Virus record (IMG/VR): IMGVR_UViG_3300030060_001275
Span: 1 to 52,681 of that record
DNA: 52,681 nt
Source of the DNA: a virus
Taxonomy: Duplodnaviria; Caudoviricetes
Direction: 5' to 3' (one strand)
This document shows positions 1-52,681 of this stretch, piece after piece (the first letter of the stretch is position 1; each line of letters opens with the position of its first letter). The notes under the pieces were generated by a model. That model saw only the letters and a program-made list of their open reading frames with translations, was not told where the DNA came from and ran no database searches. Made by a program: the position numbers and the translations under genes.

Positions 1-510
1 GCAACCAATCGTATGCTGTCTAGCATCATTGAACTGGCCTTCATAGTTCAGAGTTAAGTCGGAATCTGACCCGTCAAAAGCCGTTATTTGTGTTCCATTG
101 ACATAAAGCTTTGTTCTATCAGCGGCAGTCGATTGAGTAGAGTCAAACTGCCAGACAATATTCGACCACGCCGCTGTATCTCTGAACAACGTGTTACCTG
201 TTCTCGCAATGACTTGGGTGCCACTATTATAATTTTGGAAGGCTATTTCATCATTTAGGAATTCTAGACCACCAAAGTTATTGAAGTCAGTATGACCAGC
301 AGAGAACAAATACATTTCGCCACTAGAATCGAGATTGCCTCTTTTTACCCAACAGCTAAATGTAAAGGTTTTGCGGTTTCCTGCACTCGATGGAGTAAAA
401 GATAAAAACGCTGAATCATCATCGTTCAGACGTAAAGAATTTTCTATTTCAAATCCATAAAAACCGCCAGAGGCGTACATCCATTGTGATGATCCGAATG
501 GGCCAGACAT
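1..510 (-). CDS. Tail/receptor-binding protein with LamG/concanavalin-A-like domain, runs off window
   Basis: Manually translated from ATG at 510, overlapping the tail fibre stop (TAATG): MSGPFGSSQWMYASGGFYGFEIENSLRLNDDDSAFLSFTPSSAGNRKTFTFSCWVKRGNL. SLR..D...L and TFSCWVKR are typical LamG-like starts in marine phage tail proteins. Confidence 0.7.
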   Translation of the reverse strand, partial: MSGPFGSSQWMYASGGFYGFEIENSLRLNDDDSAFLSFTPSSAGNRKTFTFSCWVKRGNLDSSGEMYLFSAGHTDFNNFGGLEFLNDEIAFQNYNSGTQVIARTGNTLFRDTAAWSNIVWQFDSTQSTAADRTKLYVNGTQITAFDGSDSDLTLNYEGQFNDARQHTIGC

Positions 511-3044
511 TAACTAAACGCCAATTGTGGAGCACCCAAAAGGATGCGGTTAGAAGCCGCTACAACATAAGGTATGATGTCTGTAGCACTTGCGGTACTA
601 GACAATGTGATTCCTGCACCTCCCGCAGTCTCATAATCTGTTCCTAAACTTAGTGTTCTACCGCCCGTGCCGTCTTGTATGCAGACAATGAAGCCGCTTT
701 GACCTACCGTTTCAGTAGATGGGTTAGCCAATGTGACGTTACCTGTCAGTGTTAGTACAAAGTTTTGATTAGCAGAAAAGTCTAATGTGACACTACCTGT
801 GTTTGATGTATCTGTGTCTGTTTTAGCTGTTGCTACAGCACCGACAGTTAAGCCACCTGCTATTGTTACATTAGTTGTGCCTGTCGGTATTTCAATAACA
901 TCTGCGTCAGCATCGTTCTTGATGGTTACATCATTAGTTGAACCCTGCCCTGTCAGAATTAAACCTTCTGCTGCTGTGAAGCCCATAGCTGCATTATCAC
1001 CAGCAGAGGTATCTCCAGTGGCCTCCACAGTGCCGCCAGTAATAACACCTGTAGTAGTTATGGCACTAGCACCATTATCTATAGCACCAAAACCACTTGT
1101 AATAGAACCTGAATCTAGAGCACCTGTTGTAACAATACTTGAACTACCAGCAGCCGCTGATGCCCCGATATCTGATAATACCTCTGATGCAGATCTACTT
1201 TCTAATCCATTAGCAGTAAATCTAGCAAACTCATCATCAGCTACTGAACTGCTATCTATTTTTACAGCGTTAGTGTTAGATATACCAAATGTTAAACTAG
1301 CTTGTCCTCCTATATCGGACAGCACTTCTGATGCAGAACGTCCTTCAACAGATGTTCCTGCAATCCTTAAAAAATCATCATCAGCTACACCACTTGTAAA
1401 AATTGGGATATTAGTATCTGAGATACCAAATGTTAGTGCGGCTTGCCCCCCAATATCAGACAAAACTTCTGAAGCAGATCTGCCTTCAATTGCTGTACCG
1501 TCAATTCGTAAGAAATCATTGTCTGCCGCACCTGACGTAAAGGTTGCAACATTGCCACTGGATATTCCAGAGGAGGGTATATCCGATGTTAAAGCAACTG
1601 TTCCTGCTGACGAGGGTAATGTTACTGTGACATCCGCAGTGGATGCAGGTCCAATCAATGTAACAGCGTTAGTTCCATTATCAGTGTCTTCTTTAAATAA
1701 TATAGAGCCTGCCGCTGAAGATGAACCAGACAACGTAGGGGCAGTTAACGTCTTGTTAGTTAATGTTTGTGAACCAGTAAGTGTTGCTACCGTAGAATCA
1801 ATGGCAACAGTCAGAGTATTCCCTGATCCAGAAGTATCAATACCAGTGCCACCAGCGATATCAAGAGTTTCAGAGTCCAAGTCGATTGAAAGTGCTCCAC
1901 CAGAATCTCCTTGAAAGTCTAAGTCTGACCCTGTTAATTGTGCGTCAACATAAGCCTTAACTGCTTTAGCAGAAGCTAATGTATCATCAGAACCAGATAC
2001 AGAACTTAAATCCGTATCTAAAACACCAGACTTTAAGTTATCAACTTCAATATTAGATACAGTATTATTATCTACATCTATTGTTTTATTAGTCAATGTA
2101 TCAGTGGTTGCTTTACCTACAAGAGTGTCTGTAGCGGCAGGTAAAGTAATTGTAACATCCGCTGTAGACGCTGGTCCGATAAGCGTAGCACTATTAGTAC
2201 CATTATCAGTGTCTTCTTTAAACAGTATTGAACCTGCTGAAGAAGATGATCCAGATAATACAGGAGCAGTTAATGTTTTATTAGTTAATGTTTGCGAACC
2301 AGTTAAGGTTGCAACAGTAGAATCTATCGCTACACTAAGCGTATTACTTGAGCCACTGGTATCAATCCCAGTTCCCCCTGCAATAGTAAGGGATTCTGAG
2401 TCAAGATCAATACTAAGTGCTCCTCCGCTGTCCCCCTGAAAGTCAAGATCTTGTGCCGTAACCTGCGAATCAACATACGTTTTAATTGCTTTTGCTGATG
2501 CAAGGGTATCGTCTGAACCGGATACAGAGGATATGTCCGTGTCGATAGATGTAATTGCTGTACCGGATGTAACAGTGAGGCTGGTAGTAGTAACTGCCGC
2601 CGCTGAAGACCCCCCGATAACTGCCCCGTCGATAGTGCCGCCATTAATATCAGCAGTATCAGCAACCAGACTATCAATGTTTGCTGTACCGTCAATGTGC
2701 AAATCTTTAAATTCTGCACCCGTTGCCCCCAAGTCTACGTCATTGTCTGTTACAGGAACAATCGCACCATCTTGAAAACGCACTTGTTCTACAGAAGAAG
2801 AACTTACGTCTACAAAAACTCCGATACGATTGTTGCTATCACTAACAACAACTTTATTTAGAGGTGTTACTACTCCCGGATCACCGATAAGACCAATTAC
2901 TGGTCCTTCTGCCGTTGTTCCGTCATGCTTATGTCCACCAGTATTGCTAAATACGTTGAGTATCTGATCAAACTCATTATTAGAATCAGCCGCATCAATT
3001 ACATCACCGTCTGTGTATGAACTTTGTCTAGTGTACCCAGCCAT
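510..3044 (-). CDS. Tail fibre protein with internal repeats
   Basis: 844 aa, rich in G/S/T/D/A, with TLTNKT motifs, a duplicated ~135-aa block and three ~47-aa repeats; lies downstream of the tail tube genes. Confidence 0.85.
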   Translation of the reverse strand: MAGYTRQSSYTDGDVIDAADSNNEFDQILNVFSNTGGHKHDGTTAEGPVIGLIGDPGVVTPLNKVVVSDSNNRIGVFVDVSSSSVEQVRFQDGAIVPVTDNDVDLGATGAEFKDLHIDGTANIDSLVADTADINGGTIDGAVIGGSSAAAVTTTSLTVTSGTAITSIDTDISSVSGSDDTLASAKAIKTYVDSQVTAQDLDFQGDSGGALSIDLDSESLTIAGGTGIDTSGSSNTLSVAIDSTVATLTGSQTLTNKTLTAPVLSGSSSSAGSILFKEDTDNGTNSATLIGPASTADVTITLPAATDTLVGKATTDTLTNKTIDVDNNTVSNIEVDNLKSGVLDTDLSSVSGSDDTLASAKAVKAYVDAQLTGSDLDFQGDSGGALSIDLDSETLDIAGGTGIDTSGSGNTLTVAIDSTVATLTGSQTLTNKTLTAPTLSGSSSAAGSILFKEDTDNGTNAVTLIGPASTADVTVTLPSSAGTVALTSDIPSSGISSGNVATFTSGAADNDFLRIDGTAIEGRSASEVLSDIGGQAALTFGISDTNIPIFTSGVADDDFLRIAGTSVEGRSASEVLSDIGGQASLTFGISNTNAVKIDSSSVADDEFARFTANGLESRSASEVLSDIGASAAAGSSSIVTTGALDSGSITSGFGAIDNGASAITTTGVITGGTVEATGDTSAGDNAAMGFTAAEGLILTGQGSTNDVTIKNDADADVIEIPTGTTNVTIAGGLTVGAVATAKTDTDTSNTGSVTLDFSANQNFVLTLTGNVTLANPSTETVGQSGFIVCIQDGTGGRTLSLGTDYETAGGAGITLSSTASATDIIPYVVAASNRILLGAPQLAFS

Positions 3045-3045
3045 G

Positions 3046-4761
3046 TTATCGCCTTGCTCCTACTCCGAACTCCAATTGGAATCCTTTTAGTGAATATGGT
3101 GCTGATGCCGCTGTATCATTTATGCGTAGCGCAACAGCAAAACCTGAACCTTCTACAGATTGCCTTAATAATGGTGTTCTTTGACCACCATACGTTCCTG
3201 TACTACCGTATGTACTTACTCCATACAGTGCAAGAACATCAGAAGCGTTTAAAATATATGCAGCAGGATTAGTTGAATCAGGAGATTCATAATCATATCT
3301 TAAAAATAAACTAGCATTAATAGCCGCTTCAGGTGCATAGTTTATAATTATTCGATGCATATCTTTGCGTATACCCGCATCTCCCATAGTTAAATCTGGA
3401 GAACGGTATCTGCCATTAATAGCTGTACCATCAAATGTGTTACCACTCTCTTGCAAAAACACATAGCCGTCAAAGCCACCATGCAATACAGTTTCTGGTT
3501 GTCTTTCATTATCGTAATCTGTACAAGCAGGTTTAATGCCTTTTAATTCAGAAAATACAAAACCCTGTTGTGTTAAGCTAGCTATTATTCCTAAAGTATT
3601 AGCTACTGAATCTGTTTCGTTTACAAAAAATATTCTATATTGTGTTTTGGTAGGGACTACAACAGACTCAATTTGATCAAATGAAGTAAGTCCATCAAAC
3701 TTTACTTGAACAGGTTTTGAAATTGTTCCTAATTCAACATCTCCAATTTTATCCGTACCTGCAATAGTACGCAATCCATCAGGAGCTAGAAATATAATAT
3801 CTCCTCCTAATTCCTGAACACTGTGTTTAGCAGAACAACCTAGATCACGAGTAACTGGTTGTAATACAAAGTCGCTTAATGTATTTCCTGTAATTTTAAA
3901 TATTTTTTCTCTTCCAAAGACGTACAACTGATCTCTGAAAGTCTTTAATGCTACGACTGTATCATCAACACTGATACTACCTCCCCCATTACCAGAGGAA
4001 AAATCATTTTCTGAGAAAGGCGCACTAAAAAATACTTGGTTAGGACTAGCACTATGCCCAGATAAAAATACATGATTTTTAAATATTTCAACAATAGATG
4101 GAGCAGAGGGTGCATCTGAATGTGTAATGTCTGTTACAGAAGAACCATTATAAAAACTTGCTCTATTAACACCATCAACAAAAATTAATTTACTTGTGCC
4201 TGCAAAATTATATCTTTTGAAAGAAAACTTACCTGCATTTGTTCTACCCGAATCTATAGAAGTCCAAGTTTGTGATACAACAGCATCATCAGAATGAGAA
4301 GCGGCACTAGTATTATTAACTCCTCTGGTGCAACCAGTAAACGTAGTGCTTGTAGTACCTGTATAAGTTATCTGTTCTGTGCCAATTAAAAGTGTTCCAG
4401 TAGAAGTAAATCCAGTAGTTGAGTCTACAGTTATAGTAGTTACAGAATCATTGATTGCACCATTTAACTGATCTGTTTGATTTGTAGAGCGAAATACAGA
4501 TTCGCCTCTTGCCGCTATAACTTCAGTTGATCCATAACTTGCCGCCATTAACACTGGCTCAGATGCAGAGGCTGTTTGAGGAACTACACTACTATTCCAT
4601 TTACTAAATCCGTTTATCCTCCGATATCCTCCATTAATATCAGATTCAAAATTTATTAATTCAAGAGCCATGCCCGGTTCTAAAGTAAAAGCAGATCTGT
4701 TAAGAACAAGACCACCAGAGCAGGAAAACTGTAACGGTTGTACGCCAGACTGATCTGCCAT
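3046..4761 (-). CDS. Tail nozzle / tail tubular protein B (P22 gp10-like)
   Basis: 571 aa, beta-rich; position between adaptor and fibre as in podoviruses. Confidence 0.65.
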   Translation of the reverse strand: MADQSGVQPLQFSCSGGLVLNRSAFTLEPGMALELINFESDINGGYRRINGFSKWNSSVVPQTASASEPVLMAASYGSTEVIAARGESVFRSTNQTDQLNGAINDSVTTITVDSTTGFTSTGTLLIGTEQITYTGTTSTTFTGCTRGVNNTSAASHSDDAVVSQTWTSIDSGRTNAGKFSFKRYNFAGTSKLIFVDGVNRASFYNGSSVTDITHSDAPSAPSIVEIFKNHVFLSGHSASPNQVFFSAPFSENDFSSGNGGGSISVDDTVVALKTFRDQLYVFGREKIFKITGNTLSDFVLQPVTRDLGCSAKHSVQELGGDIIFLAPDGLRTIAGTDKIGDVELGTISKPVQVKFDGLTSFDQIESVVVPTKTQYRIFFVNETDSVANTLGIIASLTQQGFVFSELKGIKPACTDYDNERQPETVLHGGFDGYVFLQESGNTFDGTAINGRYRSPDLTMGDAGIRKDMHRIIINYAPEAAINASLFLRYDYESPDSTNPAAYILNASDVLALYGVSTYGSTGTYGGQRTPLLRQSVEGSGFAVALRINDTAASAPYSLKGFQLEFGVGARR

Positions 4762-4762
4762 G

Positions 4763-5482
4763 TTAGGTCACCGTTGAATTTATAAATGAAAATCTGTTAT
4801 TTCTAGGAATATATGTAGAACGAACATAATCATGTCTGTTACCTAACACACCCAGCATATTTTTAATACCTTCATCAAAACGATCTAAACTTAATTGATA
4901 CTGCGTAGTTTCACCACGAAACTGATAACCATACATGACAGCACCATCAGCTATAACATGCCTAAATCTTTCTGGTATAGAAGGCACATCCCCGTGTGCA
5001 GATAAATCAGCAGGAAATGTATAAAAATCAAATTTTATTTTATAGGTATCATCTGGATATGGATACAAACCATATTTATTAGCAGGATCTCTAAATACAT
5101 GAGTAGGCTTGCCACCCACATCAGAAGTATCCTCTTGATCACTATATTTTTCAATGTATTCTTTATAATCTATAAAAGTAAGTTTTCTTCCCGTTGCTCC
5201 CTTAGATGTATCAGGAACTAGTCTAAAGGTATTATAATCTATTAATTTAGTGCTAGTGGGTAGTGCATATCTTGTTTGATTAGCAACAAGTGTAATTTCA
5301 GCCTCTGAATGATTAAAAGGCCAAGCATACTCTCGTTGATTAATATTTCTGATAGCAGAGTTTACTGCATTTTTGCATTGTGTTTGAAACCCACGAGAAG
5401 AAGCAAAGTTAGCAGAAGTTAAAGGAACTTCATTAAATCTTGCTAGCACTTCATTTGTAACATCTAAATATGTATATGCCAT
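4763..5482 (-). CDS. Head-tail adaptor / tail tubular protein A
   Basis: 239 aa; MTYLD..NEVL.R..E N-terminus, WPF and YPYPD motifs; synteny. Confidence 0.7.
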   Translation of the reverse strand: MAYTYLDVTNEVLARFNEVPLTSANFASSRGFQTQCKNAVNSAIRNINQREYAWPFNHSEAEITLVANQTRYALPTSTKLIDYNTFRLVPDTSKGATGRKLTFIDYKEYIEKYSDQEDTSDVGGKPTHVFRDPANKYGLYPYPDDTYKIKFDFYTFPADLSAHGDVPSIPERFRHVIADGAVMYGYQFRGETTQYQLSLDRFDEGIKNMLGVLGNRHDYVRSTYIPRNNRFSFINSTVT

Positions 5483-5501
5483 TAGAAATATTAACCCTTG
5501 T

Positions 5502-5526
5502 AGAGAAGAAGGGGGCCGAAGCCCCC
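5502..5526 (-). terminator. Intrinsic terminator after the capsid operon
   Basis: Minus strand GGGGGC-TTCG-GCCCCC followed by TTCTTCTCT. Confidence 0.75.
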
Positions 5527-5533
5527 GACTTAT

Positions 5534-6049
5534 TTATGCAAGCTGATCTCTTACTACTTCAGCAATGTCGTCTTCTCTTCCATTGAAGTCAGCGACAAGT
5601 GCGTAAACACGTAGCTTACCAACTGTAACATCAGCAGAACTAGCAATTAATTTAACATCAATTGTATCTGTAGAAGTTACAAGCTGGGTGTAAGTAGCTT
5701 GACTTGTTATATTTGCTCCGCCATTAGAACCAGCGGCGAGGAAGCCTGTAGATGTTACATCACCACCATCAACAATGTCATCACCAGCGGCGAAATCAAT
5801 GTCAACAGTAGGAGAGGAGCCATCAAAGGCAGTTAGTACCTCTGCACCAGCAGCAATAATCATAGTATTAGCTGGAATTTCTAATACTTGGAAAATGTCA
5901 CCGTTAGTGCATGAGTAGTTAGCAATTTCAGAAATATCTAAAACGCCTTCTAGCATGGTAACAGCAGTTTCCATATTGCGAAGTACAGGTACTACATCAG
6001 CTTTTTCCTCTGTAAAAGTTGATGCAAGGGTAAGATCAAAAGTAGCCAT
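5534..6049 (-). CDS. Minor capsid / decoration protein (putative)
   Basis: 171 aa, acidic and beta-rich, directly after the major capsid gene and before the terminator. Confidence 0.55.
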   Translation of the reverse strand: MATFDLTLASTFTEEKADVVPVLRNMETAVTMLEGVLDISEIANYSCTNGDIFQVLEIPANTMIIAAGAEVLTAFDGSSPTVDIDFAAGDDIVDGGDVTSTGFLAAGSNGGANITSQATYTQLVTSTDTIDVKLIASSADVTVGKLRVYALVADFNGREDDIAEVVRDQLA

Positions 6050-6062
6050 TATCTATCTCTCC

Positions 6063-7133
6063 TTATGCCGCATTGTACTTAGCAGTCACAATAGCTTCTG
6101 GACGAAGAATCTTGCGACCATATAAGTGCATACCACGGACAATATCAGCAAAGCTGTCAGGATCACGATATGTCTCAGTTTTATTGATCTGTTGAGCAGT
6201 AGCAACCGCTGAATCGTGACCTGCAACAATAACTCCAAAGTTACTGTTCTGATTTGCTGAACCTGAAGTACCAGCACCAGTTCCAACAGAAGGCAAGTTG
6301 TTAGAAACAATTACACGGAATCCGTGTAGGTTGTTTACTACCAAACCATTCTGAAGACCAGCACCACCAAAGTCTGCGTTTAACAGACGAGAATCTTCAT
6401 CTTTTAGCAGTTCCATGAAGACCGGATCAACAACAAGCCAACGTCCCTGCGTATCAACATACTGCTGATCAAGTAGACGACCCATACGAGAAATAACCTG
6501 AAGAGGAGATGCTGACGCTGTAGCAAGCGCAGTAGCACCCGGTAAACGAGGCACTAATGGGATTGAGTGATCTCCAGCAGAGCCTGTGGTGATATTACCA
6601 AAGCTATCTTTACGAAGCTTCATAGTAGTCAAAAGCTCGTCAGATCCTGCTGTGCTTACAGCTTTACTTCCAGATACCACATCGTTTGCGGTACTGGCAA
6701 CTGCGGATAAAGATGCTTGCTTAAAGCCAGATAAATATCCAAGCACTTCAGCGTCATATTGATCACGAAGACGATATGCCGCACGATCAGAAGCCATCTG
6801 TAAAAAGTTTACATGTGAATGTGCTTCTTCAATGTCATCAATCTTGAAAGCAAAGTAATTTGACTTATCAATGACAAGAGTAAAATCTTCATCATCAAGA
6901 TCTTGAGGGACAATTTGAGCACCACGAGCATACTGTTTAACAGTGATTTCTGGCTCTTTAATAATTTTGACAGAGTCACCCATTTGGGCTATCTCTCCAA
7001 AATAATCATTATTTGTTATGCCTTCTATTACAGAGGCTTTACGAAAAGCAAGCTGCACTTGCTTACTGTAAATAATAGGGCTAAAGTTACCATTTGGTAG
7101 GTTACCATAGCCCGATGCAGTTTGAAATGCCAT
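6063..7133 (-). CDS. Major capsid protein
   Basis: 356 aa; FSPIIYSK, NNDYFGEI..GDSVKI, FAFKIDDIE, DIVRGMHLYGRKILRPEA motifs; AGGAG SD. Confidence 0.92.
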   Translation of the reverse strand: MAFQTASGYGNLPNGNFSPIIYSKQVQLAFRKASVIEGITNNDYFGEIAQMGDSVKIIKEPEITVKQYARGAQIVPQDLDDEDFTLVIDKSNYFAFKIDDIEEAHSHVNFLQMASDRAAYRLRDQYDAEVLGYLSGFKQASLSAVASTANDVVSGSKAVSTAGSDELLTTMKLRKDSFGNITTGSAGDHSIPLVPRLPGATALATASASPLQVISRMGRLLDQQYVDTQGRWLVVDPVFMELLKDEDSRLLNADFGGAGLQNGLVVNNLHGFRVIVSNNLPSVGTGAGTSGSANQNSNFGVIVAGHDSAVATAQQINKTETYRDPDSFADIVRGMHLYGRKILRPEAIVTAKYNAA

Positions 7134-7372
7134 TTTAAAACACTCCTGTATTTTAACATTGGGTTAGGTTTTACGTGTAACTTCGGCAGAGGCCATCTAG
7201 CATCAGGGTGGTATTTTTATCTGCCAAAATAAAAATGCGGCCTGAGTAGTTAGGGTATTCTGTGAAGGCGAAGCAAGGCTTCTGAACACTTTACTAACTG
7301 GCGAGAAAATAAAGTAAACAGTTGCCTTGCTTCTAAGTTAATTGTGGGTATCCGTAATGGGGCCACATCTAT
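7134..7372 (-). promoter_or_regulatory. Structured ~240-nt 5' leader of the major capsid gene
   Basis: ORF-free with nested inverted repeats: 7270-7279/7324-7333 (perfect 10 bp), 7203-7207/7241-7245, 7178-7183/7335-7340, and a hairpin at 7343-7367. Confidence 0.7.
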
Positions 7373-7381
7373 TATATTATA

Positions 7382-7411
7382 TAGTTATATCCATAAAAAA
7401 TCATTTGTCAA
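7382..7411 (-). promoter_or_regulatory. Promoter TTGACA-N16-TATAACTA upstream of capsid leader
   Basis: TTGACA at 7411-7406 and TATAAC at 7389-7384; the same architecture occurs at four other sites. Confidence 0.8.
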
Positions 7412-7416
7412 CACTT

Positions 7417-8304
7417 TTATCGCGCTGAACCAGACATATCATAGATAAACTTTTCTGTGCGAATAGCTTCAGCAATTTCTTCCTGCGCTTTCTCAAACTG
7501 TTGTGCAGTCATTTTATCTACATCAGATTCTTTAATATATGACTTTGTTTCATCTCCTTCAGGAACAGAACGTGATGAGCGAGTGCCGATAGCTTTAGCC
7601 GCTTCTTTTTCTTTAGAAGATTTCTTTTTAGTATTTATTCCCATGTCAGCTTTATATAAGTCAATAGCACGAGAAGCCGCTTTTGCGTCATCCCCATTAT
7701 CATATAAAGCATCCTGTACCCACTTAGGTTGTTCTTCAACCCAGTTGTGGAACTCATCGGTATCACGGATTTGTTCAAAGTCAGGTTGCAGGCGCATAAG
7801 TTCAGCTTCTGCTTTCTCACGCTGTGCTTCCTGTTTCATTTCATCTATTTGTTTAAATTTACTTTCAAACTCAGATGCTTGCTCATGCGCTTTTTTCATT
7901 GCGATTGTTTCTACAATCTGAGCAACATCAGGATATTCCTTCATCCAAGATTCTAACTCATCTTCGGATTTAGGATACTGTATTTCTTTTTTAGTGGATG
8001 CCTCTAACTGTGCACGAAGATCATTAATCTGTTTCTGTAAATCAGACTCTTGTTTTTGAGAGTGTCTACGCAGATCACCATATCGTTTTTTAAACGTCTT
8101 TTCTTCTGCTGTCGTTGGCTCCGGTTCAGCCTCTTCAGCTTGCACTTCTTCTTTTGGAGAGCCTTCTTCTTTTGCCTTTAATAACTCAGCAAGCTCAGCT
8201 TCCTCTTCTTCAATGCGCTTTTTGTTTGCGTTGCGCTTTGCAAAACTAGATGCAACTTTTACTTGTTCAACTTTTTCAGTCATTTCAGTTTGTGTAGTAG
8301 ACAT
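7417..8304 (-). CDS. Capsid scaffolding protein
   Basis: 295 aa, highly charged coiled coil (FKKRYGDLRRH), immediately upstream of MCP. Confidence 0.8.
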   Translation of the reverse strand: MSTTQTEMTEKVEQVKVASSFAKRNANKKRIEEEEAELAELLKAKEEGSPKEEVQAEEAEPEPTTAEEKTFKKRYGDLRRHSQKQESDLQKQINDLRAQLEASTKKEIQYPKSEDELESWMKEYPDVAQIVETIAMKKAHEQASEFESKFKQIDEMKQEAQREKAEAELMRLQPDFEQIRDTDEFHNWVEEQPKWVQDALYDNGDDAKAASRAIDLYKADMGINTKKKSSKEKEAAKAIGTRSSRSVPEGDETKSYIKESDVDKMTAQQFEKAQEEIAEAIRTEKFIYDMSGSAR

Positions 8305-8318
8305 TGTATTTCCTTTTG

Positions 8319-8391
8319 TCTGGGGCTAACGGTTGCCGAAGGGCGTTAGGTAGCCAGTAGTATTATATCACTTTTTACGTGATGATTTCAA
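8319..8391 (-). promoter_or_regulatory. Scaffold promoter and leader hairpin
   Basis: TTGAAA-N18-TATAAT with extended TG (8391-8362), then hairpin CTGG-CTAC-CTAACG...CGTTAG-CC-CCAG just before the SD. Confidence 0.55.
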
Positions 8392-10221
8392 TGCACGTTT
8401 AGTTTGTTCTTGTACTGCTCCGCCTTTGGAGAATGGTGATGAAAACGTATCTTTGCTACTACCTGTTCCACTTAAATCATCTCTTGATTCACCTCTCGTA
8501 GTTCCTGCACCACTTCTCTCTTCTTGCCTATCTTGAGCTTCTTGCCTGTCGCGCTCAGCTTGAACTGCTGATTGAGAAGTTGGTGTATCATCAGCTGGTG
8601 TACTGATGCTAACGTCAATGCCTTTAGCCCCTTTTGTTGATATTTGTGTTGCGGCTAACGACGATCTTCTTGATGCTTCTGCTGGAGTTAATGTGGTTTT
8701 TCCTTTAACTACTCCCCCACCCGGAGTAACCGTGTAATCAATTCCTCCAATCTTTACATCGACAGAATCTCTTTCTCCTGTGGTTACTTTTTCTACATAT
8801 TGCGGAATAGCTCCTAATTTAATAAGTTCTTTTGTTTCATCTCTTGATATGTTTAACTCTTTAGAAAGAGTGTCGTAAAAATCGCTTTTCTTTATTGTAG
8901 TATTGATACCAGTTGCAACAGCACCTACTGGACCACCGACTTTAGCTAAAGCTTTCACGTGATCTATTAATGTTGCATTTGGCCCAAGTTGTGATCGTGG
9001 ATCGAGTTTCCAAGCTTCGCTTAATTCTGTGCCTAATCCCAATGATTTTTCTAACTCCACCATTGCAATTGTTTCATAAGAGTCAAATGCTATTTGATCA
9101 GATCTGTCCTGTTGCCCTTTAGATTTTTCATCTCCATCTCCACCTGTAGGTTGTGTTACAGTGGGTTGTGTAATTTTAGGGGCTTTCTGTTCTTCTGGTT
9201 TATATACTTTGTATCCTGATGGAATTTCTTGCTGTGGCTTGCCATCAATAAACATAATAGTAATTAGCTCACCATTAGGACCAATGTACTGTCTTTGTTC
9301 CGTAGTAGGTACTTTTCCTGTGCCAGCAGCCTGAGCAGGACGAGAAATAAACTGAGAGTAATTAGGGAGTGGTGCTTGTGGAATACCGGGAACCTGATAT
9401 CCACCTTGTTGCTGGGAAGGCGGCATGTAACCATAGCTAAATTGTTGAGGTGCAGGTTGGCCCGGAATTAAAGCTCCTTGCTGTGCATAAACAATTCCGC
9501 CCTCATTAAACTCCATAGTTGATGGGTCATTAGGATCAAACTCATCAATCATAGAGTCTATATCTACTTCCATTTCTGCTGTATCAGACATAGTAGCCTC
9601 ATCAGAATTGCCCATCTGCCCCATAGCTTCCATTTGTGCAAGACCTTGTTTAGCTTTATTACGCAACTGCATCAAATTTTCTAAACCAATATAGCGTGTT
9701 ACATCTGCTGGAAATACAAACTCTCCTTCACTAAGTTGTGCAGGAATATCATCTCTGACTTCTTTTTGGGTAGAGCCTACAGGTACAGCATTTCCAGATA
9801 CAGGATCAACTGTGCCACCTTCATCTTGAAGACCACCTTCTGCAAATCCACCAGCTTTTGATAGTCTAAGATATAACTTTTCAGCTTCTTCTAGCGTAAG
9901 TTCTCCCGCCCGAATTTTTAGTTTAATTTTTTCAACTACAGCTTTACTTGCCGCATCTTTATCTTCTTCTGTAATTTTATTTGCTTTTGTTGCTTTATCC
10001 AGTTCTAAAAAAGCAGAAGTCTTAGCATCTTCCAACGACATATCTTTTCTATCTCGAATACTTTGTTTAATTTTTTCTGCTTCTTCATCAGACATATTAC
10101 CCCTGCTAATGCTTACACTTTCTCCAGCCGCATCTTTTTTAATTGTCATATCTCCAATTGTGGATAGGCCGCCCTTGTCAAACATTTGCATTTGATCTTC
10201 AGTTTTCTTTTTTCTAGCCAT
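8368..10221 (-). CDS. Head-module protein with DDIPAQLSEGEFV domain and several FxxGG motifs (candidate processing protein)
   Basis: 617 aa between portal and scaffold; contains FDKGG, FAEGG, FNEGG, FSKGG and DDIPAQLSEGEFVFPADVTRYIG. Confidence 0.6.
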   Translation of the reverse strand: MARKKKTEDQMQMFDKGGLSTIGDMTIKKDAAGESVSISRGNMSDEEAEKIKQSIRDRKDMSLEDAKTSAFLELDKATKANKITEEDKDAASKAVVEKIKLKIRAGELTLEEAEKLYLRLSKAGGFAEGGLQDEGGTVDPVSGNAVPVGSTQKEVRDDIPAQLSEGEFVFPADVTRYIGLENLMQLRNKAKQGLAQMEAMGQMGNSDEATMSDTAEMEVDIDSMIDEFDPNDPSTMEFNEGGIVYAQQGALIPGQPAPQQFSYGYMPPSQQQGGYQVPGIPQAPLPNYSQFISRPAQAAGTGKVPTTEQRQYIGPNGELITIMFIDGKPQQEIPSGYKVYKPEEQKAPKITQPTVTQPTGGDGDEKSKGQQDRSDQIAFDSYETIAMVELEKSLGLGTELSEAWKLDPRSQLGPNATLIDHVKALAKVGGPVGAVATGINTTIKKSDFYDTLSKELNISRDETKELIKLGAIPQYVEKVTTGERDSVDVKIGGIDYTVTPGGGVVKGKTTLTPAEASRRSSLAATQISTKGAKGIDVSISTPADDTPTSQSAVQAERDRQEAQDRQEERSGAGTTRGESRDDLSGTGSSKDTFSSPFSKGGAVQEQTKRALKSSRKK

Positions 10222-10471
10222 CCGCTAAAGCCTCATTACGTAGATATTTAAGTGAACGCAAAACTTGTACCGCACCCTGTGCTTGATGTATAGATACAAT
10301 ATTATTTGACTGCTCTAATTTTTTATGCTGATCAGTTATTAAAATATCTATATAGTCATTAAACGCATCCCATTGTTTATTATTATTGCAAAGGGGCTTG
10401 AGCTTGCTCACCACCTTCCGGCGGTAATTGCTGCTGTCTTGCGTTTGACTGTTGTTGCTGGGGTTGTTCAT
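10214..10471 (-). CDS. Small conserved protein downstream of portal
   Basis: 85 aa, helical, ..QAQGAVQVLRSL; overlaps the portal end and the next gene start. Confidence 0.6.
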   Translation of the reverse strand: MNNPSNNSQTQDSSNYRRKVVSKLKPLCNNNKQWDAFNDYIDILITDQHKKLEQSNNIVSIHQAQGAVQVLRSLKYLRNEALADG

Positions 10472-12539
10472 TACCTGTAAATCCTTGTTCTCCCGGCACA
10501 GGAACCTGTCCTATACCAATGTTGCCGTTACCTGCTCCAGTGGGATCTTGTACGCCCGGCGGTCCACCCGCAGGTTGTGGGGAAGCAGGAGGTGCATTCT
10601 GTTGCATAAGTTTTTGTTGTAACGCCGCTTCTTCAAAGCTGTTAGTTACTTTATCTGGATCAAGATCCATAGACTTGGCAATCTCACGTACAATATATGG
10701 GAACTTAGCAAACGGTGCTAGTGTTGGGTTAGATGCTACTTGCATGAACTGCATAAGGCGTTGAGAACGTACTTCGTTTGCCATTAATGATTCAGTGCCA
10801 CGAGCTTTAACTTCTAGATCGCCTTTAATTTCTGGATCAAAGTCAAACTGCATATTAAATGAAAACATTGCTTTGCCCAAAGGAGCTAACAAATAATCAT
10901 CTACGTTTTTAATTACAGTTTTAATACCTCCTGCCGCTGCATTCATCAGCATAGATATTCCAGATGCAGTACGTCCTACACCAGATACGCCAGTTTGTCC
11001 ATGTGCAAAAGAAGGGAAGCCTGTTGACTCATCTGCGAGAACTCTAGCTTTGTCAAACAACTGCATATTCTCTCCAGAAACATTCGGAAACTTTGTACCA
11101 AATATAGCTTGTCCCGGTGCTCCACCTTGACGGCGGAATACTTTACCCGGATACACTGAGAGATCCTGACCGGGCACTAGGTTTGTCTCATCAATTTCAA
11201 TGAGCAAGTTCCCTGACAAGACTGCATTGTCTACCGCCATACGCATAAAGCCGTTCATCAGTGTTTGAGTATCGTCCATGTTTTCTGCGATACCTACACC
11301 AAAGAATGAGTATGGATTTAACTCATACGGCACAGCATAGTATGGTATGTTAGCAGGCTTAAAAGGATTTAGCACTGCACGTAGTATACGTCCGTTACAA
11401 TACCAAATATTAGCTTGCACTTCATCTACTTCACCTAAATTATCAGGTAGTTCAACATCTGCGTTTGCTAGTATTTCTTTATCTATTGTGCCCCAATACT
11501 CAAGCACTTCAAATCTATCTATGTCATAGTCAGTTTGATAATCTTTTAGATCATCTTCCCAATACTTTTTGACATATCCTTCTCCCATTTCAATGACTTC
11601 GTCAATCACTTGTTTACGAAAAAATGGACGTTTTTTAAGACTGCGTAATTGTGTGCGAGACATCTTATGACGCTCTATTATATACTGAGCCTCATCCATA
11701 TTAGATGCATCAGGGTCAGGATAAAAATTCCACACAGAAACATGGGAAGTTGAAGGAACAGTTTTAAATGTTGGACTATAAGTGCCTTCATCATCCCAGC
11801 TTGGGTATTCTTTATCTATCGCAAATGGTCCTTTCATTATTCCTGTGCCAAATAATGCCATTTCAAAAGATGTAGATCTTAGCTGTTTAGAAGCATGTGC
11901 CTCTTCCAACTGATCCATTATCTTTTTTTCCATATTTTTTGCGGCATACATTGCAGGTTCAAAAGTAATCTGCGTAGCTGTTAGACCCGGACCTTCCTGC
12001 AAATTTTCAACATCTTCTAGTTTAGTTTGCAGTGGTCCAAGATTCATTTCCCTTAAAGAGTTAGCTGTAGCTCCAGCAGGAAAATCTCTGCCATCTCCCT
12101 CAAAACCATAAAGTGAACCTTCCTCTACAGAGCTTTGCTCCATTTGTGGAGATTTCATATCAAAGTTAACTTCCTTTGATATACCTTCAGGTAACACAGT
12201 AGGATCTACTGAAATAGGAAATTTTTGATTTGCGAACAATACATCAATAATTTGACCGTATGCCGCTAATGTTTTTGTTTTAGTTACTTTAATAAACACA
12301 CGAGACTTCTCAGCAGATGTAAATTGTACATCAGGACCATATAAGCCTCTGTAGTTACGGTACGCTTGCAACCAACGATCCTCATCAGTACGGCGAGTAT
12401 CTTCAGCTTTGCTGTATTTATCTATTACATAACTAACTAACTTCTGTGTTTCAGGAGTCTCTTTAGAAATTTCTGCAACGTCATCTAGTGAAAGTTGTAC
12501 GTCAGTATCACCTTCAAAGATATTTTCTTCATCTTCCAT
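10383..12539 (-). CDS. Portal protein
   Basis: 718 aa directly after TerL; FYPDP, FFGVGIAENM, RTASGISML motifs; Q/P-rich tail. Confidence 0.9.
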   Translation of the reverse strand: MEDEENIFEGDTDVQLSLDDVAEISKETPETQKLVSYVIDKYSKAEDTRRTDEDRWLQAYRNYRGLYGPDVQFTSAEKSRVFIKVTKTKTLAAYGQIIDVLFANQKFPISVDPTVLPEGISKEVNFDMKSPQMEQSSVEEGSLYGFEGDGRDFPAGATANSLREMNLGPLQTKLEDVENLQEGPGLTATQITFEPAMYAAKNMEKKIMDQLEEAHASKQLRSTSFEMALFGTGIMKGPFAIDKEYPSWDDEGTYSPTFKTVPSTSHVSVWNFYPDPDASNMDEAQYIIERHKMSRTQLRSLKKRPFFRKQVIDEVIEMGEGYVKKYWEDDLKDYQTDYDIDRFEVLEYWGTIDKEILANADVELPDNLGEVDEVQANIWYCNGRILRAVLNPFKPANIPYYAVPYELNPYSFFGVGIAENMDDTQTLMNGFMRMAVDNAVLSGNLLIEIDETNLVPGQDLSVYPGKVFRRQGGAPGQAIFGTKFPNVSGENMQLFDKARVLADESTGFPSFAHGQTGVSGVGRTASGISMLMNAAAGGIKTVIKNVDDYLLAPLGKAMFSFNMQFDFDPEIKGDLEVKARGTESLMANEVRSQRLMQFMQVASNPTLAPFAKFPYIVREIAKSMDLDPDKVTNSFEEAALQQKLMQQNAPPASPQPAGGPPGVQDPTGAGNGNIGIGQVPVPGEQGFTGNEQPQQQQSNARQQQLPPEGGEQAQAPLQ

Positions 12540-12544
12540 ATTCT

Positions 12545-14155
12545 TTAATATCCAAATGTAGAGTCTGAGGGAACATAAGAAGAAGGACTCTGATTAGTAG
12601 GATCAAAGTCCCAGATAGAAAATCTAGGTCTTGACATTATACCATAACGTAATGCATCGTATAAGTGATCTTCTGATTTAGTATCTACATCTTCTGGGTT
12701 TCTTTTATCTAATGGTATAACAGGCAATTGAGAAATAATATTTGTACAAGTATTAAAAAATATTATTCTTGGTTCTTCTGTGTATTCGTCAACTTGCAGC
12801 CTTCTGTGCATTTCATTTTTACCAGATACACGAGAACCCGCAGATCTATCTGATGGCCTCCATCTGCATCCTTTCATATTCATTTGTTCCGCCAAAGACG
12901 GCCCAGTATCACCTCGCTTATGCCAGCACGAACTGTCCAAAATTCCATATTTGATATTGTTATCTCCTGCTTCCATATCAATAACCATGTCTGCAAGATC
13001 AGTTGCCAACACTTTACTAACATACAACTCACGATAAACAATAAGCTGTTCAGAAGGTGATACAGCAATCCAAACAACAGCAGAGTAAGAACCATAACCA
13101 TAATCACAGGCGCGAAACTTAACCCAATTGCGAGGTATATCAAAAGGCTCCACAACATGTATTTCTCTGTTAAACTCAGTGAAAGCCGCGCCTTCTGCAA
13201 CATCCCAATTGCCTTCTAATAATTGTTTTCTTTGATGCTCAGGTAAAGACAAGAGCATTGCTTCATAATCCCCCTGCTCATATAAGTGGGGATTGTCTGT
13301 TAACATAGCAGGAATAAACCTGCGTTTAAATAAAGGTTGAAACTCTTTTGAGTGTCCCTTTGGATACATTAACACTTTACCGCTTGCAATATCAGTTGCA
13401 TTAAACGATTGACCCGGAGGCGCAGGATCTATAAACATCTTTTTAACCCATGCATGACCGGGACCACCGGGGTTAGTAGTAGCTCTCATATACACTGGTA
13501 AATCAGGTGCTGTGCTACGCAAACGTGATCTCATATAGTCCCATGCAAAGTTTGTATTCCATTGTGTTAGTTCATCAAACCCTATCCAACTAAAAGCTTG
13601 TCCTTGATATCTTAATACATCATCTGCTCGATCCAGATAAGAAAACCACAACCTTGCACCGGAAGGAGCAACCCACTGCATTTTTCTCTCTGACCATTTT
13701 ATTCCGGGCCAGATCTTTGGATACATCTCCTGAGACTTCCATACAAGCTCTCTAAGCTCTTCATTGGTATGTCGTAATAGCAACCCACTAAAGGAGGGAT
13801 GACCCATGAACCTGAGAGGATCTGCAAGCATTGCGTAAGATTTACCGCCACCTGCCGCACCTCCATAGAGAACTTCTCTTTCACCTGCTGCCAAGAACTC
13901 AGTTTGAGGACCAGCATTAGGTTTAAATATTACATTATGCTCTTCTTCAGGACGTATTGGCTCAAACTCGTTAGGCTCTTGGGGATCTGCCTTTACCTCA
14001 ATGTTGGGTAATGGCTGACTCTTCTTCCTTGCTGATCCTCGACTTCCTTGCGCCAAGCCTCGACCTTTCGATGGTTTCCGCTTTGGAGATCGCCGCTTCG
14101 TACCTTCTGGCCCATTCGCGGAGAGTTGCACTTCGTCTTTTGTGGGACTGCTCAC
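12545..14155 (-). CDS. terL: Terminase large subunit (start uncertain)
   Basis: Walker A GGAAGGGKS, Walker B IGFDE, ATTNPGG, nuclease DYG...DHLYDALRY. Confidence 0.93.
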   Translation of the reverse strand: MSSPTKDEVQLSANGPEGTKRRSPKRKPSKGRGLAQGSRGSARKKSQPLPNIEVKADPQEPNEFEPIRPEEEHNVIFKPNAGPQTEFLAAGEREVLYGGAAGGGKSYAMLADPLRFMGHPSFSGLLLRHTNEELRELVWKSQEMYPKIWPGIKWSERKMQWVAPSGARLWFSYLDRADDVLRYQGQAFSWIGFDELTQWNTNFAWDYMRSRLRSTAPDLPVYMRATTNPGGPGHAWVKKMFIDPAPPGQSFNATDIASGKVLMYPKGHSKEFQPLFKRRFIPAMLTDNPHLYEQGDYEAMLLSLPEHQRKQLLEGNWDVAEGAAFTEFNREIHVVEPFDIPRNWVKFRACDYGYGSYSAVVWIAVSPSEQLIVYRELYVSKVLATDLADMVIDMEAGDNNIKYGILDSSCWHKRGDTGPSLAEQMNMKGCRWRPSDRSAGSRVSGKNEMHRRLQVDEYTEEPRIIFFNTCTNIISQLPVIPLDKRNPEDVDTKSEDHLYDALRYGIMSRPRFSIWDFDPTNQSPSSYVPSDSTFGY

Positions 14156-14453
14156 TATCTATACGCTTTTTTAAACCCATGTGAGAAATGCTACGCCCTG
14201 TCTGTTTAGTCAGCCAGTTTGCAACTTCTCTATAACTATATTGTTGTAAATACTCTTTTGCTTTTTCTAGTGCTCTTAACTCTCTAGGCACAGGAGAAAG
14301 CATATCCTTATCCTCTGGATCTTCTATATAACCAAAAGGAATAGTACGAGCTATTCTTGGAATACTAAGAAAATCTTCATCTTCTATAGTATTTTTAGGT
14401 TGTGGTAATATCCACTTACCCGTTGATCTACTAGCTGTCATTTTCCTCTTCAC
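13998..14453 (-). CDS. Putative DNA-binding protein (recombinase-like HTH)
   Basis: IPFGY...SYREVANWLT...ISHMGL motifs; lies between TerS and TerL. Confidence 0.55.
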   Translation of the reverse strand: MKRKMTASRSTGKWILPQPKNTIEDEDFLSIPRIARTIPFGYIEDPEDKDMLSPVPRELRALEKAKEYLQQYSYREVANWLTKQTGRSISHMGLKKRIDSEQSHKRRSATLREWARRYEAAISKAETIERSRLGARKSRISKEEESAITQH

Positions 14454-14802
14454 GTTTTGGTGGTAATATCATTACACCGCCCGTTGTTTCTACTTGAAGT
14501 TTTTCAGATTTAATAATACCAACACGATCCATAACTTCTTTAGCAGCTTGCATTTTTTCTTTAATGCCTAGTTCAGTAGGATCACGTAACGCACCTACCA
14601 TAGCCATAGCCGCACGAGGGGCTGACTGTGCTAAATACATATTAGTGCGTTCTAGTATTTCATCTTTTAGAGATTCAACGATTCCTGCTGTATGTTGCGT
14701 AGGTGAATATCCAGCTAATTTCTTAGCTTCTACCATACTACCTCGTGCCTCTTCAAAGAGTACATCTAAAAACTTTTGTTGTTTCTCTGTTAGCTTACGC
14801 AT
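14431..14802 (-). CDS. Terminase small subunit (putative)
   Basis: LTEKQQKFL...AKKLAGYS HTH-like start; upstream of TerL. Confidence 0.65.
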   Translation of the reverse strand: MRKLTEKQQKFLDVLFEEARGSMVEAKKLAGYSPTQHTAGIVESLKDEILERTNMYLAQSAPRAAMAMVGALRDPTELGIKEKMQAAKEVMDRVGIIKSEKLQVETTGGVMILPPKREEENDS

Positions 14803-14945
14803 TATGTATACTTCTTACTTTTCCGTTTTGTGCCATCTGCTCTTGCTATTAAACCTCTAGCTTTAGCAGATGCCCGTTCTGTAAATCCTAATTTTTTACC
14901 TGCTTTAATTTTAGCACGTAATGTAGATAATTTAGGCTTTGGCAT
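14802..14945 (-). CDS. 47-aa basic protein (not in ORF track)
   Basis: MPKPKLSTLRAKIKAGKKLGFTERASAKARGLIARADGTKRKSKKYT; its stop overlaps the TerS ATG (TAATG). Confidence 0.7.
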   Translation of the reverse strand: MPKPKLSTLRAKIKAGKKLGFTERASAKARGLIARADGTKRKSKKYT

Positions 14946-15222
14946 CTCGTTGTCTTTTCAATTGCTCTTTTGCTTTTTTAGCTAATTTAGCTTGCTCATG
15001 TTTACCAGCAACTTTGGCTCGTTGCTCTAGCACAGTTAATATCTGTATCTTTCTGGCGTATGGCTTACTAATTTTTTTAACTTTTGTAATAGTTTTTTTA
15101 GCGTCAGCCACAGTAGCGTAAGCAATTGAAACAGTGTCTTTAGGATTTTCATCCGTGTATAATCGTCTTCCGCTACCTTTTGGTTTTTTACCTGTTCCTT
15201 TTGCGGGATCTTTTTTTGTCAC
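14932..15222 (-). CDS. Basic hypothetical protein
   Basis: 96 aa, Lys-rich, RRLYTDENPKDTV motif; tightly packed with neighbours. Confidence 0.7.
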   Translation of the reverse strand: MTKKDPAKGTGKKPKGSGRRLYTDENPKDTVSIAYATVADAKKTITKVKKISKPYARKIQILTVLEQRAKVAGKHEQAKLAKKAKEQLKRQRDAKA

Positions 15223-15325
15223 GAACTACTCCAGCTAAAGTTTTTGCTTGACTTGCATGTGTTTTTGAAGCTTTTTGCAGCCCTTTCATTACTTTTTTAA
15301 TTTTTGCTACGTGTTTAACTGCCAT
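15188..15325 (-). CDS. 45-aa basic protein (not in ORF track)
   Basis: MAVKHVAKIKKVMKGLQKASKTHASQAKTLAGVVRDKKRSRKRNR; ATG directly follows the upstream stop. Confidence 0.65.
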   Translation of the reverse strand: MAVKHVAKIKKVMKGLQKASKTHASQAKTLAGVVRDKKRSRKRNR

Positions 15326-15577
15326 TTAACGATACCTTGCTGTCTTTTTTGCTATTTTTTTAGGCTGTTTTGCAAACTGTTTGCCCGATGCCTTTGCTTT
15401 CCGCTTGGCTTTGGTAGTTGCGGCATATTCTTTGGACGAGAGCGCACGGATAGCCGCTGATGGCAGATAACGCTCCCCAGTGGCCTTTGACCCTTGCGTA
15501 GAAGGCTTTCCTGATTTCGTTCGCCACTTCTGCTTCGTCCAATCTTTTAAACTCTTTTGAGACTTTTTGAGTGCCAT
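15326..15577 (-). CDS. Basic protein (DUF5872-like)
   Basis: SLKDWTKQKWRTKSGKPS...GERYLP motif; family recognised from memory. Confidence 0.65.
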   Translation of the reverse strand: MALKKSQKSLKDWTKQKWRTKSGKPSTQGSKATGERYLPSAAIRALSSKEYAATTKAKRKAKASGKQFAKQPKKIAKKTARYR

Positions 15578-15906
15578 CAGCTTTTGTAACCTCCTCCTGC
15601 TTTTTTATAAGCGGCGGCAAGCATCTGGGCTTTCCGTGCACTCCATTGACCGGATGCTCCACCTTTGCTGCCAGACTTAATGCGGTTAAAGATCCGTTTC
15701 CGTAGGCCGGGTTTGGTATAATTGCCAGCTTCATTGACTCTACTCTTAGGTTTACCTCCCGTTGACATTTTATTAACAGAAGGTTTTGTTTTACCAGCTT
15801 TGGATAAAGCAATTGCCACAGCTTGTTTTTGAGGTTTGCCTTTTTTTATTTCCGTTTTAATATTTTTAGAAATTGTTTTGGAGGATTTACCTCTTTTAAG
15901 CGGCAT
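15577..15906 (-). CDS. Basic protein with WSARKAQ motif
   Basis: 109 aa, Lys-rich; NYTKP.LR...GQWSARKAQ...YKKAGGGY; contains KMSTGGK. Confidence 0.7.
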
Positions 15907-16312
15907 TGCTCTTTTCCTCTTCTTCTCTACTATTCCAGTATTCTACACCATAATCATGTGTTATTTCTGTTCCTTTACGTATGTCCTTTAACGCCACAAA
16001 AACAATTAAGTTTTCATTGTTTTCATCTGCACACCACTCAGCGTTTGGATCGTCAGAGTGATTGTAAAGCATGGCATAGCCTAAAGGAGCAATCATACGT
16101 GAATCATTCGTAAAAGGTGTACCGAACATATAATCCTGTAACACGGATGTGGCTTCTACGTCATCATCTTCTATACTAAGAAAAGGACAGTATTCAATTA
16201 CGTCCCCTTTTTTTATAGGAAAAGAAGCGTATACACCAAATCCGTGTATTTCAGATTCTTTTACGTATATGCTGAGCAATGACTTACTTCTTCTTAGTGG
16301 ACATTCCGCCAC
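15896..16312 (-). CDS. SET-domain protein-lysine methyltransferase
   Basis: SET motifs [10 protein letters not shown]...[28 protein letters not shown]; true start may be the TTG near 16279. Confidence 0.9.
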
Positions 16313-16478
16313 GCATCATTTTCTTTTTAGCCATTTTAGACATGCCGCCACCAGCCATTTTTTTCTTCTTAGCCATTTTAGCCATGCCACCACCCATCAT
16401 TTTTTTCTTCATGGGCATACCACCGCCACGCATCATTTTTTTCTTGGCAGTCTTTACTTTACCTTTATGTCCCGGCAT
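16284..16478 (-). CDS. 64-aa K/M/G low-complexity peptide
   Basis: Four KKKMxxGG repeats; fills the gap between neighbours in an operon-like arrangement. Confidence 0.7.
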   Translation of the reverse strand: MPGHKGKVKTAKKKMMRGGGMPMKKKMMGGGMAKMAKKKKMAGGGMSKMAKKKMMRGGMSTKKK

Positions 16479-17001
16479 TTCGTAATCCTCTTCTGTATAG
16501 AACTAAACTTTCATATGTATCTTTCGGAAAGTGTTTATAGTAACCACTCTTCTCCAGACTTAATGCTGCATCATCTAGAACAGATAGACGTTGAACAAAA
16601 ACCATAGCGTAATCAAGTTCTGAGTCTTCTAAACACTCTACTTCTTCTAGAAAATCCAACCCTGCTTCTAAAGGACTGTAGTCTGGATGAAATAACATTA
16701 AATGTAAATCTGTTCCAACTACTGACAGTGCTTCATTAATACCATCACAAAAGCCATCAAGGTACTCCATTTCTGGATATTCTTCATCAGCCCAGATAAC
16801 GATATCGAAATTATGAGTATCGTACTTTTGTATTTCTTCAACTAACCCATCTAAACCTGTGTTAATTGAAAACTTTACTTGATTATCCAACCATGCTTTT
16901 TTTGCATAAGGGCATGGAGGTAATCCGTTTAGTTTGTCACAAGGTACTTCTAAAAACTCTTGTGACCACTTTCGTATTTCATCTTCGATGTCAGACATCA
17001 A
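16465..17001 (-). CDS. Acidic hypothetical protein (DUF1415-like)
   Basis: PCPYAKKAW and FHPD motifs. Confidence 0.55.
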   Translation of the reverse strand: MMSDIEDEIRKWSQEFLEVPCDKLNGLPPCPYAKKAWLDNQVKFSINTGLDGLVEEIQKYDTHNFDIVIWADEEYPEMEYLDGFCDGINEALSVVGTDLHLMLFHPDYSPLEAGLDFLEEVECLEDSELDYAMVFVQRLSVLDDAALSLEKSGYYKHFPKDTYESLVLYRRGLRNAGT

Positions 17002-17356
17002 AGCCCATTTTACGAACAGCCTGTCTTCCTTTTGGAGACTGAGCCAACTTTTTTAATCCTTTATTAGGCAGATTATCTACAACAGCACCTCCCCCTACAT
17101 ACATGTGTGGGGTTCTTTTACCGCCAGCCATACCGCCTTCTTTCATCTTTGGGCTACCTAATGCACCTCTAACTCTCTGAAGATTTTCTTTAGCTGCCTC
17201 AAGTCTATCTTGCAAATTTTTTGATGGGCTTCCGGGATTATCACGCATACGAGCTTCTAACATTAAAACTTCTGTTTCATATTCTCGCAATTCATTTTCT
17301 AACCTAGATTTTAAATCTGCTCCAACTTGTTCTGGTGTCATATTAATTTCAGCCAT
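16991..17356 (-). CDS. Hypothetical protein with MKEGG / YVGGG motifs
   Basis: 121 aa ORF, translationally coupled to neighbours. Confidence 0.65.
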   Translation of the reverse strand: MAEINMTPEQVGADLKSRLENELREYETEVLMLEARMRDNPGSPSKNLQDRLEAAKENLQRVRGALGSPKMKEGGMAGGKRTPHMYVGGGAVVDNLPNKGLKKLAQSPKGRQAVRKMGFDV

Positions 17357-17937
17357 TATTTCTTTAACTCCGTGGTATATTTTTTACCATTCCAAGTAAA
17401 AGTTTTATTTCCTTTGTTACGAAAATGTCTAAATGCTTCTTTAAAAGAAACACCTCCTCTAGATACTCCTACATTGTAATTTTTCTTTTCTTGTTTTTTT
17501 GTTGAATCTTTTGAGGAACGTGGGACTGCTTTGCCCGGAGAACCTCTTAAACGACCAGATGCAGGATTAGGTGGTGACCCAGTTCTAGCTTTCTTTTTTG
17601 CTTTTTGTATCTGCTTGCTTCTAATCGAACGCAACGCATTTTCTGTTGCATCCGTAAGTTCAACTGCTGTGTAAACAATACCCAATGGCCCTAAAAATCT
17701 TGCACCAACACGAGCCGCAGGAGATAATTTTTTAGCCATAGCTTTAATTTTAGCCATACTTCCCTCCCCTTTAACTTTCGGGGAATCACCTACACGATCT
17801 TTTGCGTATTCCTTAACGTCTTTTTGTAAACCCTTGAGATCTTTTGCTTTTAGTTTTGGAGTTTTTTGTGCGGTTGTGAGCTTAGGCTCCTTTTTGGTTT
17901 TTTTAGCAGATTTATTTCTTTCATTGGGGGATGCCAT
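17356..17937 (-). CDS. Basic hypothetical protein
   Basis: 193 aa; C-terminal SFKEAF...KTFTWNGKKYTT motif. Confidence 0.65.
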   Translation of the reverse strand: MASPNERNKSAKKTKKEPKLTTAQKTPKLKAKDLKGLQKDVKEYAKDRVGDSPKVKGEGSMAKIKAMAKKLSPAARVGARFLGPLGIVYTAVELTDATENALRSIRSKQIQKAKKKARTGSPPNPASGRLRGSPGKAVPRSSKDSTKKQEKKNYNVGVSRGGVSFKEAFRHFRNKGNKTFTWNGKKYTTELKK

Positions 17938-17943
17938 TTTAAA

Positions 17944-18201
17944 TTAACTCCTAAGATTTTTCTTACCCGCAGTCTTAGTACGAGCAAAAGAACGATTAAC
18001 AGATTTAGGCGCAACACCTAAGTGTTTATTATTAAGAGGATTACCAGTTAGATGTGTTACATCCTTATTGTCCCCCTTACGTACAAGACCAGCCTTAGCC
18101 ATCTTAGTACGTGCGGCATTACGAGATGCCCTAGCTACCTTCTGCTTAGGTTTGCTGTGGTAGTTCTTATATTCTTTTTTGTAGTTACGAGTAACAGCCA
18201 T
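17944..18201 (-). CDS. Small HNH-like protein
   Basis: RNYKKEY...RN.AR...GDNKDVTH...N...NR pattern of small phage HNH proteins. Confidence 0.55.
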   Translation of the reverse strand: MAVTRNYKKEYKNYHSKPKQKVARASRNAARTKMAKAGLVRKGDNKDVTHLTGNPLNNKHLGVAPKSVNRSFARTKTAGKKNLRS

Positions 18202-18716
18202 TACTTACGTGACATCCTGTTAGGAGGTACTGACGCACCTGCTTTAGCTTTTATTGTACCACCTTTGTTAAGGTTTGTCTTGCTGACAACACGGCGATTT
18301 TCTTTAATAGTTTGACCGCCTTCAGGAGACTTACGACTAGCAGTGCTTGCAGGCTTAGTATCAGCACGGCTTTCGGTGACTTTATTAATAGAATCAACCA
18401 AAGCGTCAATCCCCAATGCTCCAACAGCACCTGCTCCCAATCCTTGGACTCTTCCTTTAGTAATCCCAGCCTCTGCTGCTTTTTTAGCAATCCGTTTAGC
18501 CAATGTTTGAGATGTTGTGCCCTTTTTAACAAGTTGACTAATCGGCATTCCAGTCTTATCACTAATTACAATACCTCGTTTTGCGGCATCTAGTGCGGCA
18601 TTGACTTCTTTTTCGGATGCTTTTGGTTGTACCTTCTGCAATCCTTTTTTTGCGGCGGCTCGACTGCCTGCTTTGAGCAATCGGACTGCGCTCATAATTA
18701 AATTAATTCCAGCCAT
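18201..18716 (-). CDS. Basic hypothetical protein with LNKGG motif
   Basis: 171 aa; Gly/Ala hydrophobic stretch; coupled to the next gene. Confidence 0.6.
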   Translation of the reverse strand: MAGINLIMSAVRLLKAGSRAAAKKGLQKVQPKASEKEVNAALDAAKRGIVISDKTGMPISQLVKKGTTSQTLAKRIAKKAAEAGITKGRVQGLGAGAVGALGIDALVDSINKVTESRADTKPASTASRKSPEGGQTIKENRRVVSKTNLNKGGTIKAKAGASVPPNRMSRK

Positions 18717-18724
18717 AATCTATA

Positions 18725-19009
18725 TCACCATTTTGTACACGACCAGTATCTGGCTGTGAATTTATCTTTAGCTGTATCACACTTATGCCGAGCACGAAAT
18801 GACTTACGTCTTTCTGGGTTATCCTTCTTGATCTCCATATTTGGATCACCAAAACGGACTATTTTAACCTGATCACCTTTCTTGGCAAGCACAGCAAACT
18901 TTTTATTTGAGCCGGGAGTACGCTTAGGCTTATTGTAGCCACTGAAAGTTTCACCACGATAAGTAATTCTTCCACTTTCAGTGCGTTTTACATCTTTAGT
19001 TGTCGCCAT
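18725..19009 (-). CDS. Basic conserved phage protein
   Basis: IVRFGDP...RRKSFRARHKC...ARYWSC motif. Confidence 0.7.
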   Translation of the reverse strand: MATTKDVKRTESGRITYRGETFSGYNKPKRTPGSNKKFAVLAKKGDQVKIVRFGDPNMEIKKDNPERRKSFRARHKCDTAKDKFTARYWSCTKW

Positions 19010-19214
19010 CAGTCCAACCAGCTTCTTTCATGTATTCCTCTACCTGAGACAAAGAAAGCTCGGACTTAAAACGAGCTTCTAACGCTTCACGCACAAAGAA
19101 TACATCTGAGTGCGGTATGTGAATGCTACTTAAAGGAGTGTTATTACGAATACAATCGTAAACACTCTCTATTAGTCCCTCTCTTGTGTTAATTTTTACT
19201 TTATTATTATACAT
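18996..19214 (-). CDS. Hypothetical protein, first gene of the late arm
   Basis: 72 aa, HIPHSDVFFVR; overlaps the next gene. Confidence 0.55.
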   Translation of the reverse strand: MYNNKVKINTREGLIESVYDCIRNNTPLSSIHIPHSDVFFVREALEARFKSELSLSQVEEYMKEAGWTDGDN

Positions 19215-19243
19215 AGTTATATCTACGTAGTTACAAATGTCAA
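19214..19243 (-). promoter_or_regulatory. Promoter TTGACA-N16-TATAACTA
   Basis: TTGACA at 19243-19238, TATAAC at 19221-19216. Confidence 0.75.
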
Positions 19244-19459
19244 GTATTTCTAATAAAATGAAAACATTTTAGTGAAGTGCATACAGATTGGAGCACTGGG
19301 GGAGTGTTTATTGGAGTTTAGCACAGATATTACTGTTATGCAAAACTTATTTTAGTGTCTACATATAAGTGTACATTTAAATGCTACACTTTAAGTGTCT
19401 TTAACAAGAAAATTTCTTTTAGTTTTTGTGTTTTCTTCTTTTCTAATGTTTCACATTAG

Positions 19460-19489
19460 TAGTTATATCCAGAAAATAAATCTTGTCAA
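19460..19489 (-). promoter_or_regulatory. Promoter TTGACA-N16-TATAACTA
   Basis: TTGACA at 19489-19484, TATAAC at 19467-19462. Confidence 0.75.
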
Positions 19490-19532
19490 GTAGTATTTTA
19501 AGTATTTCAGTTATAAATGCACCCGATTTTAA

Positions 19533-19576
19533 ATATGTTACTTATGGTAACACTATATGTTACTCATAGTAACTGT
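19533..19576. repeat. Tandem palindromic boxes ATATGTTAC-N5-GTAAC, 22-bp period
   Basis: GTTACttatgGTAAC at 19537-19551 and GTTACtcataGTAAC at 19559-19573. Confidence 0.65.
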
Positions 19577-19753
19577 ATGTTTCTTATAACCTGTAGGGCA
19601 TTTATAAATGAAAGGGCATTTAGAGTGGTTTACAAGCCATTTTTACGAATTTTGGCAGTGTGTGTACATATATACGCAGTACGGGGGGGTGGCCCACGCC
19701 TGCCCCACGAAAAAAAAATGATCGTATGCGCTGGCCTGAGAAAAAATAAAAGA

Positions 19754-19766
19754 TAAGTTATTGATT
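19754..19766. promoter_or_regulatory. IHF consensus site
   Basis: TAAGTTATTGATT matches YAANNNNTTGATW, with flanking A-tracts. Confidence 0.45.
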
Positions 19767-19974
19767 TATAAAGAAAAAATAATATATGCAAGTGTTATAT
19801 AGTCACTTGATACTATTTATAGCTTGCACGATTGGCGGAAAATAAAAATTGATCGCGCTGTTTTTGGTTGTGGATATTTTACTACATCTATTCAATTACT
19901 ATGCACACTATACCCTAAACAAGTTGGCACGGTTATTGCTACGCGCGCGTTCCTTATTACGCGAAAAAAAAAGC

Positions 19975-19997
19975 ATGCGTAAAAATTTTTTACACAT
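19975..19997. repeat. 23-bp quasi-palindrome, copy 1
   Basis: ATGCGTAAAAATTTTTTACACAT. Confidence 0.95.
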
Positions 19998-20019
19998 AAC
20001 ACTAATTAAAGATAGAGGG

Positions 20020-20049
20020 TTGACGGTCGAACAAATGATATGTTAAGCT
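20020..20049 (+). promoter_or_regulatory. Putative early sigma70 promoter
   Basis: TTGACG-N18-TAAGCT with extended TG, upstream of the first early gene. Confidence 0.5.
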
Positions 20050-20098
20050 TCTATACATGGTGCTATTTCGTACTTTTACTAAATGAAGGTGAATAATT

Positions 20099-20926
20099 AT
20101 GAATACTCAAATATCAAACATTGCTCTCGACTACACTATTAATCCTGAAAAATTTGCGGACCGTTTTCTTGGTTCTCGAAGAACTACCGATGATTTCGGG
20201 CAAGTTGTTGGCAATGTTTCAGAAACAGAAACAATATCTGAGTTTGATACTGCTGATATTAAAGATGGGCAAAAAAATATTCCGCCTGCTCGCAAACCCA
20301 AAGGTAAATCTAAGCGCGCTGGAATGGGTAAAAAAGTTAATCTTGAACAGTTATTAGCCGCGCCAGTATCGCGCACGAGTGAGCAGACCGTTGAGGAATT
20401 AGCAGAAGAAATAAAGACAATACACGCGCAAATGCTCAAAGGCCAATACGAACAGATAAAGGCTTTCTCTGAAATGGGGATGCGATTCAACAAAATTCGT
20501 AAAGCTGTAATGATTGAAAAGGACTTTGATGACCCTAAAAAGGCGGATTCCGAATTCGGAAAAAAATTGACTCTTTTAGGAATTGGCGTTAATTTTATCG
20601 ACCGGACAACTCGGCGCTCTTATGTCGCGCTAGCCGGTAAACTTACTCAGGCGAAATCCTTTGTAACCAAAGCCGTCAATGCATACGCGAAAGATCCCAA
20701 AGGCGCGGATAAAATCACCAAAAAAATAGCAACTAATTATGCTAGGCTGACATTGACTGCGCCAGTTGTAGTCAAAGAAATGGGTCTCTTAGGTTCGACC
20801 GAAGCCAAACCTAAGGCTGATACGCTCGCGAAAATTGTCGAGAATGTGCAGAATCGCGTTGAAAAGCTCGAAGATGTTTCAATTGCTCAAGTAATCGAAG
20901 CACTACAAAAAATTAACCAAGTCTAA
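20099..20926 (+). CDS. First early gene, unknown function
   Basis: 275 aa ORF with GAAGGTG SD, own promoter and terminator. Confidence 0.75.
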   Translation: MNTQISNIALDYTINPEKFADRFLGSRRTTDDFGQVVGNVSETETISEFDTADIKDGQKNIPPARKPKGKSKRAGMGKKVNLEQLLAAPVSRTSEQTVEELAEEIKTIHAQMLKGQYEQIKAFSEMGMRFNKIRKAVMIEKDFDDPKKADSEFGKKLTLLGIGVNFIDRTTRRSYVALAGKLTQAKSFVTKAVNAYAKDPKGADKITKKIATNYARLTLTAPVVVKEMGLLGSTEAKPKADTLAKIVENVQNRVEKLEDVSIAQVIEALQKINQV

Positions 20927-20942
20927 TATTTAGCACTGAATT

Positions 20943-20972
20943 AAAACCTTATCTTATGGTAGGGTTTTTTTT
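20943..20972 (+). terminator. Intrinsic terminator
   Basis: AAAACCTTATC-TTAT-GGTAGGG followed by T8. Confidence 0.75.
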
Positions 20973-21012
20973 CGTCTGGATTTTTTTATTTATATTTTTT
21001 TTATGATAGTAC

Positions 21013-21037
21013 GTGCCTGAGTGCCTGAGTGCCTGAG
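21013..21037. repeat. Tandem 8-mer (GTGCCTGA)x3
   Basis: Three exact copies in AT-rich intergenic DNA. Confidence 0.9.
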
Positions 21038-21049
21038 CACAAAATTGTA

Positions 21050-21072
21050 ATGCGTAAAAATTTTTTACACAT
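21050..21072. repeat. 23-bp quasi-palindrome, copy 2
   Basis: ATGCGTAAAAATTTTTTACACAT abutting the AGGAG SD. Confidence 0.95.
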
Positions 21073-21084
21073 AGGAGTATAAAA

Positions 21085-21327
21085 ATGTGGAATTTTAATT
21101 TAGTAAATCTTCTCTTAAAAGTATTATTTGGTTTTTTTGTAATACTAGGAGCTTTTGTTTTTTGTGTTGGTTTAATACTTCTTGTCGAAAATGTATATGT
21201 TTCTGGCTGGGATTTATTATTTCAATGCGCTGTACCTTTTATAGGTGCGGTTTTTGGTGTTAGTTGTGGCTGGGTATTCTTGCAAATTAGAGTATGGGAA
21301 TATATTTTAGTGTCACTTGACAAGTAA
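21085..21327 (+). CDS. Small two-TM membrane protein
   Basis: 80 aa with two hydrophobic segments; AGGAG SD. Confidence 0.6.
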   Translation: MWNFNLVNLLLKVLFGFFVILGAFVFCVGLILLVENVYVSGWDLLFQCAVPFIGAVFGVSCGWVFLQIRVWEYILVSLDK

Positions 21328-21346
21328 TCAATAGTATGAGACAATA
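21307..21346 (+). promoter_or_regulatory. Duplicated early promoter, copy A
   Basis: TTAGTGTCACTTGACAAGTAATCAATAGTATGAGACAATA; near-copy at 22792. Confidence 0.7.
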
Positions 21347-21383
21347 GTTGCATGGTTGGGAAGTGTCTTTTTATTTTCTAGCC

Positions 21384-21406
21384 ATGCGTAAAAATTTTTT
21401 ACACAT
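21384..21406. repeat. 23-bp quasi-palindrome, copy 3
   Basis: Exact copy followed by TGGAG SD. Confidence 0.95.
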
Positions 21407-21413
21407 TGGAGAA

Positions 21414-21791
21414 ATGAACATGACTGATTTTTATGTAACAACACAATGCTTAGAGAACTATGGCTCACATTGTCATTCGGGCAAGTTTTCTGATGATTCG
21501 CATTGTTGGAAGTTTAAAACTGGCACTGACTACATCGTGTCCGGTCTGTATAAGCACCAAGATGCTATGGCATTCGTTGCATCTATCTGTATGTACAACG
21601 GTATCGGTTGGAAAGAATTTCCTTCTGAGTGCATCACGGTGTGTGAGTGGAACGCTAAATGGGACATGGATAACCCCAATGATGTGGAGTACCGTGACTT
21701 CAAGTTGAAATATGTGGAACGTGTTGACCCTCGCACTTTTGATAGGGCATTGCATGAACGCAAAATGAACGTGACTCTGGGTGAGTTTTAG
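21414..21791 (+). CDS. Hypothetical early protein (start revised)
   Basis: GGAG SD precedes ATG 21414/21420; TQCLENYG.H...WKFK.G..Y motif. Confidence 0.7.
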   Translation: MNMTDFYVTTQCLENYGSHCHSGKFSDDSHCWKFKTGTDYIVSGLYKHQDAMAFVASICMYNGIGWKEFPSECITVCEWNAKWDMDNPNDVEYRDFKLKYVERVDPRTFDRALHERKMNVTLGEF

Positions 21792-21797
21792 TGTCAA

Positions 21798-21820
21798 AAG
21801 CGTAAAAATTTTTTACACAT
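21798..21820. repeat. 23-bp quasi-palindrome, copy 4
   Basis: AAGCGTAAAAATTTTTTACACAT. Confidence 0.92.
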
Positions 21821-21823
21821 CAA

Positions 21824-22579
21824 ATGGAGATGTTAAGTATGAAATTACCAAAAAAAGTTACTGGCGTGGTGTTCTATGAAGGCGCGTCTATGCTCAATGG
21901 TGAGCGTATTGTAGGCATAATGTTGTTCTCATCTAGCAATGAAAAGACGGGTAACATGGCACAGATTATGTATCTAGTCGTGGATGAGTCACCTGTGGAT
22001 GCGATCAAGTCGGGTGCTGATGAAGCTATATGTGGTAAGTGTGTGCATCGTGGTACATCGTGCTATGTGACAGTGTTTCAGTCTCCGCTGTCTGTGTGGA
22101 AGTCGTATCACAAAGGTAATTATCCTGTGGTATCCGTAGCTGAGTGTTGCGAGTTGATCCAGCAACGTGGTCTAGAAGTTAGGTTTGGCACGTATGGAGA
22201 TCCTGCCGCTATACCTACAGATATCACACTGGCTCAGGCTAGAGTGGCTGTGAAGATTACTGGTTACACGCATCAGTGGATGCACAAGAAATTTGATCCG
22301 GCTTTACTTGATGTGTGCATGGCTTCTGTGGATAACAAGAAACAGATAAAGCACTTACAGCGTAAAGCTAAACGTGCTGATGCTAGGTATTATCGTGTCA
22401 CCACTGATATATCAGATATTGATGTGGGGGAGATTGCCTGTCCACATTATGACACTGGCATACAATGCAAGGCGTGTGGCTTGTGTGATGGCGCACGTAG
22501 GAATTCAGCATCTATTGTGGTGCAGGTACACGGTTCATCTGCCAAGATCAACAGCTTTAATTTAATTGCGGTAGCGTAA
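21824..22579 (+). CDS. Cys-rich conserved phage protein (possibly Fe-S / radical-SAM-like)
   Basis: SNEKTG, CGKC..RG..CYV, RFGTYGDPA, GYTHQW, CP...C..C.LC...HG motifs. Confidence 0.55.
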   Translation: MEMLSMKLPKKVTGVVFYEGASMLNGERIVGIMLFSSSNEKTGNMAQIMYLVVDESPVDAIKSGADEAICGKCVHRGTSCYVTVFQSPLSVWKSYHKGNYPVVSVAECCELIQQRGLEVRFGTYGDPAAIPTDITLAQARVAVKITGYTHQWMHKKFDPALLDVCMASVDNKKQIKHLQRKAKRADARYYRVTTDISDIDVGEIACPHYDTGIQCKACGLCDGARRNSASIVVQVHGSSAKINSFNLIAVA

Positions 22580-22583
22580 CAGG

Positions 22584-22606
22584 ATGCGTAAAAACTTTTT
22601 ACACAT
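22584..22606. repeat. 23-bp quasi-palindrome, copy 5
   Basis: ATGCGTAAAAACTTTTTACACAT. Confidence 0.92.
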
Positions 22607-22629
22607 TAATAAATATGAGGAGAGTAAAA

Positions 22630-22824
22630 ATGAGTAAGATTTATACTTTAAGAGATACATTTGATGGTAGTCTTGTGAAATGGACATTGCCTGAGATACT
22701 TGAATATATAAACAGCGGCAGGTCTGACGAATGGGAGGACTATGATGAAGGGGATTGGGAAGAAGGACTAGAGGTTTGGACCGAGTATGAGTTAGTGTCA
22801 CTTGACAATAAGTCAATAGTGTGA
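22630..22824 (+). CDS. Small acidic protein
   Basis: GAGGAG SD before ATG 22630; IN..RSDEW.DYDE.DW.EG motif. Confidence 0.65.
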   Translation: MSKIYTLRDTFDGSLVKWTLPEILEYINSGRSDEWEDYDEGDWEEGLEVWTEYELVSLDNKSIV

Positions 22825-22831
22825 AATACTA
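22792..22831 (+). promoter_or_regulatory. Duplicated early promoter, copy B
   Basis: TTAGTGTCACTTGACAATAAGTCAATAGTGTGAAATACTA. Confidence 0.7.
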
Positions 22832-22865
22832 TGCACACTGATAGGAGGTAACAAGTTCCCTCGTT

Positions 22866-22889
22866 GCCCCACTTCGGTGGGGTTTTTTT
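22866..22889 (+). terminator. Intrinsic terminator (UUCG loop)
   Basis: CCCCAC-TTCG-GTGGGG followed by T7. Confidence 0.85.
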
Positions 22890-22913
22890 ATAGTCAAGAG
22901 AAAGAGAGAAACC

Positions 22914-23156
22914 ATGAAAAACGAAACAATTTTTATTAATGCAATCGAAGGTGCGAAAGTCGCCGTTTTCAAAGGTGCCGGTAATATGATTGGTACTGCA
23001 AAGACTGCTGAGATGTTAAACTACATCCTTGATACTCACAAGATTTACGGTGAAGTGATGTTCTGTAGCACTATGGATTTTGCAGATGAAGTTGGTTTCG
23101 CAACCCATGACGGTGCGAAAAAGATTTGGGATGCCGCCATGGCAATGAGAGGTTAA
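22914..23156 (+). CDS. Hypothetical early protein
   Basis: 80 aa ORF with a purine-rich leader. Confidence 0.65.
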   Translation: MKNETIFINAIEGAKVAVFKGAGNMIGTAKTAEMLNYILDTHKIYGEVMFCSTMDFADEVGFATHDGAKKIWDAAMAMRG

Positions 23157-23158
23157 TA

Positions 23159-23181
23159 ATGCGTAAAAATTATTTACACAG
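23159..23181. repeat. 23-bp quasi-palindrome, copy 6
   Basis: ATGCGTAAAAATTATTTACACAG running into the GGAG SD of a 39-aa ORF (23191-23310). Confidence 0.9.
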
Positions 23182-23302
23182 GAGAGTAAAATGAAAATTA
23201 TTGATTGGATTATTATTTATACTGAAGGTGACGCAGTCGCACGGATGACACCAGTGTACGATATGCAAGATTGGCTTGCATTAACTTATGCGGAGAAAAT
23301 GT

Positions 23303-23662
23303 ATGTATGAAGTTTATCAGCTACCGTTTGAGGTGGCATCGCGTTTGATGGAGGAGAGATCTACAAGTCCGTTCATGTATCGTGGGTTGCAGTATTCTGA
23401 CTCACCCTACGAGTACACCAAGCAACTTGCACAGCAGTTGTTTGAGAAGAATGGGTATCGTGCAGTTGCTCGCTTCAATGTGAACTCACTGGACGGTGTC
23501 TTTGCTGCATCGGGTATGGGGGATGAGTCAGTGACTGAACGTCTAGCTAAGATGCACACAGTGAGCGTGGGTGACATCATCCGTGACATGGAGTCGGATG
23601 ATTACTTTATTGTGAATCCAATGGGGTTTGATTTCATGGGCAAGTTAAGGAGAGTAGTGTGA
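23303..23662 (+). CDS. YodL-like domain protein
   Basis: YEVYQL start, L..VF, and HTVSVGDII...YFIV...GF resemble the YodL signature. Confidence 0.6.
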   Translation: MYEVYQLPFEVASRLMEERSTSPFMYRGLQYSDSPYEYTKQLAQQLFEKNGYRAVARFNVNSLDGVFAASGMGDESVTERLAKMHTVSVGDIIRDMESDDYFIVNPMGFDFMGKLRRVV

Positions 23663-23786
23663 GTGACCATTCGGCAAGTTATTTTCATTAGAGGAGGCAT
23701 AAAAGATATTTTATATAGCATTTTTATTAGGAGTGCTTATACTGTGTCACTTAGTATTTGCAACATTAAATTTTATAATTAACTGG

Positions 23787-23809
23787 ATGCGTAAAAATTT
23801 TTAACGCAT
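23787..23809. repeat. 23-bp quasi-palindrome, copy 7
   Basis: ATGCGTAAAAATTTTTAACGCAT, 36 bp upstream of the tRNA. Confidence 0.88.
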
Positions 23810-23845
23810 GTTGGTCTAGGATTTTCTTAGATCATACCTTAATAC

Positions 23846-23919
23846 CTTGGGGGAGCCAGACGGTCAGGCGGTGGTCTGCAAAACCACAGAAACGGGTTCG
23901 ACTCCCGTCCCCAAGTCCA
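23846..23919 (+). tRNA. tRNA-Cys (GCA)
   Basis: Acceptor CTTGGGG/CCCCAAG, D stem GCC/GGC, anticodon arm GTGGT-CTGCAAA-ACCAC, T arm ACGGG-TTCGACT-CCCGT, discriminator U, encoded CCA. Confidence 0.9.
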
Positions 23920-24086
23920 AATTAAAAGGAAATAAATTATGTTTAACAATATGATTTTGCATATGATGACAGACTTTGAAACAGTGCCATACTATTCTGT
24001 CATGGCTTTCACAGGCTGGGTGCTTGTATCTTTCTGGATTACAGTATCCATTTTAGTTTATTTAAATTTAAAGATGGAGGTTAAAG

Positions 24087-24284
24087 ATGACTAAATTAAA
24101 AAAAGGCTTGCAACGGCAGGAATTAATAGAAGCGTTAATAAAGTTTGCAGAACAAACAGGCAATGCTTGGTATGAGTGGAATGATGCTTCAGGTGATGTT
24201 GAATTATGCGTCGTTTTTACAGTCCCAGCCGAGGATGGTCAGGTGATTCTTGACTTCAGAGGAGAAGGAGAATACAGACGATGA
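24087..24284 (+). CDS. Hypothetical protein
   Basis: GGAGG SD, 65 aa. Confidence 0.6.
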   Translation: MTKLKKGLQRQELIEALIKFAEQTGNAWYEWNDASGDVELCVVFTVPAEDGQVILDFRGEGEYRR

Positions 24285-24484
24285 ACAAATTTGATGATCA
24301 GGATTCAAGGATTTTACTGCAAAAATATGAAGATAAGATGACTGAAGATGAGAAAACTCTTTGTTCTTTAGTGTCGATTGCTTTTGTTAGTAACGAACGC
24401 ATGGACAAAGAGGATGTTGAGTCTTGGCGATTCTTGCAAGGTAAGTTAAACGAATGGCATGATGATGGAATTGGTTTGCCTTGA
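24281..24484 (+). CDS. Hypothetical protein
   Basis: ATGA overlap, AGGAG SD. Confidence 0.6.
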   Translation: MNKFDDQDSRILLQKYEDKMTEDEKTLCSLVSIAFVSNERMDKEDVESWRFLQGKLNEWHDDGIGLP

Positions 24485-24549
24485 CATTTGTTTTCTTAAA
24501 TATTAAAATTTTAAACACAAAATTATCAGTTGCTATAGGAGCAAACAAA

Positions 24550-25419
24550 ATGAAATACGAAAACTTTGATGGTCTTCCTGCGTTACCTATTGATCTGGAT
24601 TTTAATCCTGTTCGTGAGACTGTATATCGTAATGGTGTGCGAGTCCCAGACCAGTATTGGATTGTTAATCCACATACCGATCAACTCATCAATGATAAAC
24701 CATCTGGTAAGAACCATCATCCAGTGAACTATACTCGCATGTGGGATGCGTTTTGTGAGGGTGTGAGTGCGTCAGGTATTGACACTAATAACCTACAGGT
24801 AAAGTTCAACATAGCGCACAATGGTTCGGCATTTTCTGCTGACATTGTATTTAAAAATTATGACTTTAAAAGGATTATAGGTGAGGCTACGCAGATGAAA
24901 ATGCGTATTGTTGACTCACACGACATGACGTTTAGGCGTGACATTCGTTGCACGATTATGCGACTAGCTTGCACTAATGGTATGTCCAATGTCGGTGAGA
25001 ATCTCACGATCAGGCAGAAACATACAATGCTATCTGATCCTGAGAAACTTGGTGCTGTCGTTGCTGAGTATCCATCTCGTCTAGAGAATGAAGCGGAACT
25101 TTATGAAAGGATGATAAAAACTCCTGTTACTAAGGATCAAGCTATCGCATTTGCTAGGTCTGAAGTTGCTACATATCGTGTGGCTTCTGGTATCAAAGTA
25201 AATGAGAAGTCAGTCGAGGAGTTTGCTAGGATCTGGAATGACTACGCAGGACTTGGTAATACTGGCTATCGTTTATATAACGTGCTAACTCACATCGGTA
25301 CACACGTTACTGGTAGAAAGGGTACAGACATGGCTCGTAAGCAGATACGCATTGAGGATAAGGTAGCTGACATAGTGCAGGGTAATACCTTTCAATCATT
25401 AGTAGGATTAGCGGCATAA
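24550..25419 (+). CDS. DUF932-like protein (start revised)
   Basis: AGGAG SD before ATG 24550; DSHD....RLACTNGM and TGYRLYNVLT motifs. Confidence 0.7.
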   Translation: MKYENFDGLPALPIDLDFNPVRETVYRNGVRVPDQYWIVNPHTDQLINDKPSGKNHHPVNYTRMWDAFCEGVSASGIDTNNLQVKFNIAHNGSAFSADIVFKNYDFKRIIGEATQMKMRIVDSHDMTFRRDIRCTIMRLACTNGMSNVGENLTIRQKHTMLSDPEKLGAVVAEYPSRLENEAELYERMIKTPVTKDQAIAFARSEVATYRVASGIKVNEKSVEEFARIWNDYAGLGNTGYRLYNVLTHIGTHVTGRKGTDMARKQIRIEDKVADIVQGNTFQSLVGLAA

Positions 25420-25510
25420 GCCGCTTTTCTATTGGAGTGAGGTATAGGTGAGTGGGTACTGATAACCTTTAGCTACATTAACTTTTTAACAACAATAGAG
25501 GAAATATATT

Positions 25511-25792
25511 ATGAAAAGAGTAGACATACTGAAAATGCAACTACTGAATAGTAGAGGACGTTTTTTCACTGCTGAGTGGAAAGGTTTGGTTGGTGAGATG
25601 ATTAAAGCTAATTTTAAAGTTATAAAAATTATCGATGTATCATCTAAGCGTATTCGTGCCACAGTTTATATTCCTAAACTTAGCAAAAACATAAACCTAA
25701 ATTTTATGATTAACTTACATGGTGACTGCACTTATATTGCTAGTGACAAGTCAAAGTTTGAAATGTCTGGCAAACAAGCATTCAACTTTTGA
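25511..25792 (+). CDS. Hypothetical protein
   Basis: GAGG SD, 93 aa. Confidence 0.6.
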   Translation: MKRVDILKMQLLNSRGRFFTAEWKGLVGEMIKANFKVIKIIDVSSKRIRATVYIPKLSKNINLNFMINLHGDCTYIASDKSKFEMSGKQAFNF

Positions 25793-25979
25793 GAAGACCG
25801 AACAGGAGATAGCACATGAGTAATTTCATTGTAGTTAAAATTTTGTGGGGTGTAGATAAAAATCCGTCTAAATATTCATTCAAAACTCAGGCAGAAGCGG
25901 ATGCGTTTATGCGTGGTGTTGAGGAATCAAATGGTTGGTTAGATTATGAGGTAGAAGATGAAGAGGAGGTAATTGACTT

Positions 25980-26213
25980 ATGAAAATTATGACAAGTGAA
26001 GGTGAATTTGTTTTTCCCATAGATGAACTGCGTGAAAAAGGTGGGTTCAAGCCCATGAACAATGAGCGCGGTTACGCATGGTTTGGGGGCAAATCGCATC
26101 GCGCTTTTGCAGATTTATCCCAAGTAAGCCCCGATGACGTTGAAGATTTCGAGGACTTGGAATTTCTTGTAATCGGATATGCAAACAACAATAAGGAGGT
26201 AAATGATGGCTAA
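25980..26213 (+). CDS. Hypothetical protein
   Basis: GAGGAGG SD, 77 aa. Confidence 0.6.
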   Translation: MKIMTSEGEFVFPIDELREKGGFKPMNNERGYAWFGGKSHRAFADLSQVSPDDVEDFEDLEFLVIGYANNNKEVNDG

Positions 26214-26394
26214 GTATCAGGAATATAAGGTTTTCAAGACATGGGATGTCACGGAAATCTACACGGTTCGCGCTGAGTCTATCGAACAGGCAATTCGATT
26301 CGTAGAGGATGGCGAGGACTCTGATGACGCAAATGTCTACACCGTGAGTAAAAGCGAGTATGAAGATAATTTCGAAGTCGGAAAGTCGGGTTAG
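26203..26394 (+). CDS. Small acidic hypothetical protein
   Basis: AAGGAGGT SD; V.AES.E.A motif. Confidence 0.65.
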   Translation: MMAKYQEYKVFKTWDVTEIYTVRAESIEQAIRFVEDGEDSDDANVYTVSKSEYEDNFEVGKSG

Positions 26395-26444
26395 TCACCT
26401 GCCACAGCGCATCGATTCGGTGCGTTGTATCGGTGTGTGACTAA
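26391..26444 (+). other. Long interrupted RNA hairpin
   Basis: TTAGTCAC...ACAGCGCATCG-ATT-CGGTGCGTTGT...GTGACTAA with G-U pairs. Confidence 0.7.
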
Positions 26445-26448
26445 GAGA

Positions 26449-26471
26449 ATGCGTAAAAATATTTTACACAT
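26449..26471. repeat. 23-bp quasi-palindrome, copy 8
   Basis: ATGCGTAAAAATATTTTACACAT. Confidence 0.92.
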
Positions 26472-26494
26472 AGAAGATAAAAGAGGTTGAGGTA

Positions 26495-26722
26495 ATGATT
26501 GAACCAATTAATTTATATAAGTTCGTGGACTATGTCGAGTCATTTTATGGTGACGATGGTGTCATTGATTTGAGATTCAAGGTGACACGGGAACACATAT
26601 GGAATGCTACGTGCATACACCTGCTGCGCTTGGAGCGTAAAAGCTGGCCTTTTGAGGGTGACAGTGTGGATCGTGAGATGGTTGCTGATTTGATGCGCCG
26701 GGCGGAGTTTGAACATGACTGA
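26495..26722 (+). CDS. Hypothetical protein
   Basis: GAGG SD; FVDYVESFYG...FEGDSVDRE motif. Confidence 0.65.
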   Translation: MIEPINLYKFVDYVESFYGDDGVIDLRFKVTREHIWNATCIHLLRLERKSWPFEGDSVDREMVADLMRRAEFEHD

Positions 26723-26978
26723 TATAACCATGAAAAATTGGCAGAAGTATCTTTACAAATCAGAATTACAATTGATGCAAGCTGTTTTTAGTGAAACTCA
26801 TAGGACGGTTCGTAGTTGTGAACCGCCATCTTTACCTGTAGAAAACTGGAATGATATCAACTGGTTATCAGACAATGCTGAAAAAATGCTAGATGAATAT
26901 TTAGACATGGCTAAAGACATGGAAAAAGTATTAGATAATATAGCTGATGAAGTAGTAAAGAAGGGCTTAGGACAGTGA
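26709..26978 (+). CDS. Hypothetical protein
   Basis: 89 aa ORF overlapping the previous gene. Confidence 0.55.
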   Translation: MNMTDITMKNWQKYLYKSELQLMQAVFSETHRTVRSCEPPSLPVENWNDINWLSDNAEKMLDEYLDMAKDMEKVLDNIADEVVKKGLGQ

Positions 26979-27116
26979 TTAAAATATATATCATGCTGCT
27001 ACTTGTATACGGCACTTTAACAGGTGCTGTATACTTTATGGCGGATGGCACTAGGAGTATAGGTTTTACCAATATATGTGGTGAGCATAAGTATTTTTGC
27101 ACAAGGAAAGTAAAAA

Positions 27117-27350
27117 ATGAGTGATTTACACGAAGCTGCTGAAGAGCATAAGAAAAAATGGAAAGGGCAATTAGATCCAATAAATCGTAGTGATACGTCT
27201 TTATTGAATTTTATGCACAATTATAAAGTATCGGTAATGCATGTCGGAGATAAATGGATTGCTAAAACAGAATATTATCAAGCCGATGGTATTAGCATTC
27301 GCTCTGCTATAGCTAACTTAGAAAGGTATATATATGGAAATAACAAATGA
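27117..27350 (+). CDS. Hypothetical protein
   Basis: AAGGA SD; overlaps the integrase start. Confidence 0.55.
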   Translation: MSDLHEAAEEHKKKWKGQLDPINRSDTSLLNFMHNYKVSVMHVGDKWIAKTEYYQADGISIRSAIANLERYIYGNNK

Positions 27351-28260
27351 GATAAATGGCGCATACGTGGAAAGTCTAGTAAATGCGTACTTAAACTCAC
27401 GAGATTTTAAACGTGTGACTGCTTCACAGGATCAGTATCGTTACTGGATGCGTGTTTTCTGTGATACCGAATGGAATGGCAAAAAGGTACGCAATCTTAA
27501 ATACAATGACATAACTGCACCACAAGCGCAGGAGATTTATGACATTCTATCGGATCGTGGTATTACTTTTGCTAATCGTATTACTGCTGTAGTACGCAAA
27601 ATATACAACTACGGCATGAAGTATGGTCATGTAAATAATAATCCTTGGTCTAGTATTCAGACTGAAACACCCAAGCCTCGCAAGGTAATGTGGCAACCAG
27701 AAGATGTTAAAGCGTTTTTAACCACTGCGTACAGTAAGTTTAATACTCGTGGTATTGGTTTGATTGCACATATGGCTTATGAATGGGCGCAACGTATTGG
27801 TGATATGCGAATGCTTACTTGGGATAAAATTGACTTTGAAAACAATGTGTTACATTTAGAGCAGTCAAAACGTAGAGCAATAGTACACTTACCCATCTCA
27901 GAGGATTTAATGGATGTACTAAAACAACAGAAAGAAGCATTTGATTGGCAATCTTATGTTGCACCGAATGTAAATGCTCGTAATGATAACGGTTATGCGC
28001 CATATGGATTGGAGGTAGTATCTCGTGTCGCAAAAAAAATTATTATTAAGGCGGGACTTGATCCTGAACTCAGACTTGCTGACCTTAGACGCACGGCTAC
28101 AACGGAAATGGTGGAAGCAGGTGTCGGCATTGCTCAAATCATGCAAGTTACAGGACATCAATCACCGCAATCTGTCACGCCGTATATGAAAAACACTTTG
28201 ACCGGAGCTACAAATGCTTGTACACTCCGTTCTGTTCACATGGCAGGTGGTACATCTTAA
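27334..28260 (+). CDS. int: Tyrosine recombinase / integrase
   Basis: AQRIGD (R), QSKR (K), DLRRT, TGH and catalytic Y in VTPY. Confidence 0.9.
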   Translation: MEITNEINGAYVESLVNAYLNSRDFKRVTASQDQYRYWMRVFCDTEWNGKKVRNLKYNDITAPQAQEIYDILSDRGITFANRITAVVRKIYNYGMKYGHVNNNPWSSIQTETPKPRKVMWQPEDVKAFLTTAYSKFNTRGIGLIAHMAYEWAQRIGDMRMLTWDKIDFENNVLHLEQSKRRAIVHLPISEDLMDVLKQQKEAFDWQSYVAPNVNARNDNGYAPYGLEVVSRVAKKIIIKAGLDPELRLADLRRTATTEMVEAGVGIAQIMQVTGHQSPQSVTPYMKNTLTGATNACTLRSVHMAGGTS

Positions 28261-29054
28261 TGGTTACAGTGAGCGATTACATTAAATCTTTGGATCTAGC
28301 TATGGAAGAAACAAAAAGATGTGATTGTCCTGTATGTCATGGGAGAAATACATTTACTGTGACTCGTAGTTACACTGGCACTCTGTACAACTGCTATAAA
28401 AATAGTTGTAAGATCCGGGGGTCTTATCCCCATAGACTCAGTGCAAGCGAGATCATAGCGTCATACCTGCACAGGAATGCTCCTGAGAGCTATTCTGAGC
28501 AGTATCTATGTAGGTATAACGTGCCTCCCTATGTCGTACCATACACTGAGGTAGAACACCCCATAGATCCTATGTTTTTAGATCGTTACGGCATCAAACA
28601 CAAGGATGTTATGTATGATATTCGACAGGATCGTGTGGTGTTTCTTGTCTACACTGAGAACAATGTTCTTGTAGATGCAGTAGGCAGATCGATGACAGGC
28701 AGAACACCTAAATGGCTACGTTATGCCGCATCTCCTATGCCCTATGTTGTTGGGGTAGGTAAGGTTGCAGTTATAGTGGAGGATGCAATCAGTGCATATG
28801 TTATTTCGGAATGTGAAGATTTGCCAGAAGTAGTCGGCATTGCTTTGTTAGGTACACAACTCACTGACTTTCATCGTGCTTATATTAAGAAAGGGTTTGA
28901 TAAGTTAATTGTTGCATTAGATCCCGATGCAAGGGACAAGACACTGAAAATAGCAAAAGAATTAAATGCTAAAGCATTAAATTTAAAAGATGATTTAAAG
29001 TACAGACGTACTGAAGATTTAAATAACTTGAGGAAGATGTTAGATGTGGTATGA
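28260..29054 (+). CDS. DNA primase (Zn ribbon + TOPRIM), start revised
   Basis: CPVC...NCYKNSC, IVEDAISA, ALLGT, LDPDA; TAATG coupling to int. Confidence 0.85.
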   Translation: MVTVSDYIKSLDLAMEETKRCDCPVCHGRNTFTVTRSYTGTLYNCYKNSCKIRGSYPHRLSASEIIASYLHRNAPESYSEQYLCRYNVPPYVVPYTEVEHPIDPMFLDRYGIKHKDVMYDIRQDRVVFLVYTENNVLVDAVGRSMTGRTPKWLRYAASPMPYVVGVGKVAVIVEDAISAYVISECEDLPEVVGIALLGTQLTDFHRAYIKKGFDKLIVALDPDARDKTLKIAKELNAKALNLKDDLKYRRTEDLNNLRKMLDVV

Positions 29055-29337
29055 AAAAACAGTTCGTGGCTGGACAGAAACAGAGTTAGATGAACTAAAA
29101 AATATGTGGAATAAAGGAAAAACAATACGAGAGATAGCAGAAAAACTCAAACGCACACCTAATTCTGTTAAAATGTGTATGTATAGACACAAAGAAATTT
29201 TAAATTTAATAAATAAACATAAAGGTGGTCGGCCTCGCAAACAAGATAAACCAGTGAGTAAGTTTGAAAAACAATATTATGGTTCAGTTCCGTATTTACA
29301 TTGGACAATTACAAAATCATGGGGAAAAGCACAATGA
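29044..29337 (+). CDS. GcrA-like HTH protein
   Basis: WTETELDELKNMWNKGKTIREIAEKLKRTPNSV resembles the GcrA N-terminal HTH. Confidence 0.55.
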   Translation: MWYEKTVRGWTETELDELKNMWNKGKTIREIAEKLKRTPNSVKMCMYRHKEILNLINKHKGGRPRKQDKPVSKFEKQYYGSVPYLHWTITKSWGKAQ

Positions 29338-29570
29338 TTCTAAGCTTATATATGTTACTGTTTAGCGTGAATAGTGAGCCTTATCAAATATCTAATCGCC
29401 CCTTTGAGTCATTTGAAGAGTGCGCTAGTTTTGTAAACTTACTAGCAAAAAGAGATGTGGTCATGCCTGATGGTCATTTTTTATTTATGACTAAGGATTA
29501 TTGGGTCTTCAAAGGAGAGTGTGTAAGTACAAAAGATTACATGAAAAGATCATATGATAAGAAGCAATGA
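29301..29570 (+). CDS. Hypothetical protein
   Basis: Hydrophobic N-terminus followed by F.S.EEC...C motif. Confidence 0.5.
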   Translation: MDNYKIMGKSTMILSLYMLLFSVNSEPYQISNRPFESFEECASFVNLLAKRDVVMPDGHFLFMTKDYWVFKGECVSTKDYMKRSYDKKQ

Positions 29571-29684
29571 GTTACCCAAAAACAAAGTGTATGTACTGTT
29601 GTACTAAAGATGCGGTCGTTGTTGAAAAAGATACATTCTTTTATTGCGCTTTGTGCTGGTTAAAAAATATAGGGAGAGAATAAA

Positions 29685-29921
29685 ATGAACAAAAAACCGC
29701 CAATTGTTTTTACTTACAATGGCACAGGATTAACAGGTGATTCTGCATACTTGTGGGCGTTGTTTCTAGCTAATGAAGCAGACATGGCAGAAGACTATGT
29801 AGCGTATGACAAGTGGAGGCAAATAGTAGATTGTTTAAAACCTCAACCTAATATGCCTGTAACATCTTCTTTTTATTGTAAAGATTTAATGGATGAAATT
29901 GAGAGATATAGCCATGAATAA
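29685..29921 (+). CDS. Hypothetical protein
   Basis: GGGAG SD, 78 aa. Confidence 0.55.
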   Translation: MNKKPPIVFTYNGTGLTGDSAYLWALFLANEADMAEDYVAYDKWRQIVDCLKPQPNMPVTSSFYCKDLMDEIERYSHE

Positions 29922-30150
29922 GATAGGATATGACATAGTTGTTGGGGGTGAGTTGCCTCGTATAGGTTCTGGGTATCGTTTGGTTTATGCTTCTGAGGGT
30001 CGTAAGTGGGTTTATGTAACTACTCTTCAAGGAGATGGAAGAACTAGATTGTCAAAAAAAGCATGGAGTAAAATTAAAAAACGTGGCATACTAGATGAAA
30101 GCGATATTAAACGTGGGTTACGAAAAGCTAAAAAGAGATTGTTTGGATGA
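29893..30150 (+). CDS. Basic hypothetical protein
   Basis: PRIGSG.R......GRKWV motif. Confidence 0.55.
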   Translation: MKLRDIAMNKIGYDIVVGGELPRIGSGYRLVYASEGRKWVYVTTLQGDGRTRLSKKAWSKIKKRGILDESDIKRGLRKAKKRLFG

Positions 30151-30428
30151 TTAAAATAGCTATTCAACTTTTAAATCCTGCAAAGAATGCCTTACGGGAT
30201 AGTCCAACAGAATATAAATTTTTATTGTCTGTCTTGTTAGCATCCATGTGGTGCATAGCCTTTGGGATTTTTACTGCTGAGTTACTTATGATCGGTTACA
30301 ATATTATAGGACACATAGCTTTGATACTCTGCGTGTTTGTAACATGGGGGGTTTTTAAAATGGCAAAAAAGCCCAACGTCCCCTCTACAAAAAACAAAGT
30401 GGTGTGGGACTTAACGAAAGAAAGTTAA
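30147..30428 (+). CDS. Two-TM membrane protein
   Basis: LASMWCIAFGI...GH.A hydrophobic segments. Confidence 0.6.
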   Translation: MIKIAIQLLNPAKNALRDSPTEYKFLLSVLLASMWCIAFGIFTAELLMIGYNIIGHIALILCVFVTWGVFKMAKKPNVPSTKNKVVWDLTKES

Positions 30429-30460
30429 ATCATTGGACAGATGAATGGGTGGAGTAAAGA

Positions 30461-30673
30461 ATGAATTTATTCGTATTGGTAATAAGTTTGTGGGGATTTA
30501 CAGGTACTGAGTGGCAGTATGTCGGAAATCAAATAGTTTATCAGGAGCCGATGTCCAAAGAACAGTGTGAAGAAATGACTAAACACTTTGCTAAGTATGA
30601 GTACAATGAATTTTATCGAATGTCTTTACAATGTGTGTCAGCAGACGATGATAAAAAAAGTAGGAGTTTATGA
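30461..30673 (+). CDS. Hypothetical protein
   Basis: GGAG SD, hydrophobic start, two Cys. Confidence 0.55.
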   Translation: MNLFVLVISLWGFTGTEWQYVGNQIVYQEPMSKEQCEEMTKHFAKYEYNEFYRMSLQCVSADDDKKSRSL

Positions 30674-30710
30674 AGAAGAAAAGAAACATTGTAAATAGGA
30701 GATAAACATA

Positions 30711-31928
30711 TTGGAACAAATAGCTCTGTTAAAAAGCCTATTAAATAAAGATTTTTATGATGAGTATAAAGGAGATAAATGCCCTCATAGAATATTTAGC
30801 AAACAGTTTGGTGTAATAAAGACAGTGATTGACGCTGCTATGAAAAAGTACAATAGAGACTTAACTGTGGGTGAAATTGAGGGTTTGTTTTTAGCACATC
30901 ATCAACGAGGTATTACTACTGCGGAAAAAGAAGAGTTTAAATCTATCTTTTTTAAATTACGCAAAGAAGATCCCATAGGTAAAGATGTAGCTGACGAGAT
31001 ATTGTCTAAACTATTTCAGATAGATATAAGTGAAGAGTTGTATGCGTTATCTTTTGCTTATGCTAATGATGATAATCAATCATTAGAGCCACTGCGAAAA
31101 CTCGTGCAAAGACATCGTGATGATTTTTTACCTGATTTAAATATAGAATGGGATGATTTAGAAGTTGAAACACTGATTGAAAAAAACGATCTTGAAACTA
31201 GATGGCATTTTAATTTACCCTCACTAGCGCAGCATGTAGAAGGAGTAAACGCAGGACATCTTATTGTAGGAGGAGCTAGACCTAACACAGGTAAAACATC
31301 TTTCCATGCTTCTTTAGTAGCTGGAACAAATGGATTTGCTCAACAGGGAGCTAAGTGCATCGTGCTATGTAACGAGGAGGCTACACATAGAGTTGGTGCG
31401 CGATATCTTACAGTGGCTAGTGGCATGACCATGAAGGAGGTACGAGATAATCCACGAGAGGCGCAACAAAAATGGGCTAAATTAAAAAACAATATTAAAA
31501 TTAAGGATGCTACTGGGCAGTCTATGCATTGGGTAGAGTTAGTGTGTAAGACTTATAATCCAGATATAGTGGTTTTGGATATGGGAGATAAATATGCCCC
31601 CGATCAGTCACATGAAGGTCTTAAACTTTGTGCTATTCATGCTAGGCAAATTGCTAAAGAATATGAATGTGCAATTTTTTATATGTCTCAGTTAAGTGCT
31701 GAAGCAGAAGGACGTACTACTCTTAATCAATCCATGATGGAGGGCAGTAAGACGGGTAAAGCTAGTGAAGCTGACTTGATGCTACTAATAGCTAAAGATC
31801 CTCCTGTAGAAGGTATGGAAGATGATGGATTTGGCAGGCATATTAATGTAGCTAAAAATAAATTAACTGGGTGGCATGGAAAAATTACATGTCGGTTGGA
31901 TTATTATATAGGCAGGTATGAAGCATGA
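30711..31928 (+). CDS. DnaB-like SF4 replicative helicase
   Basis: Walker A GARPNTGKTS, CNEE, VVLD, SQL, EAD and KNK motifs. Confidence 0.92.
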   Translation: MEQIALLKSLLNKDFYDEYKGDKCPHRIFSKQFGVIKTVIDAAMKKYNRDLTVGEIEGLFLAHHQRGITTAEKEEFKSIFFKLRKEDPIGKDVADEILSKLFQIDISEELYALSFAYANDDNQSLEPLRKLVQRHRDDFLPDLNIEWDDLEVETLIEKNDLETRWHFNLPSLAQHVEGVNAGHLIVGGARPNTGKTSFHASLVAGTNGFAQQGAKCIVLCNEEATHRVGARYLTVASGMTMKEVRDNPREAQQKWAKLKNNIKIKDATGQSMHWVELVCKTYNPDIVVLDMGDKYAPDQSHEGLKLCAIHARQIAKEYECAIFYMSQLSAEAEGRTTLNQSMMEGSKTGKASEADLMLLIAKDPPVEGMEDDGFGRHINVAKNKLTGWHGKITCRLDYYIGRYEA

Positions 31929-32419
31929 TTGAAATTTCGGTCAGGGATGATCAACTTATCAAAGCTCGTAATCAGGCTGTTGAAATGGGCAAACTTCATA
32001 ACAGTATTACTAAAGGACAAGGCAATGTCGCAGGATTTATAGGTGAAATAATAACTGCTGAATTGTGTAATGCTACACAGGAAAATACTTACGATTATGA
32101 TTTAGTGTTAATCAATGGTGAAACTATAGATGTAAAAACAAAAAGAACATCAGTTACTCCTTTACCACATTACGATTGTAGCGTAGCTAAGTTAAGCACT
32201 CATCAGAAATGTGACAATTTTGCATTCGTGCGAGTAAAGAATGATTACAGTGTGGCATGGTTTTTAGGCATGATTCCTCGCTCGACTTACTACGAAATAT
32301 CACGATTTATGAATAAAGGAGACATAGATCCTGACAATGGATATGTTGTTAAATCTGCATGTTACAATTTATCAATCGAAGATTTATGGAAGGCATCAAT
32401 ACATGAAAGTAGTTCTTGA
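31925..32419 (+). CDS. Putative PD-(D/E)xK nuclease-fold protein
   Basis: GFIGE...YDYDL.....IDVKTK. Confidence 0.55.
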   Translation: MIEISVRDDQLIKARNQAVEMGKLHNSITKGQGNVAGFIGEIITAELCNATQENTYDYDLVLINGETIDVKTKRTSVTPLPHYDCSVAKLSTHQKCDNFAFVRVKNDYSVAWFLGMIPRSTYYEISRFMNKGDIDPDNGYVVKSACYNLSIEDLWKASIHESSS

Positions 32420-34460
32420 TGTAGAAAATACGGCAATTAAAAAAGATGGAAAATTACATCTTGATCCCTTTGAACCACAAAATAGTTTAGTCATGGTGGG
32501 TATACAGATTGAGGGAAAAGAGCCTATGCATTGGACGTTTGATCATAAGCAATATTCTTTAGATCAATTAGCATGGACTAGAGAACAAGACTGTAAAGAA
32601 ATACAGGATATATTAGATAAAACTACTTTACTTATTGCCCACAATGCTTCACATGATTTGTTATGGATTTGGCAGACAGGTTTTACTTACGCTGGTGCAG
32701 TATGGGACACCATGCTTGCAGAATACGTTCTACAAAGAGCTATCAAAGAGCCTTTATCTCTTGAGGCAGTGGCGGAGCGTAGAGATTTACCAATAAAGAA
32801 ACAAGATACACTGAAAAAGTACCTAAAGGATGGGTACACTGTGGATAAAATACCACACGAAGAGCTTAAAGCTTATCTATATGATGATCTTAGAGCTACG
32901 ATGGCACTTTACTATGATCAGTCTACCGATATGAGAGATAAAAATAATTCTGGTTTATCTGGTGTAATTGATCTTACTATGGAGACATGTAGAGTATTAG
33001 CTAAAATATATCAAAATGGGTTTACTGTAGATAAAAATGCCTTAGAAAGCGTTAAGACACAGTTTGAGCAAGAAAAAATACAGCTACAAAAAGAGTTACA
33101 GGATAGTGTTCGTGAGCTTATGGGGGACACACCTATAAATCTTAATTCTCCTGAGCAATTATCTTGGGTAATTTATTCACGCAAACCACGCAACAAAACT
33201 CAGTGGGCTAACGATGTACAGCCTTATATGAAAGCAGAAGAGTTTAAAAAGTTTGTAAATTCTTCGTCTATGCCTGTACGCAAAACAAAGGCAGGTAAGT
33301 GTAAAGCTTGTCGTGGTAATGGTACTTATTATAAGGTAAAGAAAGATGGCAGTAATTTTAAAAATAGTAGTAAATGCTCTACATGCTTAGGCAGAGGATA
33401 CATCCTAACAGAGCTTCCCAAATTGGCAGGCTTAAAATTTAGTGCGCCTAGTGTGGATTGGCACAGTGCAAATGGATTTAGCACAGGAAAACTTAATTTA
33501 GAATTTTTAGAACGTGTAGCTAAATCTAAAGGAATGAACGAAGCGGTAGATTTTTTATTTAAGATACGTAGATTAAGTGCTGTAGATACCTATCTCAGTA
33601 GTTTTGTAGAGGGTATTAAAAACTTTCTCAAACCAGATGGGCTGTTACATGTAAGGTTGTTACAGCATCGTACTGCTACTGGTAGGTTTAGTGGTGCAGA
33701 TCCTAATATGCAGAACATGCCAAGGGGTGGCACATTTCCTGTGAAAAAAGTTTTTGTGTCTCGTTGGGATGGTGGCAAGATTATGGAAGCTGACTTTGCT
33801 CAGCTAGAATTTAGAGTCGCGGCATTTTTGTCGCAGGATCAAGTGGCAATGAAAGAAGTATCGGAGGGTTTTGATGTCCACTCATACACCGCACAAGTCA
33901 TTTCGGAAGCGGGTCAGGCGATTAGCAGGCAGGAGGCGAAAGCACACACATTTGCACCGTTATATGGAGCAACTGGATACGGAAGAACATCAGCAGAAGC
34001 CAGATACTACGAACACTTTACAGAAAAGTACAAAGGAATAGCTAAATGGCATCAGAATTTAGCAAAAGAAGTTCTTACGTTTAGAAAAATTACCACGCCT
34101 AGTGGTAGAGAATTTTCTTTTCCTAACATAAAAAGAAGAACTAATGGTACTATTACAAACTTTACCGCTGTTAAAAATTATCCTGTTCAATCTTTTGCTA
34201 CCGCAGATATAGTTCCTGTGGTCTTACTGGAAATGGATAAAAAATTAATTAATTTGAGATCTATGATAGTAAATTCAGTGCATGATTCTATAGTAATTGA
34301 TATTCATCCAGATGAAATGAATCAGGTAAGTAACATTATTAATGATTTAAACAGTGAGCTAAAAGATCTTATAGACAAAAGATTTGACATTAATTTTAAT
34401 GTTCCCCTTTTACTTGAAGCAAAAGTTGGTGTAAACTGGCTTGAGCAAATGGAGGTCTGA
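32403..34460 (+). CDS. polA: DNA polymerase family A with DnaJ-type zinc-finger insertion
   Basis: Exonuclease motifs LDVE, HNASHD, YLYDD; CKACRGNG...CSTCLGRG; TGRFSG, DFAQLEFR, KAHTFAPLYG, VHDS. Confidence 0.95.
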   Translation: MKVVLDVENTAIKKDGKLHLDPFEPQNSLVMVGIQIEGKEPMHWTFDHKQYSLDQLAWTREQDCKEIQDILDKTTLLIAHNASHDLLWIWQTGFTYAGAVWDTMLAEYVLQRAIKEPLSLEAVAERRDLPIKKQDTLKKYLKDGYTVDKIPHEELKAYLYDDLRATMALYYDQSTDMRDKNNSGLSGVIDLTMETCRVLAKIYQNGFTVDKNALESVKTQFEQEKIQLQKELQDSVRELMGDTPINLNSPEQLSWVIYSRKPRNKTQWANDVQPYMKAEEFKKFVNSSSMPVRKTKAGKCKACRGNGTYYKVKKDGSNFKNSSKCSTCLGRGYILTELPKLAGLKFSAPSVDWHSANGFSTGKLNLEFLERVAKSKGMNEAVDFLFKIRRLSAVDTYLSSFVEGIKNFLKPDGLLHVRLLQHRTATGRFSGADPNMQNMPRGGTFPVKKVFVSRWDGGKIMEADFAQLEFRVAAFLSQDQVAMKEVSEGFDVHSYTAQVISEAGQAISRQEAKAHTFAPLYGATGYGRTSAEARYYEHFTEKYKGIAKWHQNLAKEVLTFRKITTPSGREFSFPNIKRRTNGTITNFTAVKNYPVQSFATADIVPVVLLEMDKKLINLRSMIVNSVHDSIVIDIHPDEMNQVSNIINDLNSELKDLIDKRFDINFNVPLLLEAKVGVNWLEQMEV

Positions 34461-34461
34461 A

Positions 34462-35343
34462 ATGACAACAACAACAGATATTGCAACATTAAATACTGCT
34501 AACTTTGCAGAAATGGCGCAGGCTATGGGCATAGGCGCGGATATGAGTAGCTCATCTAAAGCGTCCACATTGCCTAGACTAAGAATATGGAACTCTTCTG
34601 TTATGGGACAGGTAGAAGTTAAAGGCAAAATGAAGAACATGGAGATCATACCTGCTGGTATGTATCGTCTTCAAAAAGCTGATGATTCTTTTGTGTACGC
34701 AGAAAGTATAGAGATACGAGTTTTTGTTCAGCGATTTATGTACAAAAGATACAACGCAGAAGAAAAGACGTATGAAAAAACTGTTATGGCGGAAGATCTT
34801 AATGGCGATTTAAAGGACAACACTGGAAAATTTAACTGTGGTAAACCTGCTGGTTATATTGATAACTGGGGAGATTTACCAAAAGACCGTCAGGATTTTC
34901 TGAAACAGATTAAACGTGTGCGCGTTTTGTTGGGAGAGGTTAAGTTAATTAATCCTGTGGATAGAGAAGGAAATGAAGTTTCTTTAGATATTTCTCCATT
35001 TATTTGGGAGATTGATAACAAAGAAGCATTCAAGACTATGGGTGCTCCCTTTAACACTATGGGCAAACAAAAGCGTCTACCAGTGCAGCATTGGATTAAA
35101 TGCGGCGCAGAAGAGCGTAGTTTGGCTACTGGAGCTTCTTTCTTTTTACCTACTCAAACAGTTGATCTAAACAATAATATAGAATTACAAGAAGCTGATC
35201 AAAAAACATTCGCAGATTTTCTTGAGTGGATTGGTAATTATAATCAGTATATTGTTAACTCCTACAATGAAAAAGTAGTAGAAACTGTTTCACAAGAGGA
35301 TGCTGATTTAGTAGATCAGTATATTGATATCGAAGGAGAGTGA
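34462..35343 (+). CDS. Putative ssDNA-binding / recombination protein
   Basis: GGAGG SD; acidic C-terminus; position between polymerase and nucleases. Confidence 0.5.
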   Translation: MTTTTDIATLNTANFAEMAQAMGIGADMSSSSKASTLPRLRIWNSSVMGQVEVKGKMKNMEIIPAGMYRLQKADDSFVYAESIEIRVFVQRFMYKRYNAEEKTYEKTVMAEDLNGDLKDNTGKFNCGKPAGYIDNWGDLPKDRQDFLKQIKRVRVLLGEVKLINPVDREGNEVSLDISPFIWEIDNKEAFKTMGAPFNTMGKQKRLPVQHWIKCGAEERSLATGASFFLPTQTVDLNNNIELQEADQKTFADFLEWIGNYNQYIVNSYNEKVVETVSQEDADLVDQYIDIEGE

Positions 35344-35346
35344 TTA

Positions 35347-36222
35347 GTGAATCACCCTGCGGAGATAAAGATTCACAAATACCTTGAGGATGTTCGTAAA
35401 GGGAAACGTGGCATGTCGAGTGCCACTATTACTCGCATTGTCAAGGATGTGAAAGAAGCTGTTGCAAAACAGTTTAATCAAAAGGAGCGCACCTTCGGGT
35501 TGCGTATGTCCAATATCGGTAGACCTTATTGCCAGTTATGGTTTGATAAGAATAAACCGAAGGAGGGCATAGACATGCCTGCTAACTTCCTGATGAACAT
35601 GATGATTGGTGACATCGTGGAAGCAGTCTTCAAAGGAGTGTTGACTGAAGCAGGCGTGGATTTTAGTGACGGGCATAAATCCACACTAGAAGCAGGAAAG
35701 CATAAGATTGATGGTACACACGACTTAATTACTAACAATAGAGTTGATGATATTAAGTCTGCATCTCCTTGGTCTTACAAAAATAAGTTTAAGGACTATG
35801 CCACACTTAAAGAGCACGATTCGTTTGGCTACATAGGTCAGTTAGCAGGATACGCTGAAGCTCTGGGTGTAGAAGCCGGGGGATGGTGGGTATTAAATAA
35901 AGCTACTGGAGAATTTAAATACGTATCTGCTTGGGACATGGCTGTTGAGCAGAGTGACATTATTAAAGAAATAGAAAAAAAAGTAGATAAATTAGAAAAT
36001 AACGTGTTTGAACGCTGCTTTCAGCCCGTAGAAGAAACCTTCCGTAAAAAACCAACAGGAAATAAAATACTGTCAGGAGAATGTGGATGGTGTAGATATC
36101 GTTTTCAGTGTTGGCCCTCTCTTCAAGAGCTACCCTCACTTCCATCACAGGCAAAAGAACCACCTATGGTTGGATATATTGAGATAGCTGATGAGTATAA
36201 AACAAAACAAAAAACGCTATAA
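35347..36222 (+). CDS. Cas4-like PD-(D/E)xK exonuclease
   Basis: RMSNIGRPYCQLW, D.....DDIKS, QLAGY, CGWCRYRFQC. Confidence 0.8.
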   Translation: MNHPAEIKIHKYLEDVRKGKRGMSSATITRIVKDVKEAVAKQFNQKERTFGLRMSNIGRPYCQLWFDKNKPKEGIDMPANFLMNMMIGDIVEAVFKGVLTEAGVDFSDGHKSTLEAGKHKIDGTHDLITNNRVDDIKSASPWSYKNKFKDYATLKEHDSFGYIGQLAGYAEALGVEAGGWWVLNKATGEFKYVSAWDMAVEQSDIIKEIEKKVDKLENNVFERCFQPVEETFRKKPTGNKILSGECGWCRYRFQCWPSLQELPSLPSQAKEPPMVGYIEIADEYKTKQKTL

Positions 36223-36658
36223 TGCAATTAAGCATGGATATAAATCTGGACTAGAACACACGGTTCTTATGTCTTTAAAAAATAGAAAGTGTAATGCTAA
36301 ATACGAATGTTTAAAAATAGAGTGGGAGGAGTTGAACTACAGAACATACACTCCTGATTTTTTGTTACCAAATGGAATATTAATTGAAACTAAAGGCAGA
36401 TTTACTTCCGAAGATCGAAAAAAACATCTACAAATATCTAAGCAACATCCTACTTTGGACATAAGATTTGTATTTACAAATAGTAAAGCAAAAATTCGTA
36501 AAGGTTCTAAAACAACTTATGGTATGTGGTGTAATAAATATGGTTTTTTGTATGCGGATAAAGATGTTCCACAAGATTGGATTACAGAAAGAAAAAAAGC
36601 TGTTAAGATTATGCCTAAAGAGTTTGTAAAGTTTCCACTATGTAAAATTAAGAGGTAG
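36191..36658 (+). CDS. T7 endonuclease I-like resolvase
   Basis: YKSGLE, YTPDF, IETKGRF, DIRFVF, TTYGMWC. Confidence 0.9.
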   Translation: MSIKQNKKRYNAIKHGYKSGLEHTVLMSLKNRKCNAKYECLKIEWEELNYRTYTPDFLLPNGILIETKGRFTSEDRKKHLQISKQHPTLDIRFVFTNSKAKIRKGSKTTYGMWCNKYGFLYADKDVPQDWITERKKAVKIMPKEFVKFPLCKIKR

Positions 36659-36662
36659 TTAT

Positions 36663-37040
36663 ATGAGTAATAATAGCAAAGAAATTTTTCATTCTTCTTT
36701 TGCTGTGGTCATTGACCCAGAATTTGAAAAAGGAGAATGGACAGGTAATGTGTCAGCAAGTATTGAGGAAGATTTACAAGGTGATCTTTCTGAAGATGAA
36801 GCAGAAAAAATACTTAAAGTGTGTGCCATGATTGCGTCTACTTTGCATTTAATGGAAGAAGAGCCAGAATTTTTAGATTTTTTAACTAACTATTTTAATA
36901 AACATTTTTCAAAAAAATTAGAAAAGATTTATGAAGTAGAATTAGAAGAACCTAAAAAGGAAAGTCCTGTGTTTACTCGTAGTTCTGACGGCAAAGTCAT
37001 TACTTTAAACTTTAATACAAAAACATTTGGAAGTGCATAA
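36663..37040 (+). CDS. Acidic hypothetical protein
   Basis: GAGG SD, 125 aa. Confidence 0.6.
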   Translation: MSNNSKEIFHSSFAVVIDPEFEKGEWTGNVSASIEEDLQGDLSEDEAEKILKVCAMIASTLHLMEEEPEFLDFLTNYFNKHFSKKLEKIYEVELEEPKKESPVFTRSSDGKVITLNFNTKTFGSA

Positions 37041-37369
37041 TGAGTGATTCAGAAAGTTTTGAAAAAATACATGCTATGGGAGATGTATTTGATGACGTTT
37101 TTGAAGATACAGAAGATAGATTTTTTGATGAGGTAAATAAACCAGAGCATTACAACTCAGGAACGATTGAAACCTTTGTTTACATTTGTGATGTGATGAG
37201 ATTCTTTCATCCATTAGCACCCATATGGGGATGTCATTGGCAAGTGCTCAAGTATTTAAGCACACGCTTATGGAGTAAAGGTGATGCTATTACCAATGCT
37301 AAAAAAGCCCGTTGGTATCTTAATAAAATGATTGAGATGATGGAAGAAACTGAAGGGAAACATTGGTAG
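37040..37369 (+). CDS. DUF3310 / T7 gp1.7-like nucleotide kinase
   Basis: VNKPEHY...IE...KY..R...K......KKARWYL. Confidence 0.7.
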   Translation: MSDSESFEKIHAMGDVFDDVFEDTEDRFFDEVNKPEHYNSGTIETFVYICDVMRFFHPLAPIWGCHWQVLKYLSTRLWSKGDAITNAKKARWYLNKMIEMMEETEGKHW

Positions 37370-37554
37370 TGCCACAAGAAATTGAAGTAAAGGTTGACTT
37401 AGATTTTAATGTAGATATAACTGAAGTTTCTCCGGGACAAAGAAATGAAGATGGAATTATAGAGATCATCAAAGATGTGCTAGATTCGTGTGTCTATGAT
37501 ATTCCGGGTGCAGAGCTTAAAAAATTTGGAATTATAATTGAAGGATTGGATTGA
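37363..37554 (+). CDS. Hypothetical protein
   Basis: 63 aa, acidic, coupled to nrdA. Confidence 0.5.
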   Translation: MVVPQEIEVKVDLDFNVDITEVSPGQRNEDGIIEIIKDVLDSCVYDIPGAELKKFGIIIEGLD

Positions 37555-39332
37555 TGAAATATCCTATCGATTACTTAGGTATTGAAATAGATATAAATAA
37601 AGACAAAGAGCTTAGTGATCAAGCCATGTCTTTACTTAAAGATTATTATATGATTGACAAAGAAACTAAAGCACAAGAAGCATTTGCTCGTGCAGCAGTT
37701 GCGTATTGTGAAGGAGATCTAGATTTTGCACAACGTATTTATAATTACGCTAGCAATCAATGGTTTATGTTTGCTTCTCCTGTATTGTCTAATGCACCAA
37801 GACATGGAGAAAACATTAAAGGTCTTCCTATCTCTTGTTTCCTTACTTACGTTGACGATACTCTTGAATCTCTTATCTCCCACAATGCAGAAGTCGCATG
37901 GCTTTCTGTCAAAGGGGGAGGTGTGGGAGGACACTGGTCTGATGTACGACCAGTAAGTGATAAAGCACCGGGTGTTATACCTTTTATGAAGGTCGTTGAT
38001 TCACAGATGACAGCCTACAAGCAGGGCAAGACACGTAAAGGTAGTTATGCCGCATACCTTGACATATCACATCCTGAGATTATAGAATTTATTAAGTTTA
38101 AATATCCTACTGGTGGGGATGCAAATCGTAAGTGTTATAATTTATTTAACGCAGTTAATATTACAGATGCTTTTATGGAGGCAGTACAACGTGGAGAACA
38201 ATGGGAATTACGATGCCCTGATTCAGGAGCTATCAGATCTACAATCCAAGCTAGAGAGTTGTGGCAACGAATACTTGAAGCTCGTTTCAAAACAGGGTCA
38301 CCTTATCTTAACTTCATCGACACAGCCAACAGAGGGCTTCCAGAGTCTCAACGATCACTTGGCCTTACAATTAGAGGCTCTAACTTATGCAATGAAATCC
38401 ATCTCGCTACATCTGAAGAACGCACAGCAGTTTGCTGTCTCTCCTCAGTCAACCTTGAAAAGTGGGATGAATGGAAAGACACCAGAATGGTGCAAGACTT
38501 GGTACGACTCTTGGACAACGTCCTTAAATTCTTTATCCGACATGCTCCAGAAGAAATAGAGAAGGCTAAATACAGTGCGTACATGGAAAGATCAATTGGC
38601 CTTGGAGCAATGGGCTTTCACGGCTACTTGCAAAACAAAGGAATTGCTTGGGAGTCTCGACAAGCAACAGGCCAAAATTATCAAATGTTTAAACGCATTA
38701 AAGAAGCTGCTCTTGAATCAACCTATGAGCTTGGTAAGGAAAGAGGTGAGTGTCCTGATATGGCGGGTACAGGGAGGCGTAATGCTCACCTACTTGCGAT
38801 TGCTCCGAATGCTAACTCGTCAATCATTTGTGGCTGCTCAGCGTCTATTGAGCCTATCAAGTCGAATGCATACACGCACAGAACTCGTGCAGGGGCGCAT
38901 TTGGTTAAGAACAAAGCCTTAGAAAAAGTGTTGGAGGAGCACGGTGAGAATACAGAGGAAACGTGGAAGAGCATCATTAGCAGCGAGGGGTCTGTCCAGC
39001 ATCTGGACTTCCTCACGGATCACGAAAAAAGCGTTTTCAAAACAGCCTTTGAACTGGATCAAGCGTGGGTTGTTGAACATGCGGCTAAGAGACAGGAGTT
39101 TATATGTCAGGGGCAATCAGTAAATCTGTTTTTTCCTGCTGGTGTAGAGCCTAAATACCCTAATGCAGTGCATATGAAAGCGTGGAAAGACGGGCTTAAA
39201 GGCTTGTATTATCTACGCACTAATGCCGGTGTGTCTGCTGATAAAGTAGGCAAATCTATTGCACGTAATGCTTTAAAAGATTTTGCTCAAGAGATAGGTA
39301 AAGAAAATGAGTGCCTCTCATGTCAAGGATAA
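37551..39332 (+). CDS. nrdA: Ribonucleotide reductase class I alpha subunit (no ATP cone)
   Basis: ASPVLSN, ISCF, GGGVG, SNLCNEI, AIAPNANSS, QGQS, LYYLR and C-terminal CLSCQG. Confidence 0.95.
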   Translation: MMKYPIDYLGIEIDINKDKELSDQAMSLLKDYYMIDKETKAQEAFARAAVAYCEGDLDFAQRIYNYASNQWFMFASPVLSNAPRHGENIKGLPISCFLTYVDDTLESLISHNAEVAWLSVKGGGVGGHWSDVRPVSDKAPGVIPFMKVVDSQMTAYKQGKTRKGSYAAYLDISHPEIIEFIKFKYPTGGDANRKCYNLFNAVNITDAFMEAVQRGEQWELRCPDSGAIRSTIQARELWQRILEARFKTGSPYLNFIDTANRGLPESQRSLGLTIRGSNLCNEIHLATSEERTAVCCLSSVNLEKWDEWKDTRMVQDLVRLLDNVLKFFIRHAPEEIEKAKYSAYMERSIGLGAMGFHGYLQNKGIAWESRQATGQNYQMFKRIKEAALESTYELGKERGECPDMAGTGRRNAHLLAIAPNANSSIICGCSASIEPIKSNAYTHRTRAGAHLVKNKALEKVLEEHGENTEETWKSIISSEGSVQHLDFLTDHEKSVFKTAFELDQAWVVEHAAKRQEFICQGQSVNLFFPAGVEPKYPNAVHMKAWKDGLKGLYYLRTNAGVSADKVGKSIARNALKDFAQEIGKENECLSCQG

Positions 39333-39513
39333 AGATAGAAGTCATTGTGAATTAGTTTGTTCTATATGTCACTGTGAATTTGATATCGAATGTGAAGGAG
39401 GAATAGACGGATATATAGGTATACTACCCATGTCTTTATGCCCTATGTGCTTCTCAGGAATGGATATGTTTTTTACTGAATTACATGGTTGTGGAGATGA
39501 AGATGATCATTAA
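39307..39513 (+). CDS. Small Cys-rich protein
   Basis: CSIC...EGG..G.IG.LP...CPMC zinc-ribbon pattern. Confidence 0.55.
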   Translation: MSASHVKDKDRSHCELVCSICHCEFDIECEGGIDGYIGILPMSLCPMCFSGMDMFFTELHGCGDEDDH

Positions 39514-39584
39514 GTCGCAAATAAAATTATTTAATTACGTCAACAAGTTAACGATTTCAAAGAAAAAGTAACAAAAGTCAAGAC

Positions 39585-39614
39585 TTGACATATTTTTTAA
39601 TATGCGTATAACTA
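39585..39614 (+). promoter_or_regulatory. Promoter TTGACA-N16-TATAACTA
   Basis: TTGACA at 39585-39590, TATAAC at 39607-39612. Confidence 0.75.
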
Positions 39615-39624
39615 CTCTCCTGTT

Positions 39625-39647
39625 GCCCACTTCGGTGGGCTTTTTTT
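39625..39647 (+). terminator. Intrinsic terminator (UUCG loop)
   Basis: GCCCAC-TTCG-GTGGGC followed by T7. Confidence 0.85.
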
Positions 39648-39672
39648 ACGTTATAAAATGGAGCTATAAAAA

Positions 39673-40635
39673 GTGCCACTATTAGAAGAAACTAAAACCT
39701 ACAAGCCTTTTCAGTATCCTTGGGCTGTAGAAAAAGCTATATCACATGAAAAAGTTCACTGGGGTGAATGGGAATGTAAGCTGCAAGATGATGTAGCACA
39801 ATGGGGTAATGGGAAACTGTCAGATGTCGAAAGAAACCATATCACGCAAATACTTAGATTGTTTACGCAATCAGATGTCCAAGTTGGAACTAACTACTTG
39901 GAATGCTATATCCCAAAATTTAAGAACAATGAAATACGTGCGATGCTTACTAGCTTTGCTAACCGTGAATTTGTGCATCAGCGTTCTTATGCTTTACTTA
40001 ATGATACGTTAGGTCTACCGGAAGAAGAGTTCTCAGCCTTTCTAGAATACTCTGAGATGGCAGATAAAATTGAGTTTATGGCTGACATAGACGTAAACAC
40101 TTACAGCGGCTTAGGCAAGGCTGTAGCGCGTTCTGTAATCAATGAAGGTATGTCTTTGTTTAGTGCATTCGTTATGCTACTGAACTACCAAAGATATGGC
40201 AAGATGAGAGGCATGTGTGAGATAGTGGAGTGGTCAGTTCGTGATGAAACTATGCACTGCGAAGGTATGACAAAACTATTTCATACATTCTGTGAGGAAC
40301 ACCCAAGGATTGTTAACGATGAATTTAAAGCAGATATCTATCAAATGGTTAGAGATGCAGTCGCACTTGAAGATAAAGTTATTGACCTTGCGTATGAAAT
40401 GGGAGATCTGGAAGGACTGTCTTCAGACGAAGTTAAACATTATATACGCTACATTGCCGATAGAAGACTTATACAGTTGGGTCTCAAGGGTAATTACAAA
40501 GTTAAAGAAAATCCTTTGCCGTGGGTAGATTGGATTATTGCTGGGGATTCCCATAAGAACTTTTTTGAGGGTGTTGTGACAGACTACAATGCCGCAGGTA
40601 TGGATGGTGATGATTGGGGTTGGCATGCCGCATAG
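39673..40635 (+). CDS. nrdB: Ribonucleotide reductase class I beta subunit
   Basis: KPFQYPWA, FTQSD, REFVHQRSY, EGMSLF, RDETMH, NFFE. Confidence 0.95.
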   Translation: MPLLEETKTYKPFQYPWAVEKAISHEKVHWGEWECKLQDDVAQWGNGKLSDVERNHITQILRLFTQSDVQVGTNYLECYIPKFKNNEIRAMLTSFANREFVHQRSYALLNDTLGLPEEEFSAFLEYSEMADKIEFMADIDVNTYSGLGKAVARSVINEGMSLFSAFVMLLNYQRYGKMRGMCEIVEWSVRDETMHCEGMTKLFHTFCEEHPRIVNDEFKADIYQMVRDAVALEDKVIDLAYEMGDLEGLSSDEVKHYIRYIADRRLIQLGLKGNYKVKENPLPWVDWIIAGDSHKNFFEGVVTDYNAAGMDGDDWGWHAA

Positions 40636-40655
40636 AAACTATTTAATATAATCTA

Positions 40656-40685
40656 TTGACTTTTATATTATTTAGTGTATAACTA
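40656..40685 (+). promoter_or_regulatory. Promoter TTGACT-N16-TATAACTA
   Basis: TTGACT at 40656-40661, TATAAC at 40678-40683. Confidence 0.7.
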
Positions 40686-40689
40686 TTAG

Positions 40690-40785
40690 TTATATGAGAG
40701 AAACTGCTACGGTAGTTTTCCCTCCGCTGTTTGATCTCACCCTCACAGCAAAGAGTACAAGCCCCTCGCAATGAGGGGTTTTTTT
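40690..40785 (+). ncRNA. Candidate ~95-nt small RNA
   Basis: Own promoter; stem with c(UACG)g tetraloop; GCTGT/ACAGC stem with a CU-rich loop; terminator GCCCCTC-GCAAT-GAGGGG followed by T7. Confidence 0.55.
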
Positions 40786-43700
40786 ATGTGCGTGACATTA
40801 ATCCGCCACGATTCATATCGTTTGATTTAGTCGCAGTAATTAAATCGCCTTTGCTCTGAACATTACCTTCACCAAACACTTCCTCTACACGAGATACATA
40901 GGCACTGGTAGGCTCGTTTCTTTGGTAGCCTTTAGAAGTTGTCTTTCCTTTTCCTGACTTGTCGCCTGCATAAACTGTAAAGTACGCCTTATCACCGGGC
41001 TTGATTGCATTCTCAGCCTGTTGAATAACACGTTTAATGTTTTTGGGTTCTTTAATTACGTTTAATGTATTATTTGATACAGCAACATCAGCACCACCAT
41101 CTGCAACTAATTCTTTAACAACATTGTTGTGATCAGGTGTGCGATTAAATGGATCGTATACTTGTAGCTCAACGTCTTGCTTTGCTAAATCTTCAACTGC
41201 ATTATCAAAACGACCACCACCAATATCTACAACACGTTGACCGGGCTGAAATACTCCCATCTTTTTAAGTTTAGTATACCCAGCAGGTAACTTGCTTTGG
41301 TTAATAGACGTATCAGCAGACGTTACCTTCTGTGTAGGAACGTCCCATAACTCATCTGCATACTTAGATATAGCTTTGACACCTGTCTTTGCGCCTCTAG
41401 CAACCATACCAACACCCGGCACTGCACCTAACGCACCCAATGTCGCCATGCCATAGTCACCTTTTTCAAAGTCTTCTACGGCGGCTTGTGCTGAACGTAT
41501 CTCACCAGTTACAGGTGCGAGGTCAAGACCTAATCCAACCATTTGACGGGTAGTTTCATCTTCTATCTGTTCTTCAGGTTTGATCAGTCCACCTACAAGA
41601 CCACCAGAGTTAAACTGCTTTGTTTTGTATGCTTCTCCTCTCATTAAATACTCAGAGTAATCAGATTTGCTACTAGGAGCACCAAGCTGTTCGTTAATTA
41701 GAGCTCTAACTTCAGAACTAACTTCATTCTCATATTTGAATTTATATATGTCGTTAAGCGTGTAGCCAAACTCTAACTTTATCATTTCTGGAGTAGCACC
41801 GGGATTGCTATCCATAAAATCCTTTACAGGAGGAATTAACAATTCATTTATTACTCTAGAAGATGTTTTACGTACTTCTTCTCTTGCAATAGTTTTAAAT
41901 TCTACAATCTTTTGCTTGTCCGTCATCTTCTGATAGGCATCTCTTTTGATTAGATCATCTAAAACAGGAGTTAATCTTTGAGATACTTCTTGTCTGATTT
42001 TTACATCGGCAGGACCAAATCTAAATCTGCGATATACTTGATATGGTCTAATCTGAAGTCTGTTAGCTTCTTTTTCTACAGCAGTTGCATTCTCAGAAAT
42101 ATTAAGACCAGAAGTCATGGTAGCAATAGGGTTAACTTTTCTTGCTGGTGTTTCCCTCATTATGCTAAATCTAGGCTCTATTTCCTCATAATCAAATCCA
42201 AGACGAGAAAGGCCACTACGGAACGGTCCAAGAGAACGCCCAGCCTTAGCAAACATAATATCCCACGTAGATACTTCTTTGCCTGTTTCTGGTATGAGTC
42301 GCAGTTGCTCATCAGTTAAAGAGTACAAATCTTTAGCTACACTAAGTGGCATCATTAATGTATAAGTATTAAGATAATTTCCTGCTATTTCACCCATAAT
42401 TTGTTTAAACTTTAGTGTGCCTTCCGCCTCTGTGCCTTTAAACGCACCTGCTATCGATGGTAGTGCTTCATTAATAAGTTGAAGTCCACTACCCGCCCTC
42501 ATGGAAGAACCAACTGCTGTCTGTATTAAATCCTGAGAAATACCTACTACATCTGGTTGAGGTTCACCTTTGATCATTTTAAGTGCTGTGTCAGCAAGAT
42601 ATAACTCTAAGTTCATCGGCCCTAAAAAAGGACGCAGATCCTTAGTTCCCTCTTCTCCTATTATCCCTTCCACGTTATACCAAAGTGTTCCGGGATCTTG
42701 TGTATTACGCAGTGCCATAAAAGCACCGACCATACTGAATCCACTAGCCTGCTGTGCAATTCGTTTGGCAACAGAACGCCCAACATAATTTTTACCCGCC
42801 CCAAATCTTTCAAGTGGGATGGCACCAACAATAGGAGCATGTTCATACATAAACTGTATTTGATTGATTACAAAGCGAGGGAAAGGAATAAGCAAACCGG
42901 AAACAAATCCAGCTTCCTTGTCCATTTTTAACCATCCCCTAGCGGCTTGTCCAAATATACCAGTGTCAGCTTTAGGTGTTTTTTGATAGACCATTTCAAA
43001 GGCTTTGTCCATTGCTTGATTAAACAGCTTTGGATTAATCTGATTGAACTTTCCTTCTTTAATAATTTCTATTAGATCTTTGCCTGTGTCTTGTTTTACA
43101 AGTCTACTTAACTCACCTGAAAATGCAGCCTTCTTAAAAAAGTTATCTGACATTTTATTAAAAACATTAAATATATTTCCTATGGACTCAAGTTTTGTTG
43201 GGCTTCCCCCTGCTATTTTTGTAGTCCCGACACCTGCATCAATAAAACTAGAGAAGAATCTTTCATATCCCTCTTTGTCAATGTTCCTATAAAGATCAGC
43301 AATTAGATCTGCCTCTGGCGTGTCTAAAATATATTTAATCATTTCACTAGATTTAAACACAGATCTTTCTTTTATTGGTGTCGCTCCTGCTACACGCGGA
43401 GTAAGTCTATTGTAAAAATATGTAGTGCTTGTCTCAACAGCTTCCTCAAACATATCTAATCCAATACGAGAAGCACCACCAAATACGTTACGCAAAGTAG
43501 TAACAGGCTGAGAAGTCATAATAGAACGGCGAATTCTTTCAAACCCATTTAAATTTTCTTTTAAATTTTGTATGGTTGATTCTTTAATGGCTTCTTTTTG
43601 CAACTTTATGCCGACATCTATGCCCAAGTTCTCCCCAGCCTCAGTAGCAGTTTTAGCTATGCGTTCAATATTAAGAATATTTTTTTCGTTTATAGTTCTC

Positions 43701-44908
43701 TGAGCGCGTAATAATCTAGCGGCATCAGACACAGAAGACAGCATCATATGCTTGACATGCTTTCCATTAAGATTGTACTTGAGCATAATCTCACTATACA
43801 AATCGTCAGCTATGCCATTTTTAGAAAACGCATTGGCAAAATCTTCCGATATTCTTTTTCCGGGTGTTCTAGGTATAACATCGGAAAATTCAAGAAATGC
43901 GGCTTGCATTCTTTTAAACTCTTGGGGAGTAAAAGACAAACGAAACTCAGGATCTATGTTCTCTGCAATATCTGAAAATAATTGATCACCAATTGCTGTG
44001 CTTTCTGGGTCTAGCGGATCAAGCTTTGCATCTTTTTTAGTCGCCTTCTGTGCATCTTTTAGGGCACCCTTCAGAGTCTTACGAACAAGCTTTGTCTCTT
44101 TTTTAGTCGCCTTTTTTGCATCTACTATTTTATCTAATGATCCTAGTGCGTCCTTTACTTCTTTAACTTTTTTAGAATCGGCATTTTTAATTACTTTTTC
44201 TGCTTCAGTAAGAGCTACGCTATCAAGTGCTTCTGCCGCTTCCTCTCCCTGCGCTTTCAGTATGTCAGCCTGCTGTGACTTTTTTCCTAGTCTTAAAGCA
44301 TTAAATCCACCGAAAGTGACACCGGGAATAGCAGATGCAGCAGTGGTTAAGGCAAATTCTTTACCACTAAAGTCTCTCTCTGGGTCTAATTCCATTCGTG
44401 TGCCTTGCTGTGCCACGTTCTGCCCAGCACCAATAACACCCTCCGTTATACCTGCTCTTAGGGCACCCTTCAGAGTCTTACGAACAAGTAATTTAGTAGC
44501 TGATTGCCCTGCTATAGAGGCTACCTTGCCACTTCCCCCTGTAAGTATCCCTAACCAAGTGGATGGTGCAGTGGCAATACCTGTGGTGTAATCTACGGCC
44601 TTATCTACAAAATCTTCTGTGCTCATTTCCGATTTGTCGTAGACATCAAAAAGACGACCCATCTCAGCTTTGCTTTCTTCATCAGCTTCTTGGGCGTACA
44701 AAAGATCACTAATAGTAGAAACTTCGTTCACATCGTGATATCTCATACGCTGTTGAAATTCTTCGTATATCTCATCGGGATCTGTTAGGTCTAGCTCCCC
44801 TTTACTGCTTTTATACAAATAGTTTGCGGCATCGTCTAAAAAATCTTCATTAACAACCAGATTTTCCCTATTGATATCTTTAGAAGCTAGATAATTGTAA
44901 CTTTTCAT
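40784..44908 (-). CDS. Large internal virion (ejection) protein with C-terminal pre-toxin-like segment and SAM-dependent methyltransferase domain
   Basis: 1374 aa, last gene of the virion block; C-terminus contains VVDIGGG, VYDPFN, SNNTLNVI, AYFTVY, GYQRN. Confidence 0.75.
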   Translation of the reverse strand: MKSYNYLASKDINRENLVVNEDFLDDAANYLYKSSKGELDLTDPDEIYEEFQQRMRYHDVNEVSTISDLLYAQEADEESKAEMGRLFDVYDKSEMSTEDFVDKAVDYTTGIATAPSTWLGILTGGSGKVASIAGQSATKLLVRKTLKGALRAGITEGVIGAGQNVAQQGTRMELDPERDFSGKEFALTTAASAIPGVTFGGFNALRLGKKSQQADILKAQGEEAAEALDSVALTEAEKVIKNADSKKVKEVKDALGSLDKIVDAKKATKKETKLVRKTLKGALKDAQKATKKDAKLDPLDPESTAIGDQLFSDIAENIDPEFRLSFTPQEFKRMQAAFLEFSDVIPRTPGKRISEDFANAFSKNGIADDLYSEIMLKYNLNGKHVKHMMLSSVSDAARLLRAQRTINEKNILNIERIAKTATEAGENLGIDVGIKLQKEAIKESTIQNLKENLNGFERIRRSIMTSQPVTTLRNVFGGASRIGLDMFEEAVETSTTYFYNRLTPRVAGATPIKERSVFKSSEMIKYILDTPEADLIADLYRNIDKEGYERFFSSFIDAGVGTTKIAGGSPTKLESIGNIFNVFNKMSDNFFKKAAFSGELSRLVKQDTGKDLIEIIKEGKFNQINPKLFNQAMDKAFEMVYQKTPKADTGIFGQAARGWLKMDKEAGFVSGLLIPFPRFVINQIQFMYEHAPIVGAIPLERFGAGKNYVGRSVAKRIAQQASGFSMVGAFMALRNTQDPGTLWYNVEGIIGEEGTKDLRPFLGPMNLELYLADTALKMIKGEPQPDVVGISQDLIQTAVGSSMRAGSGLQLINEALPSIAGAFKGTEAEGTLKFKQIMGEIAGNYLNTYTLMMPLSVAKDLYSLTDEQLRLIPETGKEVSTWDIMFAKAGRSLGPFRSGLSRLGFDYEEIEPRFSIMRETPARKVNPIATMTSGLNISENATAVEKEANRLQIRPYQVYRRFRFGPADVKIRQEVSQRLTPVLDDLIKRDAYQKMTDKQKIVEFKTIAREEVRKTSSRVINELLIPPVKDFMDSNPGATPEMIKLEFGYTLNDIYKFKYENEVSSEVRALINEQLGAPSSKSDYSEYLMRGEAYKTKQFNSGGLVGGLIKPEEQIEDETTRQMVGLGLDLAPVTGEIRSAQAAVEDFEKGDYGMATLGALGAVPGVGMVARGAKTGVKAISKYADELWDVPTQKVTSADTSINQSKLPAGYTKLKKMGVFQPGQRVVDIGGGRFDNAVEDLAKQDVELQVYDPFNRTPDHNNVVKELVADGGADVAVSNNTLNVIKEPKNIKRVIQQAENAIKPGDKAYFTVYAGDKSGKGKTTSKGYQRNEPTSAYVSRVEEVFGEGNVQSKGDLITATKSNDMNRGGLMSRT

Positions 44909-46074
44909 TATTTAGGTATCAGGGCTAACGCCTCTGCCTCTGCCTTTACTTCACTATAATTGTAAGGGGATGCCATTAGCATACCTACAACAACGCGCCT
45001 ATTTGAATTTTTTTGTCTGGTGCCCATATCCCCTTTTATAAGTTTAGCTATTCTAGGATCCTCTCTTGGTATGAGTGGTCCTTCTGAATCTGGAATATTG
45101 GAGTCACGGCCAGCTAGACCGCTACCGCCTTCTTCAGTAGTAGTAGTAGAATCAATTACAGGAGGTGAAGAGCTTTCTAAACCAGCGGCGGCTTTAGCAC
45201 TGGTGTAAAAATTTATATTGTCAAGAGCAAACGCATTTGCCGCAGAAATGTCAGCAAGCGGATCAATAGCTGTGTCAGCCGTTCGGTTTTCCTCTATTAA
45301 ATCTCTGACAATTTTAAATGCATCGCCTTTAACTTTGGTTTCATCTTCTATTTGTGCAAAATTGTATTTAAGTTCCCCAGTATTTCTATCTACTACAGCA
45401 GATATTCCCATAGCCGCAGACAATTGATCAAATACATTTTTTCTTAGTCGATTGACTTCTGGAGTTGTTGGAGCAACAAACGCACCTTTCCTCTCCTGCA
45501 TACTTAAAGACTCGCCCTGTCCTATAGTAGGCACATCACCTTCAAATTTTCCTCTTTCTGGAATGTATGCAGACCTAATGGACTCTGCTCCTGTTCCTAG
45601 AGAAATATCTCTTCCGAATACTCCAGTTTTTAATAAATCTGTAGGAGCAACATACAAAGGCTCCTTCACAGTAGAGTACCCACCAGAGTTAATATAATCC
45701 TCTATACTGAACCCAGTTATCTCTTTATTTGCCTCCGCTATAGGCATTAAAGATGCTACAGTTACGCCTCGTTTCTTGGCTACGTCTTCTGCTTTCTGTA
45801 TAAATTCTTTGGCATAAATATCCCCGTTATCCATAATCTGTTTAATGATTATGTCTTTATTTGCTACATTTTCTAATTTTGCAGACAGTGCTTTTGCTAT
45901 CTCCTTTTTAACACGTATCTCTTCCTGATACCGTGGCTTGTAGTCTTTAGCTTCCTCACGAAAATCATCCATTGCTTCCTTGAGAAGTTCAATGCCTATT
46001 TTTGCTGATTCTTCTTCAATTTCTTGCGCTTTAGTTGCAAACCCAGCGGCAAATGCTCCTAATTTAAAAGCCAT
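44908..46074 (-). CDS. Internal virion protein (putative)
   Basis: 388 aa; MAFKLGAFAAGFA start followed by a charged helix; synteny. Confidence 0.55.
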   Translation of the reverse strand: MAFKLGAFAAGFATKAQEIEEESAKIGIELLKEAMDDFREEAKDYKPRYQEEIRVKKEIAKALSAKLENVANKDIIIKQIMDNGDIYAKEFIQKAEDVAKKRGVTVASLMPIAEANKEITGFSIEDYINSGGYSTVKEPLYVAPTDLLKTGVFGRDISLGTGAESIRSAYIPERGKFEGDVPTIGQGESLSMQERKGAFVAPTTPEVNRLRKNVFDQLSAAMGISAVVDRNTGELKYNFAQIEDETKVKGDAFKIVRDLIEENRTADTAIDPLADISAANAFALDNINFYTSAKAAAGLESSSPPVIDSTTTTEEGGSGLAGRDSNIPDSEGPLIPREDPRIAKLIKGDMGTRQKNSNRRVVVGMLMASPYNYSEVKAEAEALALIPK

Positions 46075-46586
46075 TATATCTCACTCCTACGAGTCATTAA
46101 TCCTCTTTGTTCAGGTGCTTTTTTAGGTTCAACAGGCATTTCTTCTGTTGTTATAGTCTCTTCTACAGCACCTTCTTCTTCTTGTAGGGTTTTCATTACC
46201 TGATTAATAATGTCTTGCTTAGTGCCCGGTTCATCGTCTGTGCGCTCATTACCTATCACGTAATCAATCTCAGCCATCTCAGCCATTGTAATCATAGTTT
46301 CTACAAGTATAGGAGACACTAATATACCTACATCTAAAGTATGCACTCCCTCCATTGTATTTGCTGTAATTAAAAGATCTGCTATAGATGTTAAAGGCAC
46401 ACCACTTTGAATTTGACCTAGTAACATTTTAGATGTAGTTTTATTTTGAAACATGGGAGCATACACAGCCGCTGCTTCATCTACTGTACTGATGCTAGAA
46501 GGTCTACGCCAAGGGCGAGACTTAGGTTCTGCAACTAAGGACTCTCCGGGTATGGGAGCATCAAGAAAGTTTTCTGGAGTAGACAT
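46074..46586 (-). CDS. Conserved structural-block protein
   Basis: DAPIPGESL...PW.RP, GVHTLDV; ends GLMTRR. Confidence 0.65.
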   Translation of the reverse strand: MSTPENFLDAPIPGESLVAEPKSRPWRRPSSISTVDEAAAVYAPMFQNKTTSKMLLGQIQSGVPLTSIADLLITANTMEGVHTLDVGILVSPILVETMITMAEMAEIDYVIGNERTDDEPGTKQDIINQVMKTLQEEEGAVEETITTEEMPVEPKKAPEQRGLMTRRSEI

Positions 46587-46792
46587 TATGACATCCTATA
46601 TTCACGAACAGCACTGATTATTTCAGCTACCCTGTCCAGTTCAGATAATTTATTTTTGCGTGTTGATGACTTTGCCATTGTAGACTTTGCTCTTCCACCT
46701 AAACTCAAAGGTGACGCAGTAGTCGGAACATTGCTTTTACTTTTTTCGTAAGACAAAAATCCATCATATACTTGGGCTATTCTTTTAGACAT
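46586..46792 (-). CDS. Hypothetical protein
   Basis: 68 aa, TAATG coupling. Confidence 0.55.
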   Translation of the reverse strand: MSKRIAQVYDGFLSYEKSKSNVPTTASPLSLGGRAKSTMAKSSTRKNKLSELDRVAEIISAVREYRMS

Positions 46793-46795
46793 TTT

Positions 46796-48847
46796 TTATC
46801 CACCTCCTAAGAATCCCATAAACCCGCCTTTCGTTTTACTTGCCCCCGGTACACCAAATAGAGCAGTAGCAGCAAAGGAACCTAATGCTGAACTTGTAGC
46901 GGCATCTGCGGCGGCATCTGCGGCTCTTAATGTTGCATCAGCCGCAATACGAGATTGGGCAAGCTTATTAATACGATCTAACTCATTTTGTCCACCCGTC
47001 CATGCATACTCCATTTCATCCTCGTATGCTTGCCAGAGGTTGGCGTAGGCTTGCTCACTGACACCTAACACTGCTTGTGCATTAAATTGATTTGCAGCAT
47101 TAATAGCGGCAGTATTTATTGTAGCTATCTCTCTGCGCCACTGCGCGTTAGACTGAGCAATAACTACTTGATTTTGAGCATTAAATTGATCTCGTTGATT
47201 TTGTAGTTCTGAATTAAACTTTCTAACAGCAACGCCTTGCTCAATATTAAACTGTTCCATTGCATTAGATTGCGTTGAATTAAATTGAGATACTTGCGTA
47301 GCTAAGTTAGAGAAGAATTGATTAACTTGATTCTGTGAAGAAGCATTAAATTGTCTAGCGGCATTATCAGCCGATTGATCTGACAATAAAGCCTGCACAC
47401 GAGATTGAGCATCAAACATGACAGCTTGTTGTGAGTTAGATAAATTAGCCATATCCATCTGTAAAAATGATTGTGCATTTTGCACAGCGGCTTGTTGTCT
47501 ATTACTTAGATTAGTAGTTTCTAAATTAGCAATTTGAGCTATGTTAGCCATTTGAACAGCCTGACGATTAGTCAGATTATTAAGATCTACAGTTTGAGCT
47601 AGACGAGCATTTTCTAATGCAATCTGTTGTTCTGCATTAAAGTTAAGGTTCGCTATATCGGATACACGAGATGCATTCTGAACACGCGCTTGGAAAGACT
47701 GATCAAACTCTTGCCCAATAAACTGAGCACGTTGCTGTGCAGATAGCATTGCACGAGCCTGTCGGTTAGATAAATTTTGTAGTTCAAACTGAGACATCAC
47801 CTGCGCGTCTTGCACAGCTATTGGTAGGGCAGACTCCATTGCCGCTTGAATAATCGCCTGACCAGCCATAGAGGAAGCAGCAAGACCACGTTGAGCCATA
47901 ACTGCTGTTGCTTGCCGCATAGCACCTGCCGCCCATGTTGGAGTTGCCCCTCCATCAAAGTCAGCCATTAATTTAGCTAACTGACCTTGGACAGTTGCTT
48001 CTGTGCTAGGTTGTGCTTGTGCCGCTTCTACCTGTTCAGCAAACTGTGCCGCTACTGTAGCGTTTGCAGGTGCAGTCACTAACTCTTGTGCAGATAATGC
48101 ACGAGCATCTGGTGCAGTCACTCTAACAGCAGTATCAATCTGTGCCGCTTGTTGTGTTGCTACATCAGTTGACGTAGGTACAGTTGTTTGTGCTACCGCA
48201 GGTGCTGATACAGTGCCAATAGATGGTGCAGTAGAAGGAACTTGTCCAGAAGCTAGCATAGCTTGATATTGTTGTGCAGTAGGGGTAATAGGAGCAGTGG
48301 CTTGAGCAGTGGTAGCGATATTAGGAGTTTCTACCGCAGGAGCAGCACCTAATTGCGTACCCGCTGGTGAAATAGCTTGCTGAGTGCCGAATTGAACTCC
48401 TTGAGCCAGTTGTTGAGCACCTGCTGGCAATCCGGGTTGAAATACTTGTTGTGCCGATACATCTGTGATTGTAGGAAACTGTGTCTGATAAGTTACATTA
48501 CCAGATGCATCAGTTACAGGATTACCCTCTGTATCTAGCACCTGTTCCTGTACAGGCTGTCCCTGCGTATCAAGCACAGGTCCATAAGGGGCTTTCATTG
48601 GGACTGCTTGGCCTACGATAGGAGCACCTACGCCTTCAGACGTTTGTGTAATACCGCCTTCTTGTAACTTACGTACAAATCCTCCAGTATTCATACTCAT
48701 TATCTTAGCTCTGTTTTCCAATCCCATAAAAGCACGTTGTGCACCGGGATTGCTAGCTAAGAATTGATTGAAGTTTTCACGAGGTCCAGAATAACCAAGC
48801 TTCTGGGCAATGCGATCCATTTGGTTTTCTGAGAATCCCTTAAACAT
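46796..48847 (-). CDS. Gln/Ala/Asn-rich internal virion (DNA-ejection) protein
   Basis: 683 aa; long NL.N.QQA / QFNA helical repeats; Gly-rich hydrophobic C-terminus. Confidence 0.65.
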   Translation of the reverse strand: MFKGFSENQMDRIAQKLGYSGPRENFNQFLASNPGAQRAFMGLENRAKIMSMNTGGFVRKLQEGGITQTSEGVGAPIVGQAVPMKAPYGPVLDTQGQPVQEQVLDTEGNPVTDASGNVTYQTQFPTITDVSAQQVFQPGLPAGAQQLAQGVQFGTQQAISPAGTQLGAAPAVETPNIATTAQATAPITPTAQQYQAMLASGQVPSTAPSIGTVSAPAVAQTTVPTSTDVATQQAAQIDTAVRVTAPDARALSAQELVTAPANATVAAQFAEQVEAAQAQPSTEATVQGQLAKLMADFDGGATPTWAAGAMRQATAVMAQRGLAASSMAGQAIIQAAMESALPIAVQDAQVMSQFELQNLSNRQARAMLSAQQRAQFIGQEFDQSFQARVQNASRVSDIANLNFNAEQQIALENARLAQTVDLNNLTNRQAVQMANIAQIANLETTNLSNRQQAAVQNAQSFLQMDMANLSNSQQAVMFDAQSRVQALLSDQSADNAARQFNASSQNQVNQFFSNLATQVSQFNSTQSNAMEQFNIEQGVAVRKFNSELQNQRDQFNAQNQVVIAQSNAQWRREIATINTAAINAANQFNAQAVLGVSEQAYANLWQAYEDEMEYAWTGGQNELDRINKLAQSRIAADATLRAADAAADAATSSALGSFAATALFGVPGASKTKGGFMGFLGGG

Positions 48848-48848
48848 T

Positions 48849-49364
48849 TTAAATTAACTCCAGTGCTTTTTGTCGTGTCTCATCTATTCTACGTTCCCAC
48901 CCTTTACCAAATGTTTCGTATATAGATAGACCACGAATAAATTCTTGTCGTTGTTTAGTTACGCCATTAATAAGTTTTTCTATTTGTGTTATAACAATTT
49001 CATTGTGATCATTTTCTATAGTAGACCACACCATGTTGAGAGTGTTTGGACCAATGATGCCATCGGGGTTTGAAATTCCACAGACGGATTGGAGAGCTTT
49101 TGATGCACGGCTGATTCCTGAATTGACAGCATAATCCATAACAACACAAGCAACACTAACAGGTAGATCATCACCTTTGATGCGATCCCAGTAATCACGC
49201 TTGTAAAGTTCAGCCGCCTTTTCCTCCGTGAGATCCATGATGTTGATCTCTGGGTACGCCCTTTTCGATATGCCATACTTAGTTTCTCCACCGGGATCAG
49301 ATGGATGATTAACGTATCCACCTTCATGGTGTAAAACCATTTTAACTATTCTTGCAAAACTCAC
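48849..49364 (-). CDS. Endolysin, glycoside hydrolase family 108 (start revised to GTG 49364)
   Basis: HEGGYVNHPSDPGGETKYGI, DYAVNSG, DGIIGPNT, FGKGWERR; GAGG SD. Confidence 0.9.
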   Translation of the reverse strand: MSFARIVKMVLHHEGGYVNHPSDPGGETKYGISKRAYPEINIMDLTEEKAAELYKRDYWDRIKGDDLPVSVACVVMDYAVNSGISRASKALQSVCGISNPDGIIGPNTLNMVWSTIENDHNEIVITQIEKLINGVTKQRQEFIRGLSIYETFGKGWERRIDETRQKALELI

Positions 49365-49486
49365 TCTTGTTCCTCTGTGTTTTTTTCTTCTGCATGATCG
49401 TGACAACATTTACCATCTTCATGCTCGTGATCTGCTCCATCTGAGTGATCGTGACAACATGCATGTTTCTTTTCTTCTTGCGTCAT
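49361..49486 (-). CDS. 41-aa His/Cys/acidic peptide (not in ORF track)
   Basis: MTQEEKKHACCHDHSDGADHEHEDGKCCHDHAEEKNTEEQE; coupled on both sides (TAATG and GTGA overlaps). Confidence 0.7.
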   Translation of the reverse strand: MTQEEKKHACCHDHSDGADHEHEDGKCCHDHAEEKNTEEQE

Positions 49487-49860
49487 TACTTTTTCCTCAT
49501 GTTCATTAGTTTATCTGCGGATTTTATACCAAAACTTGCACTCACTACTAAGAATAAAAGATACTGATACCAATCGGGAAGATTATTAAGTGCAGCGAAT
49601 CCTTCATTGACTCGCTGTATAACTGAAGGATCGTTAATTATAACACTGTATGCAACACCTATCAAAGGTAGGGATATTAAAATAGCAAACCATTCATCTT
49701 TCCATGACTTGCCTGTAGCATCAGCCATTTTGTTTTCCCAATCGGCATCATTTTGAATAGAATTAATTTTGCGTTGTTGAATAGCTTTCTTTTCGTCTGC
49801 TTTACCTTTGATAAACTCTCTACCTAAATCAATGGCAGGTCCAAGTAACATTTGCAACAT
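49486..49860 (-). CDS. Holin (putative)
   Basis: SWKDEW, hydrophobic segments, LPDWYQY....ASFG, basic tail; next to the endolysin. Confidence 0.7.
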   Translation of the reverse strand: MLQMLLGPAIDLGREFIKGKADEKKAIQQRKINSIQNDADWENKMADATGKSWKDEWFAILISLPLIGVAYSVIINDPSVIQRVNEGFAALNNLPDWYQYLLFLVVSASFGIKSADKLMNMRKK

Positions 49861-50201
49861 TACTTTTTACTCCCCATATTACTAAAGCCAAAGTATGCTC
49901 CCACAATAGCGGCTACAGAAACGTAATAAATATTAGCCATCTGAGCTAAGTGAGTAGCGGCTGTATTTAAACCCACAAGCTCACATATCATCACTGAAGA
50001 GGGATATACGAGAAGTCCTACCAATGCGAACCATGACATAGCTCTTTGAGTGTCTCGCTTAGCATCTTCATCTGCCATCTTTCTGCGTAAATCTTCTAGC
50101 ATAATTTCTCTTTCTTCAGGATCTATTTTTCCGTTGCCGTTCTTGTCATACTTTTTTAACTCTTCCATGTTCTTTTTCCAAATACATCTGTTTTTATGCA
50201 A
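49860..50201 (-). CDS. Membrane protein with EF-hand-like loop (holin-like)
   Basis: DKNGNGKIDPEE followed by two TM segments; true start probably at MEELKK. Confidence 0.6.
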   Translation of the reverse strand: MHKNRCIWKKNMEELKKYDKNGNGKIDPEEREIMLEDLRRKMADEDAKRDTQRAMSWFALVGLLVYPSSVMICELVGLNTAATHLAQMANIYYVSVAAIVGAYFGFSNMGSKK

Positions 50202-50347
50202 ACAGATTCATAATTAACTTTTGGCTTTGGAGCTTGCTCCATGAGAAAATCACGAGCTTTAAAACATTCTTCCAAAGACATATATGGGCCTTGATGATGT
50301 ACGTAATATTGCTCCGCACTCAATAATAATGAAAATAGTATCCACAC
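50156..50347 (-). CDS. Hypothetical protein
   Basis: Hydrophobic start, Y.SLEEC...C motif. Confidence 0.5.
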   Translation of the reverse strand: MWILFSLLLSAEQYYVHHQGPYMSLEECFKARDFLMEQAPKPKVNYESVCIKTDVFGKRTWKS

Positions 50348-50352
50348 TTCAC

Positions 50353-50802
50353 TTATCTACCTTTAAATTTCATAAACCAGAGAAGTGCGTAAATACATAT
50401 CCCAACGGCACAAAGAGTGCCAATGATAACCCCAATACTAATAAAGATTTCTTTAACTTGTTGTTTTCTACGGGCTTTCGCCAATGCAATTCTTTTGCGT
50501 TCATTCTCTCTTCTTTCTTTTTGTACCCTAACATGTCTATCCCAATCTTGAAGTAAGCCGGGACGACCAGCCCAAATCATTAATTCACGTACCTGTCGGG
50601 TTTGTGCACGAATCTCTTCTAGTTTAAAGAAGGACTCCATATCGCCATTATCAGCCTTTTCTTGTAACTCTTCTTGTGCATTTGTTAGTTTACTTAAATG
50701 TGGTCCTATTTCTGTTATACTTTTAACATTTCCTGCCATTTCACGGATAGCTGATATTGCATCGTTAGCTATTTTAATTGCAGTAATGGTTTCAAAAATC
50801 AT
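50353..50802 (-). CDS. Membrane-anchored coiled-coil protein
   Basis: 149 aa with a C-terminal TM segment. Confidence 0.6.
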   Translation of the reverse strand: MIFETITAIKIANDAISAIREMAGNVKSITEIGPHLSKLTNAQEELQEKADNGDMESFFKLEEIRAQTRQVRELMIWAGRPGLLQDWDRHVRVQKERRENERKRIALAKARRKQQVKEIFISIGVIIGTLCAVGICIYALLWFMKFKGR

Positions 50803-51008
50803 TATGATGCCTGTGATATAAGGGCAACTACTGCTCCTAATACTGCAATTACATTAAGCATGACCATTGCTTCAAGTCTCCATAATCTTTTATCTAAACT
50901 ATTTAACTTATCATGCACATAACTATATCTAATAGCACACTCAGCTTCATGTTTTTCTAACTGAAGTTTTGTTTCCATTTCTAAACTAGGCTCTTGCTTT
51001 AATTTCAT
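50802..51008 (-). CDS. Small coiled-coil + TM protein
   Basis: HEAECAIRY...L..LE followed by a hydrophobic tail. Confidence 0.65.
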   Translation of the reverse strand: MKLKQEPSLEMETKLQLEKHEAECAIRYSYVHDKLNSLDKRLWRLEAMVMLNVIAVLGAVVALISQAS

Positions 51009-52096
51009 TATGCCGCTACATCCTCACGCATTTTAATTGGATTGGATGGTGATCTATCCAACCACTTACCCCACTCAGCATAGTAATGACGCATTCCTAC
51101 TTCATCGTGTATAGTTTCATTTTCATGTCTAGCATGAAGAATATTTCTTTTTTCTGTACCTTCACGCATGGTTGTGCCCTGACCAGATACACCAATCAGA
51201 TCCTCGTGCAGATTACGTCCGAATGGACCCCATATTGAATTGTGATGTTTGATACGAGTTTGTCTTTCTTTTTCTGTGTCTTTTTTAAGTCCGTATCCAC
51301 GAAACTCAATTAATACTTTATTTGGTCCAAGAGGTGTTACACTGTCTGAACGGTATGCACTACCACGTAGGTTAAAGTTAAAGCCGGGAAACAGATCTAC
51401 CATGTACCACTGATTAGGTGGCAAGTTAGGGAAGCTAAGTTCCCCTCTATCTTCAAATCCCTCATACTCTTCGTAATTCACAGTGAATGAACTTACGTTA
51501 ACATGCCCGTTATCAAACGGAATATTCTTACGTGCAAAATACTCTTCATTAAATCCACTGACTCTATTAAAGTAGTGCATAAAATCGTGATAAAACTCAC
51601 TGTTGGTATCATGCCAAAGTTTATAGTTAGTATCTATAATAGATTTATGATAATGGAATACTTCCATTTCTTCTGAATCAATTGCATCTGCAATACAGTC
51701 AAATGCACCTGCTGTCCATTCTTCTACACTCATAATAGGATTAGGGTCAAGGGTGACCCAAACCATACCGCCATGCTTAACTTCGCAATAAAGTTCACTT
51801 TTACCTAAAATATTTTTAATAGGCACTTTTCCTGCTGGTCCTGTGTATCGTGAATCGTTGTACACAGCCCTAACATCAGTTCCAGTATTAATAACAGCTA
51901 TATTTTTAAATGCAATTTGCGATGTTCTGTAGCTTCCTATATCTGACATTTCACTTATATGACAAACAGGAACCCATACTTTAGAAAAAATGTTTTCAAT
52001 TTCTTCATCAAATATCTGTTGATTGTTGTAACACTCACTACTGATATGTTCTATCTTTGGTGTCTTATTCCACTGTTTATAATTACGTGCTGGCAT
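51008..52096 (-). CDS. msmA: Methanesulfonate monooxygenase alpha subunit-like ring-hydroxylating oxygenase, lacking Rieske ligands
   Basis: EIENIFSKVWVPVCH.SE, TNYKLWHDTNSEFYHDFMH, LFPG, NLHED, DEVGMRHYY.EW; no CxH...CxxH motif. Confidence 0.75.
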   Translation of the reverse strand: MPARNYKQWNKTPKIEHISSECYNNQQIFDEEIENIFSKVWVPVCHISEMSDIGSYRTSQIAFKNIAVINTGTDVRAVYNDSRYTGPAGKVPIKNILGKSELYCEVKHGGMVWVTLDPNPIMSVEEWTAGAFDCIADAIDSEEMEVFHYHKSIIDTNYKLWHDTNSEFYHDFMHYFNRVSGFNEEYFARKNIPFDNGHVNVSSFTVNYEEYEGFEDRGELSFPNLPPNQWYMVDLFPGFNFNLRGSAYRSDSVTPLGPNKVLIEFRGYGLKKDTEKERQTRIKHHNSIWGPFGRNLHEDLIGVSGQGTTMREGTEKRNILHARHENETIHDEVGMRHYYAEWGKWLDRSPSNPIKMREDVAA

Positions 52097-52339
52097 TTAT
52101 AGTTCATCCGTATTTACAAAATCAGGATATTCCATGTCACGTTTAAAATGTTTTTTTATGACATCGATCATCTCATCATACTTAGCAATCTGTTCTATTT
52201 CTTGTTCTATAGCTTCCATAACATCAGAGTGCTCCCCAATACCAGCAGGATTATTTAAGTACACATGCACATTAGCTTTGTGTTTTGCAACATTACCTTC
52301 TGCGTATTTTAAAAATGCTTTAAGTAAAGTATCTTTCAT
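52097..52339 (-). CDS. Conserved hypothetical phage protein
   Basis: HKANV.VYL.NPAGIGEH motif. Confidence 0.65.
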   Translation of the reverse strand: MKDTLLKAFLKYAEGNVAKHKANVHVYLNNPAGIGEHSDVMEAIEQEIEQIAKYDEMIDVIKKHFKRDMEYPDFVNTDEL

Positions 52340-52681
52340 TTATATCTCTTTGGGCCAATCACTAATAGGGGCGGCAGTCTCACCATCTGGTATTTCATAT
52401 AAAGCCATAAACTTTGCATGAGTGTCACACGCACTTATTGCATCTTCGATAGTTTTGCATTTATCTCTGACAGCCGTTCTATAATTTGATATGGCAGGTG
52501 ATATCGAGGTTCCTTGATCCGCTTTTCTAATGACCATCCAGTCAGATGACGATAAGAGATTTCTCGCTTCCTCTTTTGTTCTTGCAATAGCAACTGACTT
52601 GAGTCCGAGCGTAACGACTTGCTTTCCATTTTCATCGAGAATGGCTTTGCCTTCGGAGTCAACTTCGTTTTTGTCATCAAG
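52340..52681 (-). CDS. Tail-fibre assembly-like protein, 5' end outside window
   Basis: Frame is open to the window edge: ...TLGLKS...LLSSSDWMVIRK...YRTAVR...DWP. Confidence 0.6.
   Translation of the reverse strand, partial: LDDKNEVDSEGKAILDENGKQVVTLGLKSVAIARTKEEARNLLSSSDWMVIRKADQGTSISPAISNYRTAVRDKCKTIEDAISACDTHAKFMALYEIPDGETAAPISDWPKEI

Follow-up and report, generated by a model that had tools for sequence, protein, structure and literature searches.

In siphophages, the distal end of the tape-measure protein lies in the lumen of the tail tip and is the first part to leave the virion. In other phages, the gene slot after the portal is occupied by minor head proteins of the MuF or SPP1 gp7 type. 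In lambda gpH, the structural account seats residues 818–849 on the gpI plug, within the lumen of the tip. The window analyzed here, 52,681 nt in length, is a 96%-complete record of an HMO-2011-type marine podophage, and the genes discussed below all lie on its minus strand. Following the portal gene, it encodes a 617-aa protein (P617; 8368–10221), the equivalent of HMO-2011 gp49, which is predicted to be mostly disordered and has basic N- and C-termini.

The P617 gene is located between those of the portal (10383–12539; PF23899 SU10_portal, 2.9e-23; phrog_332 and phrog_1216) and an acidic, coiled-coil protein of 295 aa (7417–8304; phrog_13678, of unknown function), as the original prediction had placed it. 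The position and composition of the latter suggest a scaffold role, and the major capsid protein (MCP) follows (6063–7133; phrog_267; PF25209; 75% identity to the HMO-2011 coat protein). This arrangement is maintained across 80 IMG/VR loci: of the 72 loci having any upstream ORF, 70 have the portal no more than two ORFs upstream, and all 64 loci having any downstream ORF have the scaffold-like gene no more than two ORFs downstream. P617 has more than 4150 homologues, yet it matches no family in Pfam, PHROG, or NCBIfam. Complete homologues (n = 59) range from 183 to 1635 aa, with a conserved module located anywhere from position 48 to 1120. In P617, this module spans about 80 residues (aa 126–206; 9604–9846), contains the motif FAEGG...DDIPAQLSEGEFVFPAD..RYIG, and has the core DDIPAQLSEGEFVFPADVTRYIGLENLMQLR, with columns that are invariant across homologues. 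The module is 60–75% identical to those of cultured relatives, comparable with the 64–76% observed for MCP, portal, and TerL, while the remainder of P617 retains only ~22%.

A search with the module retrieved 3108 cluster representatives at E ≤ 1e-3. Outside the HMO-2011 group, tblastn returned 44 records at E ≤ 1, and 35 of these carry a tape-measure annotation. Among six such matches inspected, five bear [F/L]AxGG...IPAxLSxGE[F/S]V...G..N[L/I] or the lambda-type variant P.G.VH.GEFV; the sixth, from DSS3_PM1, was spurious. The module-bearing proteins include lambda gpH and those of Salmonella PMBT35, Burkholderia phiBt-TXDOH, Arthrobacter Bumble, and Gordonia Chelms and Mollymur. BLASTP aligned the module with gpH residues 751–774 (E 3e-4), and hhalign of 23 module sequences against six tape-measure segments scored 97.5% (E 6.7e-12, 42 columns), which bears out the earlier statement that an FAxGG...xGEFV module is common to siphophage tape-measure C-termini. 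On these profile comparisons, the core module of P617 has its homologue at the distal, C-terminal end of siphophage tape-measure proteins.

The module is accompanied by short boxes of the type F-x-x-G-G, and the two are separate things. Box 1 (FDKGG, 10168–10182) belongs to a conserved N-terminal leader, MARKKK..QMQMFDKGG, which in short homologues is joined straight onto the module. Box 2 (FAEGG(L), 9832–9846; G129 and G130 invariant) abuts the module on its upstream side, where tape-measure proteins have FATGG, LATGG, or FANGG, and box 3 (FNEGG(IV), 9496–9510; G241 and G242 invariant, F238 at least 90% conserved) lies downstream, corresponding to the YATGGY that follows the module in lambda gpH. 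Indeed, gpH residues 733–782 show the same box-module-box order as P617, and in the complete P617 homologues a box is present upstream of the module in 59/59 and downstream in 56/59. Box 4 (FSKGG, 8419–8433) is followed by the basic C-terminal tail ..KRALKSSRKK and forms a conserved island closing an otherwise variable C-terminal half. All four boxes are conserved in relatives.

We consider the best explanation, at a probability of about 0.4, to be that P617 is an internal, ejected pilot or cargo protein encoded after the portal, and that the boxes are disordered docking or linker motifs bracketing variable cargo. Virion proteomics or a structure for any HMO-2011-type phage was not found in the literature searched (PMC9038755 mentions neither "mass spectrometry" nor "proteom"); thus, it is from homology, placement, and disorder that we infer virion presence and ejection, and docking and a lack of cleavage are likewise offered as the proposed behavior of the protein. 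Some observations count against this reading, in addition to the weak window statistics, the unrelated 121-aa family domain, and the T7 comparison given below. Box-plus-basic C-terminal tails occur in 48 of the 78 P617 family members with complete C-termini, but the other 30 have no C-terminal box at all, and gpH residues ~690–817, module included, are unresolved in the lambda maps.

The original prediction was a genome-wide code for sorting or cleavage, with the SxGE module of P617, in the slot where a prohead protease would be expected, as the part that reads or cuts the tags. In its favor, the gene position was confirmed, the motif instances are real, and S-E-G-E is invariant within the podophage family. 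However, tape-measure homologues carry HRGE, SRGE, SNGE, or SPGE at this site, so that only G, E, and V are invariant across both groups and the Ser and first Glu are replaced. No peptidase family was detected among the 38 late proteins at E ≤ 0.01, and no recognizable protease accompanies the scaffold-like gene in this phage type. Structure prediction for the module region of P617 (AlphaFold2, 81 sequences) gave helices only and no globular domain, with a mean pLDDT of 60.1 and a pTM of 0.24, and an Atlas model of the whole of P617 had a pLDDT of 0.47; such low confidence does not amount to proof of disorder. With neither a peptidase match nor a predicted globular fold, P617 is not considered a protease, and no support was obtained for a reader or protease role of its SxGE module. 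Moreover, the boxes and the module of a tape-measure protein are parts of one chain, with the boxes flanking the module in cis; this speaks against a tag and a reader that are separate partners. Together with the limited spread of the motif described below, these results make a code of this kind very improbable.

Outside P617, boxes also occur in two large late proteins. The first, a 1374-aa protein (40784–44908), has a C-terminal methyltransferase-like cargo domain: its match to Methyltransf_23 scores 23.4 bits, under the 27-bit cut-off, and phrog_14016 matches residues 1192–1298. An Atlas neighbor cluster with LPD38 (score 0.93, 175 shared features) serves as a lead only. It is probably an ejected, polyvalent-type protein, and PMC5512222 provides a precedent for injected multi-domain proteins. 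A junction box, FNSGG(LV) (41600–41614), separates its conserved body from the variable cargo, and in 5/5 related IMG/VR loci this junction bears one F/Y-x-x-GG box or two, with a conserved linker after them. The C-terminal tail MNRGGLMSRT (40787–40816) is shared by the family: GGLMSR[T/K/R] ends 6/6 of its proteins (the window and loci L094–L098) despite three different preceding cargo architectures. The second, a Q/N/A-rich protein of 683 aa (46796–48847) equivalent to HMO-2011 gp25, matched no known family and has orthologues in four relatives. Its N-terminal double box MNTGGFVRKLQEGG (MNTGG..LQEGG, 48653–48694) is kept as MA.GGM[IV].K[MY]Q.GG in HMO-2011, MW202701, and CRP-1 and has diverged in CRP-207. 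The expectation that boxes lie near termini or domain boundaries thus held, as the tails of the 1374-aa and P617 families illustrate.

Since boxes lie exactly at cargo junctions, they might instead be proteolytic processing sites that release cargo such as the methyltransferase domain, the cutter being a host enzyme, an unrecognized phage enzyme, or the protein itself by autocatalysis. There are parallels for this in three reports: a cut in a glycine-rich region close to the module, by a protease and at a site unknown there, divides lambda gpH into gpH* and the C-terminal fragment gpHC (PMC12617516); processing of the TP901-1 tail lysin takes place at a glycine-rich motif where its structural and catalytic parts join (PMC11409707); and polyvalent proteins have been proposed to be processed into units (PMC5512222). 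Nevertheless, many boxes are within 10 residues of a C-terminus, where cutting would release nothing useful, and the absence of a peptidase family from the 38 late proteins also weighs against it. Cleavage at GG boxes is a minority possibility, and we regard processing as the general explanation as unlikely.

The remaining boxes belong to small proteins, among them Lys-rich ones encoded upstream of terminase. A 121-aa protein (16991–17356) bears MKEGG and MYVGG (17087–17146) in an invariant stretch that is predicted to be disordered; G74, G75, G79, K80, H84, Y86, V92, and D94 are invariant in 14 sequences, although residues 70–91 have a pLDDT below 50. A 64-aa Lys/Met/Gly repeat protein (16284–16478) has four KM..GG boxes in an array of KKMM(R)GG(G)M units with a 13-residue end. 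Its family comprises six members of 45–73 aa, one of them an unannotated HMO-2011 ORF, in which the number of units varies. In a 109-aa basic protein (15577–15906), KMSTGG (15754–15771) is not conserved: HMO-2011 has AKPKAK in its place, and other family members have [LM]K.GG or none. For a 171-aa basic protein (18201–18716; LNKGG at 18258–18272), no orthologue was present in the four cultured or annotated relatives.

The composition of these proteins suggests another explanation, in which box-plus-Lys/Arg tails are nucleic-acid-binding elements resembling RGG or AT-hook tails, so that the small basic proteins and the ends of the large ones would travel with or condense packaged DNA. The tails are extremely basic, for example KKMKRGGLASKK and a 13-residue tail, the 64-aa protein is almost pure Lys/Met/Gly, and both termini of P617 are basic. 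Yet the terminal box of lambda gpH, MRDGGLFSGGGR, is not basic, and the sequence around boxes 2 and 3 of P617 is acidic. As a full account of the boxes, we judge DNA binding slightly less probable than processing.

Every motif instance listed in the original prediction was present in the gene named for it, and the question is whether their recurrence exceeds chance. In a plain residue shuffle of the 38 late proteins, [KQ][FMLY]..GG occurred 8 times against 1.2 expected (0/2000 shuffles reached 8) and [FMLY]..GG 21 times against 10.3 (4/2000), as compared with 1 against 0.5 and 3 against 4.5, respectively, in early proteins. Part of the late excess is due to an excess of GG itself (88 vs. 65.8), double counting of GGG, and the 64-aa repeat protein. 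When GG-run positions were fixed, no residue at any offset survived family-wise correction; the best at −3 was M (7 vs. 3.3, family-wise p 0.996). F/M/L/Y at −3 numbered 16/78 in the window against 12.3 expected (P = 0.15), with P values of 0.12–0.46 in four relatives, and F/M alone gave 12 against 5.3 (P = 0.007, uncorrected). In the window, the excess stood over a plain shuffle and was weak once GG positions were fixed. Late proteins were two to three times as dense in GG runs as early ones, both in the window and in three of the four relatives; in HMO-2011, where the early strand is only partly covered, the densities were 6.6 vs. 5.3. Over 279 protein families of the phage group, with internal windows of the same proteins providing the expectation, a box fell within the last 16 residues in 10.5 families vs. 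6.2, and no N-terminal excess was seen (7.7 vs. 8.5).

These figures could mean that the boxes share no function: late proteins that are glycine-rich, basic, and disordered would simply contain hydrophobic-x-x-GG often, the recurrence would be a pattern picked post hoc, and each conserved box would reflect a constraint private to its family, such as the tape-measure-like module, the 121-aa domain, or the Lys/Met/Gly repeats. Profile comparison found no relation of the 121-aa family to the P617 or tape-measure module (0.65% and 0.30%), so boxes of different families may be unrelated, and the lack of conservation of KMSTGG points the same way. However, F/M/L/Y occupies −3 in 245 of 607 GG runs (40%) of the P617 family, and several small-protein families reach 8–69 boxes per 1000 aa vs. 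1.87 overall and 0.2 in MCP. Two unrelated families end in near-identical tails, ..[K/N]RGGL[A/M]S[R/K][K/T]; variable cargo is bracketed by boxes in two families; and tape-measure proteins from phages of distant hosts have these boxes on either side of the module too. We therefore hold the absence of a shared function to be doubtful, while ranking it the nearest competitor to the pilot or cargo reading.

Conservation, as seen in alignments, is stronger evidence than the window statistics: relatives retain the boxes of the 617-, 683-, 121-, and 64-aa proteins as well as the C-terminal tail of the 1374-aa protein. The motif is thus real in a handful of families and is not a genome-wide tag. Nor is it general to podophage ejection proteins, since the T7 internal virion proteins gp14 and gp15 and the small virion proteins gp6.7 and gp7.3 have no such box, although gp13 and gp16 have one each.

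If P617 is indeed a pilot or cargo protein, it would reside inside the virion, mostly disordered, as the product of the gene immediately following the portal, and in this podophage without a tape measure its module would do the job of the tape measure's distal end. The module would dock P617 in the portal-tail channel and go first when protein and DNA exit at infection; the remaining chain would be fast-evolving cargo or spacer. The boxes, short conserved motifs predicted to be disordered, lie on both sides of the module in cis, an arrangement shared with tape-measure proteins. A few other proteins that are probably ejected also have variable cargo bracketed or capped by boxes: the 1374-aa protein at its junction and C-terminal tail, the 683-aa protein at its N-terminus, and the small Lys-rich proteins. 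They would most likely be flexible docking or linker elements, possibly acting with basic DNA-binding tails.

The 52,681 bases of the window make up the entire IMG/VR virus record, with an estimated completeness of 96%. As judged from ORF layout and GC skew, two late blocks lie on the minus strand (1–19214 and 40784–52681) and one early block on the plus strand (19517–40635). The capsid, portal, and terminase proteins share 68–76% identity with those of Puniceispirillum phage HMO-2011, Roseobacter phage CRP-1, and the uncultured phage MW202701; the window is therefore an HMO-2011-type marine podophage. Excerpts of two reports describe such phages as among the most abundant marine phage groups (PMC9038755, PMC6918029). 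The gene order on the minus strand is small, mostly basic proteins, TerS, TerL, an SU10-type portal (PF23899), a small ORF, and P617, a 617-residue protein (8368–10221, minus strand), followed by a presumed scaffold (a 295-residue acidic coiled-coil protein), the major capsid protein, an adaptor, tubular tail proteins A and B, and the fibres. The 571-residue protein of this block (3046–4761, minus strand) falls into phrog_5107, which is labelled 'amidase', and its HMO-2011 homologue gp44 is likewise annotated as an amidase. According to excerpts of Hardies et al. (PMC4819975), gp44 is tubular tail B, and its annotation as a lysis enzyme is probably mistaken. At the end of the second late block lie proteins of 683, 68, 170, 388, and 1374 residues, none of which matches a known family in the searches run, PHROGs and Pfam among them. 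The same block carries an auxiliary metabolic gene within the late strand (51008–52096, minus strand), encoding a 362-residue protein that resembles the alpha subunit of ring-hydroxylating oxygenases (PF00848, E = 7.7e-6) and is 70% identical to HMO-2011 gp61, annotated as methanesulfonate monooxygenase.

The placement of the P617 gene between the portal and the scaffold and capsid genes is borne out by synteny. Among 80 IMG/VR loci, the portal gene is found at most two ORFs upstream in 70 of the 72 loci having any upstream ORF, and a scaffold-like gene at most two ORFs downstream in all 64 having any downstream ORF. In the annotated HMO-2011-type records examined, the gene after the portal is called just 'hypothetical'. 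This position does not define a protease family, because it is also typical of non-protease minor head proteins: those of the MuF/SPP1 gp7 type are also encoded right after the portal.

P617 has more than 4150 metagenomic homologues, and complete ones range from 183 to 1635 residues. A single part of about 80 residues (residues 126–206; 9604–9846), hereafter the module, whose core reads SEGEFV, is 60–75% identical to that of cultured relatives, as are the capsid, portal, and terminase proteins, against about 22% for the remainder of P617. It is found in 3108 cluster representatives at E ≤ 0.001 and is located anywhere from residue 48 to residue 1120. A nucleotide-level element behind this conservation was considered and rejected, since codon identity at identical residues (46–55% in the module, 39–49% in the major capsid protein) shows no clear excess. 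The four hydrophobic-x-x-Gly-Gly motifs of P617 (boxes 1–4: FDKGG, FAEGG, FNEGG, and FSKGG) are all conservation islands amid variable sequence in an alignment of 24 homologues. The islands comprise the leader MARKKK..Q..F..GG, FAEGG before the module, FA.GG[V/I]V after it, and the C-terminal FSKGG..RALKSSRKK. Among 59 complete homologues from the 80 loci, a box lies upstream of the module in 59 and downstream in 56 (FAEGG and FNEGG in the window), and 245 of the 607 GG runs have F, M, L, or Y at position −3. The window and some homologues have an insertion of about 100 residues (9847–10167, minus strand) between two copies of the F..GG leader box, whereas short homologues join the leader box straight to the module; on this alignment evidence, the boxes mark a joint of insertion or duplication. 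The C-termini are also patterned: of the 78 homologues whose C-terminus is complete, 34 have the ending ..GGL[A/M]S[K/R]n (typically ..KKMKRGGLASKK), nine ..SGLASKK, three the variant of the window, and two another box, whereas the remaining 30 have none.

The original prediction held that the module is shared with the C-termini of siphophage tape-measure proteins, and this part stands. Residues 733–782 of gpH, the lambda tape-measure protein, read FATGG..GG.....HRGEFVF.......IG..NL..L...YATGGY, i.e., the same box-core-box order as in P617, with a pairwise E value of 3e-4. A tblastn search of 50,697 phage records with the module retrieved 14 HMO-2011-type records and 44 further ones at E ≤ 1, of which 35 are annotated tape-measure proteins (from Gordonia, Arthrobacter, Burkholderia, Salmonella, and DSS3 phages) and nine are hypothetical proteins (from Rhizobium and Pelagibacter phages and one unclassified phage). 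Among six tape-measure hits examined, five contain the module, and that of DSS3_PM1 proved spurious on inspection. In profile–profile alignment (hhalign), 23 podophage modules match six tape-measure segments at 97.5% (E = 6.7e-12, 42 columns). Both sets of proteins have the core ..IPA.LS.GEFV......G..NL.. between [F/Y/L]AxGG boxes, and such boxes flank the core on either side in lambda, PMBT35, phiBt-TXDOH, Chelms, and Mollymur. In the Burkholderia protein, ..DSIPAQLSNGEFVV.. lies between LATGG and FAAGG, and in Gordonia phage Chelms the module is near residue 2541 of 3349, ahead of a part resembling cell-wall hydrolases. Lambda gpH also terminates in a box, MRDGGLF... Yet, the two versions differ: in the podophage module, box 2 and the core are separated by about 25 additional conserved residues (DEGGTVDPVSGN.VP.GS), and the helix that follows is longer. 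Moreover, P617 is a podophage protein encoded in the head module after the portal and lacks a long coiled-coil ruler. P617 as a whole was rejected as a tape-measure protein, given its origin in a podophage with tubular-tail genes, its location in the head module, and the lack of matches to TIGR01541 and the Pfam tape-measure models. Indeed, neither P617 nor the module matches TIGR01541 (tape_meas_lam_C), which covers gpH residues 472–813, or any other NCBIfam family at E ≤ 1.

The tape-measure segment concerned has a peculiar biology. According to excerpts of two reports (PMC12617516, PMC10721106), a cut in a glycine-rich stretch close to the C-terminus splits gpH into gpH* and gpHC, neither the cut site nor the responsible protease being known. 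The same excerpts describe residues 818–842 as a three-helix coil in the tip lumen, on the gpI plug (818–849 were modelled), whereas residues ~690–817, which include the module, are unresolved. Since the C-terminal residues lie in the tip lumen on the plug, this end of the tape measure sits at the exit and leaves first. The gpHC region is glycine-rich and has no resolved fold, and the P617 module likewise has no predicted fold. In lambda, the boxes are a feature of the tape measure and not of the genome at large: six of the 11 overlapping matches in 23 late proteins are in gpH, five of them within residues 733–848. Outside the HMO-2011 group, the module also forms the C-terminus of a 362-residue Q/A/G-rich protein of Rhizobium phage RHph_TM3_14A (EVB41_086; 2417–3505 of the compared record L007), whose gene immediately precedes those for proteins of 963 and about 2300 residues; this layout looks like an ejection-protein block. 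Already known are the model region at the tape-measure C-terminus, cargo proteins whose genes follow the portal, and polyvalent proteins. Among the matches listed by a literature search, seen as excerpts, none describes a head-module protein of a podophage bearing this module, or cargo cassettes that are bracketed by boxes and have a common C-terminal tail.

The module had further been proposed to act as a reader or protease of the boxes through its SxGE sequence, which is not upheld. No family of any kind, peptidases included, matched P617 or the module in PHROGs, Pfam (module to E ≤ 10), or NCBIfam (module to E ≤ 1), and sequence and family-profile searches for PDB relatives of the module gave low-complexity chance matches only. 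The prohead maturation proteases (HK97 gp4/S78, ClpP-like S14, lambda gpC S49, and T4 gp21-type) were rejected in the absence of any sequence or profile match. For residues 100–265 of P617, AlphaFold2 with an 81-sequence alignment gave a mean pLDDT of 60.1 and a pTM of 0.24, with no globular domain and only helices (model residues 11–24, 73–79, 81–102, and 122–128), the longest of which covers VTRYIGLENLMQLRNKAKQGLAQMEAMGQ; the Atlas model of the entire protein has a pLDDT of 0.47. Ser164 and Glu165 are invariant only inside the podophage family. The homologous tape-measure modules read HRGE, SRGE, SNGE, SPGE, or HKGE, so that only G, E, and V of SEGEFV are invariant and both the proposed catalytic Ser and the first Glu are replaced. 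Pfam searches with eight long module-bearing proteins returned sub-threshold matches to LPD23 and Hint and one match to L5 gp82 (27.8 bits). Two Atlas leads, a crAss cargo domain at 0.81 and a Hydrolase_2 cluster, were dismissed as below the trustworthy level. Collectively, a code read or cut by P617 itself is very improbable.

All box instances named in the original prediction are present in the genes concerned. In the 38 late proteins, [KQ][FMLY]..GG occurs eight times against 1.2 expected, a count reached by none of 2000 plain residue shuffles, and [FMLY]..GG occurs 21 times against 10.3 expected (reached by four of 2000), although these shuffles also count the general GG excess of late proteins (88 vs 65.8), double counts in GGG, and the internal repeats of a 64-residue protein. 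The 38 early proteins have no box excess in the same shuffle. When the GG runs were fixed and the other residues permuted, no residue at offsets −6 to +6 survived family-wise correction. Met at −3, for instance, occurs seven times against 3.3 expected (family-wise p = 0.996), and F, M, L, or Y at −3 in 16 of 78 cases against 12.3 expected (P = 0.15). F or M only at −3 gives 12 against 5.3 (P = 0.007), a value that is uncorrected and follows a choice made after looking at the data. Four relatives give the same picture (P = 0.12–0.46 for F, M, L, or Y). Taken by itself, the window thus does not establish a genome-wide tag. GG runs themselves are 2–3 times as dense in the late proteins as in the early ones, both in the window and in three of the four relatives; in HMO-2011, the densities are 6.6 versus 5.3, with the early strand covered only in part.

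Across 279 families of this phage group, a box falls within the last 16 residues in 10.5 families against 6.2 expected. Box density per 1000 residues is 1.87 overall, with 0.2 in the capsid protein, 5.5 in P617, and 8–69 in several small-protein families. The recurrence of the motif is therefore true in a narrower sense than predicted: it is conserved in a handful of late families, often at termini or cargo junctions, and is not a tag on late proteins generally. Two known signals were also considered and rejected. For a double-glycine leader with a C39 export system, no peptidase family was found among the 38 late proteins at E ≤ 0.01 in a Pfam scan confined to these proteins, and most boxes are internal or C-terminal; for a T4-type capsid targeting sequence, the late proteins include no recognisable prohead protease, and the 279 families show no N-terminal box excess (7.7 vs 8.5 expected). 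Boxes of different families cannot be shown to be homologous. An explanation without any common function, in which family-private constraints meet a glycine-rich composition, would accommodate the GG-fixed permutations; it is considered rather unlikely.

Several other late proteins carry boxes of varying conservation. The N-terminal double box of the 683-residue protein is kept in HMO-2011, MW202701, and CRP-1. In a 121-residue protein, both boxes are within an invariant stretch shared by 14 homologues with differing N-terminal halves, and residues 70–91 of this family have pLDDT values below 50 although they are invariant; its domain was rejected as a diverged copy of the module (hhalign 0.65% and 0.30%). 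LNKGG has no orthologue for comparison in the relatives examined. The 64-residue Lys/Met/Gly protein (16284–16478, minus strand) belongs to a family whose members (45–73 residues) consist of KKMM(R)GG(G)M units and differ by whole repeat units; the 50-residue HMO-2011 member (36629–36781, minus strand, of the compared record L001) is unannotated in NC_021864. Overlapping the 64-residue gene is that of a 138-residue SET-domain protein (15896–16312, minus strand; PF00856, E = 3.8e-18), which has the protein lysine methyltransferase fold. It lies amid a run of very Lys-rich small proteins (64, 109, 193, 85, and 171 residues), and together they could be an enzyme–substrate neighbourhood. The KMSTGG of the 109-residue protein (15577–15906, minus strand) is not kept in HMO-2011. 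The C-terminal half of this protein (....YK..GGGYK) is strongly conserved among the 18 members of a family (phrog_17747, of unknown function) that vary at their N-termini, while its N-terminal 42 residues match a different PHROG. Separately, a 77-residue early ORF (25980–26213, plus strand) with a good Shine–Dalgarno sequence starts with MKIMT-SEGEFVFP-IDELREKGGF, the octapeptide SEGEFVFP being an exact copy of the module core. It corresponds to an in-frame 24-nt insertion (25995–26018) that is absent from all five metagenomic homologues and has four synonymous differences from the P617 copy of the window, against one from the copies in other HMO-2011-type phages. Microhomology may have templated this insertion, since the ..D..R that follows resembles the ..D..R of the module.

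The clearest association of boxes with cargo is found in the 1374-residue protein. In the window and five related loci, all members of the family terminate in GGLMSR[T/K/R], with F or M at −3 in five of the six, and in each of the five relatives, one or two F/Y-x-x-GG boxes sit at the junction that follows the conserved body. In this part of the protein (40787–41641, minus strand, in the window), a variable cargo lies between junction and tail. It can be a methyltransferase-like domain, this domain together with a second one, or an unrelated domain a few hundred residues long, preceded by the conserved linker ..EEQIED.TTRQM.GL.LD.APVTGEIRSAQAAVEDFEKGDYGMA.. The methyltransferase part is 33–35% identical to proteins of KVP40-like Vibrio myophages, and Pfam gives a sub-threshold methyltransferase match only. 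The body resembles the polyvalent proteins solely through its Atlas neighbour, an LPD38 cluster (0.93, 175 shared features), which is a lead only. Polyvalent proteins are giant late proteins with swappable enzymatic cargo such as methyltransferases and, in excerpts of Iyer et al. (2017, PMC5512222), were proposed to be injected with the DNA and processed. However, no LPD or MPTase Pfam model matches the proteins of the window.

P617 itself bears some resemblance to MuF/SPP1 gp7 minor head proteins, which often have variable C-terminal effector domains: its gene comes directly after the portal gene, and one conserved part is combined with highly variable, often long extra domains (183–1635 residues). 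By this analogy, P617 is probably packaged and injected as MuF-type proteins are. Yet, P617 has no Phage_Mu_F Pfam match, and its conserved part is a predicted-disordered, tape-measure-like module rather than a MuF fold. A second parallel is offered by T7. Like gp14, gp15, and gp16, small, medium, and giant late proteins (170, 388, and 1374 residues) end the structural block of the window, and its small basic proteins are encoded before the head genes, as in the case of gp6.7 and gp7.3, which also have glycine-plus-basic tails at their ends. Nevertheless, there is no sequence or family match between the T7 and window proteins, and boxes are absent from gp6.7, gp7.3, gp14, and gp15, whereas gp13 and gp16 have a single one each. 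The literature search yielded no proteomic or structural study of the virions of an HMO-2011-type phage, and PMC9038755 makes no mention of mass spectrometry or proteomics.

Podophages have no tape measure but have internal proteins that leave through the tail before the DNA. P617 may be such an internal protein, exiting through the tail ahead of the DNA: the tape-measure-like module would dock it on the portal–tail axis and lead its exit, and the rest of the protein would be spacer or cargo. In ejected proteins, the boxes would serve as flexible elements for docking or linking, perhaps together with basic tails that bind DNA. This role is proposed because they flank the tape-measure module in cis, surround the swappable cargo of the 1374-residue family, and sit at chain ends. 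Besides, the boxes of P617 (in the AlphaFold2 model) and of the 121-residue family are conserved yet predicted to be disordered, a combination typical of short binding or linker motifs. This overall reading, an ejected P617 with a docking module and boxes as docking or linker elements, is tentative, and its probability is put at about 40%. The box tails might instead serve simply as nucleic-acid-binding tails. The basic end of P617 after box 4 would fit this, the boxes on both sides of the module, which lie in acidic surroundings, would fit it less well, and the idea appears quite unlikely.

Boxes could also be processing sites. Precedents are the gpH cut and, according to excerpts of a report on TP901-1 (PMC11409707), the tail lysin Tal, which has a glycine-rich processing motif at the junction of its structural and catalytic parts, at the exit end of the virion. 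A box of the window likewise separates the structural part of a protein from a putative catalytic cargo domain. However, the Tal motif, NGGGNSGGGD, has no hydrophobic residue at −3, and cleavage was demonstrated there by experiment. Since no recognisable peptidase is encoded among the 38 late proteins and many boxes are no more than ten residues from the C-terminus, cleavage as the common role of the boxes seems unlikely. A broader form of the ejection reading would combine both ideas: boxes and the GEFV module could constitute a common exit code for proteins leaving via the tail channel, from siphophage tape-measure ends to podophage ejection and cargo proteins, in which boxes would dock chain ends at the plug, order the exit, and act as cut or hinge points that free the cargo in the host, the lambda gpH cut being one instance. 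So wide a code is improbable at present.

With the ejection of P617 through a docking module as the preferred reading, the finding amounts to less than was originally proposed, as neither a protease nor a genome-wide code emerged, and a false lead, that of a hidden prohead protease with a genome-wide cleavage code, is thereby removed. It is more than an artefact, because it connects a marine phage group of high abundance with that end of tape-measure proteins which still lacks an explanation: through the module, a protein of the podophage head module is tied to the gpH fragment, the part of the tape measure that is understood least. The box-bracketed cassettes, in turn, indicate where marine podophages carry swappable, probably injected enzymes. 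P617 further suggests that the exit-end chemistry of injected proteins is common to different tail types.

Follow-up and report, generated by a model that had tools for sequence, protein, structure and literature searches.

A SET-domain lysine methyltransferase gene carried as an accessory gene within a cluster of lysine-rich genes in an uncultured marine podophage

Why would a marine phage keep a SET-domain lysine methyltransferase gene among genes for small, very basic proteins, and on what would the enzyme act? The question is raised by the window analysed here, a virus record of 52,681 nucleotides from IMG/VR (IMGVR_UViG_3300030060_001275) that is rated 96% complete and represents a near-complete, uncultured HMO-2011-type marine podophage, an abundant type of marine phage. 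The assignment follows from the terminase large subunit, which is 75% identical to those of CRP-345 and HMO-2011. SAR116 is the host clade of phage HMO-2011, and SAR116 bacteria are likewise the likely hosts of the phage described here.

Directly upstream of the terminase genes, eleven very basic lysine-rich genes, one acidic gene and one minimal SET-domain gene are tightly packed on the minus strand, with adjacent genes overlapping by 1-35 nt or separated by gaps of 0-8 nt as judged from ORF coordinates. This agrees with the original prediction of closely coupled, very basic small ORFs around SET and just upstream of the terminase. The eleven basic genes have pI values of 9.6-12.0, lysine contents of 9-33% and net charges of +5 to +36, and the region lies at the promoter-proximal end of a long minus-strand block that holds packaging, structural and lysis genes. 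In order of transcription, the features are as follows.

18996..19214, minus strand: first gene of the block, 72 aa, acidic (pI 5.0); ORF, family in 47 loci
18725..19009, minus strand: 94-aa basic protein; phrog_7595 at 1e-23
18201..18716, minus strand: 171-aa basic protein, pI 11.0, with an NLNKGG tag near the C-terminus (residue 152); found in only 3 loci
17944..18201, minus strand: 85-aa basic protein, pI 11.4; phrog_4590 at 4.9e-10; 38 loci, both SET+ and SET-
17356..17937, minus strand: 193-aa basic protein, 20% Lys, pI 10.7, net charge +36; 4 loci
16991..17356, minus strand: 121-aa basic protein with KMKEGGMAGG and HMYVGGG tags; family in 74 loci
16465..17001, minus strand: conserved acidic 178-aa protein, pI 4.2, anchor gene of the cluster; phrog_28122 at 6e-68
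16284..16478, minus strand: 64-aa peptide of KKKMMRGG repeats, lying immediately upstream of SET (pI 12, 33% Lys); from the ORF sequence
15896..16312, minus strand: minimal SET-domain lysine methyltransferase gene; Pfam SET PF00856, E 3.8e-18
15577..15906, minus strand: 109-aa basic fusion protein (N-terminal module, KMSTGG tag, conserved core); phrog_2423 and phrog_17747
15326..15577, minus strand: 83-aa basic protein; phrog_14910 at 3e-36
15188..15325, minus strand: 45-aa basic module, recurring alone or fused in relatives
14932..15222, minus strand: 96-aa basic protein; 20/29 SET+ loci vs 2/27 SET- loci
14802..14945, minus strand: 47-aa basic protein; family in 10 loci
14431..14802, minus strand: terminase small subunit, TerS; phrog_2538 at 2e-5, Pfam Terminase_2 at 2.2e-4; CRP-345 counterpart annotated as putative terminase small subunit
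12545..14155, minus strand: terminase large subunit, TerL, which marks the phage type; Pfam Terminase_6N

The first gene has a weak winged-helix match (Pfam HTH_33, E 6.5e-4) that lies below the family cut-off.

The SET domain is intact, as had been claimed from its motifs. The 138-aa ORF scores 66.3 bits against PF00856 (cut-off 22.4), all three motifs are present (HGFGV for GxG, YNHSDDPNA for NHSxxPN, and EITHDYG), and G24, N84, H85, S86, Y121 and G122 are invariant across 30 aligned homologues of 28-83% identity. Translation likely starts at a TTG at 16279, 5 nt past the stop of the upstream repeat peptide, giving a 127-aa product; this start is favoured because relatives begin ML(N/K)I there. 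The AF2 model (pLDDT 82) has a vSET-like predicted fold: its top Foldseek matches are PFL0690c, PBCV-1 vSET and S. pombe Set7, and a sequence search against solved structures also places vSET first (E 3.9e-15). Like the phage protein, vSET (A612L; PDB 1n3j/3kma) is a viral minimal SET protein (about 120 aa) that lacks zinc modules of the pre- and post-SET type, and it aligns with the model at a Foldseek E of 7.7e-10 and a TM-score of 0.85 normalised to vSET.

How widely is the gene held? SET is carried by 35 of 80 related rows and absent from 45, and it is an accessory gene in this phage group. Its slot is constant: in each of the 35 SET+ rows the gene starts 127-415 nt past the end of the acidic gene, and of 71 further SET loci with sequence available upstream, 61 show the same position. 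In about four in ten close relatives a SET gene of 127-138 aa stands just after the KKKMMRGG-repeat peptide. On the acidic-protein tree, the distribution needs nine changes, whether gains or losses, of which at least seven are forced by well-supported branches. A sporadic position across relatives had been named as a point against the original prediction; position proved to be fixed, which speaks for it, and it is presence that is sporadic, which speaks against it. SET was found in no cultured phage, and tblastn against 50,697 phage records detected it only in one megaphage sequence, deposited twice. This megaphage and locus L007 are two unrelated viral contexts in which SET lacks basic-protein neighbours. 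The interval from the acidic gene to TerS itself varies in length, between about 2.1 and 5.8 kb depending on the locus, and in HMO-2011 it holds a gene annotated as methanesulfonate monooxygenase alpha subunit, which we read as host-like from its annotation. The presence of this gene suggests that the slot collects accessory genes, although the monooxygenase gene is metabolic and SET encodes a protein-modifying enzyme.

Such patchiness and repeated loss would also fit a passenger gene in decay, or a non-catalytic module that serves for binding and not as a methyltransferase. We consider this very improbable: the catalytic residues are invariant over the range of divergence given above, all 29 distinct phage copies listed are open frames of 116-143 aa, and SET has 438 relatives in IMG/VR.

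The closest genomic relatives of the phage gene, at 44-51% identity, are 17 SAR116/Puniceispirillaceae/alphaproteobacterial MAG loci. In the SET tree all 29 phage sequences group together (support 98/80), and this clade joins the 17 SAR116 sequences at 100/98, showing that phage SET and the chromosomal SET genes of SAR116/Puniceispirillales bacteria are sister groups. The two clades have 38 conserved positions in common and differ consistently at three. Since they are reciprocally monophyletic, transfer in either direction is possible. Of 81 genomes sampled from the order Puniceispirillales, 33 carry SET, and six MAG loci with listed ORFs (L161, L162, L164, L170, L174 and L175) show a common chromosomal neighbourhood, with SET preceded by DctP and a Gate-domain membrane protein and followed by an acyltransferase, S8 peptidase or PfkB, as confirmed by Pfam for the proteins of L161, L164 and L170. 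The 80 genome loci contain none of the phage cluster genes, and five SAR116 SET genomes, all incomplete MAGs, yielded no member of the 109-type or 83-aa phage families. The SAR116 protein resembles phage SET in length and in its acidic pI (4.1-4.5 for both), a charge that fits a basic substrate; it differs as a cellular gene in a conserved chromosomal neighbourhood, whereas the phage gene sits in a phage cluster.

The likeness to vSET raises the possibility of an injected effector, packaged in the virion and acting on host nucleoid or transcription proteins at the outset of the next infection to shut the host down. In PBCV-1, which infects a eukaryotic alga, vSET is a component of the virion and methylates histone H3 of the host at K27 (the target also given in its PDB molecule name). 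It is the closest solved relative by sequence, and the phage gene lies in a block of packaging and structural genes. In contrast to PBCV-1, the likely hosts of this phage lack H3, and the closest relatives of its SET are bacterial. Against an injected effector, the phage gene is sister to a cellular housekeeping-type gene, and no capsid-targeting feature or x-x-GG tag is seen in the SET sequence. We regard an effector of this kind as unlikely.

The genes around SET do not support a coupling of the enzyme with its basic neighbours into one system. The presence of the basic families is independent of SET: they are kept in the 45 of 80 rows that lack it, a profile search recovers the KKKMMRGG-repeat peptide in 83 of 86 loci, and a homologue of 36-74 aa follows the acidic gene with or without SET. 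The repeated gains or losses of SET and its chromosomal relatives in SAR116 likewise speak against such coupling. The cluster is made up of small, very basic protein modules, shuffled into a mosaic and native to the HMO-2011-type group and other marine phages. The two short ORFs that the ORF track was said to have missed are real, and are probably the 45-aa and 47-aa genes, which fall below the 60-aa ORF cut-off. Members of the 47-aa family in some of its ten loci differ over much of their length, and the 45-aa module (KGLKKASK..HA.QAK) is a 49-aa gene in one locus and is fused before the 109-type core in six others. The 83-aa family occurs in 17 phage records, from HMO-2011-type phages, pelagiphages and OM43 phages, and together with the 109-type core is kept in all 29 SET+ loci that span the region. 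The acidic protein has at least 576 confirmed relatives in IMG/VR; its AF2 model (pLDDT 74) gave no clear match to a solved fold (best Foldseek E 0.21, best VIA-align Z 5.9), and the protein atlas offers DUF1415 as a lead only. The 96-aa protein is the only family that leans towards SET, and stricter coverage leaves 15/21 SET+ against 2/23 SET- loci with only four independent pairs (sign test p 0.25); in the protein atlas it meets viral clusters only, with a DUF5771 lead at 0.88.

A histone-like motif had also been noted. The gene that overlaps the 3′ end of SET, by 11 nt, does contain KMSTGGKPK, at residues 46-54 of the 109-aa protein. This protein joins phrog_2423 (residues 1-42), whose module is a stand-alone gene in three loci, to phrog_17747 (residues 51-108), and its homologues have an invariant core and a variable N-terminus. 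In 45 distinct 109-type homologues whose N-terminal extension reaches 15 residues or more, a hydrophobic-x-x-GG tag stands just before the conserved core in 34 (16/20 SET+ vs 18/25 SET-), and exact KMSTGGK appears once; the nearest homologues read KLAKGG and KLARGG. KMSTGGKPK has Met at the position of H3 K9, and a five-residue match to the H3 nonamer first cited is reached in 727 of 20,000 shuffles of the eleven basic proteins, before any correction for the post hoc choice of the motif. KMSTGGKPK represents one form of a conserved hydrophobic-x-x-Gly-Gly junction tag and is not a histone mimic, as the original caveat about a by-product of the GG tag had anticipated. The tag itself is enriched: with the repeat peptide excluded, [ML]xxGG occurs four times in ten basic proteins against 0.68 expected, a count that 20 of 5,000 shuffles reach, and relatives of the 121-aa protein carry two or three such tags each. 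In adenovirus, the viral protease cuts basic core proteins at (M/I/L)-x-G-G. Those proteins are likewise very basic, pack DNA and carry a hydrophobic-x-Gly-Gly motif, a spacing that the MRGG and MGGG units of the repeat peptide fit, but most phage tags have one extra residue (hydrophobic-x-x-GG). Cleavage in the phage would be an analogy only, and no protease gene was recognised within the window.

It is also possible that the lysine-rich neighbours are DNA-associated head proteins which SET methylates, broadly or at the Lys before the x-x-GG tag, so tuning DNA binding or processing. SET is coupled in translation to the repeat peptide with its 33% Lys, the SET gene overlaps that of the 109-aa protein, its position is kept, large proteins encoded in the structural block carry the GG tag as well, and the 96-aa family favours SET+ loci. 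The 94-aa protein points to the head interior: its family, found by tblastn in 174 phage records, lies in the C-terminal part of the ICP1 capsid protease Gp125 and forms part of the MuF-type family phrog_220 ('minor head protein and DNA pilot'), with a further match to phrog_9979 (173-257 of 278). The domain is fused in Gp125 and phrog_220 and free-standing here, and by analogy the 94-aa protein may be located inside the head. A Lys directly precedes the junction tag in 9/16 SET+ against 1/18 SET- sequences. There is a prokaryotic precedent in Go1-SET of Methanosarcina mazei, which is reported to methylate the small basic DNA-associated chromatin protein MC1-alpha (PMC3980110); Go1-SET is a cellular enzyme, however, and MC1-alpha is likened to the phage proteins by its general character. 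Several observations weigh against methylation of the neighbours. The basic families work without SET in more than half of the rows, SET has been gained or lost repeatedly, and the STGGK string is absent from even the closest homologues. The Lys-before-tag cases represent, by our reading of the sequences, about three lineages, and an independent-pairs test comprised four pairs only (p 0.25). Two control genes, those of TerS and of the acidic protein, show the Lys excess of SET+ lineages as well, which makes it a general Lys-for-Arg shift. We regard this explanation as a less likely but serious rival to the one preferred below.

The reading that we prefer, at a probability of roughly one half, is that SET is an enzyme common to phage and host lineage, active as a lysine methyltransferase and acting mainly on a basic host protein. 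A host substrate is favoured because of the ancestry of the gene and the behaviour of other phage modifying enzymes. SET lies in the same transcription block as the lysine-rich genes, a block of packaging and structural genes with no obvious early takeover genes, and this location, with its tight coupling to those genes, is no less compatible with a phage protein as substrate. On the preferred reading, SET would be a SAM-dependent protein-lysine methyltransferase, predicted to be active, that was exchanged once between phage and host lineage and kept as a dispensable accessory gene, repeatedly lost. During infection it would methylate a basic substrate of the kind used by the host enzyme, most probably a protein of the host, and the phage's own lysine-rich proteins may serve as secondary substrates.

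The gene at 15896-16312 (minus strand) encodes an intact SET domain with the GxG, NHSxxPN and EITHDY motifs named in the original prediction. Pfam SET (PF00856) matches the ORF with 66.3 bits against a curated cut-off of 22.4 (E 3.8e-18), a six-frame search of the genome gives 66.6 bits, and the last of its motifs reads EITHDYG in full. GxG, NHSxxPN and ExxxxY with its catalytic Tyr are the SAM-binding and catalytic motifs of SET enzymes; G24, N84, H85, S86, Y121 and G122 are invariant across 30 aligned homologues of 28-83% identity. The true product is probably the 127-aa form, since relatives open with ML(N/K)I and the window has a TTG at 16279, 5 nt past the stop of the repeat peptide encoded upstream. 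An AlphaFold2 model built on the 30-sequence alignment has a mean pLDDT of 82 and draws 392 Foldseek matches at E ≤ 0.001, every one of them, among the matches listed, a SET-domain enzyme. PBCV-1 vSET is the first solved relative by sequence (E 3.9e-15), followed by a Plasmodium protein and S. pombe Set7, and the same three lead the structural matches (E 2.5e-10 to 4.7e-9), ahead of many other SET enzymes. Sequence and model together point to a minimal, probably active SET enzyme. Like vSET, it is small (127-138 aa) and has no pre- or post-SET zinc modules, and its residues 15-130 align to vSET 6-114. vSET is packaged in the virion and has K27 of histone H3 as its substrate; the alphaproteobacterial hosts presumably have no H3.

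The phage belongs with the HMO-2011-type marine podophages. Its TerL (12545-14155) shares 75% identity with the TerL of Roseobacter phage CRP-345 and with that of Puniceispirillum phage HMO-2011, its portal matches the SU10-type family, and the 52,681-base record is rated 96% complete. On a tree of the anchor, the acidic 178-aa protein encoded at 16465-17001 (minus strand), the copy in the window shares a well-supported 17-row group with HMO-2011; the host of HMO-2011 is, from its sequence record, a SAR116 bacterium, and we infer that the phage in the window also infects the SAR116 lineage. The plus strand carries the genes between 20099 and about 40600; on the minus strand lie two runs, one reading from 19214 to 510 and the other from the end of the window to 40784. 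The minus-strand block opens with the 4.4 kb that hold SET and its basic neighbours, and goes on to TerS, TerL, portal, scaffold-like, coat and tail genes. A scan of 13800-20300 gave fewer promoter-like sites than shuffled sequence and no internal minus-strand terminator of note, and the sequencing runs listed as covering 14400-19300 were all DNA runs labelled marine metagenome, with no RNA run among them. Two long open frames, 15360-15812 (minus) and 16149-16607 (plus), run across the genuine small genes in a different reading frame and would mislead a gene caller that goes by length; they are probably a by-product of strongly skewed base composition (AT skew -0.32 in 14001-16000).

Eleven neighbours of SET are strongly basic (pI 9.6-12.0, 9-33% Lys) and one is acidic, and every gene junction in the cluster is an overlap of 1-35 nt or a gap of 0-8 nt, as expected of the very basic, tightly coupled ORFs first described there. 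The ORFs said to be missing from the ORF track are likewise real: the 45-aa and 47-aa ORFs (15188-15325 and 14802-14945, minus strand), which lie under a 60-aa cut-off and are probably the two meant, are conserved in relatives. Ten cluster proteins had no match above cut-off in NCBIfam. Families were defined by per-family profiles, single-linkage clustering of all ORFs having been dropped because low-complexity matches merged the Lys-rich families. The acidic anchor had no Pfam or NCBIfam match, a best Foldseek E of 0.21 and a best VIA-align Z of 5.9, below the stated noise level.

To place SET among its phage relatives, we compared loci with the gene (SET+) and without it (SET-). A tblastn search of 50,697 phage records found SET in no cultured phage, the only match being one megaphage sequence deposited twice (43% identity). 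An IMG/VR scan with the anchor confirmed at least 576 stretches as relatives, of which the best 80 were kept; after removal of SET- loci that ended less than 1200 nt past the anchor and of any locus whose anchor match was shorter than 150 aa, 80 rows remained, including the window. The proposed co-occurrence of SET with the cluster stands as to position and fails as to constancy. In all 35 SET+ rows SET starts 127-415 nt past the anchor end, whereas 45 of the 80 rows, built on the best 80 of at least 576 stretches, have no SET, and the SET label requires nine changes on the maximum-likelihood anchor tree, at least seven of these changes being forced by well-supported branches. A second scan with the SET alignment returned 438 relatives, and the best 80 contained 71 new loci, which were inspected: the anchor lies upstream of SET in 61, and in the other 10 SET is less than 250 nt from the locus start, so that upstream sequence is lacking. 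SET is common, fixed in position and dispensable in these phages. In two unrelated viral contexts it occurs without basic neighbours.

The basic families do not depend on SET. The repeat peptide (16284-16478, minus strand) represents a family of 36-74 aa with three to five KKKMMRGG-like units that directly follows the anchor in SET+ and SET- loci, HMO-2011 and CRP-345 both included; by profile it is detected in 83 of the 86 loci from the set built on the best 80 of at least 576. Fifty-six loci from that set span the stretch from anchor to TerS (29 SET+, 27 SET-). The conserved core of the 109-aa protein (15577-15906) and the 83-aa family (15326-15577) are present in 29/29 SET+ and 17/27 SET- of these, and the ten SET- loci with neither cluster together on the anchor tree, as judged by comparing tables. 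Only the 96-aa family (14932-15222) leans to SET (20/29 against 2/27 of the same 56 loci); under stricter coverage and phylogenetic correction this reduces to four independent pairs (sign test p 0.25), and the corresponding tests for the 96-aa, 47-aa and 109-type families, with only four pairs, are underpowered. Small basic modules are shuffled among a number of the loci (L014-L016, L048, L061, L079, L025, L062 and L081): some encode the 45-aa module, or the N-terminal module of the 109-aa protein, as a gene of its own, while others have it joined through a Gly-Gly tag to the front of the conserved core.

Some cluster members extend well beyond these phages: pelagiphages and OM43 phages are among the 17 phage records with the 83-aa protein, and the 94-aa protein turns up in 174 records from phages of many types. 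In Vibrio phage ICP1 the C-terminal part of the capsid protease Gp125 consists of the 94-aa domain (the homology concerns 18725-19009 of the window and 2482-3318 of locus L087), and part of a MuF-type family annotated 'minor head protein and DNA pilot' matches it too. It is from these two matches, indirectly, that one cluster member may be placed inside the phage head. The stretch from anchor to TerS is between about 2.1 and 5.8 kb long, depending on the locus, and its HMO-2011 version includes a gene with the annotation methanesulfonate monooxygenase subunit, which suggests that the slot may simply be a landing place for accessory genes. A gene at 51008-52096, like a ring-hydroxylating oxygenase alpha subunit (Pfam Ring_hydroxyl_A, E 7.7e-6), resembles that HMO-2011 gene and lies elsewhere in the genome of the window phage.

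Cellular relatives of SET point to the host lineage. A prokaryote scan with one genome per species gave 280 SET relatives, of which 80 loci were kept; the 17 closest (44-51% identity) all lie in MAGs labelled Alphaproteobacteria, Puniceispirillaceae or SAR116, and none of the 80 loci kept has a phage cluster gene within 4 kb of SET. In the six of the 17 SAR116 loci for which ORFs were listed, a DctP-type solute receptor and a Gate-domain membrane protein precede SET, which is followed by an acyltransferase, an S8 peptidase or a PfkB kinase; Pfam backs these neighbours on proteins of three of the six. The contigs belong to genomes of 1.5-2.2 Mb, and of 81 genomes sampled from the order Puniceispirillales, 33 carry SET. 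The SAR116/Puniceispirillales SET proteins (L161-L175, L178 and L192) are 122-136 aa long, and their genes directly follow the Gate-domain gene in the six loci inspected. A search of five SAR116 genomes that carry SET turned up no homologue of the 109-type core or of the 83-aa protein; all five are incomplete MAGs, and the search had no positive control.

A tree of SET sequences (29 from phages, 17 from SAR116 and 36 from other bacteria, with non-SAR116 genome loci numbered above L215 left out) places the phage sequences in one clade (98/80), which joins the SAR116 clade at 100/98, with Solirubrobacterales next. Thirty-eight positions conserved at 80% or more are common to the phage and SAR116 clades, which differ consistently at only three, all conservatively. 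SET is a host-related accessory gene, with a SAR116 sister clade in cellular context and a patchy presence in phages. From the sequence relationships we conclude that a single exchange probably took place between these phages and the SAR116 lineage, after which phages repeatedly lost or replaced the gene; because the two clades are reciprocally monophyletic, the tree does not orient the transfer.

The KMSTGGKPK string of the 109-aa protein had been likened to RKSTGGKAP of histone H3. The protein is a three-part fusion of an N-terminal module (residues 1-42), which is a stand-alone gene in three other loci, a short junction and a conserved core (51-108). The core family comprises 62 distinct members among the loci compared. 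Forty-five of them extend at least 15 residues N-terminal of the core, and in 34 of these 45 (16/20 SET+, 18/25 SET-) a tag of the form hydrophobic-x-x-Gly-Gly ends within eight residues of the core; the 17 short forms begin at the core, without the tag. Members carry variants such as SLSQGG, KLSTGG, NMAKGG and KLNKGG, the two closest homologues of the same architecture have KLAKGG and KLARGG, and the exact KMSTGGK occurs in one of the 62 sequences. The likeness to H3, as the original prediction itself allowed, is a by-product of the tag. The string is not a mimic of the H3 tail: aligned on the shared STGGK, Met47 sits at the position of H3 K9, and the string is not kept in the nearest homologues. 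A 5-mer match to the 9-mer used in that comparison arose in 727 of 20,000 shuffles (3.6%) of the basic proteins, before allowing for free choice of motif.

The tag itself is real, enriched in the cluster and conserved in homologues: the ten basic proteins other than the repeat peptide contain four where 0.68 are expected, a count reached in 20 of 5000 shuffles. It also appears close to the ends of three large structural-block proteins.

Occurrences of the Gly-Gly tag in large structural-block proteins of the window
40784-44908, minus strand, NDMNRGGLMSRT at the very C-terminus
46796-48847, minus strand, MSMNTGGF at residues 50-70
8368-10221, minus strand, MFDKGGL at residues 10-20

In a related locus (L005, 8404-9942) the homologue of the 8368-10221 protein begins MFEDGGLMEEGG. 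The short 109-type forms start at the point where the tag ends in the long forms, which would fit either a Gly-Gly cut site or a plain linker. No protease family for cutting the tag was found among the window proteins scanned. The anchor was considered as a cysteine protease for the tags (invariant Cys30, His100/105 and Asp143), and no support was found. Towards its C-terminal end (residues ~1192-1316) the 1374-aa protein at 40784-44908 weakly resembles a class I methyltransferase (Methyltransf_23, E 5.6e-5, below cut-off); in CRP-345 the gene for its homologue has a separate gene for a class I SAM-dependent methyltransferase next to it.

Since the phage gene is a host-lineage copy with no sign of divergence at conserved positions, it most simply does the same as the host enzyme. 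We put the probability that SET acts mainly on a host protein, as the SAR116 enzyme would, at about 50%. That SET methylates the phage's own Lys-rich neighbours, which the original prediction suggested it may do, we regard as possible but doubtful. In favour of that model, the gene is tightly coupled to Lys-rich genes in a packaging and structural context, the 96-aa family leans to it, and a Lys precedes the tag in 9 of 16 SET+ against 1 of 18 SET- sequences; that contrast, however, stems from about three lineages by our own reading of the sequences, and overlies a general Lys-for-Arg shift seen in control genes too. An archaeal precedent, in which Go1-SET acts on MC1-alpha, has been described (PMC3980110). 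When columns enriched for Lys in SET+ orthologues were compared, the controls TerS and the acidic protein showed an equally strong Lys-for-Arg shift, so Lys covariation cannot single out a SET substrate. The SET enzymes of phage and SAR116 are both acidic (pI 4.1-4.5), which suits a basic substrate, and a predicted complex of SET, SAM and the 109-aa protein scored 0.01 against a mark of 0.32, which is not evidence either way.

Adenovirus processes its own basic core proteins by cleavage. By analogy, the Lys-rich modular proteins might be packaged as core proteins and addressed or cut at the tag, with a SET 'writer' captured from SAR116 methylating them in a subset of phages, a scheme that we consider a long shot. 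If true, packaged, tag-processed core proteins and such a writer would amount to a rudimentary, modifiable phage chromatin.

A literature search found no paper pairing 'HMO-2011' with 'SET domain', and the main text of the main comparative paper contains none of the words methyltransferase, histone or lysine, although its supplementary files may list the gene. HMO-2011-type phages have been described as a dominant and widely distributed marine viral group (PMC9038755). Carried by a large share of them and common to the SAR116 lineage, SET would be a non-metabolic, host-like gene in very abundant viruses.

What the first reader, a model, noticed from the sequence alone, without database searches (positions are those of the whole stretch)
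40784..41614. GG-bracketed payload on the giant ejection protein: pre-toxin-like hairpin plus methyltransferase
Seen: the last ~275 aa begin at FNSGGLV and end at MNRGGLMSRT. Between them lies GLDLAPVTGEIRSAQAAVEDFEKGDYGMATLGALGAVPGVG, then a class I SAM-MTase (VDIGGG, YDPFN, SNNTLNVI). Established: the first segment resembles PT-TG pre-toxin linkers of polymorphic toxins, and DxGxG plus an N..LNV motif fits nucleic-acid amino-methyltransferases. Inference: an exchangeable, virion-delivered enzyme is released on injection, e.g. to methylate incoming DNA ahead of restriction or to modify a host target.
Basis: partly seen in the sequence, partly recalled or inferred. Interest (0 to 1): 0.8.

Follow-up and report, generated by a model that had tools for sequence, protein, structure and literature searches.

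The report
Swappable methyltransferase cassette on phage protein
The last 250 residues of the largest structural-module protein of this marine HMO-2011-type phage are a swappable cassette (conserved adaptor, methyltransferase, conserved end motif) that related phages exchange for other enzymes or encode as a separate gene.

Summary

**What it is**
- An all-alpha body, residues 1-1121.
- A cassette: a ~60-aa adaptor hairpin (1122-1185), a class I SAM methyltransferase (1186-1361) and a C-terminal motif NRGGLMSRT.

**Comparative evidence**
- In genomes 74-83% identical in the flanking genes, the cargo differs. DNA homology stops at the end of the adaptor and resumes at the tail motif.
- In more distant relatives, adaptor-cargo-tail is a separate gene immediately downstream.
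- The GLM[SA]R[RK] end motif is also carried by the ~170-aa protein two genes upstream (64 of 65 homologues).
- The methyltransferase is under strong purifying selection (dN/dS 0.05-0.09).
- Its family has about 2000 clusters and also sits inside canonical polyvalent proteins.

**What is not supported**
- A DNA amino-methyltransferase: there is no (D/N/S)PP(Y/F) motif, and the nearest folds are small-molecule and tRNA enzymes.
- PT-TG membership by HMM. A language-model search does point to PT-TG, as a lead only.
- A breakpoint at FNSGG. It lies about 23 residues downstream.

Virion delivery is inferred, not shown. This is a new variant of the known theme of effector domains on podovirus internal or polyvalent proteins.

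The parts
41546..44908 (-). Body of the large protein (residues 1-1121): almost entirely alpha-helical, the hypervariable part of the locus. Putative ejection / internal virion protein.
   Evidence: ORF. AF2 model is all-alpha, pLDDT 68. It is the last gene of the structural operon, as are HMO-2011 gp22 and CRP-2 gp44. BFVD fold matches include proteins annotated 'Internal virion protein' and polyvalent proteins. Synonymous sites are saturated against relatives.
41531..41614 (-). Body-end element (residues 1099-1126): FNSGGLV, an acidic linker, then ..RQMVGL. It looks like the body's own former C-terminal tail, interrupted by the fusion.
   Evidence: Cargo-less orthologues P0015 and P0016 end ..GGLV-(acidic linker)-TTRQM.GLMSRK at the same aligned position.
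41354..41545 (-). Adaptor 'hairpin' module (residues 1122-1185): an amphipathic helix plus a Gly/Ala-rich hydrophobic helix (1152-1170). It forms the left homology arm of the cassette.
   Evidence: Nearly invariant across orthologues. Local jackhmmer family. 735 proteins at E<=0.01. Nucleotide homology with L003, L004, L005 and L013 starts at residue ~1122. It holds the most hydrophobic 19-residue window of the protein, KD 1.35.
40826..41353 (-). Cargo: class I SAM-dependent methyltransferase domain (residues 1186-1361), with VDIGGG (motif I), YDPFN and SNNTLNVI.
   Evidence: dN/dS 0.05-0.09 against L008 and L013.
40787..40816 (-). C-terminal tail motif MNRGGLMSRT (residues 1365-1374). It starts the right homology arm of the cassette.
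   Evidence: Conserved whatever the cargo. Restricted to three gene classes of this module. Nucleotide homology resumes at residue ~1367.
40784..40786 (-). Stop codon TAA, abutting the terminator hairpin.
46074..46586 (-). Small 170-aa protein of the same module. It ends in an acidic stretch followed by RGLMTRRSEI, the same end motif.
   Evidence: 64 of 65 homologues carry GLM[ASTG][RP]x within the last 16 residues. G162, L163 and M164 are invariant in alignment A5.
40636..40783 (+). Conserved convergent intergenic region. It forms the rest of the right homology arm and contains a candidate small RNA gene (see Noticed in passing).

Best explanation
The window is a nearly complete genome of an HMO-2011-type marine podophage. 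Its last structural-module gene is a fusion of two units.

Shown:
- Unit 1 (residues 1-1121 plus the former tail 1099-1126) is a large all-alpha protein.
- Unit 2 is an adaptor-cargo-tail cassette: a ~60-aa conserved adaptor hairpin, a variable enzymatic cargo (here a ~180-aa class I SAM-dependent methyltransferase), and a conserved C-terminal motif (N-R-G-G-L-M-S-R-K/T).
- In distant relatives, unit 2 is a separate gene immediately downstream of unit 1.
- In close relatives the cargo differs between otherwise similar genomes. DNA-level homology arms flank it: the adaptor on the left, and the tail codons plus terminator and intergenic region on the right.
- The methyltransferase is under strong purifying selection and keeps the SAM-binding motifs.
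- Its family recurs inside canonical polyvalent proteins of other phages.
- The end motif GLM[SA]R[RK] is shared with the ~170-aa protein two genes upstream.

Inferred:
- Cargo is exchanged by homologous recombination between the arms.
- The big protein is part of the ejection (internal virion) apparatus.
- The constant ends (adaptor and tail motif) serve assembly into, or travel with, that apparatus.
- The methyltransferase is therefore carried in the virion and acts at or just after genome entry, at the cytoplasmic end of the channel.
- Its substrate is more likely a small molecule, RNA or protein than a specific DNA sequence, because it has no target-recognition domain and no amino-methyltransferase motif.
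For: Fusion versus split. The adaptor HMM hits inside the big gene in 11 of 80 IMG/VR loci. In 9 of 80 it hits the N-terminus (residues ~55-130) of the gene abutting the big gene's stop. Those separate proteins end ..NRGGLM[ST]R....KRGGLMSRR or ..FNRGGLASRK.

Cassette borders. In nucleotide BLAST of the window against L003, L004, L005 and L013, flanking genes are 74-83% identical. Homology then starts sharply at q6364 (residue ~1122). It ends at residue ~1159-1179 where the cargo differs, and resumes at residue ~1367 through the intergenic region at 90-93%.

Cargo variety. Orthologues carry ART-PolyVal, LPD23, Phage_L5_gp82, ASCH or unknown domains. Of the 44 orthologues whose body alignment reaches the body end, 19 have the adaptor, 18 the methyltransferase, 10 both, and 31 the tail motif.

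Enzyme. A1 invariant residues include D130/G132-134 (motif I) and D154. pLDDT is >90 over most of the core. Foldseek matches Trm9, RPA2492 and METTL6. VIA Z is 14.1-11. dN/dS is 0.05-0.09 at dS 1.15-1.35.

Polyvalent link. Relatives of the methyltransferase sit in proteins with ddrB-ParB + SLT_3 + LPD23, or LPD22 + ART-PolyVal.

Tail motif. Under a strict pattern, 28 of 5982 ORFs carry it, and all are in three gene classes. 73 of 74 ORFs with the motif have it in the last 16 residues. Codons vary synonymously (Ser TCA/TCC/AGC/AGT, Leu TTA/CTA, Arg CGC/CGT/AGA).

Ejection-protein reading. The gene sits last in the structural operon. The fold is all-alpha. BFVD matches include 'Internal virion protein' of Synechococcus phages S-CBP2, S-CBP3 and S-RIP1 and of a pelagiphage, at E 1e-7 to 8.5e-6.

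Precedent. Hardies et al. [quoted passage not shown]
Against: - There is no direct evidence that the protein is in the virion. No proteome was found for this phage group.
- Sequence tests for the T7 internal virion family failed: hhalign against T7 gp16 and gp15 gave probability 0.14%; 0 of 22 orthologues hit an internal-virion PHROG; Foldseek against the PDB gave nothing at E<=1e-3; a profile search of PDB sequences gave nothing significant.
- BFVD matches have modest TM-scores (0.2-0.5), and long helical proteins match easily.
- Hardies et al. list no IVP-D for HMO-2011 in their Table 2.
- The hydrophobic helix of the adaptor (KD 1.35) is below the usual transmembrane threshold, so membrane insertion is uncertain.
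- The methyltransferase is marginally below Pfam's cut-off, and its substrate is unknown.
- 60 of 80 related loci show no adaptor at E<=1e-3. HMO-2011 and CRP-2 have neither cargo nor a downstream gene. The cassette is therefore dispensable for infection.
Confidence: 0.6

Rival explanations
1. One reading: the payload is a nucleic-acid amino-methyltransferase that methylates the incoming phage DNA ahead of host restriction, as P1 DarB does.
For: It has a class I methyltransferase fold with SAM motifs. Virion-borne anti-restriction methylases exist: DarB, described in Iyer et al. 2017 (PMC5512222, passages read), and H66 gp60. The conserved polar residues N157, R158, H162, N163, N182, N185, Q231 and N233 could suit a phosphate-bearing substrate; that is inference.
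Against: No (D/N/S)PP(Y/F/W) motif follows strand 4. The sequence there is SNNTLNVI, family consensus NVLNVI. The domain is only ~180 aa, with no target-recognition domain. The best fold matches are small-molecule and tRNA methyltransferases (Htm, RPA2492, Trm9, NovO, UbiG, METTL6), and no entry annotated as a DNA methyltransferase is in either top-50 list. The polyvalent-protein methylase described by Iyer et al. is an EcoKI/TaqI-like NPP(Y/F) enzyme fused to a helicase, which this is not.
Confidence: 0.12
2. The big protein and its cargo are late non-virion proteins, or the cargo acts during assembly (for example by methylating a phage structural protein, the packaged DNA or a metabolite in the producing cell). 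Nothing is delivered to the next host.
For: No virion evidence exists. Homology to known ejection proteins is not detectable by sequence. The cassette is dispensable in many relatives.
Against: The gene's position at the end of the structural operon is conserved across the group. The fold resembles annotated internal virion proteins and polyvalent proteins. The alternative cargos ART-PolyVal and LPD23 belong to families that Iyer et al. 2017 interpret as injected effectors. Fusing variable enzymes to a structural-module protein is hard to explain if they need not travel with it.
Confidence: 0.15
3. The adaptor hairpin is a true, divergent member of the PT-TG pre-toxin family of bacterial polymorphic toxins, and the cassette system descends from polymorphic toxin loci.
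For: In the ESM Atlas feature search of residues 1120-1185, the three best named clusters are all PT-TG (0.89, 0.88, 0.86). All ten best named hits share that family or clan, and MafB, Ntox50 and Tle1-like clusters follow. The module has a P-x-x-G-[DE] core, sits N-terminal to variable effector domains, and also occurs twice in one cargo protein.
Against: The PF14449 HMM gives no hit in six frames of the window even at E<=10, although the control genome rings. hmmscan at E<=1 gives no hit. 0 of 120 listed homologues carry PF14449. The Atlas score is under 0.9 with 128 shared features, which that tool rates as a lead. A third of shuffled proteins also get ten concordant hits.
Confidence: 0.25

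Closest known systems
Polyvalent proteins of phages and conjugative elements (Iyer, Burroughs, Anand, de Souza, Aravind 2017, PMC5512222)
   Same: Large phage proteins encoded among virion genes that combine unrelated enzymatic domains and are predicted to be injected with the DNA. Orthologues here carry ART-PolyVal and LPD23. Relatives of the methyltransferase sit in proteins with ddrB-ParB, SLT_3, LPD22, LPD23, LPD38 and ART-PolyVal. The body's fold matches BFVD proteins named 'Large polyvalent protein associated domain-containing'.
   Different: The methylase that paper describes in the passages I read is a DarB-like NPP(Y/F) adenine methylase with LPD36 and an SF2 helicase. This one is a small generic class I enzyme. 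The conserved adaptor plus C-terminal motif that frame the cargo, and the split/fused alternation with the upstream gene, do not appear in those passages. The paper's supplementary domain lists could not be seen.
Podovirus internal virion proteins that carry extra domains: T7 gp16 (lytic transglycosylase), N4 gp50 (virion RNA polymerase), Pseudomonas phage H66 gp60 (SAM/methylase site) (Hardies et al. 2016, PMC4819975)
   Same: A very large alpha-helical protein encoded at the end of the tail / internal-protein genes, fused to a domain that should act in the cytoplasm. A methylase-type domain on such a protein has a precedent.
   Different: No sequence homology to T7 gp16 or gp15 is detectable. 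That paper found no IVP-D in HMO-2011. Here the enzyme is a C-terminal cassette that is exchanged between close relatives and is a separate gene in others.
Polymorphic toxins with pre-toxin domains (PT-TG), and MuF-toxin fusions of temperate phages (recalled, not read here)
   Same: A constant delivery part, a short conserved pre-effector module, and a variable C-terminal effector swapped by recombination.
   Different: The PT-TG HMM does not match. Here a conserved motif also closes the C-terminus, so both ends are constant and the middle varies. The cargos seen are a methyltransferase, an ADP-ribosyltransferase, ASCH and unknowns, not classic nucleases or deaminases.
Encapsulin cargo-loading peptides, for example the Myxococcus xanthus signal LTVGSLRR (seen in a methods passage of PMC5959871)
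   Same: A short C-terminal Gly / hydrophobic / small / Arg-Arg motif after a flexible linker, shared by several otherwise unrelated proteins that must end up inside an HK97-fold shell.
   Different: This is an analogy of form only. Binding to the capsid protein was not shown here, and the receptor of the phage motif is unknown.

Membership tests
Class I (Rossmann-like) SAM-dependent methyltransferases | Seven-stranded alpha/beta fold | tested here: met
   AF2 model with pLDDT >90 over most of the core and alternating strand/helix order. VIA-align Z 14.1 (7bgg_A, rmsd 3.0, 154 aligned), 13.6 (3e23_A) and 13.2 (Trm9 5cm2_Z). Foldseek E down to 4.3e-8.
Class I (Rossmann-like) SAM-dependent methyltransferases | Motif I (D/E)xGxGxG, and an acidic residue at the end of strand 2 for the SAM ribose | tested here: met
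   VDIGGG at 1227-1232. D130, G132, G133, G134 and D154 (YDPFN) are invariant in 28 sequences. The roles of these residues are inferred from the superfamily.
Class I (Rossmann-like) SAM-dependent methyltransferases | Score above the curated Pfam cut-off (Methyltransf_23) | tested here: not met
   26.7 bits against a cut-off of 27 for the 276-aa piece, and 23.4 bits for the whole protein. This is a marginal miss. Homologue P0086 passes at 32.8 bits.
Class I (Rossmann-like) SAM-dependent methyltransferases | SAM binding and methyl transfer | not testable with these tools
   Needs biochemistry. Purifying selection (dN/dS 0.05-0.09) argues for a functional domain.
DNA/RNA amino-methyltransferases (N6-adenine / N4-cytosine; Dam, TaqI/EcoKI-like, DarB-like) | Catalytic (D/N/S)PP(Y/F/W) motif IV after strand 4 | tested here: not met
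   The sequence after strand 4 is SNNTLNVI, and the family consensus is NVLNVI. The only D-P-F lies at the end of strand 2.
DNA/RNA amino-methyltransferases (N6-adenine / N4-cytosine; Dam, TaqI/EcoKI-like, DarB-like) | Target-recognition domain, and closest structural neighbours among DNA methyltransferases | tested here: inconclusive
   The domain is ~180 aa with no extra lobe. No entry annotated as a DNA methyltransferase appears among the rows listed, but absence from a list excludes nothing.
PT-TG pre-toxin domain (PF14449) | Match to the family HMM | tested here: not met
   No match in six frames of the window at E<=0.01 or at E<=10, with the control ringing in B. subtilis. No match by hmmscan of residues 1099-1190 at E<=1. 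0 of 120 listed adaptor homologues carry PF14449.
PT-TG pre-toxin domain (PF14449) | Short conserved module placed N-terminal to variable effector domains | tested here: met
   The adaptor precedes methyltransferase, ASCH + L5_gp82 and unknown cargos. The language-model search ranks PT-TG clusters first, as a lead only.
Polyvalent proteins (Iyer et al. 2017) | Two or more domains of disparate activity in one phage protein encoded among virion genes, sharing domains with larger polyvalent proteins | tested here: met
   Body plus methyltransferase in the structural operon. Orthologues carry ART-PolyVal and LPD23. The methyltransferase family occurs in ddrB-ParB/LPD23 and LPD22/ART-PolyVal proteins.
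Polyvalent proteins (Iyer et al. 2017) | Delivery into the host with the DNA | not testable with these tools
   This is a prediction for the family as well.
T7-type internal virion protein D (gp16 / IVP-D) | Detectable sequence homology to the IVP-D family | tested here: not met
   hhalign of A7 against T7 gp16 gives probability 0.14%. 0 of 22 orthologues hit an internal-virion PHROG. Only a single-sequence template was used, so a remote relationship is not excluded.
T7-type internal virion protein D (gp16 / IVP-D) | Size above 1000 aa, alpha-helical, encoded with one small and one or two large proteins downstream of the tail genes | tested here: met
   Gene order is 683, 170, 388 then 1374 aa after the tail and lysozyme genes. 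The model is all-alpha. BFVD hits include annotated 'Internal virion protein' of marine T7-like phages at E 1e-7 to 8.5e-6, TM 0.24-0.33.
T7-type internal virion protein D (gp16 / IVP-D) | Presence in the virion at low copy number | not testable with these tools
   No proteome was found.

The most novel reading that the evidence does not exclude
The C-terminal GLM[SA]R[RK] motif is a phage 'cargo-loading peptide'. It is a short docking signal shared by the small internal protein, by the big protein in some clades, and by every adaptor-led cargo protein. It recruits them into the capsid core of an HK97-fold virus, much as encapsulin targeting peptides load enzymes into HK97-fold shells. Together with the adaptor hairpin it would form a natural plug-and-play system. 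Any enzyme placed between adaptor and tail would be packaged and injected by one of the ocean's most abundant phage groups. It would also hint at a common origin of encapsulin cargo loading and phage internal-protein packaging.
Probability: 0.25. Interest if true: 0.75.

Novelty: new variant of a known kind. Interest (0 to 1): 0.55.

Why it matters
HMO-2011-type phages are described as a dominant and broadly distributed marine viral group (abstract of PMC9038755). A term search of that group's main comparative paper found no mention of a methyltransferase, internal virion proteins or ejection.

The locus gives a clearly delimited natural cassette system: adaptor, cargo and end motif, with DNA homology arms. 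Through it these phages appear to trade early-acting enzymes such as a methyltransferase, an ADP-ribosyltransferase, ASCH and many unknown domains.

That makes three things directly testable:
- which enzymes a phage carries into the cell;
- what a large, uncharacterised methyltransferase family (about 2000 clusters) of polyvalent proteins does;
- whether a seven-residue C-terminal motif is enough to load a foreign protein into a virion, which would be a useful engineering handle.

Tried and rejected
- **Capsid docking of the tail motif.** Complex prediction of the major capsid protein (A4) with the C-terminal 46 residues of the 170-aa protein (A5) returned 'no answer' (score 0.00, controls not run). 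This is neither for nor against binding. Portal, the 388-aa and the 683-aa proteins were not tried because the cap is one job.
- **Body against solved structures.** Foldseek PDB gave no match at E<=1e-3. The profile against PDB sequences gave only E 0.06-0.07 chance-level rows, including a Tse5 fragment.
- **Body against T7 gp16 and gp15** by hhalign: nothing.
- **PHROGs on 22 orthologues:** only phrog_14016 and phrog_2774, both of unknown function.
- **Methyltransferase profile against PDB sequences:** best was arsenite methyltransferase at E 0.017, motif IV region only.
- **Megablast of the locus against GenBank phages:** no match.
- **'Methyltransferase 82-85% identical while bodies are 39-40% identical'** as proof of recent methyltransferase transfer: rejected. 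Flanking genes are just as similar as the cargo. It is the body whose synonymous sites are saturated, so the body is the outlier.
- **Adaptor as a transmembrane hairpin:** hydropathy peaks at only 1.35 and the flanking charge bias is weak. Kept as a possibility, not a claim.
- **Pfam on seven separate downstream cargo proteins and the L003 cargo:** no families.
- **Supplementary files** of PMC5512222 and PMC9038755 were not seen. They may list this methyltransferase family or this gene.
Full report
**1. Observation**

The - strand ORF 40784..44908 is open for 1374 residues. The finding's coordinates cover its last 276 codons plus the stop. All quoted motifs are present:
- FNSGGLV starts at residue 1099.
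- GLDLAPVTGE starts at 1127.
- VDIGGG starts at 1227.
- YDPFN starts at 1251.
- SNNTLNVI starts at 1278.
- MNRGGLMSRT spans 1365-1374.

**2. Context**

The window is a virus record of 52,681 bases, estimated 96% complete. tblastn against GenBank phages finds only HMO-2011-type phages: Roseobacter phages CRP-1, -2, -13, -345 and -603, and Puniceispirillum phage HMO-2011. Identity is 22-31% and the matches cover the first ~1000 residues only. One further hit, from a 485-kb uncultured phage, matches residues 1191-1345 at 41%.

In HMO-2011 (gp22, 3387-nt gene) and CRP-2 (gp44, 3366-nt gene) the homologue is the last gene of the structural operon and converges on the replication and metabolism genes. 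The window has the same layout. On the - strand it encodes the portal (10383..12539), major capsid protein (6063..7133), tail-like proteins, a GH108 lysozyme (48849..49409), and then proteins of 683, 170, 388 and 1374 aa.

**3. The cargo is a class I SAM methyltransferase, not a recognisable DNA amino-methyltransferase**

- Pfam Methyltransf_23 scores 26.7 bits (cut-off 27), E 5.4e-6. PHROGs gives only phrog_14016, of unknown function.
- phmmer over 1.84 billion cluster representatives gives 1992 hits at E<=1e-3, 1407 at E<=1e-10 and 266 at E<=1e-30. Most of the 150 listed hits are embedded in large proteins of up to 5097 aa.
- Alignment A1 (28 sequences) has invariant D130, G132, G133, G134 (motif I), D154, P155, N157, N163, N182, L184, N185, G217, G221, Q231 and Y239, plus an N-terminal T102-S103.
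- The AlphaFold2 model (mean pLDDT 77, >90 over most of the core) has the alternating strand/helix order of the fold. Residues 1-71 of the piece are below 50.
- Foldseek against the PDB ranks Trm9, RPA2492, phosphoethanolamine N-methyltransferase, METTL6 and UbiG first.
- VIA-align over 48,161 chains gives Z 14.1 (heterocyclic toxin methyltransferase 7bgg), 13.6 (3e23) and 13.2 (Trm9).
- No entry annotated as a DNA methyltransferase is among the listed rows of either search. This is an absence, not an exclusion.
- The sequence after strand 4 is SNNTLNVI, with no (D/N/S)PP(Y/F/W). HMMER aligns this stretch to the equivalent stretch of arsenite methyltransferase. It is the generic pattern of Methyltransf_11/23-type enzymes.
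- The domain has no extra lobe that could read DNA sequence.
- Against L008 and L013 the domain shows dN/dS 0.09 and 0.05, at dS 1.35 and 1.15. It is therefore maintained as a working protein.

**4. The C-terminus is a cassette**

Of 91 homologues, 66 align to at least 400 residues of the body and 44 reach the body end. Of those 44:
- 19 have the adaptor and 18 have the methyltransferase.
- 10 have both, 8 have the methyltransferase without a detectable adaptor, 9 have the adaptor without the methyltransferase, and 17 have neither.
- 31 end in the tail motif.
- The 13 without it include probable truncations.

A further 25 proteins have the methyltransferase but no body. A BLAST map shows body homology ending at query residues ~1105-1136. 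The methyltransferase reappears at different positions in proteins of 926-2202 aa.

Other cargos seen in orthologues are ART-PolyVal (P0018), LPD23 (P0017, P0053), Phage_L5_gp82 (P0007, P0011, L004), ASCH (P0011) and several with no family.

The adaptor sequence (GLDLAPVTGEIRS...GALGAVPGVG) is almost invariant among orthologues whose bodies are 33-57% identical.

**5. Borders at the DNA level**

Against L003, L004, L005, L008 and L013, the flanking genes on both sides are 74-83% identical in nucleotides. The body is either not alignable (L008, L013) or 65-72% identical (L003-L005).
- Homology resumes sharply at query nt 6364 (residue ~1122) in L003, L004, L005 and L013.
- It ends at residue ~1159-1179 where the cargo differs.
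- It resumes at residue ~1367 and continues through the stop codon, terminator and intergenic region at 90-93%.

The cargo therefore lies between two homology arms, which is the layout expected for exchange by homologous recombination. That mechanism is inferred.

The body's synonymous sites are saturated (pS 0.71-0.77), while the adaptor and cargo are not. The gene is thus a mosaic of segments with different histories, and the outlier is the body, not the cargo.

FNSGGLV belongs to a body-end element ([AS]GGLV) that cargo-less orthologues also have. P0015 and P0016 end ..GGLV-(acidic linker)-TTRQM.GLMSRK, which aligns with the window's ..GGLVGGLIKPEEQIEDETTRQMVGL followed directly by the adaptor. 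The 'GG bracket' is therefore real. It consists of the body's own former tail and the cassette's tail.

**6. Split and fused forms**

367 relatives were found in IMG/VR, and the best 80 loci were examined.
- The adaptor HMM (from A3) hits inside the big gene in 11 loci: L003-L008, L012-L014, L017 and L026.
- In 9 loci it hits residues ~55-130 of the protein encoded by the gene that abuts or overlaps the big gene's stop: L020, L021, L024, L025, L028, L029, L035, L045 and L069. L025 has two adaptor copies.
- The other 60 loci have no hit at E<=1e-3. Some of them are cut short downstream.
- The separate proteins (636-1206 aa where complete) end ..NRGGLMTR, ..NRGGLMARN, ..KRGGLMSRR, ..FNRGGLASRK or ..FNRGGLV.QKGLM[AT]RN.

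Adaptor-cargo-tail is therefore a gene unit of its own, fused to the big gene in the window's clade.

A profile search with A3 finds 735 proteins at E<=0.01 among the 8000 candidates scored. Many are 800-1100 aa, and several lie on 40-57-kb contigs. None of the 120 listed carries PF14449, and many carry PF25735.

**7. The end motif**

- Under a strict pattern (G[LIVM][MAGVL][STG]P?R[KRTN]{0,2} at the end), 28 of 5982 stop-to-stop ORFs of at least 50 aa in the 80 loci plus the window match. These are 15 big genes (the window's included), 7 next-downstream genes and 6 homologues of the 170-aa protein. There are no matches elsewhere.
- The 170-aa protein (46074..46586) ends ..APEQRGLMTRRSEI.
- Of 65 homologues, 64 carry GLM[ASTG][RP]x within the last 16 residues, and the 65th has it 17 residues from the end.
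- G162, L163 and M164 are invariant in 25 sequences that are 30-76% identical, and follow a variable acidic linker.
- Of 74 ORFs with the motif anywhere, 73 have it at the C-terminus.
- Codons vary synonymously: Ser TCA/TCC/AGC/AGT, Leu TTA/CTA, Arg CGC/CGT/AGA. Together with the motif's presence in three different DNA contexts, this shows that selection acts on the peptide.
- That a short C-terminal motif is shared by proteins of one module points to a common docking partner. That is inference. Its form recalls encapsulin targeting peptides such as LTVGSLRR.

**8. Is the big protein an ejection protein?**

For:
- Its position, size and all-alpha fold.
- 55 BFVD matches at E<=1e-3. They include proteins named 'Large polyvalent protein associated domain-containing', 'ART-PolyVal-like' and 'Phage MuF C-terminal domain-containing'. 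They also include 'Internal virion protein' of Synechococcus phages S-CBP2 (1.1e-7), S-CBP3 (1.8e-7) and S-RIP1 (8.5e-6), and of Pelagibacter phage EXVC018P (3.0e-7).

Against:
- TM-scores are modest.
- There is no PDB match and no PHROG match in 22 orthologues.
- hhalign against T7 gp16 and gp15 gives probability 0.14%.

Hardies et al. 2016 identified no IVP-D for HMO-2011. They do state that internal virion proteins host domains destined for the cytoplasm, among them a SAM/methylase site on phage H66 gp60 (passages read).

I rate virion carriage at roughly 0.6.

**9. PT-TG**

- The HMM does not match.
- The Atlas feature search ranks PT-TG clusters first at 0.86-0.89, a lead only.
- The adaptor works like a pre-toxin module, but membership is unproven.
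- A weak adaptor-like element also opens the alternative ~500-aa first module of other orthologues (iE 0.006-1.9).

**10. Comparison and novelty**

The kind is known: polyvalent proteins (Iyer et al. 2017, passages read) and internal virion proteins with cytoplasmic domains (Hardies et al. 2016). What is new here:
- the framed cassette (adaptor, cargo, end motif) with its homology arms;
- its alternation between a separate gene and a fusion;
- the end motif shared with the small protein of the module;
- the placement of a large uncharacterised methyltransferase family in this setting.

A term search of the main HMO-2011-type comparative paper found none of 'methyltransferase', 'internal virion' or 'ejection' (main text only). 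Searches listed no paper whose title or abstract start describes this. Supplements were closed.

**11. Verdict**

It is not supported for DNA amino-methylation, PT-TG membership or the exact breakpoint. Delivery and substrate remain to be tested.

Noticed in passing
window 40656-40790, + strand: Candidate small RNA gene in the convergent intergenic region. A TTGACT (40656) - 16 nt - TATAAC (40678) promoter-like pair is conserved in 8 of 8 aligned relatives. About 100 nt follow, with two hairpins and an intrinsic terminator (40759-40781 plus a T-run) that abuts the big gene's stop codon on the other strand. Two pairs show compensatory changes. There is a weak Rfam hit to the alphaproteobacterial sRNA BjrC1505 (22.6 bits, gathering 50, E 0.051)..
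   Followed up: partly
window 46074-46586 (-), and homologues in 65 loci: The small ~170-aa protein of the module has an invariant C-terminal G-L-M after a variable acidic linker, across the whole phage group. It has no Pfam or PHROG family.
   Followed up: yes
window 41546-44908 (-) against L003-L008 and L013: The body of the big gene is the most diverged stretch of the compared region. Its synonymous sites are saturated and it is not alignable in nucleotides, while the flanking genes on both sides are 74-83% identical and the capsid protein is 71-88% identical in amino acids. This suggests allelic replacement or diversifying pressure on this protein.
   Followed up: partly
L025:4737-8354 (+): A separate downstream cargo protein of 1206 aa carries two adaptor modules (residues 69-140 and 844-914). 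Adaptor-cargo units can therefore be strung in tandem.
   Followed up: no
window 51008-52096 (-): A 362-aa ORF inside the structural operon has a weak Pfam match to the catalytic domain of ring-hydroxylating dioxygenase alpha subunits (PF00848, 26.4 bits, cut-off 24.9). That is an odd function at this position.
   Followed up: no
window 12545-14155 (-), residue ~506 of 536: This ORF lies next to the portal gene and is probably the large terminase by position, though it was not searched. It contains YGIMSRPRF about 30 residues from its end, a loose match to the tail motif. This may be chance; conservation was not checked.
   Followed up: no
window 48849-49409 (-): A GH108 lysozyme (PF05838, 95.8 bits; phrog_315 endolysin) is encoded inside the structural operon, directly upstream of the 683-aa protein. 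It could be virion-associated.
   Followed up: no
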